A DNA stretch of 27,216 nucleotides from a virus (lineage: Duplodnaviria > Caudoviricetes). The stretch is from positions 1 through 27,216 of IMG/VR virus record IMGVR_UViG_3300022752_000320; one strand, 5' to 3'. Under the pieces are notes generated by a model that was not told the origin of the DNA, did not search any database, and saw only the letters and a program-made list of their open reading frames with translations. Position 1 is the stretch's first letter. Each line of letters begins with the position of its first letter. Positions 1-27,216 of the stretch are shown piece by piece. The position numbers were made by a program, and so were the translations under genes.

Positions 1-2
1 GT

Positions 3-3000
3 AACTTTGAAAAGCGCGGCGAACAAGGTGCTGCGATTGCAAAGGGCTTGCGCGATGCGATGGCATCGAACGAGTTTGATCACAGCCAGCTCTATCACGC
101 CTTTAATATGGCTGACATTTCTGCAAACCTTCTTGGTGACACAAAGGGTGTTCACGATCTGAAGTTTGTTACGAATCTTGCTGGTGCAGTAGGCTCAAGA
201 ACCAAGCCACGTGAAAACATGAACGGCTTGATCCAGCTCACACTGGACCCTAAGAACCTTATTCTTGGACGTTCGACCTCGGCCCACGAGGCTTTCCACG
301 TATTGCAGGATTTGTTTGCTGACAGCGATAAGCAGGCAGCATCTGTTATCGGTAACGCCTTCAAGGGCGCTCAGACATTTGATGACATCGATCCAAATCT
401 ACTTCGCACATTGAAGCGGATGAAGGACCCTGACTCAAACAGAAGTGTCTATGACACGCTCAAGAGACAGATACCGCAGGACGTATTGGACAGCTATAGC
501 CAGCCTACTCGTGAACGCGAGATGCAGGCTTATGTGTTTGGTCATCTTGATGACGCAATTCGTCGTGGTCGCCAGCAACCCGCTGGTCTTGGATCGTCGT
601 TCGTTCGCTTCTTGAACTACTTCCGCAACTTCATTGCACGTGCAGGCAACTATCTGCGTGGTCAGGGCTTCCAGACCGCAGAAGATGTCATGCGTCAGAC
701 AACAGCGGGAACACGTCAAGCCGGTAAGGAACAGGTCGGCGCTCGTGTCACGGCTGCTGAAGAAGCTCCTGAGCAGGAATACTCTTCTGCACGTCTTCGC
801 CGTGGAACAGAAACCCTTAAGAAATACGGCATTCAGCGCGGAGAAACAGGCGTCAAAACTCGTCGTTTGGCAGAGGCTCTTGAGGCTCGTCAGCGCGAAA
901 AGTATGGCACGATTGAACGGAACGACTACTCGGAAGAAGCATCCAAAAAGATTGCAAATTGGATGGCTGAAGAAGTTGGTTTTGCGACCGAACAACAGGC
1001 CGCCGGTAATGATTCTGGTGTTGGTTGGTACAGTGAAAAGTACCAAAGGGCACTTGATGCGTTCTCTGTTATCTTCCCGGAACTTAGAACGGATAAGACA
1101 AAGCGTGACATCTTCACAGCGACAGTAGCTTTGATGTCTGATGGACAAAAGGTTTACAATAACTTTAGTCTCGCAGGACGTGCATATTCGGAATACCGCA
1201 GAACAGGAAGGTTCCCAGAAACATTCCCGTTTGGCGGCGAACGCACTGCTTCGATGGAAGTAAACCTTAAGAACATGAACGATCTCATCCAGATGTTTGG
1301 TGAGCGCGGTGCAATAGACTATCTTATGGAAGAAAGAACTGTTGGTGACTTGTCACGTGTTGCAAGACAAGACGGCATCAACTTCTCAACGGCCTATAAG
1401 GCTGACACAAAACTTCCTATGGCAGCACTTGTCTTCGGACCTAAGCTGGGTGCCTTCTTCTCTAATCTCATGGGAAGTCATGGATACCTTACAATGGATC
1501 GCTGGTGGTCGCGGACGTTCAATCGTTATCGCGGTCAGCTTGTGACACGTGTCATAGGAACCTCTGACAAGCCATTTAACTCAAAGGGTGAGCCTATTGG
1601 TCTTGCCCGTTTCAAGGTCCTTCTTGCTGCTTATGACCGCAGGAACTCTCCTTGGGACACAATTTCTGACGAAGAGGCCATCACTCGTCTTCGTGACTTC
1701 CGTGATTCTTATGAGGCTAAAAACTTCAAGAACGGGACAGAGATTGAAAAGGCTGCAAATACGTTATACAAAGCCGCATTCGAGGGTACAGAAGATCAGC
1801 CCTTTAATGCGAGCGACCGCTCGTTTATGATTGCTACAGCAAACCGCGCAAAAGAATTGTTGAAGCGTCGCGGTATCAATTTGTCTCTCGCAGATATCCA
1901 AGCCGTGCTTTGGTACTATGAGAAGCGTTTGTATGGAGAGTTAGGTGCAAGACAAACAGCAGACATCAGCTATGAAGAGGCCGCAAACAGGGTCATCAGA
2001 GACCACCGTGATAATCCCGGACGATGGGATACACACGATGCTCCAGAAGCTACCATCATCGGACCGGATGGCTCTCTTATTGAAGTTGGGGACGAAGGTG
2101 CCGCGCCAGAAGAAGGCTTAGGGGAAGAAGAGTTCTCCCGTGCTGCCGCTCAAACTGGTGACAACGTCGAAGAGTTTAAGAAGTGGTGGGGTGACAGTAA
2201 GGTTGTAAAACCTGACGGCCAGCCTATGCCTTATTATCACGGCACATTCAGGGCCTTCAAAAAGTTTGCAAAGGCAAAGTCTGCTTCTGTTTACAGAGAC
2301 TACTCCCGTAAAACAGGACCGTTTTTCTTCAGCCCAAAGCCTGAGTTTGCATCAGACTTTGCTATGACAGATATGACCAAAGGCGGCTCTGGAAAGACGG
2401 TTAAGAAGGGTCGTGTTATTCCTGTTTTCCTTAGTGTGCAGAAGCCCTTTGACTTTGCAGACGAAAGTCACATCCAAGAGTTGATGGGTGATCCTGTGTT
2501 CATGGATAACTTGAAACAAATGTCCCGCTCTTCCTCTATTAAAGCAGAACTCGATTCTATTAGGGACGGTCATTGGAATGCGATAGAACAGAGGTTTGTT
2601 CAGGAAGCCATTCGCCGTAATGGGTTCGATGGTTTTTATGTCGTGGAAGGCGGCAACAAAAACCTTGCTGTCTATGATCCCAAGCAGATCAAGGGTGTAT
2701 TCAACGAGTTCAAGCCGGGAACGGCTGTCTCGGAAGAGTTCTCTCGCGCAATTTCTGAAACAGGTCAGGAAGAAGAAGCACGTGTAAACTCGCAGCGTTT
2801 CGGCGGTCTGTGGGACGGCATTCGTGAGTTCTTCAAGCCGTTTGCTCTTGTCAGCAACGTCGAAGACTTGTTCATGCTCAGAAACATATCAATGGGTTCG
2901 ATCACGAAGTCTGAACGCTTTGCACGTCAGATGTCCAAGATCATAGGTGGTGCGTCACAGGCTGATCGTGACGCTGTCTATAAGTTCATGACAACGCGCA

Positions 3001-5195
3001 ATGCTGATGCAAGCATGATTGAGAATGACAAAGTTCGCAATGCAGCTATGCAGTCGAAGAAGGAAATCAACCTCCTTGCTCAAAAGATGATTGAGCAAGG
3101 CCAGTTGACCCAAGAGAGCTTTGATAAATATTACGATCAGTATCTCCCACGTCTCTATCTCTATTACGAACTCACCGGTCGCGGCATGAAGACGCCGATG
3201 GGTGGTAAGAGTATGCAGGAGTATCTGAAGACACGTAATGATCAGTTGTCTGAAGAAGATCGCGCAATCCTTGGCGAAATCAAGGACCCGGCCTTCTTGG
3301 TTTATGTTGCTCTGTCACGACCAGCTCGTGACTTGGCAATGATCAAATACCTCAACGGCATCTATTCTGTTGGTGAAGAAAGCGGATGGATTGCACCTCA
3401 AACTGTTGTCGATTGGCGCGGCAATACAATGACTCCTTATGACCTTTTCCATCGTTCGGAAGAGATGCGTAAGTATGTTCTGCCTACCTTGAAGGAACAG
3501 GACCCAGAACAGGCTGAGGTAATGGAAAAAGAAATCGGCAAAATGAAGGAAATTGCCGATGCCGGTATCAAGAGCATCCAGTCAAATATCAAGACATATG
3601 AGCTTGATGGCTTCAAACAGATGCCAGACCATCCTCGCTACGGTCCTCTGGCTGGCGCTGTTGTTAAGAAGGCAATCTACAACGATCTCGTCGGCACGTT
3701 CATCCCTCTTGGACGTGAGAATATGTCTGCTGCAGAACGTCTTCTTGGCGATGAAAATTCCGGCCTCGTTAAGATGACTCAGCTATGGAAGCTGGGTAAG
3801 ACCACGCTCAACCCACCGACACAGGTAACCAACGCCATATCCAACGCGATTGCGTTAAACATCTTTGGTGGCGTTCCACTTCGTCAGTTCCCACGGCTTT
3901 TCCGTGAAGCATTGAACGGAATGTTAAAGAACAACGAACAGTGGAACGATGCTCAGGACTTCGGTTTGCAGGGCGGCACAATGTCAGCAGCCGAACTCCG
4001 GGCAGCCCTGATACGCCTCAAAGCATACCAGTTCAAGTCTGGTCAGGACACGTCGTTGATTGGGATGTTTGCATCCGTTCGTTCGATCATGAGTGCTTTG
4101 GCAGAGGGTGCCACTGACGCATACCAGTTCTCTGAAACACTGTTTAAGTTCATGAAATATATTCATGAAGTTGAGCAGGCTGGTCCAAATCCAACCAACC
4201 GTCAAAAGTCAAACGCTGTTAACGCGGCGCAAGAAACATTGTTTGACTACAGCCTTGTGAACCCGAACATCCGTTATATCCGTAATGCCCCTATCGGCAT
4301 TCCGTTTATCACCTACTACTACAAGGCATTGCCGAAGCTGGTTGAGACAATGGTTAAGACGCCTTGGCGTTTTATCCCTTATATTGCAATGGCTTACGCC
4401 TTGCCGATGGCTACAATGGCGGCGTTCGATATCGACGAAGACGAAGTTGAAAAGCTCCGCAAGTCGATGGCTGATTACATCCGTGACAATGGATCGCTCT
4501 ATATCCTCCCAATGCGTGACAGTAAGGGGAACATAGAGTTCATTGACGTGGGTCGATTCTTCCCATTCTCGTCATTTATTGACCCCTTTATTACGGCATT
4601 TAGATATGGTGAGTACGGCAAGGGTGCAAAGGAACTTGCTCAACCATTCCTGCCAAGCGGCCCTCTTGTCACAGCAATCACGGCTTTGAATGCCGGGGTT
4701 GATCCATTTACGAAGAAAAAGATTTATGATGAGCGTGACACGCCAAAGGCACAGGCTCTGTCTATGCTGTCATACGTCTGGAACCAAGCCATGCCACCGG
4801 CAATCAATGTTGATCTAAACAACATGGATCACAGTGGCGGAGCGTTGCCTCGCATCTACAACTCCCTGTTTGTAGATGGAACGGGTGTTGATAAGCGAGG
4901 CCTTCCAAAACCTGAAGTAATGGAGTCTATGTTGCGCCTCTTGGGTGCTAACGTCACACCTCTTGATCCGGTCAAGCAAGCGGCATCAAACATGCTTTAT
5001 ATGCAGAACCAGATCGTCAAGACAAAGGCTCTTCAGACACAGGTGTCGCGTGACCAAAGCATGACTGCCGAGGCTCGCAAGCAAAAGATTAAGGAACTCG
5101 CTGAGAAGATCAAAGAGGACTCTTTGAAACTTGAGGAATACGCACAGAGTGTATCTGGCGTTGGTAATATCGCTAAGAAGATTAGGAACACATAA
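3..5195 (+). CDS. Giant phage polyvalent protein, probably virion-associated or injected (5'-truncated, at least 1730 aa): zincin metallopeptidase, HhH-GPD-like domain, ART-PolyVal-like domain and LPD-type helical C-terminus
   Basis: The frame is open from position 3 (NFEKRGEQG...), so the true start lies outside the window. HEAFH is at 285-299 with a downstream EREMQAY. GWY...MSDGQ...GPKLGAFFSNLMG...LTMDRW...QAVLW marks module 2. FKKWWGDSKVV..DGQP..YHGT...VIPVFL...GFDG...AVYDPKQIK marks the ART-PolyVal-like module. The C-terminus has KTTLNP..QVTN / LFDYS / PFITY motifs typical of large polyvalent phage proteins. Confidence 0.85.
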   Translation, partial: NFEKRGEQGAAIAKGLRDAMASNEFDHSQLYHAFNMADISANLLGDTKGVHDLKFVTNLAGAVGSRTKPRENMNGLIQLTLDPKNLILGRSTSAHEAFHVLQDLFADSDKQAASVIGNAFKGAQTFDDIDPNLLRTLKRMKDPDSNRSVYDTLKRQIPQDVLDSYSQPTREREMQAYVFGHLDDAIRRGRQQPAGLGSSFVRFLNYFRNFIARAGNYLRGQGFQTAEDVMRQTTAGTRQAGKEQVGARVTAAEEAPEQEYSSARLRRGTETLKKYGIQRGETGVKTRRLAEALEARQREKYGTIERNDYSEEASKKIANWMAEEVGFATEQQAAGNDSGVGWYSEKYQRALDAFSVIFPELRTDKTKRDIFTATVALMSDGQKVYNNFSLAGRAYSEYRRTGRFPETFPFGGERTASMEVNLKNMNDLIQMFGERGAIDYLMEERTVGDLSRVARQDGINFSTAYKADTKLPMAALVFGPKLGAFFSNLMGSHGYLTMDRWWSRTFNRYRGQLVTRVIGTSDKPFNSKGEPIGLARFKVLLAAYDRRNSPWDTISDEEAITRLRDFRDSYEAKNFKNGTEIEKAANTLYKAAFEGTEDQPFNASDRSFMIATANRAKELLKRRGINLSLADIQAVLWYYEKRLYGELGARQTADISYEEAANRVIRDHRDNPGRWDTHDAPEATIIGPDGSLIEVGDEGAAPEEGLGEEEFSRAAAQTGDNVEEFKKWWGDSKVVKPDGQPMPYYHGTFRAFKKFAKAKSASVYRDYSRKTGPFFFSPKPEFASDFAMTDMTKGGSGKTVKKGRVIPVFLSVQKPFDFADESHIQELMGDPVFMDNLKQMSRSSSIKAELDSIRDGHWNAIEQRFVQEAIRRNGFDGFYVVEGGNKNLAVYDPKQIKGVFNEFKPGTAVSEEFSRAISETGQEEEARVNSQRFGGLWDGIREFFKPFALVSNVEDLFMLRNISMGSITKSERFARQMSKIIGGASQADRDAVYKFMTTRNADASMIENDKVRNAAMQSKKEINLLAQKMIEQGQLTQESFDKYYDQYLPRLYLYYELTGRGMKTPMGGKSMQEYLKTRNDQLSEEDRAILGEIKDPAFLVYVALSRPARDLAMIKYLNGIYSVGEESGWIAPQTVVDWRGNTMTPYDLFHRSEEMRKYVLPTLKEQDPEQAEVMEKEIGKMKEIADAGIKSIQSNIKTYELDGFKQMPDHPRYGPLAGAVVKKAIYNDLVGTFIPLGRENMSAAERLLGDENSGLVKMTQLWKLGKTTLNPPTQVTNAISNAIALNIFGGVPLRQFPRLFREALNGMLKNNEQWNDAQDFGLQGGTMSAAELRAALIRLKAYQFKSGQDTSLIGMFASVRSIMSALAEGATDAYQFSETLFKFMKYIHEVEQAGPNPTNRQKSNAVNAAQETLFDYSLVNPNIRYIRNAPIGIPFITYYYKALPKLVETMVKTPWRFIPYIAMAYALPMATMAAFDIDEDEVEKLRKSMADYIRDNGSLYILPMRDSKGNIEFIDVGRFFPFSSFIDPFITAFRYGEYGKGAKELAQPFLPSGPLVTAITALNAGVDPFTKKKIYDERDTPKAQALSMLSYVWNQAMPPAINVDLNNMDHSGGALPRIYNSLFVDGTGVDKRGLPKPEVMESMLRLLGANVTPLDPVKQAASNMLYMQNQIVKTKALQTQVSRDQSMTAEARKQKIKELAEKIKEDSLKLEEYAQSVSGVGNIAKKIRNT

Positions 5196-5710
5196 TGAAG
5201 AGTAACTATGAGACATGTATCGCCCTCGTTCTCAAGCACGAAGGTGGATACGTTAATAACCCAAAAGACCCGGGCGGTGCCACGAATCTTGGCGTGACAA
5301 AGAAAGTCTGGGAGGAATGGGTTGGTAAGCCTGTGTCACTAGATGAAATGAAGGCGTTGACGGTAAAAGATGTCACCCCGCTCTACAAAGCGCAGTACTG
5401 GGACCGTGTCCGTGGAGATGATCTACCGGCAGGTGTTGACTATGCTGTTATGGATGTTGCTGTTAATAGCGGTGTTGTTCGCGCCGCCAAGTTTCTTCAG
5501 GCTGCTCTTGGACTTACTGCGGATGGCATTATCGGACCAGCGACACTAGCTGCTGCGGAGGCTGCCAACCCCCGTCAGCTTGTCACAGAAATCTGTGACA
5601 AGCGGCTGGCGTTTATGCAAGCTCTCCCGATCTGGAGTACTTTCGGAAAAGGATGGCAGCGTCGGGTGGGGGAAGTTGAGAAGAAGGCGTTCGAGATGGC
5701 ATCGGTGTGA
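5195..5710 (+). CDS. Endolysin, glycoside hydrolase family 108, with C-terminal peptidoglycan-binding domain
   Basis: LKHEGGYVNNPKDPGGATNLGVT (EGGY signature), D..VNSG...A.K.LQ..LG...DGIIGP.T, FGKGW..RV; TAATG overlap with the upstream gene. Confidence 0.92.
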   Translation: MKSNYETCIALVLKHEGGYVNNPKDPGGATNLGVTKKVWEEWVGKPVSLDEMKALTVKDVTPLYKAQYWDRVRGDDLPAGVDYAVMDVAVNSGVVRAAKFLQAALGLTADGIIGPATLAAAEAANPRQLVTEICDKRLAFMQALPIWSTFGKGWQRRVGEVEKKAFEMASV

Positions 5711-5721
5711 TGACAATGTCA

Positions 5722-7194
5722 TCACATGAGCCATTCTTTGTATTCCTCTCTCATGACAAGCGTCGCTATGTCGATCTTCTCACGAAGGGCCTTGAGAATC
5801 TTCTCCTCAACCGTGTTCTCCGTAACAAGGTCAATGTAGGTAACGGAGTTCTTCTGGCCGATACGATGCGCTCTGTCCTCAGACTGAAGCCGAACCTCTA
5901 AGTCATAAACATTGTTGTAGTAGATAACAGTCTTGGCTTCCGTCAGGGTTAGACCGTAACCGCCCGTGCGTGGTTGGCCCACGAAGAACCTGAGCTTGGA
6001 ACTCGGATCTTGGAACTTCTCAACGATGTCTTGACGTTCATCGGCATCGGTATCGCCGTAATACATGGCGGCTGACCCTTCACCATATTCCTCGTTCAGA
6101 GCGGCGGCGATACGTTTGATGTCTTCTGTAAAGACAGCCCAGATGATGACCTTGCCGTCCACCTCATCAATGGTTGCCGACAACTCAGCCAACTTGTTGT
6201 TGGGAAGGGTTGTCATCTTGCCCTCGTCATCGTTCACGTGACCGGAGCAAATCTGTTGCAGGCGGAGAATCTGTGTCAGGACGTTCGTCGCTGTCACGGT
6301 CGTCATGTCACCTTCTTCGTTCATCAGCTTAGCCAGTGCCAGCTTCTTCATGTAACCGTAAGCGACGGCCTGTTCGTCGGTCATCTCGACAACGCGCTTG
6401 ATGTAAATCTTCTCCGGAAGGTCAAGGCAATCCTTCTTCAAGACGCGGTAGCTGAACTCTTCCAGCTTGTCGGATAACTCATCAAGATTCTGGTAGCCCA
6501 CAACCTGATTGAAGCTGTGGCTCCCAACGCTTCTCCTGACAGTCTTCGCAAACCGACCTTGGAAGGCATAATAAGAAGTGTAGCCTATGAGTTTCGGGTC
6601 AAGGAAAGCGCATTGGCTGAATAGGTCCATCGGTGACTTGGTTATGGGGGAACCCGTCATGATTCTGCGGAACAATGACTTTTCCCCAACTTTTGTGATG
6701 TTCTTTGTCCGCTGAGCAGATTTATTTTTAATGGTGGTGCTTTCGTCAACCGCCATAAGTGTCTCATGTGTTTGACAAAATTTCATTGCGAAGGCTGTTC
6801 CACGGGCTGTGGAAAACGCTTCGACGTTCATGACGAGGATTTTGAAGCGGTCATCCTTCTTCAACGCCAAGTCTAATTTCTTTTTCTGTTCAATGGTTTG
6901 CTTGGGGTCCCATGCAATGACGTCGCAGTTTTCTAGGATGCGATCAGGCATGTGGCGGGGAATCTCGGACCTCTGCCAATTCTTATACACACCCTTCGGT
7001 GCGACAATTAGAGCGGCCTGAATTTCGTTGCGCTCAAACAGGATACCAATGTTGTCTATGAGCATCTTGGACTTGCCCGTTCCCATCTCACAGAACAAGG
7101 CAAAAACCTCTTTATTCCAAGACATTTGCAGCCCTTTTTTCTGATGCTCGTAGGGCGGCATTTTGAACTCATACTTCGTAACGAATGCGCTCAT
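5722..7194 (-). CDS. SNF2-family (SF2) helicase/ATPase
   Basis: PYEHQ, EMGTGKS (Walker A), VDES (Walker B), MTGSP, TGGYGLTLT, QSEDRAHRIGQ. Start moved to the ATG at 7194 (MSAFV), which has an AGAAAGAAG leader. Confidence 0.92.
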   Translation of the reverse strand: MSAFVTKYEFKMPPYEHQKKGLQMSWNKEVFALFCEMGTGKSKMLIDNIGILFERNEIQAALIVAPKGVYKNWQRSEIPRHMPDRILENCDVIAWDPKQTIEQKKKLDLALKKDDRFKILVMNVEAFSTARGTAFAMKFCQTHETLMAVDESTTIKNKSAQRTKNITKVGEKSLFRRIMTGSPITKSPMDLFSQCAFLDPKLIGYTSYYAFQGRFAKTVRRSVGSHSFNQVVGYQNLDELSDKLEEFSYRVLKKDCLDLPEKIYIKRVVEMTDEQAVAYGYMKKLALAKLMNEEGDMTTVTATNVLTQILRLQQICSGHVNDDEGKMTTLPNNKLAELSATIDEVDGKVIIWAVFTEDIKRIAAALNEEYGEGSAAMYYGDTDADERQDIVEKFQDPSSKLRFFVGQPRTGGYGLTLTEAKTVIYYNNVYDLEVRLQSEDRAHRIGQKNSVTYIDLVTENTVEEKILKALREKIDIATLVMREEYKEWLM

Positions 7195-7226
7195 GGTAAT
7201 TTCTTCTTTCTCAAAAGTGGAACCGG

Positions 7227-7256
7227 ATAATAAACGACAGCGGCTGGAATTTTCAA
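7227..7256 (-). promoter_or_regulatory. Putative sigma70 promoter for the SNF2 helicase
   Basis: TTGAAA-N18-TATTAT on the minus strand, 33 nt upstream of the ATG. Confidence 0.5.
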
Positions 7257-7263
7257 GTCCCCC

Positions 7264-7291
7264 TTGACAGCGTCCCGCGAGACTATATGTT
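7264..7291 (+). promoter_or_regulatory. Putative sigma70 promoter for the replication operon, back-to-back with the helicase promoter
   Basis: cTTGACA-N16-TATGTT followed by a purine-rich leader and the ATG at 7318. Confidence 0.55.
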
Positions 7292-7317
7292 GGGGATCGG
7301 AAAGGAAGAAAGCAAGA

Positions 7318-7656
7318 ATGACAGTTTATATCACTCATGAAATGCGAGGCCGTGATATTTCCAACGCTTTAGAGTATGGGCCGTTGAAAGTAGTTCTCCC
7401 CGCAGAAATACAAGTCATTGATAATCCTATACAAAAGAAGATGGTCATCGATATGATCGAGGACACTCTTAAGGATTTTAATGATGACGATTACTTACTT
7501 CTTTCCGGAGACCCCGCTTGCATCGGTATTTGCGTAGGGGTTGCGGCTTTGAATAATAATGGTCGCATCAAAATGCTAAAGTGGGATAGACATGAAGAAA
7601 GATATCTCAGTTTAGATGTCACGATAGAAATAGGAGCAGAAAGCGATGAGTATTGA
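7318..7656 (+). CDS. Conserved phage hypothetical protein, small alpha/beta fold (112 aa)
   Basis: ATG at 7318 after GAAAGGAAGAAAG. The DYLLLSGDP...LKWDR...Y motif is one I recognise from similar phage replication modules. Confidence 0.8.
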   Translation: MTVYITHEMRGRDISNALEYGPLKVVLPAEIQVIDNPIQKKMVIDMIEDTLKDFNDDDYLLLSGDPACIGICVGVAALNNNGRIKMLKWDRHEERYLSLDVTIEIGAESDEY

Positions 7657-8197
7657 TTTCGAAGACGTCGCTACCGACCTCTTGGATATTAAAGAGGAAG
7701 GGATGTCCAGAATTGCTTCTCTTGTGAAGCAACAACTGGCTCTTGAGGCGCGTGTCGCGGACCTTGAACAGGAACTCGGCAATGCAAAGAAAGACTTGAA
7801 GGAAGTTGCTGAAAACCAACTTCCTGCGGCTATGGCAGAATATGGCATGGCTAAAGTAAAGATGGATGACGGCAGTGAGATTGCCGTTTCCAAATTCTAT
7901 TCAGCGTCCATTCCAAAGGCTCGACAGGATGAGGCTTTTGATTGGCTTCGTGACAACGGTCACGAGTCGCTAATCAAGAACCAAGTCGCTATCAGCTTCG
8001 GACGTTCTGAAGACGCGGTGGCTCAGCTTCTCATGGATCGACTCCAAGCCGAAGGGTTTGAAACCCAGCAAAAGGTTTGGGTTGAACCCATGACGTTGAA
8101 AGCCTTCGTGAGGGAACAGGTTGAAGGGGGCGCACCGATACCCTCTGATCTGTTTGGTATTTACATCGGTGAACAGGCCAAAATTAAAAGGAAGTGA
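7646..8197 (+). CDS. Conserved phage replication-module protein with N-terminal coiled coil
   Basis: AGGAG RBS; heptad coiled coil, then AFDWLRDNGH..LIK...VEPMTLKAFVRE...P.DLF motif. Confidence 0.8.
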   Translation: MSIDFEDVATDLLDIKEEGMSRIASLVKQQLALEARVADLEQELGNAKKDLKEVAENQLPAAMAEYGMAKVKMDDGSEIAVSKFYSASIPKARQDEAFDWLRDNGHESLIKNQVAISFGRSEDAVAQLLMDRLQAEGFETQQKVWVEPMTLKAFVREQVEGGAPIPSDLFGIYIGEQAKIKRK

Positions 8198-8200
8198 CAT

Positions 8201-9040
8201 ATGGCAAAGTCAAATGTGGTTCCCGTTACCACCAAAAAAACGGAACTTGCCACTGCCTCTGATCTCTCAGGGTTTGAGGCGTTCGCTAACGAAGGTCTGG
8301 AAAGTGTATCCGCACAGGATTTAGCTATTCCTTATCTGCGTATCCTCGCACAACTGTCACCACAGGTGAACAAGCGTGACGGGGCATACGTCCAAAACGC
8401 GGAGGCGGGAATGATTTACAACACGGTTGAGAACGTCGTCTATGACGGCGAAGAAGGCGTGTCAGTAATCCCCTGCTACTATCGTCGCGTGTATGTAGAG
8501 TGGAAGCCACGTGAACAGGGTGGCGGTTATGTCGGGACCTATAATGCAGAGGACCCGATTGTGAAGAAGACTTTCAAGGACTCCAAAGGCAAAGACGTTT
8601 TGCCGAACGGAAACATCCTTGAGAACACGGCTGAGTTCTACGTGATCATGGTTGATCTGGAAGGCAACATTAAGCGTTGCTTGATTACCATGACATCGAC
8701 TCAGCTTAAGAAGGCTCGTAAGTGGCTGACACAAATCCAGACCACGATGGGCAAGGGCAAGGATGGACGCATGTTCACCATGCCTATGATGTCTCACATC
8801 TATACGCTTTCAACGGTTGAAGAGCGTAACGACAAGGGTTCGTGGTTTGGTTGGGAAGTTTCCCGTGACCGCGTTCTTGATCTGAAAGAAGGAAGCGATG
8901 CCGCTCTCTTCGAGATGGCAGTGGTCTTCTCCAAATCCGTCAAGGCGGGTGAGGTTAAGGTCAAACAGGAAAGTGAAGATCACACAACATCTAATGGTGG
9001 CGGTGCTACCATTGATGCGGATGATGATATCCCATTCTAA
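8201..9040 (+). CDS. Putative single-stranded DNA-binding protein
   Basis: Acidic C-terminal tail DADDDIPF, like bacterial SSB tails; DL.IP.L..LAQLSPQV and KGSWFGW motifs; sits between replication genes. Confidence 0.7.
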   Translation: MAKSNVVPVTTKKTELATASDLSGFEAFANEGLESVSAQDLAIPYLRILAQLSPQVNKRDGAYVQNAEAGMIYNTVENVVYDGEEGVSVIPCYYRRVYVEWKPREQGGGYVGTYNAEDPIVKKTFKDSKGKDVLPNGNILENTAEFYVIMVDLEGNIKRCLITMTSTQLKKARKWLTQIQTTMGKGKDGRMFTMPMMSHIYTLSTVEERNDKGSWFGWEVSRDRVLDLKEGSDAALFEMAVVFSKSVKAGEVKVKQESEDHTTSNGGGATIDADDDIPF

Positions 9041-9054
9041 CAACTTAATCCTAT

Positions 9055-9089
9055 GGCAGACCCTGTAACAGGGGTCTGCCGTTTCTGTT
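9055..9089 (+). terminator. Stem-loop after the SSB gene, a possible weak intrinsic terminator or attenuator
   Basis: GGCAGACCC-N8-GGGTCTGCC (9-bp stem) followed by GTTTCTGTT. Confidence 0.55.
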
Positions 9090-9102
9090 GTTGGGGGAAG
9101 TA

Positions 9103-10632
9103 ATGTCGTTAGTAGAAAGACTACATAATCTATTTCTTGGGAACGCTCGCGCTCACGGCGTTTTCAATGTCACAAAGGATCGTGAGCGAGACGGAAAGAA
9201 GCAAGGCTATGCAAGAGTTATTCAGGAACCCACTACTCTTAGCCATTGGGAAAAGCATTTGGCGGGTGATGCTGGCCTTGGGATCATTCCTATCAAGGAT
9301 AACAACCATTGTCACTGGGGCGCGATAGACGTCGATAACTATACAATCGACCATCGTGTTCTAATTGAGAAGCTGAATAAACATAAGTTCGCGGGGATCG
9401 TTTGTCGGTCCAAGTCCGGCGGCGCACACCTGTATTTCTTTTTCAAAGAAGAGATACCGGCAGAAGACTTGCACCCGAAGCTGATGGAGATAGCCTCGGT
9501 CCTCGGATATTCAGGCTCGGAAATTTTCCCGAAGCAGACACAGATTTTGGTTGAACGTGGTGACACGGGCAACTTCATCAACATGCCATACTTCGGCGGT
9601 GAGAACACGGTTCGCTATGCTTTCGGACCGAACGGTGATTCTCTGACCTTGGAAGAGTTCGTCGGTATGGCTGAGAACAGCCAGATGACCGTCGATGAGT
9701 TTATGGCTCTCCCTACAAAGCATAAGAAGAGCGAAGACCTTCTTCCCCACGGACCGCCGTGCTTGCAACATCTTTGCGCTCAGGGGTTTGGTGAAGGTGG
9801 TCGTAATAACGCTCTGTTCAGTCTTGGTGTCTATGCTCGCATGGCGCACAAGGAAGACTGGGAGAACGTCGTTCAGAACTACAACATGAAGTATATGAAG
9901 CCGCCTTTGTCAGCGAATGAAGTCGCTGTCATCATCAAACAGCTTCAAAAGAAAGATTACTTCTATAAGTGCGATGACCAGCCGATCTCCAGCTTCTGCA
10001 ATAAAGACGTGTGCATGTCACGGAAGTTTGGAGTCGGGCCGGGCAGTCGAAACAATGATCTGAGTTCTCTGACAAAGGTCAACGGCGATCCACCGATTTG
10101 GCTTTTGAACGTGGACGGTCAGCGTGTTGAACTCAGCACAGACGCCCTCGTGTCACAGAACATCTTCCAGAAGGAATGCGTATCGCAAATCAACAAGTTC
10201 CCCCTGACGTTGACTCAGAGGGCTTGGCAAGTGCGTATGCAGAACCTTCTTGAAAACCTCACGATTGTTGAGACGGCACCGGACACGACGATCAAGGGCA
10301 ACTTCGAAGACCTGATGTCATCGTTCTGCTGTGACCGTGCGAAAGGCTTTGAGAAGGAAGAAATCATCCAAGGCATCGCCGTGTGGACAGAAGACAAGGT
10401 GTTCTTCCAGATCAAGGACTTGCTCAAGCATCTGACGGTGAACAACTTCACGCATTACTCGGTCAACAAGGTTGGCTTACGTTTGCGTGAACTTGGTGGT
10501 GAGCGCGTTTACTGGAAGATCGCTGGCAAGGGTATGCACGTTTGGTTCTTTCCTCAGTCTTACTTCGGGACGGATGAAAGCCGTGAGATTGAACTTCCTC
10601 CGAACATGAAAGAAGAAGTGGATGTCATGTAA
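9103..10632 (+). CDS. Archaeo-eukaryotic primase (AEP) superfamily primase with PriCT-1-like and Cys-cluster region
   Basis: WGAIDVD (DxD), RSKSGGAHLYFF (SxxGxH), GNFINMPY, PPCL...GEGGRNNALF; GGGGGA RBS before the ATG at 9103. Confidence 0.8.
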   Translation: MSLVERLHNLFLGNARAHGVFNVTKDRERDGKKQGYARVIQEPTTLSHWEKHLAGDAGLGIIPIKDNNHCHWGAIDVDNYTIDHRVLIEKLNKHKFAGIVCRSKSGGAHLYFFFKEEIPAEDLHPKLMEIASVLGYSGSEIFPKQTQILVERGDTGNFINMPYFGGENTVRYAFGPNGDSLTLEEFVGMAENSQMTVDEFMALPTKHKKSEDLLPHGPPCLQHLCAQGFGEGGRNNALFSLGVYARMAHKEDWENVVQNYNMKYMKPPLSANEVAVIIKQLQKKDYFYKCDDQPISSFCNKDVCMSRKFGVGPGSRNNDLSSLTKVNGDPPIWLLNVDGQRVELSTDALVSQNIFQKECVSQINKFPLTLTQRAWQVRMQNLLENLTIVETAPDTTIKGNFEDLMSSFCCDRAKGFEKEEIIQGIAVWTEDKVFFQIKDLLKHLTVNNFTHYSVNKVGLRLRELGGERVYWKIAGKGMHVWFFPQSYFGTDESREIELPPNMKEEVDVM

Positions 10633-12143
10633 TGAACATCATCCTTGGACCACCCGGAACAGGTAAAACAACCAAGCTGCTAGGCTTGGTTGAACTTTAT
10701 CTGTCACGAGGCGTTGCACCGGATAAGATTGGATACTTCTCCTTCACACGAAAGGCCGCTCAAGAGGCGGTCCTTCGTGCGATGGTGCGCTTTGGTATGT
10801 CAGAGAAAGAGCTTCCTTATTTTAGGACTCTCCACAGCCTCGCATACCAGACGCTTGGTGTCGGTCGAAACGGCATCATGACACACAAAAACTATCAAGA
10901 AGTCGCTGACTGGCTAAAATTGCCGGGCTTTGCAGAGGTGGCATCGTTCCAAGACGGTCCATTCGTTGACTTTGGTTTCGGTGACAGGTTCCTCGAAATC
11001 ATCAACATGGCTCGCATAACCCAGCAACCCCTACGTGTCGTTTACAATGGCTCTACCGTCGCACAGAAAACGGACTGGAGCCGCATCGATTACGTTGACA
11101 GGGGTCTGAAGCATTACAAGAAAAAGAACGTCTTATACGATTACACAGACCTGATTGAGATGTTCATCGATAGACGTCTCGCTCCAAAGCTGGAAGTCCT
11201 ATTCATCGACGAGGCACAAGACCTATCAGCCCTTCAGTGGGAGATGGTCGGTCACTTGGTCGAGAACGCCAAGGAAGTCTATGTTGCAGGGGATGACGAT
11301 CAGGCCATTTATCGATGGGCAGGTGCTGACGTAAATAAGTTCATTAACCTTGAAGGCAAGGTAGAAGTTCTAGGTCAGAGTTACCGCATCCCATCTTCTC
11401 ACCACGATATCTCTCAGCGGATCATCAAGAAGATTGCCAACAGACGCCCCAAAGTATTCCTACCAAGGTCCGAGGACGGAGTTGTGGCGTGGCATCGTCA
11501 CTCTGAAGAGGTCGATCTATCGGAAGGTAAGTGGCTCCTCATGGCTCGCACCAAGAAAGGTGCTAACCAAATTGAGGAAGAGGTCCGTCAACGTGGGTAT
11601 CTCTACAGCTACGAAAGCGGTCGAAGCCTGAAGACAGATGTCATCCGGGCCGTGTCACAGTGGGAAAAGCTCCGCCGGGGAGAAGTCGTGTCAGCGGAGG
11701 ACGTCAGGAACATCTACCGGCATATGGTGATCGACGTTGACGTGTCACGAGGCCATAAGACTCTCCCGAATGTCGAAGACCATAAGATGCTGGACATCGG
11801 AACTCTGACCTTGGAACATGGACTTCTTCATCAGAAGCCTTGGGATCAGACGTTCGCCAAGATTTCAGAAGATGATCGTCGATACCTGAAGTCGTGCTTG
11901 CGCCACGGATCATTTGAGGACAGCACCCGCATCACGATATCAACAATACATGGTGCTAAGGGGACCGAATCAGATAACGTAATGCTCTTGACAGATAGTG
12001 TCAGGAAGAACCAAGGTCTCTGGAAGAAGCAGAGCTATGAGGAAGAAGATGAACATCGAGTCTTTTATGTTGGTCTTACTCGGTCTAAGCATAGCTTACA
12101 TCTCATTCACCCGATGATGTCCAAAGGGTTTAGTATTTCGTAG
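10632..12143 (+). CDS. UvrD/Rep-like superfamily 1 DNA helicase
   Basis: GPPGTGKT, FRTLHS, IDEAQD, GDDDQAIY, QSYR, STIHGAKGTE, RVFYVGLTR; TAATG coupling. Confidence 0.93.
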   Translation: MNIILGPPGTGKTTKLLGLVELYLSRGVAPDKIGYFSFTRKAAQEAVLRAMVRFGMSEKELPYFRTLHSLAYQTLGVGRNGIMTHKNYQEVADWLKLPGFAEVASFQDGPFVDFGFGDRFLEIINMARITQQPLRVVYNGSTVAQKTDWSRIDYVDRGLKHYKKKNVLYDYTDLIEMFIDRRLAPKLEVLFIDEAQDLSALQWEMVGHLVENAKEVYVAGDDDQAIYRWAGADVNKFINLEGKVEVLGQSYRIPSSHHDISQRIIKKIANRRPKVFLPRSEDGVVAWHRHSEEVDLSEGKWLLMARTKKGANQIEEEVRQRGYLYSYESGRSLKTDVIRAVSQWEKLRRGEVVSAEDVRNIYRHMVIDVDVSRGHKTLPNVEDHKMLDIGTLTLEHGLLHQKPWDQTFAKISEDDRRYLKSCLRHGSFEDSTRITISTIHGAKGTESDNVMLLTDSVRKNQGLWKKQSYEEEDEHRVFYVGLTRSKHSLHLIHPMMSKGFSIS

Positions 12144-12151
12144 GCCACACC

Positions 12152-12346
12152 ATGTATGCACAAAACGTGAAAGTAGAATGCGACTGCAAGCAAACGGCAT
12201 ATGTCACGACGTCCTTTGTCGTGTCATCGAAGTGGCCTCGCTGTTCTTGCGGCAAACTTATGAAAGTAGAGAAGCATGCAACTACCTCTTCTGAAGACGG
12301 AATCAGAGTGGTCCGCACCCGAAAGTTTTCCAGACCTGTCAGGTGA
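12152..12346 (+). CDS. Small putative zinc-ribbon protein
   Basis: CDC...CSC cysteine pairs; fills the gap between the helicase and the polymerase and overlaps the polymerase start by 71 nt; no clear RBS. Confidence 0.5.
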   Translation: MYAQNVKVECDCKQTAYVTTSFVVSSKWPRCSCGKLMKVEKHATTSSEDGIRVVRTRKFSRPVR

Positions 12347-14144
12347 TCACGAGATCGCCATCGACTTGGAAACCTATGATCCGGAACTGAAAACAAAAGG
12401 TTCTGGGTGGCCCACGAAGACAGGTCATATCATTGGTGTTGCTGTGGCTACGGTCAACGGATCTTGGTATTTCCCTGTCCGCCATCTGACGGGAGGAAAC
12501 CTTGATCCTCGCCGTGTCTTCAAGTGGGTTGCAGACGTTTGCTCTGACCCACGCAAAACCTATGTCTTTCACAACGCGATGTATGACGTGGGTTGGCTTC
12601 TTGCTGAGGGCATCGAAGTTAAAGGTCAGATCGTCGATACGATGATCGTTGCGACGCTTCTTGATGAGAACCGCTTCAGCTACTCCCTCAACAATCTCGG
12701 TCGTGACTATCTCGAACAGCGCAAGGATGAGAAACTCCTCAGGGACGCCGCAAACGAATGGGGCGTCGATGCCAAGGCTGAGATGTATAAACTCCCTCCC
12801 CAGTATGTCGGCCCATACGCCGAGCAAGACGCGGCTCTGACGCTTCGCTTGTGGGACTTGTTCAAGGGTCTCATCATCAAGGAAGAGATTCAAAAGATTT
12901 TTGAACTGGAACTTCGCGTTCTCAGTGCAATCATCAAGATGCGTCACCGTGGCGTTCGCGTGGACTGTGACAGAGCTGAGCAAACCAGCAAGTCTCTCGC
13001 CAAGGAAGAGGGCACACTCATCAAAAAGATTAAGGATGAGACAGGCGTGTCAGTGGATATCTGGGCGGCAGCGTCTGTCGCAAAAGCCTTCGACGCCGCA
13101 GGTCTGACATACCCCGTAACAGGCGGGACGGGTGCGCCAAGTTTTACCAAGCAATTTTTGGCGGCCCACGAACACGAGATACCGCGCCTGATTGTCAGGG
13201 CACGGGAACTCAATAAGGCTCGCACGACGTTCATCGAGACGATCCTGAAGCACGAGAACAAGGGTCGGATACACGCCGACATCCACCAACTCCGAAGCGA
13301 CGAGGGCGGCACGATCACGGGCCGCTTCAGTTACTCGAACCCGAACCTCCAGCAAATCCCGTCACGGGACGAGATCCTCGGACCTATGATCAGAAGCCTC
13401 TTCCTTCCTGAAGAAGGATGTCAGTGGGGTGCGTTCGACTACTCGTCACAAGAACCTCGGATCGTGGTCCACTATGCTTCGATCCTGAAGTTTGGGGGAG
13501 CAGCGGAGTTCGTGACACGCTACCGGGAGGATGCCCGGTCGGACTTTCACCAGATCGCTGCTGACATCGTCGGTGTGCCACGTAAGCAGGCCAAGACGAT
13601 CAATCTGGGACTCTTCTATGGCATGGGTGTCACGAAGCTCTCGAACCAGCTCGGCCTGTCACTGGAAGAAGGGAAGAAACTCTTCGCTCGGTATCACGAC
13701 GAAGTCCCGTTCGTTAAGCAGTTAAGCGAATACGCATCAGGTGTCGCATCAAAGCGAGGATCGATCAGGACGCTTCTGGGTCGCAAGTGCAGGTATGACA
13801 AGTGGGAGCCAGCGACGTTCGGACTCCATAAGCCACTGGCACACAAGGAAGCCTTCGCAGAGTATGGTTCCCATATCCGTCGTGCGTTCACATACAAAGC
13901 CTTGAACAGCCTCATTCAGGGGTCGGCGGCTGACCAAACAAAGAAGGCTCTCGTGGACCTCGCAGATGAGGGCATCCTTCCCATGATCCAAATCCACGAC
14001 GAACTTGCTCTCAGCATTCCAGATGAGGCGACAGCAAGGAAGGCAAAGGAGATCATGGAGAACTGCGTCACGCTTGAAATCCCGTCCGTTGTTGACGCGG
14101 AACTTGGCCCATCATGGGGTGAGGCAGTGAACAAAATGGAATAA
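12276..14144 (+). CDS. polA: Family A DNA polymerase with 3'-5' exonuclease domain, Leu762 type
   Basis: Exo I DLET, Exo II FHNAMYD, Exo III YAEQDA; TGRFSYSNPNLQQIP; motif A DYSSQEPR, motif B RKQAKTINLGLFYG, motif C IHDEL. Confidence 0.95.
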   Translation: MQLPLLKTESEWSAPESFPDLSGDHEIAIDLETYDPELKTKGSGWPTKTGHIIGVAVATVNGSWYFPVRHLTGGNLDPRRVFKWVADVCSDPRKTYVFHNAMYDVGWLLAEGIEVKGQIVDTMIVATLLDENRFSYSLNNLGRDYLEQRKDEKLLRDAANEWGVDAKAEMYKLPPQYVGPYAEQDAALTLRLWDLFKGLIIKEEIQKIFELELRVLSAIIKMRHRGVRVDCDRAEQTSKSLAKEEGTLIKKIKDETGVSVDIWAAASVAKAFDAAGLTYPVTGGTGAPSFTKQFLAAHEHEIPRLIVRARELNKARTTFIETILKHENKGRIHADIHQLRSDEGGTITGRFSYSNPNLQQIPSRDEILGPMIRSLFLPEEGCQWGAFDYSSQEPRIVVHYASILKFGGAAEFVTRYREDARSDFHQIAADIVGVPRKQAKTINLGLFYGMGVTKLSNQLGLSLEEGKKLFARYHDEVPFVKQLSEYASGVASKRGSIRTLLGRKCRYDKWEPATFGLHKPLAHKEAFAEYGSHIRRAFTYKALNSLIQGSAADQTKKALVDLADEGILPMIQIHDELALSIPDEATARKAKEIMENCVTLEIPSVVDAELGPSWGEAVNKME

Positions 14145-14167
14145 AAAAAGCCCCGCCGAAGCGGGGC
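14143..14167 (-). terminator. Rho-independent terminator for the convergent minus-strand operon
   Basis: Minus strand GCCCCGC-TTCG-GCGGGGC-TTTTTTT (UUCG tetraloop). Confidence 0.85.
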
Positions 14168-14201
14168 CAGTCATACCGTCTAGGGAGGAATCTTTAGACG
14201 G

Positions 14202-14570
14202 CTATCCTTCCAAATAATTTAACCTTACCTCAGACAAGACAAAGGTCTCCCCGTTGTTGTCTTGTTTGAAAATAAAGATTCTTGCCAAACCCCCAAAACC
14301 ATAATCACCATCAGGAACAAAAGTAACGCAGGGGTCGTTTCTAAAATCACCTTCCCATCCAATTAACTTGGCTGTTTCAGTGGCTGAACGATAAGCCCTA
14401 AGAAAATCGTTAATAGGTGTCTCTGTATGAAGAGGTGCCTTGGAATATATTGAAGCAACAATATCTTTTAGATGTTCTTTAACACTTGTTAAAAAATCCC
14501 ATCCAAAATCTAAGGGTTCAATACGATAGGTGTAGAAGTTGTTTATGAAAAAACCGTTCTCGTGATTCAT
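14202..14570 (-). CDS. Conserved hypothetical protein (GWEGD.R..P / KQDNNG.TF motif)
   Basis: AAGGAG RBS before the ATG at 14570; AT-richer than its neighbours. Confidence 0.75.
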   Translation of the reverse strand: MNHENGFFINNFYTYRIEPLDFGWDFLTSVKEHLKDIVASIYSKAPLHTETPINDFLRAYRSATETAKLIGWEGDFRNDPCVTFVPDGDYGFGGLARIFIFKQDNNGETFVLSEVRLNYLEG

Positions 14571-14580
14571 GTGTTTCTCC

Positions 14581-14916
14581 TTAAGCAAACATCTCTAAGA
14601 CTTGCGGGGCTGACATAAAACGAACTTTCTTTTCCAGTTCATCAATGCTGACCGTCGCTTCTGTGCTATTGCCTTCTTCATCAACTGGTCCGAAGACCAA
14701 CCCTCTTCCTGCGAGAGGAGATGGGGTGCCTTCAATGTGGAAGAACTTTTGCGGTGATTTGAGTAGTCCTTCGTCATCAACATAAATGTCTCCTAAGTCC
14801 GTATAGACAACGTCAAACAGATCGCATCCAAGATGCGTGTAGATCGAACGGAAATCTCCGTCGTAATTTACTTCTGTGAAGGACCGCTCTACTGGGTCGA
14901 TAAGGATCGTTCTCAT
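14581..14916 (-). CDS. DUF3846-like protein
   Basis: ILIDP...IY..LGC...IYVDDEGLL...PLAG.GLV.G..DEEG pattern; AGAAAGG RBS. Confidence 0.75.
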   Translation of the reverse strand: MRTILIDPVERSFTEVNYDGDFRSIYTHLGCDLFDVVYTDLGDIYVDDEGLLKSPQKFFHIEGTPSPLAGRGLVFGPVDEEGNSTEATVSIDELEKKVRFMSAPQVLEMFA

Positions 14917-14949
14917 TCGCTTTTCCTTTCTATGTTCAGCGATGATCTT

Positions 14950-14977
14950 AATATATGCCGACAGATTTAATTGTCAA
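14950..14977 (-). promoter_or_regulatory. Putative sigma70 promoter
   Basis: cTTGACA-N16-TATATT upstream of the DUF3846-like gene. Confidence 0.6.
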
Positions 14978-14981
14978 GCGT

Positions 14982-15101
14982 CTAAAAAATAATTTCTCCG
15001 TCGATCATAATGTCCATGTAAAACCGCTCTCCGTCCTCGGCCTCGCAGACGGCGCGGATCGTGTTCTCTTCATACTCGTAACGAATGATTGTTCTCTTCA
15101 T
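14982..15101 (-). CDS. Small hypothetical protein (39 aa, MKRTIIRYEYEEN...GEIIF), not in the ORF track
   Basis: GGAGAGAAAG RBS; fills the gap exactly. Confidence 0.5.
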   Translation of the reverse strand: MKRTIIRYEYEENTIRAVCEAEDGERFYMDIMIDGEIIF

Positions 15102-15115
15102 CTTTCTCTCCATTG

Positions 15116-15145
15116 AAAAGCCCCGCCAAGATCATTGACGGGGCT
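15116..15145 (-). terminator. Intrinsic terminator
   Basis: Minus strand AGCCCCGTCAA-TGATC-TTGGCGGGGCT-TTT (11-bp stem with one G-U), just after the stop at 15155. Confidence 0.7.
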
Positions 15146-15154
15146 GATGTCATC

Positions 15155-15442
15155 TCACTTATACTTGCGAGGGCGACCGCGCTTCTTCTTTACAGGAGTC
15201 ACGGCCTCGGTAGGAACCTCTTCTTTTTCAGGAAAGAAGTGAGCCATCATCATGTCACGCTCTTTCTTGACTTCCTCAAGTTCCCTTAAGGCTTTGTATT
15301 TTTCATTGACAGCGGCATCGTTGCGCTTCCAACTAACAGTCTCAAGATGATCAAGATACGCTTTGATCAGTGTCACGACACCCCAAGTGCCAGCAATGAT
15401 CCATGCAAACCCGTTAAGGGCCTCAGTAGTAAATATACCCAT
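15155..15442 (-). CDS. Small membrane protein with coiled coil and C-terminal AT-hook-like motif
   Basis: GAGGAG RBS; hydrophobic FAWIIAGTWGVVTLI; ends in KKKRGRPRKYK. Confidence 0.7.
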   Translation of the reverse strand: MGIFTTEALNGFAWIIAGTWGVVTLIKAYLDHLETVSWKRNDAAVNEKYKALRELEEVKKERDMMMAHFFPEKEEVPTEAVTPVKKKRGRPRKYK

Positions 15443-15446
15443 CACT

Positions 15447-15692
15447 TTAATTCTCCTCGTTCCATTCGCTAAATAGCCCATTCAGTTCTGTTTCTCGCTT
15501 TTGGCATGGGCATTCTTCTGCCTCAAGCGTCTCTATCCGTGAGATCAAAAGACTCACGAAATCTACCAATCCTGTAATACAATCGGCGGCTTCGACCCTG
15601 TCCTTGTTGGACTTCTCCAAGTTGAGTTGATAAACGCGCAAGCGATTAACAAGTTCGTTTATCTCAGGGTGTTCTCTGTCCGCCAATGTCAT
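15447..15692 (-). CDS. Hypothetical protein (LVNRLR...EAAD.I..L coiled-coil type)
   Basis: Tightly packed in the operon; motif common in small phage proteins. Confidence 0.65.
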   Translation of the reverse strand: MTLADREHPEINELVNRLRVYQLNLEKSNKDRVEAADCITGLVDFVSLLISRIETLEAEECPCQKRETELNGLFSEWNEEN

Positions 15693-15694
15693 AA

Positions 15695-15976
15695 CTATTT
15701 CAAAGCCTCTTCCGCCACTGATTTGATCTTATCTATAGACCAATCCTCGGCAGAAGCAATCTGTGCAAGTGCCGTCCTCATCTTCCTGTCGGTCTGGATG
15801 AGTGTCATGCACATATCGAGTGTATTCTTCATCTGACCTTCGACCTCGGACATCCGCTTCTGGAGATGAACGATGTGGTCAATCGTGACACTGTCAGCGT
15901 GGCGAACGGGTTCCGGTTCATACGGACCCAACCATCTTACGTTATTCATTTCTCTCTTACTCCTAAATCCTGTCAT
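15695..15976 (-). CDS. Hypothetical coiled-coil protein
   Basis: TAATG coupling at 15976; alternative start at 15949 with AGGAG. Confidence 0.65.
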   Translation of the reverse strand: MTGFRSKREMNNVRWLGPYEPEPVRHADSVTIDHIVHLQKRMSEVEGQMKNTLDMCMTLIQTDRKMRTALAQIASAEDWSIDKIKSVAEEALK

Positions 15977-16209
15977 TACTTTTCTTCCTTCAAAACGCAA
16001 ACCCATTCCTTTTCACCTATCCGGTATCTGACATGCGTCTTCTTCTCGCTGTCACGGCACTTTGCCTGTTCCGTCTGCATAGAAGTTCTAGGCTCAGGTC
16101 TTGATCCTATGTAAATTACACCGTCGAACATGCGACACTGTTCCGCACGAACCCAAGGAACCCCAAGATCGGTTACTGTCAGGTAGTCGCACGGGAAAGA
16201 GTCCATCAC
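15976..16209 (-). CDS. Hypothetical protein
   Basis: Overlap-coupled to both neighbours; AAGGATGG leader. Confidence 0.55.
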   Translation of the reverse strand: MMDSFPCDYLTVTDLGVPWVRAEQCRMFDGVIYIGSRPEPRTSMQTEQAKCRDSEKKTHVRYRIGEKEWVCVLKEEK

Positions 16210-16373
16210 TCACCATCCTTCAACGCGGCACGGGCAATTTGACCGCACCAGTTGTCATCATCTGATATTCTTTGCAACGCTTCTCGCAACCTTAGAATCT
16301 CAGCATCCTTTTCCAAAAGCAAATGCTTGATTTGGTTGATAGTTTCGTCCAGTGACCAATCTTTCTCTGTCAT
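16206..16373 (-). CDS. Hypothetical protein (EI.RLREAL..I...IARAAL type)
   Basis: ATGA overlap with the upstream stop at 16370; motif common in small phage proteins. Confidence 0.65.
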   Translation of the reverse strand: MTEKDWSLDETINQIKHLLLEKDAEILRLREALQRISDDDNWCGQIARAALKDGE

Positions 16374-17017
16374 TTCTGCCTCAATAGTTTCTTGGCAAAG
16401 GACCGAAGCAATTCGTGATGCCGTCCTTCGTGCCAATTATTTCTGATATATTTCAAATCGTCAAACCATTTCTTTTCAGACTCAGGGTGACATCCGATCA
16501 AGCCCACACGACCTTGGATCACGGCCATTGGTTCTTGGTTAGAATACCGTGACACGATCTGACATCTCCCGTCACCGACGAACGTGCATCCGTCGTAAAA
16601 AAACATCATTTCCTTTTTGCCTTGCCAGTCGACTTCTGTGACGGTGGAGTAGGATCGTCTGACGGATGCGGTAGGACGCTTAATAAATTGCACTGGCTCA
16701 AGCCCGTCGAGCAAGTCAAAGTAATTTCTTCCAGCCCAGTAAGCACCCATGCAGATGCCGAGGTATTTCCCGCCTCGTGACACGAAATCAGCAATCGTGT
16801 TTCCTTCTCTGCGTTTGAAGAAATCGTAATATCGATCCGCGTCCCCGATGCCACCGCCAAACGCAACGATGTCAATGTCGTCAAATCTACCTGCATTGAG
16901 TTCTCTTTCATCAAAAAACTTAACTTCGAAGTCAGGCGACAAGGCTGTCACCATGCCATCAGCACAGTCCTGAGAGCATTCAGGATGGTGAACAAAGATG
17001 GCAATAGTCGGCTTCAT
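16370..17017 (-). CDS. BPL_N-like class I glutamine amidotransferase-fold protein
   Basis: FGGG, GGKYLGICMGAY (nucleophile-elbow Cys), FYDG, GCHPE (His-x-Glu); the Cys-His-Glu triad appears intact. Confidence 0.85.
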   Translation of the reverse strand: MKPTIAIFVHHPECSQDCADGMVTALSPDFEVKFFDERELNAGRFDDIDIVAFGGGIGDADRYYDFFKRREGNTIADFVSRGGKYLGICMGAYWAGRNYFDLLDGLEPVQFIKRPTASVRRSYSTVTEVDWQGKKEMMFFYDGCTFVGDGRCQIVSRYSNQEPMAVIQGRVGLIGCHPESEKKWFDDLKYIRNNWHEGRHHELLRSFAKKLLRQK

Positions 17018-17403
17018 TTTATCTTAACAACCCTGATCTTCTTGAGTCGCTTGATTGCGTCTTCATGATACGTCTTGCCGATGTGCATGATCGACAGAAT
17101 CTTCTCGACGTTCCTGCGGCGGTCCTTATACGCTGACAGGTCTGTGCCAGAACATTCGTATTCTATGTCACGCATGGCATCGACAGTCCTTCGCGTTGAC
17201 GCGACAATCGACTCGTAGTCCCACTCTTCAATCGAAGAAGCTGACAGAAGGTTGTCAGCCCTTCTTTCAAGAATTGGATTTATTATTTCTTTTCCTTCTT
17301 TAGTCTTCTTTCGTTTCAAGAAGCCAAAGCGGTCGATGTATTCATCAACTAAACTCAGAAGCGTCGTTGCCGCTTCCATGTAAACTTTTGTCTGGATTTC
17401 CAT
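17014..17403 (-). CDS. Hypothetical protein
   Basis: 129-aa ORF, GGGGA RBS, ATGA coupling to the next gene. Confidence 0.7.
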   Translation of the reverse strand: MEIQTKVYMEAATTLLSLVDEYIDRFGFLKRKKTKEGKEIINPILERRADNLLSASSIEEWDYESIVASTRRTVDAMRDIEYECSGTDLSAYKDRRRNVEKILSIMHIGKTYHEDAIKRLKKIRVVKIK

Positions 17404-17404
17404 T

Positions 17405-17551
17405 CTAATCCCCTAGTAACCAAAGCGACGCGATGTTTCCAACCGTGCCGCAAAGAAAGATAATCATCCACGCATACCTTCCTTCTAGGAAGAAGGAAGT
17501 TGCTATTACAAAATCAAACACAGCTATCGCTATGAGAAGGTTCCTACCCAC
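17405..17551 (-). CDS. Small two-helix membrane protein (48 aa), not in the ORF track
   Basis: GTG start after GGAGAAAGAAG; MGRNLLIAIAVFDFVIATSFFLEGRYAWMIIFLCGTVGNIASLWLLGD; fills the gap. Confidence 0.55.
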   Translation of the reverse strand: MGRNLLIAIAVFDFVIATSFFLEGRYAWMIIFLCGTVGNIASLWLLGD

Positions 17552-17687
17552 CTTCTTTCTCCATAAACTTTAGCTTCGGTAACGTGACAGGCGGCTTCTC
17601 GTTCTTCATCGTCATCCGCATCTTTGCAATGCGGATCGCGTCACGAATCTTTGTCTGTTGTTCCGGTGTCAGCTTGCTTTTTTTCAT
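17544..17687 (-). CDS. Small basic hypothetical protein (47 aa)
   Basis: MKKSKLTPEQ...PPVTLPKLKFME; start trimmed from the track ORF. Confidence 0.5.
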   Translation of the reverse strand: MKKSKLTPEQQTKIRDAIRIAKMRMTMKNEKPPVTLPKLKFMEKEGG

Positions 17688-17898
17688 CGAACTTCTTCCA
17701 ATAATAATCGCACAGCGTGATCGTTGTGGACGGGATGCGCCAATAAGGTTCCTCAATAAACCACTCTTCCTCGCCCTCAACTTCCCAACCACTCATAGGA
17801 GATCGGTAACACGTTGATGACATGGGGCACGTTTCCCCCTTGCAATACAAAAAGCCGTTGTTCTTCATCGGCCCCCCGTCGTTCGGTTCTCTCTTCAT
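17641..17898 (-). CDS. Small Cys-rich, putative Zn-binding phage protein
   Basis: CKGETCP...CYR...CDYYW pattern; GGAG RBS. Confidence 0.6.
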   Translation of the reverse strand: MKREPNDGGPMKNNGFLYCKGETCPMSSTCYRSPMSGWEVEGEEEWFIEEPYWRIPSTTITLCDYYWKKFDEKKQADTGTTDKDS

Positions 17899-17954
17899 TT
17901 CATTCTCCATAAAAAGCAAAGCCACAAATACTGTGGCCTTGCTGATTTACGAAA

Positions 17955-18275
17955 TCAAGATGCTTTTTCTATCGGAGCCATCGCCTTCCGAAGATCAAAA
18001 GCCACGTTGACAGGGCTTGACCCATATCTCGATCCAAGGGTGGCATACCCACATAGGTCATCCCAGTGATCCCTGACACCGCTGTCACCTGACAGGATTC
18101 GCGCCAGCTTGGATGCAATCATCTCGAACGACTCTTTCTGCGAGTCGGGTATCTTCTCCCAGTTAGGTCCTGACCTGAATACTTCTTTCAAGGACTGAGA
18201 AATCCGTGACACGTCTTTGTAGTCTCCGTGTTGCTTCTCGCGCTCTGTCAGTAACTTCTCAATATCAGCCATCAT
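17955..18275 (-). CDS. DUF6378-like protein
   Basis: ER...HGDY...K.ARI..GD....DHW.D..GYA.L; AAGGAG RBS. Confidence 0.8.
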   Translation of the reverse strand: MMADIEKLLTEREKQHGDYKDVSRISQSLKEVFRSGPNWEKIPDSQKESFEMIASKLARILSGDSGVRDHWDDLCGYATLGSRYGSSPVNVAFDLRKAMAPIEKAS

Positions 18276-18777
18276 TCTTCTCCTTCTTCAATGACTTGCC
18301 TTCGTGTTTATACACGCCGTGCATAACTGACGTGTGATCCATGCCAAAGAAACTACCGATCTTTGGATATGAAAGGTTTAGTTCGTAACGCATCCGATAA
18401 AACGCCTCGTGACGCGCAATAGATAACTTCTGTCTCCGTGACCGGATCATAAGATCGTCAAGAGTGTAGCCATGCTTGTCAGCGACTTCCTTCGCTATGT
18501 CACGCATCGACTTCTTGCCGCCTTCCTTCTTGGCCTTGCGAAGACCCGCGATACTCTCCTCATACTCCCTCATATGTTGCTCTGAGATAATGATCCTCGG
18601 ACCTTTGTCAGACGCGATGATCTCCGTGATCGTCGGCTCTTGGACCTCGGTTATTGGCTCAGGCTCTGGCTCCGGAGTCTTTGGAACAATGACGTTCTTC
18701 GTAAGATTTTTTCTGACCTGACGATAATGTGCCGCCATGTCACGGGCATCAGTGAACACTTGATGATCCTTCAGCAT
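18265..18777 (-). CDS. Protein with a stand-alone DnaA domain IV (Bac_DnaA_C-like HTH)
   Basis: VA...G.T..DL...SR......AR..A.Y......LSYPKIG.FFG.DHTSVMHG; no AAA+ domain; GAGGAG RBS. Confidence 0.85.
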   Translation of the reverse strand: MLKDHQVFTDARDMAAHYRQVRKNLTKNVIVPKTPEPEPEPITEVQEPTITEIIASDKGPRIIISEQHMREYEESIAGLRKAKKEGGKKSMRDIAKEVADKHGYTLDDLMIRSRRQKLSIARHEAFYRMRYELNLSYPKIGSFFGMDHTSVMHGVYKHEGKSLKKEKNDG

Positions 18778-19243
18778 TTGACTCCTCTTCCATATCCAAG
18801 TTCTGCCGCTTAAGTCTCACGGCTTCCCACACTACGTTCGTTATCGTGTTGTATAAGTCTCTCGCTTCTTCGTTGCTGTCAGTCGATACCAAGCAACCAT
18901 CAATAGCGTGACCAATGAATGCCGATATGACAACGGTTTGAATCTTCATCGCGTCCCTGTCAGAGTTTGCAAGACCGCAAGTCTCAGCCAGATCAAACAC
19001 ACGCGACAAAAGCATCTGCATGATGTTCTCGCAGTGGAGTGCAAAGACCGCCGCCTTGGCGATCTTTGTATCTTGGTTCATGACATTCATGTGTGTCATG
19101 CGATGGCTGATGGCATCAACGCAAGCTGACTGGGAGATATATTCTGGCACACCTGCTTTTGTGAGTGCGCTGACTGCTTTCTCGACTGCCGCATCCAAAC
19201 GCTCGGCAATCTTCATCATCTCGTCTTGACCCATCTTCGACAT
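18749..19243 (-). CDS. Hypothetical all-helical protein
   Basis: 164-aa ORF in a tight operon. Confidence 0.7.
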   Translation of the reverse strand: MSKMGQDEMMKIAERLDAAVEKAVSALTKAGVPEYISQSACVDAISHRMTHMNVMNQDTKIAKAAVFALHCENIMQMLLSRVFDLAETCGLANSDRDAMKIQTVVISAFIGHAIDGCLVSTDSNEEARDLYNTITNVVWEAVRLKRQNLDMEEESNAEGSSSVH

Positions 19244-19244
19244 G

Positions 19245-19547
19245 TCACTTCTCGTCCTTCTTCTCTAACTCGTAATAGTCTTTGTAGATTGCCATCATGA
19301 CATCGCCCATCGCCTTCAAGGCACTCGTCGGATCAGTTCCAGAGATGGCGTATAGCTTCGCCAACTGCATCGACATAACCGCTGACACAACAGTGAAAGC
19401 CGTTGACATGTCACCCTTGTTCTCGTCAAAGACCTCGGTGACCATCGCCTTTAGCTTCTTGTCAAACTTGTCACCCATCTCATACTGCTTGGGAAACATA
19501 GCCTTCGCCGTCTCACGTGACAGCTTGATCGCGTTGAGTTCAAGCAT
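19245..19547 (-). CDS. Hypothetical all-helical protein
   Basis: GAGGAAG RBS; tight packing. Confidence 0.7.
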   Translation of the reverse strand: MLELNAIKLSRETAKAMFPKQYEMGDKFDKKLKAMVTEVFDENKGDMSTAFTVVSAVMSMQLAKLYAISGTDPTSALKAMGDVMMAIYKDYYELEKKDEK

Positions 19548-19851
19548 CGTCTTCTTCCTCTGCTTCTTTCACACGCTCGACAATGTGATCAACCAACTGT
19601 GCCAAAAGATTATCGACAGCTTTCCTCTGACCATTGCACATAAGCAGAAGACCTGTGACACCCGCTTCAATGGCAGATGACGCGGCATAGACCATCGCCT
19701 CTGTTGTCACCTTGCGCGTGTCCTTCTGGTATTGATCCAAGATATCAAACATAGCCTTCTTGGTTGGACCGTGAACACTCCTCGTGATCTTTTCGATCTC
19801 TTCCTGTGTCAGCTTGTTCTCAAGTTCTTTAATGTCTTCACCCGTAATCAT
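19540..19851 (-). CDS. Hypothetical all-helical protein
   Basis: ATGA coupling; AAGGAAG RBS. Confidence 0.7.
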   Translation of the reverse strand: MITGEDIKELENKLTQEEIEKITRSVHGPTKKAMFDILDQYQKDTRKVTTEAMVYAASSAIEAGVTGLLLMCNGQRKAVDNLLAQLVDHIVERVKEAEEEDDA

Positions 19852-20042
19852 TTCACTTCTTCCTTCTGGTTAAATGCTAATTTATATCCATCGTATTCTT
19901 CTACGTAAACGTCACCATCTACAGCATCGTCCCAATCGCTTGGCTCTGATCCACCAAAGGCAATGTCACGCGCTTGGTCTTCGTTGTCAGCTTCGACAAC
20001 AATGTCTTGATATGTCAGCAGTGTCACAAGATACTTAGGCAT
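19848..20042 (-). CDS. Small acidic protein (V.VEA.NE.QA...A motif, DpnD/PcfM-like)
   Basis: GAGGAGAAAGG RBS before the ATG at 20042. Confidence 0.7.
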   Translation of the reverse strand: MPKYLVTLLTYQDIVVEADNEDQARDIAFGGSEPSDWDDAVDGDVYVEEYDGYKLAFNQKEEVK

Positions 20043-20055
20043 TTCCTTTCTCCTC

Positions 20056-20475
20056 TCACCACGATGAATGATATTCAAAGTCCCAATTGTCTGGGAATTT
20101 TTCCAAGGCATTTTCAATCATCTCAACAGTGCCGTTGAGATAATCAAAGTAATACTCGCCAAACTCTGTGCCACCAAAGAAGAACCCGTCTGCTGTTGGT
20201 AACAGTTCAGGAGCCTTTTCAGGTTCCGCGATGACACGTTTACAGATGTCAACAAGGGCTTTGAGTTTGTCACGTGTTACGGGGTATGAATCGCAATCAT
20301 CATCGCCGTTCTGAACATTGTTAACAAACCAATCATGAATGGCGTTGGCCTTCCGCCAATAGGCGGCTTCGACTTCAATCCGTCTTACGTGATACCCTTT
20401 TGGTATCTCGTCAATCTTAGGCTCCTCATTGGGCCAATAGAAACGCCTAGCGTTTAGATACATATCAAGTCCCAT
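20056..20475 (-). CDS. Conserved phage protein (MGLDMYL...YWRKANAIH.WF...GFFFG...Y.SSW family)
   Basis: Recognisable motif set; AAGGAG RBS. Confidence 0.85.
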   Translation of the reverse strand: MGLDMYLNARRFYWPNEEPKIDEIPKGYHVRRIEVEAAYWRKANAIHDWFVNNVQNGDDDCDSYPVTRDKLKALVDICKRVIAEPEKAPELLPTADGFFFGGTEFGEYYFDYLNGTVEMIENALEKFPDNWDFEYHSSW

Positions 20476-20486
20476 AATCTTTCTCC

Positions 20487-20795
20487 TTATGCGCGACGCA
20501 AACCAACACCGAAACCGCCACCGATGCGGAGACTGCGGTCGCTGTCATCATCGTCTTCGTCGTTGTCTATTTGTTTCGTAAAGTGACTGAAGTTCTCAAA
20601 CTCGCCTAGAACGTATCTAAAATACTTAGACTCTGACACGGTCAGACTGACCTGCGATGTCTTGCCGTTCTGGCTCTGCGTGACCCGCACGACAGACGGC
20701 ATACCTTGGATGTATTCCACAGTCGTATCGACGCTCTCGCCTCGGTCATCGGACCTTTGCAGGGTGACAGATGATTTTAATTTCGTTGTCATCAC
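20487..20795 (-). CDS. Hypothetical protein
   Basis: GTGA overlap; GAGAGG RBS. Confidence 0.65.
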   Translation of the reverse strand: MMTTKLKSSVTLQRSDDRGESVDTTVEYIQGMPSVVRVTQSQNGKTSQVSLTVSESKYFRYVLGEFENFSHFTKQIDNDEDDDDSDRSLRIGGGFGVGLRRA

Positions 20796-21001
20796 GCGGC
20801 CCTCTCTGTTTCGATGATCCGGATGTCACCCTCTACGCCGATAGAGTATTCGGCAGGGTTGGGGGCATACATGGAACGCATTTTTTGATTGATCTGGTCA
20901 ACACGCGCTTGTGCCTTGGCGTAGGTGTCATACTCCTCGACCCACGTGTCAGCAGATGATGGTGTCCGTTGCCAAAGGTTAATAAGGTATGTTTTCTTCA
21001 T
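20792..21001 (-). CDS. Hypothetical protein (69 aa)
   Basis: AGGAGAAAG RBS before the ATG at 21001. Confidence 0.7.
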   Translation of the reverse strand: MKKTYLINLWQRTPSSADTWVEEYDTYAKAQARVDQINQKMRSMYAPNPAEYSIGVEGDIRIIETERAA

Positions 21002-21055
21002 GGTCTTTCTCCTAATTCTAAAAGGGATGATGGTGACGGCTTGCAAAGTTTAACA

Positions 21056-21190
21056 GGGAAATGTCAGTCGCCTACCTGATGGCCCCGAACAATGCCTTTT
21101 CTCGACTATCCAGTGACGGGGAAAAACAAGACAAAACCCGTCACTGGCTTACGTTCACCCGTTGCCGTCGCGGCTGTGGACGAACTTCCC
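21056..21190 (-). ncRNA. Candidate structured intergenic RNA (closing stem plus three hairpins)
   Basis: GGGAA/UUCCC closing stem; GUUCGUCC/GGGUGAAC; perfect 11-bp CCAGUGACGGG/CCCGUCACUGG; AGUCG/CGACU. No known family recognised. Confidence 0.4.
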
Positions 21191-21191
21191 A

Positions 21192-21455
21192 TCAGGCGGC
21201 AACTGTGTTGGCGGCGTCAATGCTACGCAAAGAGCGGTTCTGCTCAATGATATCAAAACGCTCGCCCAATTTATCCTTGAAGTCTAAGAAGGTCATAGGC
21301 TCAACTTCGAAGTGTTCCATCCTCATCAGGCCTTCGACCTTCATCAAAAACTCTTTAGCCTTCTCAGCCTCTTCGCCGTTCGTGAAGATAACCTCAATGT
21401 CTGCGAGAGTGTCTGCCACTTCTACAAGGGCTTGGATTTTATGAACGGTGGTCAT
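21192..21455 (-). CDS. Hypothetical protein (87 aa)
   Basis: AGAAAGG RBS before the ATG at 21455; first gene after the promoter. Confidence 0.7.
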   Translation of the reverse strand: MTTVHKIQALVEVADTLADIEVIFTNGEEAEKAKEFLMKVEGLMRMEHFEVEPMTFLDFKDKLGERFDIIEQNRSLRSIDAANTVAA

Positions 21456-21516
21456 TGGTAAACCTTTCTTGGTTCTCGGTTCTCGGTCATCGGTTCTTTC
21501 TTCTACCGATGCACAC

Positions 21517-21544
21517 ACCCTATCATCTTTCCACAGGCTGTCAA
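21517..21544 (-). promoter_or_regulatory. Putative sigma70 promoter for the long minus-strand operon
   Basis: TTGACA-N16-TAGGGT with an extended TGn. Confidence 0.55.
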
Positions 21545-21558
21545 ATAAAATTGTCGAC

Positions 21559-21567
21559 TGTGGATAA
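21559..21567 (-). promoter_or_regulatory. Perfect DnaA box (TTATCCACA)
   Basis: TGTGGATAA on the plus strand; a degenerate inverted copy CTTTCCACA lies at 21527-21535. Confidence 0.55.
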
Positions 21568-21738
21568 CTTTTTTATAATCTAATGATTTCAAGGGGTTAG
21601 TTGGGTGACGTAGTTGTTGCGCTGACCACGCCACCCAAAAACGATTCGATCAGATCAGAGGTCCGATGTCAACAGGGCAAACAAATCTGATCACATTGGT
21701 AGAATAAATTGACACCGTTGTTGCTCAAGTGAGCGACG

Positions 21739-22029
21739 TCATTCAGCCTTGGGTCGTTCCAAAAAGAAGACGCGATATCGGACCTTCTTTGTCTCGCCGT
21801 CAATCTCGGGGATGCTTCGCAACATCAGGTGTCCGTAGATATCAGGATAACGTTTCTGGTAGTAGTTGAGTGATGATGTGATCAGGGAACGCTCCGCTCG
21901 GCTTTGGGCAAGAATACTTACCCCCACTTTAATTTGTTCAATGTCAAAGGTCCGCTTCTGTGTCGCCTTGCGATACTTCTTCGGCTCGTAGGGGATGCCT
22001 TCTTCAACTTGAAATCTAAACTCGGTCAT
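21739..22029 (-). CDS. Small basic phage protein, possibly DNA-binding
   Basis: AAGGAG RBS; VEEGIP.P...F....VG.S...RVF pattern. Confidence 0.75.
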   Translation of the reverse strand: MTEFRFQVEEGIPYEPKKYRKATQKRTFDIEQIKVGVSILAQSRAERSLITSSLNYYQKRYPDIYGHLMLRSIPEIDGETKKVRYRVFFLERPKAE

Positions 22030-22079
22030 GGATAGTGTCTCCTTGTGTCATGGATAGAGTAAGATAGATAACGGCGTGA

Positions 22080-22109
22080 CAGATAGAGTGACAGGTAGGG
22101 GATGTCAAG
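22080..22109 (-). promoter_or_regulatory. Putative promoter (CTTGAC-N17-CTATCT)
   Basis: One mismatch to the rhizobial sigma70 consensus CTTGAC-N17-CTATAT; overlapped by two CTGTCAC sites. Confidence 0.55.
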
Positions 22110-22146
22110 AAGGGCTGTGGGTAGCGGTCCTCGGACCTTGGAACTT

Positions 22147-22507
22147 GGCAAGACTCTTTTTGCTATAAGAGGGAGGGGAGGACGAAGTGTTGCTGATGTC
22201 TTTACAAGTAACATAAGTTATTGAAAACAAAGTATAAAGAGAGAGTCTACCCAAACTATATCACACAGAGTCTTTCCAAAGCCTTTCCTAAAATTATGAT
22301 GATAAATCAAAGTGTTATGGTATGAGGCCAAACCGTAAAGGGCTTTTTTTACCTTTTAGAGAAATTTTTTTTTGCTCAAGATTTCTTCAAAAGAGTCTTT
22401 CCGGTTTGGCTGGATCGGTTAAGGTATTGAACAATAAGGAGTATTTTAGGCAAGACATCGGACAGACATCGGACAGGGGGTGTCACATTATAAGGCAGAG
22501 TCTTTCC
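22147..22507. repeat. Dispersed 11-bp repeats AGAGTCTTTCC
   Basis: Exact at 22267, 22392 and 22497; inverted 10/11 at 22147; 9/11 at 22242. Confidence 0.75.
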
Positions 22508-22619
22508 CTTTTTATTCTCTATACAGTTTATTTCTGTGTTGACGTGCGCGAGGATTACCAAGTGTTGATCGATGATCAAATGGTAAGAAAGCCTTTTATG
22601 TAATAATATCAAATACTTA
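22214..22619. promoter_or_regulatory. Cluster of IHF-consensus sites (WATCAANNNNTTR)
   Basis: Exact at 22305-22317 and 22607-22619; near matches on the minus strand at 22214-22226 and 22420-22432. Confidence 0.6.
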
Positions 22620-22700
22620 GCTTGTTTCCCCAGTTCCTTATAGCAAAACCTTGAGGTGACAACGGAAACTGTCTATAACCTTGGTGACAGGAGGCATGAC

Positions 22701-23360
22701 ATGGGACGCTTCATTCGTCGGAGGGTGAAGGACATCCGAACGATACCGCCAGACCTTCCTGCTTTCAGGGCAGTCGGCAACCCGCGCAGAGAGTTGGGCA
22801 TCACTGAAAAGCAGGAGCGTTTTGCTCGGTATGTGGCGGGTGGTAGTATGACATACACCGAAGCGGCGGCTAAGGCGGGGTTCACTAAGAAGTGGTCCCA
22901 CATCTATGGCCCCAAGTTAATGAATCCGAGATACTTCCCCAAGGTTGTCGAGAGGGTGAGGCAGATGAAAGAACAGTTAGCGATCCGGACAGACCTGACC
23001 TTTGATGGTCACGTGACAAAGATGGCAGAGATCAGAGACGCAGCAATGGAGAAAGGAAACTTCACTGCTGCTGTCGCTGCCGAGAAGTCACGGGGTCAGG
23101 CAGCAGGCTTCTACGTGTCACGGTCTGAGATTATGGTCGGCAAGATAGACCAGATGTCACGCGAGGAGGTGCTGGCAGAGATTCGCAGGCTTCAGTCTGA
23201 GTTCCCCACCCTTGCAAGTATGCCAGCAGGCCCCGTCATAGATGTCATCCCAAACAATGAGGTCATAGATGTCGAGATCGATACCCCTGACAACCGAAGT
23301 GAAAATGTGGCGGTCTTTGCGGGGGAAGATCAAGACGGGGGTTCAATGGACGAGGCTTGA
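22701..23360 (+). CDS. terS: Terminase small subunit
   Basis: ITEKQERFA...TEAAAKAGF (N-terminal HTH), IRDAAMEKGNFTAAVAAE..RG.AAG.YV; AGGAGG RBS 6 nt before the ATG at 22701. Confidence 0.75.
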   Translation: MGRFIRRRVKDIRTIPPDLPAFRAVGNPRRELGITEKQERFARYVAGGSMTYTEAAAKAGFTKKWSHIYGPKLMNPRYFPKVVERVRQMKEQLAIRTDLTFDGHVTKMAEIRDAAMEKGNFTAAVAAEKSRGQAAGFYVSRSEIMVGKIDQMSREEVLAEIRRLQSEFPTLASMPAGPVIDVIPNNEVIDVEIDTPDNRSENVAVFAGEDQDGGSMDEA

Positions 23361-23724
23361 GGCGCGAGTCGGAGCTGGGATGCCTGACATAAACGGTGCT
23401 GTCACCGAAGGCGAGTTCTGGCTGGAGCTGAAGGTCTGCAAGACAAAGCGATTCAAGACGGCTGGCCTTTGGCGACCTCATCAGGTGTCATGGCAGTTCA
23501 GTAGGTCAAAGGTGTTTCACAACGTCTGGAATGTTGTGAGCCACCCAGAGGATAATAAAGTTTATGTTTTTGGTTGCGACAAGATTTTGAAACTCAACGA
23601 ACCGGATATCAGTGTGACACCTGACTTTGTTATGGAAGGCCCCTTCGATTGGGGATTGATGTTGGATTTTATCAAGGCGCAACTTAAAAAATGCGCCGCT
23701 ATGGATGAGTGCGCGGATGCCTAA
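23269..23724 (+). CDS. PD-(D/E)xK nuclease, VRR-NUC or Holliday-junction-resolvase-like
   Basis: E..MW...RLE....GMPD...WLELK...RPHQ..W. Confidence 0.8.
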   Translation: MSRSIPLTTEVKMWRSLRGKIKTGVQWTRLEARVGAGMPDINGAVTEGEFWLELKVCKTKRFKTAGLWRPHQVSWQFSRSKVFHNVWNVVSHPEDNKVYVFGCDKILKLNEPDISVTPDFVMEGPFDWGLMLDFIKAQLKKCAAMDECADA

Positions 23725-24022
23725 GATTATACCCTTGAAAACCACGGCCCAGTTCTCTCGTTGGGCGGTCGAGAATCGTGACAAGCACAAGATCAGTCAG
23801 CGTAAATTGTTGCGGCTTGCCAGCCTGTCACATGCCACGCTGACAAAGGTTGGTGAGAATACTGACATGCGCTTATCCACTGCCGCGCAGATAGCGCGGG
23901 TGTTCGGATATCAGCTTGCGCTTGTCGAGATTCCGATTCCTGACACGCAACAAAAAGCCCCCGCCACGGATGGCGAGGGCGATGGTGTCACGGCTGACAC
24001 GGTGTCACCTTCGGGGGTGTAG
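23705..24022 (+). CDS. XRE/Cro-like HTH protein
   Basis: R....ISQRKL...ASLSHATL.......MRLST...IA..FG; the start may be 23717. Confidence 0.65.
   Translation: MSARMPKIIPLKTTAQFSRWAVENRDKHKISQRKLLRLASLSHATLTKVGENTDMRLSTAAQIARVFGYQLALVEIPIPDTQQKAPATDGEGDGVTADTVSPSGV
23952..23980 (-). terminator. Intrinsic terminator of the AAA/vWA operon, embedded antisense in the HTH gene tail
   Basis: Minus strand GCCCTCGCCA-TCCG-TGGCGGGGGC-TTTTT. Confidence 0.75.
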
Positions 24023-24226
24023 GTTGTCGGCTATCATGTCGAGAATGCGTGACCCTGAATGCGCTTCGAATAGTTGGCCCCGCACGTTGAGGGCCTTCCA
24101 TCGCGTCCGGTCTTTCGGCATCCGTTCTATCCAAGCCTCCACTGCACCGCCCCGCAGGACGATGAGCGCATCGCGCCCATCCCCCCGCACTTCAAGCCCC
24201 AAGGCTTCCAAGACATCAAGCCTCAT
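24005..24226 (-). CDS. Hypothetical protein (73 aa)
   Basis: ATG at 24226 overlaps the upstream gene end; followed by the terminator. Confidence 0.55.
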   Translation of the reverse strand: MRLDVLEALGLEVRGDGRDALIVLRGGAVEAWIERMPKDRTRWKALNVRGQLFEAHSGSRILDMIADNLHPRR

Positions 24227-25088
24227 GATCGATGCCGCCGTATTGTTTGAGCATCGCGTCGAACCACTCTTCGGGCTTGTTGACCAGATCGTCTTCCATG
24301 TGAGGCGCGGCGATGCAGAGCATGTCGTCGGAGCCAATGACACGGGACAGAACGGGCCGCATGTTTGCGCGTGACCACGTGTGATCGTTATAGGGCCACC
24401 TAAGCCACCCGCTATCGCCCACCTCATTACTGACAACCGCATAGACCATGCCACGTGAGACGGCTGTCGATGTCATGACATGCGCGGCACGAGCAAGGTC
24501 GAGCGGTGCGGTGTCCATCCGCCACCAAGCGTGGACGGTATTATTCTGACCCTCAGGAAGGGATGACCCGCCGCACCATAACTCCACTGGGCGGATGGCT
24601 GACAGGGCGCGGACTAGTGCGAGGATGAGCGCACCCCGTTTCTGCAACGTCGAGGATTTAATTCCCGCCGAAGATACCAGATCAACACACACCGCGAGCG
24701 GTGCGGTTTCCGTTGCAACACGTGTTCGGCGTCTCATGTTGAGGGGATGGCCTGATAGGAATGCGGGAACATTCGTTGACCCACCTATAACATCACGCAC
24801 CGACTCAAAAGCACCGCGCACAGGGGCAAGGTTTTCAAACTTAGTTAGCCAAGCGTCACTGGCGGCCACACCTGATATGTCACCATCGCGGGTAAAGCGC
24901 ACCGCATCGTCGTATGACATGCCGCCTGTCCAGTCGTTGCCCTTTTTGCATTCCTTGCGATTGTGATTTTCGGTCGGGACGGTTAAGGCCTTGTCGGCAA
25001 AGCCCGACAGGGTGTCGCTGATAAGGAATACGTCCTTTCCATCTTTTTTGGGGCAGGTGTCGATAACGTTGAAGATGATCTTACGCAT
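24216..25088 (-). CDS. vWA-like (DUF7192-like) partner of the AAA+ ATPase
   Basis: GG..NVPAFLSGHP.NM, then beta-strand VCVDLVSSAG and helix RGALILALV..L...PVELW; adjacent to a MoxR-like ATPase. Confidence 0.65.
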   Translation of the reverse strand: MRKIIFNVIDTCPKKDGKDVFLISDTLSGFADKALTVPTENHNRKECKKGNDWTGGMSYDDAVRFTRDGDISGVAASDAWLTKFENLAPVRGAFESVRDVIGGSTNVPAFLSGHPLNMRRRTRVATETAPLAVCVDLVSSAGIKSSTLQKRGALILALVRALSAIRPVELWCGGSSLPEGQNNTVHAWWRMDTAPLDLARAAHVMTSTAVSRGMVYAVVSNEVGDSGWLRWPYNDHTWSRANMRPVLSRVIGSDDMLCIAAPHMEDDLVNKPEEWFDAMLKQYGGIDHEA

Positions 25089-25117
25089 GGTGTTGGTGTC
25101 CTTTCTCTTTCGGTTGA

Positions 25118-26473
25118 TCAGGCGCGGCCTTCAACGATCTTTCGTTGATCGTCGGTCAGGTTTGCAAGGTAGGTGAGGTTTGCCGCTTCCTCGTGTGTGA
25201 AGCCCCCCGCAATAAGCGCGGCACCTGCGACAGAAGCGCGGGGCGTGATCAACACCTTAAGACCCGCCGCAGAGGCGCGGACACGTGAGGCCTGAACCCG
25301 TTTTGCGAATTCGGCGTTTCCGCAGATAGCCTGTTCCAATGCTACATCGTAGCCCCACGACAGGCGGACGCCGAAGCGGTCGAGGAAAGCGGCATCGATT
25401 TTTGTGCGACCCACGTAATCGCTTGTAGCACCGAGGCCCCACGTGTTGCCTGTGCTTACAATACGGCAATCAGGGTGCCGCTTGATCAAGCGATCAGGGA
25501 AAGCGGCTATTCCGTTGGACAACGCACCGTTAAGCGCAAGCACCGCCGCATTATCTGAGCCATCGACTTCGTCGAAAAGGTAAACGCCGCCGTGTTCGAA
25601 CGCATCGCGAAAGGGTGTTCTGCGATATACCCCGTTCGCGTCTTCGTAGCCAAGCAACTGGAACGCATCACGCAAAGCGCCGTTGTAGTAGAACGGTTGA
25701 CCCGCCGCATCGGCAAATGCCTTTACGGAATGCGTTTTGCCAGAGCCTGCGGGGCCTGCAATCCAAACGTTGGGCGTGAACCCGTCAGCGGCGCGGCATG
25801 ACAGGGCGCGGCATAGCGTGATATACATAGGGTGATGATGGCCTGACGTTTCCCCGACTACAACACCGTTTGATGTTAGCTCGATTTTTGTGGCCGACAT
25901 GTTAGCCAGTGCTTCTTCGACTTTCGGTGCGACCGAACCCCACACCTCTTCAAGTGCGTGTCCTTTAATAATGTCCCAGAGCGGTTTTCCTGCATCGTTT
26001 TTGTCAAACGAGGGGCGCGACACCGTGACAGGCGCGGCCTTCGTTTTGGTTTCCGCCGCCGCTGTTGTCTCCGCCGCCGCTGTCGATCCGTATTTCTCGG
26101 CACGGGCGACGATGTTGGAGATGGTGGTGAATTGACGGTCCGTTGCGGCCCCGTCCTGTTTTGTTTTTATGGTGTTGAATATGTCGCGGCAAAGCATCGC
26201 CTCTTTGATTGTGAGGTGATTGTCGATCAGGTTAAAACGGGCTTCGAGGGCGGCGACAGTATCGGCGGAGCGGGTGCGTTCTTTCATAGTGTCTGTGCTT
26301 TCTGTTGATGTCAGGGTTTTCACATCGATATCCAAGGCCTTCGCGGCGGCAAGCAGATCATCTTTTCCCATCGTTGCGATGCCCTGACCCGTTGCCTTTT
26401 TATAATCCTCCCAACGGGGGCTAGATGTGATTGCCTTGCGGAGAAGGGCGCGATGTTGAGCTGAAAGGTCCAT
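25118..26473 (-). CDS. MoxR/CbbQ/CobS-like AAA+ ATPase with long N-terminal extension
   Basis: Walker A GPAGSGKT, Walker B YLFDEVD, HPDC...TGNT.G.G, DAAFLDRF (Arg finger). Confidence 0.9.
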   Translation of the reverse strand: MDLSAQHRALLRKAITSSPRWEDYKKATGQGIATMGKDDLLAAAKALDIDVKTLTSTESTDTMKERTRSADTVAALEARFNLIDNHLTIKEAMLCRDIFNTIKTKQDGAATDRQFTTISNIVARAEKYGSTAAAETTAAAETKTKAAPVTVSRPSFDKNDAGKPLWDIIKGHALEEVWGSVAPKVEEALANMSATKIELTSNGVVVGETSGHHHPMYITLCRALSCRAADGFTPNVWIAGPAGSGKTHSVKAFADAAGQPFYYNGALRDAFQLLGYEDANGVYRRTPFRDAFEHGGVYLFDEVDGSDNAAVLALNGALSNGIAAFPDRLIKRHPDCRIVSTGNTWGLGATSDYVGRTKIDAAFLDRFGVRLSWGYDVALEQAICGNAEFAKRVQASRVRASAAGLKVLITPRASVAGAALIAGGFTHEEAANLTYLANLTDDQRKIVEGRA

Positions 26474-26854
26474 TTTGTTCTCTCTTTCTATCTTTCTAAG
26501 TAGGTATCAACTTGATGCCGTTTAGATCAGATTCGGTGTCACGTGTCAAGCGCATCTGGCATCTTTTTTGTGATATTATAAAGTATGCGAAAGCGGCCTT
26601 CTAAGGTTTTGAAATATAAAGGAAATAAGGCCAAGGCCCCACGGCCTCTATCCTTGCATTTTTGCAAAGGGGTTTTTGTCAGCTTGCACAGGCGCAAGAA
26701 GCCCGTCAGCGGCTTTTATCGTGACACCGTGGGTGATTCCCTTCCAACTGCCAACGGCGACTGGCGGCCTGTTTCTGTGCGTTTTAGAGGCATGACAAAT
26801 TTTGTCATGCCCTCTTGGTGTCAGGTCCAAGGTCCGTGTCACAATGTCGCACCC

Positions 26855-26903
26855 CATCGGTCCGGTGTCACGTGTCATCGGTCAGCGGTCCGGTGTCAGG
26901 GGT
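26855..26903. repeat. Degenerate heptamer tandem array (7 units)
   Basis: catcggt ccggtgt cacgtgt catcggt cagcggt ccggtgt caggggt. Confidence 0.65.
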
Positions 26904-26989
26904 TTACGTTCGGTAACGTAAACTATGACAGATCGTCCTGGCGCTTGCTTACGTTCGGTAACGTAAGGTGCTTACGTTGCGCAACGTAA
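26904..26989. repeat. Three operator-like palindromes TTACGTT-N4-AACGTAA
   Basis: Exact arms at 26904-26921, 26949-26966 and 26972-26989. Confidence 0.85.
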
Positions 26990-27083
26990 AGCGGCCATGT
27001 CATGACATGACACGGTGTCACAGACCATGACACGGTGACACGGGTCCCTTGGGCGCGGTGAGTGCGCGGCTGACAAATGTCAG

Positions 27084-27125
27084 CGGACCCCGGACCCCGG
27101 TATTTGGCCCTCGGACTTTGGAACT
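27084..27125. repeat. Degenerate heptamer array (YGG-initiated units)
   Basis: cggaccc cggaccc cggtatt tggccct cggactt tggaact; related to 22125-22152. Confidence 0.6.
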
Positions 27126-27216
27126 CTCCTATAATCCCAATTTTCTCTGGTATGTGAGCAACGCAAAAAAGTCGGCCAACCCCCTTTTCAACAGAACGCC
27201 TTTGGGTCCCCGGATG

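Follow-up and report, generated by a model that had tools for sequence, protein, structure and literature searches.

A short word iterated throughout a lake phage genome is associated with the N-terminal domain of a phage CobS-like AAA+ ATPase

The stretch of DNA analysed here (27,216 nucleotides, hereafter the window) is part of the genome of an HTVC023P-type lake phage. The sequencing run that covers it best is a lake-water metagenome and possibly its source. Its genes include those for PolA, an AEP primase, and UvrD and SNF2 helicases. A non-coding gap holding many copies of the word TGWCA (TGACA or TGTCA) is followed by the gene of a CobS/MoxR-like AAA+ ATPase and by that of its predicted partner (Table 1). 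One related contig extends beyond the window edge, and contigs from four sequencing runs gave no evidence of a physical end at that edge.

Table 1. Features of the window that bear on the iterated word and its putative reader.
Feature	Position	Strand	Remarks
Dispersed TGWCA	1..27216	both	214 sites, mean gap 127 bp
DUF7192 protein, predicted vWA/MIDAS-like partner of the ATPase	24216..25088	-	fold matches, degenerate MIDAS
CobS/MoxR-like AAA+ ATPase (AAA_5), 451 aa	25118..26473	-	first gene beyond the array
cobN, ~55-aa four-helix N-terminal domain of the ATPase	26288..26473	-	inferred DNA reader
Array of 20 TGWCA sites	26537..27082		non-coding gap upstream of the AAA+ gene
TTGACA -35-like box	26544..26549	-	predicted early promoter of the AAA+ gene; contains a motif site
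Conserved CAAGGGACCCG element	27041..27051	-	at or near the array start, HTVC023P-like clade

The ATPase was found to match phrog_249 (E 2e-48) and Pfam AAA_5 (E 7e-6, which is below the curated cut-off for AAA and above that for AAA_5), and its nearest solved structures were midasin (E 1e-14) and CobS (E 2e-6). We use the label cobN, coined in this analysis, for its first ~55 residues, for which Pfam gave no significant match. The fold predicted for cobN has four helices (pLDDT 82). Its top structural matches were XRE HTH domains, at a weak level (Z 4.4, rmsd 4.0, 62 aligned) that small helical domains reach by chance. A BFVD fold search with cobN returned nothing at E <= 0.001, and an Atlas search (best 0.81) was uninformative. 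In a 50% library cobN was present in 126 clusters, with a Walker A motif in 64 of the 66 matches of at least 350 aa, and it was not found in 401 genomes of the class of G016. For the neighbouring DUF7192 protein the top structural matches were all vWA folds of middling score, with Rea1-MIDAS at Z 7.1 (rmsd 7.1, 193 aligned; Foldseek E 6e-3) and NorD at Z 6.8 (rmsd 4.3, 155 aligned). Its MIDAS is degenerate, being DxxSS-like as compared to the canonical DxSxS.

An earlier note on this DNA had put the hexamers TGTCAC and GTGACA at about 84 copies against about 13 expected. The recount gave exactly these numbers (49 TGTCAC and 35 GTGACA on the + strand), with an expectation of 13 if composition is uniform and of 19 in an order-2 Markov model, and this was the top-ranked hexamer. 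The real unit was found to be the pentamer TGACA/TGTCA, with 117 and 97 sites, respectively, in comparison to 91 expected for both together (order-2 Markov). Its single-base neighbours were not raised (counts 28-83). At the base 3' of TGTCA, C or G was favoured and A avoided.

In the coding DNA of the window (24.7 kb) TGTCA was found 83 times and TGACA 94 times, as compared to 28-31 and 37-40 in synonymous-codon shuffles (z 10-12). The excess also persisted in shuffles aware of amino-acid pairs (48 TGTCA and 61 TGACA expected, z 7). Enrichment survives the dicodon-aware null under which, according to the note, it should vanish if the idea were wrong. The excess was seen in all usable codon phases, and the non-coding DNA holds 37 TGWCA sites in 2.8 kb. 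Coding and template strands were equally enriched (94/83 in the window, 190/169 in the Sinorhizobium phage phiM5); the word is therefore non-polar, unlike stoperator-type oriented sites. The note's sites on both strands, in varied codon phases and in non-coding DNA were confirmed in this way, with each class enriched.

Pair spacing showed codon periodicity only and no dominant distance. The inverted pairs with spacers of 0-5 nt that the note listed are present, with one position corrected from 18073 to 18074. The Pho box, bound by PhoB, consists of direct repeats at an 11-bp period, and matS, bound by MatP, is a 13-bp inverted GTGAC-RNY-GTCAC. When 16 sequences were pooled, the 12 same-orientation pairs at distance 11 were fewer than those at adjacent distances, giving no 11-bp Pho box period. 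TGACA followed by TGTCA at distance 6, as the matS-type spacing has it, was rare, with 2 cases in the window and 4 in the pooled set.

The note had described the iteration as window-wide. Sites are indeed dispersed throughout, but their density is not uniform, and the note overlooked the 20-site array in which it peaks. Overall, density was greatest in non-coding and fast-evolving DNA. Site spacings within the array are irregular. In four complete enriched genomes (G001-G004) the AAA+ gene, the first early gene, is likewise separated from terL by a gap with a dense TGWCA array, next to a conserved CAAGGGACCCG element. In these genomes the observed-to-expected ratio (O/E) of TGWCA declines from 2.1-3.5 near the array to 1.1-2.1 far from it. 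A pattern scan identified further loci with a TGWCA array beside the CAAGGGACCCG element, and a parS-type site lies close to the array in most HTVC023P-like loci. That the CAAGGGACCCG element is a terminus or packaging signal is a guess.

By polymerase, the nearest cultured relatives of the window phage are HTVC023P-type phages (52-55%). The polymerase led to 79 viral loci. The 21 with identities of >=69%, some of them near-duplicates, all had a TGWCA O/E of 1.54-2.31. Of the remaining 58 loci, 57 did not exceed 1.32 and a single 4-kb locus reached 1.64. In codon-aligned pairs of carriers the sites were lost at 0.40-0.63 of the expected rate, in comparison to 0.92 in outgroup pairs. In carriers site loss is roughly halved. 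The loss ratio for TGWCA was below that of all 60 control pentamers in deep pairs, and it was 0.54 in shallow pairs, inside the control range (mean 0.80, sd 0.21). Gains of TGWCA arise from all neighbouring words, with no single feeder. Halved losses together with gains from all neighbours fit weak selection on many sites and not one mutational route. Avoidance of GANTC, a feature tied to alphaproteobacteria via CcrM, was seen in the clade of the window and points to alphaproteobacterial hosts. A host search over genome contigs yielded 11 loci, all outside the enriched clade.

Several genes, among them those for a Cro/C1 HTH protein, a large ejection-type protein and the CobS-like ATPase, were present in all four enriched genomes and absent from five non-enriched relatives. 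Across the eight enriched genomes compared (window, G001-G004, G011, G012 and phiM5), the ATPase was the sole protein in common. G011 and G012 share no core gene with the window, and both have cobN; G012 is enriched (CTGTCA 39/6 and 35/3) and G011 more weakly so. G004 retains cobN on a divergent ATPase with a different partner and is enriched, and G013, whose ATPase and vWA genes come without cobN, shows no enrichment. In most ATPase-vWA pairs both cobN and a clear word are missing.

None of the readers proposed in the note can serve as the shared reader. The DnaA-IV gene is found in one of the four complete enriched relatives. The variable domains of the polyvalent protein are not common to carriers, and the protein is unmatched in G011, G012 and phiM5, as are the HTH protein and the product of the gene at 21739-22029. 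The note's idea of a selected single-site self-mark or docking site is itself supported, by the dicodon-aware nulls and the halved losses, and its likely reader is cobN, a domain that the note never named. Other candidates were also rejected. The clade-specific Cro/C1 HTH gene (23717..24022, + strand) lies outside the module, and in L191 its recognition helix differs while the word is unchanged. TerS and primase are about as similar in the non-enriched G005 and G006 (50-63%) as among carriers and are not shared with phiM5, G011 and G012. DUF3846 occurs in the non-enriched G010 and is missing in G012.

The core genes of the cultured phage phiM5 are unrelated to those of the window, and its cobN-ATPase and vWA genes are the first genes inward of the right terminal repeat. 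The ATPase is gp64, encoded at 41916-43121. Its coding DNA has 190 TGACA against 33 and 169 TGTCA against 34, with CTGWCAG as the top 7-mer. Six TGWCA sites were found in the 357-bp terminal repeat, and the gap equivalent to the array of the window includes this physical repeat. Over six bins along the genome the O/E was 4.7-6.2 with no gradient. The phage encodes an integrase. The TGWCA O/E was 5.42 in phiM5 as compared to 0.55 in S. meliloti pSymB (45 kb), and density differed 16-fold (9.6/kb vs 0.6/kb). The cobN-less rhizobial phages 16-3, PBC5, phiM9 and RHph_X2_24 (25-30 kb each) had O/E values of 0.86, 1.08, 1.28 and 1.12, respectively. In 18 bacterial stretches above 10 kb (of 19 fetched; class of G016) the O/E was 0.51-1.34. 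The over-representation in host DNA that is typical of Chi was thus seen neither in pSymB nor in these stretches. The note's suggestion of titration of a host regulator such as PhoB is disfavoured, as neither host DNA nor the other phages of that host show enrichment and the 11-bp period is missing. PMC10386132 places the early descent of phiM5 in SAR116 hosts, and the mark may therefore have evolved in a host other than S. meliloti.

Next, loci from four scans were scored against codon shuffles. After removal of the window's own contig and of loci that were below 5 kb or had little coding DNA, 249 remained, and dereplication at 80% ATPase identity gave 129 loci, 35 with cobN and 94 without. 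A TGWCA O/E of at least 1.5 was found in 25 of the 35 cobN-positive loci as compared to 5 of the 94 others. Seven of the cobN-positive exceptions iterate TGACT (O/E 2.3-3.7); they share one cobN subtype and have TGACT arrays upstream. Under a rule that accepts either word at an O/E of at least 1.75, which like the other thresholds was chosen post hoc after the data had been seen, 32/35 cobN-positive and 9/94 cobN-negative loci pass. The three below threshold are L213 (1.3), L356 (1.4) and L359 (0.7/1.1). An upstream word density of at least 5/kb was found in 32/35 and 4/88 loci, respectively, and the word type of the array was that of the coding DNA in all 35 cobN-positive loci. These loci fall into nine gene-sharing clusters, assigned from flanks only. 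Outside the cluster of the window 21 of 24 pass, and both word types occur inside one cluster (phiM5-like). An ATPase tree (FastTree, 112 rows) offered only 4 independent pairs on supported branches, so that the sign test was underpowered (median p 0.25-0.5). The finding is real and wider than the window.

In all seven TGACT loci, coding DNA, array and -35-like box alike carry the word that goes with the cobN subtype. In the 400 bases upstream, TTGACT was found in 7/7 of these loci and TTGACA in none, whereas TGWCA-type loci had TTGACA in 20/27 and TTGACT in one. In the background without cobN each of the two boxes was found in 14/89. As the word switches with the small domain of the ATPase, the ATPase likely reads it as a mark of "self". 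An Asn near the start of helix 1 was considered as a marker of the TGACT type and rejected, because L291 has the Asn and iterates TGWCA. Apparent words in L284 and L281 were lost under the codon null.

Based on these comparisons of sequences we tentatively favour, at slightly less than even chance, a reading in which TGWCA is a self-mark bound by cobN, and in which binding loads the ATPase and its predicted vWA partner to remodel host proteins. That cobN binds the word directly is highly probable. Given such binding, it may just as well be true as not that the job is remodelling of the MoxR-vWA type, by analogy with known pairs, directed at host silencers or defence proteins on the marked DNA. 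Expression would begin with the ATPase, from the promoter behind the end array, on which the protein would then nucleate via cobN. It would go on to cover the genome, with one site in every 100-260 bp, and by occupying the -35 box would damp its own promoter. Together with the vWA partner it would strip or evict host silencers or defence proteins from the phage DNA, and weak selection on each site would lead to the 2-5-fold excess of the word. Such an arrangement, with an AAA+ motor, a swappable reader domain, a genome rewritten at synonymous sites and eviction of host complexes, would make up an undescribed and widespread phage self-recognition system, a view for which we would put the chances a little under one half. 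Alternative N-terminal domains on the same ATPase may read AGACA, GTATAC and TTGCAA, which would amount to a domain-to-word code.

Two alternatives assume the same reader, cobN. The protein could be a genome-wide stoperator-like repressor that holds a carrier or lysogenic state and regulates itself at the -35 box. The motif inside that box, switching with type, the integrase of phiM5 and the parS-type site near the array in most HTVC023P-like loci are all in line with this. However, the sites are non-polar and lie within genes on both strands equally, whereas stoperators are long and polar, and a repressor has no obvious need for an AAA+ motor and a vWA partner. We therefore consider it unlikely, though it is the foremost of the alternatives. 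The ATPase could also act as a ratchet or tether that pulls in or positions the genome after the marked end has entered, as suggested by the array within the physical terminal repeat of phiM5, with the ATPase as first gene inward, and by the O/E gradient from the array in G001-G004. The lack of a gradient in phiM5 speaks against this, as does G006, a close relative with the same virion genes and without the module, and a membrane anchor was not identified; we find this reading rather improbable.

The 16-fold density contrast between phiM5 and pSymB would also be expected if the mark shielded phage DNA from a phage-encoded attack on unmarked DNA of the host or of competitors. This is very doubtful, as no nuclease is common to carriers and the partner is vWA-like and not McrC-like. 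Similarly low is the probability that a host protein (in Chi-like recombination, PhoB or a nucleoid protein) reads the word and cobN merely co-travels among phages of the same host. The alphaproteobacterial hosts suggested by GANTC avoidance, the small number of independent contrasts and the precedent of Chi, a host-read word over-represented in phages according to PMC3784561, agree with a host reader. However, no enrichment is seen in the host replicon or in three further phages of the S. meliloti type, none of the 18 bacterial stretches exceeds 1.34, and the word switches with the cobN subtype inside one phage group. It is hardly conceivable that TerS, primase or the Cro/C1 HTH protein reads the word as a packaging or priming signal. 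The array does adjoin terL and a likely genome end, and the HTH gene is clade-specific, but gene content largely refutes the idea, with none of the three in common with phiM5, G011 and G012. Equally remote is a mutational or repair bias (methylation-directed, HIP1/VSP-like) that makes the word without selection. The density peaks in non-coding, fast-evolving DNA agree with it; the lack of a single feeder of gains and the halved losses do not. In addition, CGWCG and the one-step intermediates were at an O/E of about 1, and a regex search found no methyltransferase motif in the four complete enriched genomes.

The ATPase and its partner resemble the MoxR/CobS-vWA pairs (CobST, NorQD, CbbQO, RavA-ViaA, midasin and the viral ATV p618/p892), in which an AAA_5 ATPase lies beside a vWA/MIDAS-like gene. 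PMC7911831 describes AAA-vWA pairs as adaptor and remodelling chaperone and their viral role as unclear, and in PMC2147016 a phage MoxR pair is merely noted. In comparison to these pairs, the N-terminal domain here co-varies with a genome-wide word and an upstream array. Mycobacteriophage stoperators are ~13 bp long and polar, number a few dozen per genome and are bound by a plain repressor. They are alike in that a phage-encoded protein has many dispersed sites on its own genome, some at promoters, whereas the word here is 5-7 bp and non-polar, occurs 200-420 times in a genome and goes with an AAA+/vWA pair. McrB, a GTPase of the host, recognises foreign DNA that is modified and works with the nuclease McrC. 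It likewise has an exchangeable N-terminal DNA-recognition domain on an AAA_5-type motor; here, by contrast, the partner resembles vWA proteins and it is self DNA that is rich in the word. Iterated words of bacterial chromosomes, such as HIP1 and DNA uptake sequences, have methyltransferase- or pilin-linked readers. They resemble TGWCA in being non-polar and spread genome-wide over synonymous sites by weak selection or drive, but here there is an end array and, by regex in G001-G004, no methyltransferase motif. Chi, which is read by the host, is described in PMC3784561 as over-represented in lambdoid phages. Like TGWCA it is short and in strong excess in phage DNA, and it has a role in self/non-self discrimination; however, Chi is a host word read by RecBCD, and here the host is unenriched, the likely reader is phage-encoded and specificity switches.

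In the open-access literature we found no description of a link between motif and module. If the proposed reading is true, a mark in coding sequence that is written and read by the phage would be a new form of self/non-self discrimination without chemical modification. Some of the common phage "cobS/porphyrin biosynthesis" genes, which have long been puzzling, would then also gain a function. The change from TGACA to TGACT would represent a natural specificity switch in a 55-residue domain, and host prediction based on k-mers could be skewed by a phage's own protein. As phiM5 is cultured and has the strongest signal, the idea is directly testable in a phage-host pair.

Phages are known to lose short words and so escape restriction, or to take over words of the host, of which Chi is one. 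CCWGG was found to be avoided in the genome of the window (1 vs 34), as were many 6-bp palindromes. Since carriers still purge these words, the module is apparently no shield against ordinary restriction enzymes. In the close non-carrier G005, thymidine-modification genes were found in place of the module, which hints at a defence-related role for the latter.

Among the carriers, that is the phages with an ATPase bearing the cobN domain, the iterated word TGWCA was found to vary. TGCCA/TGGCA is additionally iterated in some of them (the complete relative G001 and the viral loci L235-L239 and L327), the middle base being relaxed there, and the preferred flank of TGWCA differs between subclades, with C in the window and G001 and G in G002-G004.

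Words other than TGWCA are iterated on both strands in further loci of the same ATPase family (L276/L277/L279, L278, L267, L359 and L282/L283), in which the N-terminal domains of the ATPase are other or divergent. The words in this set are AGACA (z 5-6), GTATAC (28/4), TTGCAA (25/6) and CTAGA, and L282/L283 have an AGCCCT tandem array upstream. Possibly these loci represent the same system with different readers.

Most HTVC023P-like carriers have a palindrome of parS type near the terL start and beside the array, which may recruit host ParB. Repeats resembling the second repeat of the window were present in L136, L142 and L148. G006, a close relative that is not enriched for TGWCA, lacks the ATPase module and has its own tandem array.

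Features at the array locus and elsewhere in the compared phages
Feature	Position	Strand	Remarks
parS-type palindrome	G001:18903, G002:19610, G003:48618; also L142, L148, L165, L185, L190		perfect palindrome
Second repeat, TTACG-type	window 26895-26990		~19-bp, near-palindromic, three copies; inside array
Different tandem array	G006:12450-12800		about 26-bp unit; position equivalent to carriers' array
Base-hypermodification cluster	L093:7294-13400 (G005)		non-carrier relatives
Polyvalent-protein region, adjoining ART-PolyVal	window 750-2100	+	inside ORF 3-5195

The cluster in G005 comprises genes for a thymidylate-synthase-like protein, a 5-hmdU DNA kinase helical domain, an HD nucleotidase and a glycosyltransferase, and a cluster of this type is not present in the enriched clade. 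The polyvalent-protein region, missing from G001-G004, has an HhH-GPD-like appearance as judged by eye and a weak match to DUF7178 (E 0.035).

CCWGG, GTAC and many 6-bp palindromes are strongly avoided across the window (1-27216). GANTC is scarce in its clade, which hints at an alphaproteobacterial host.
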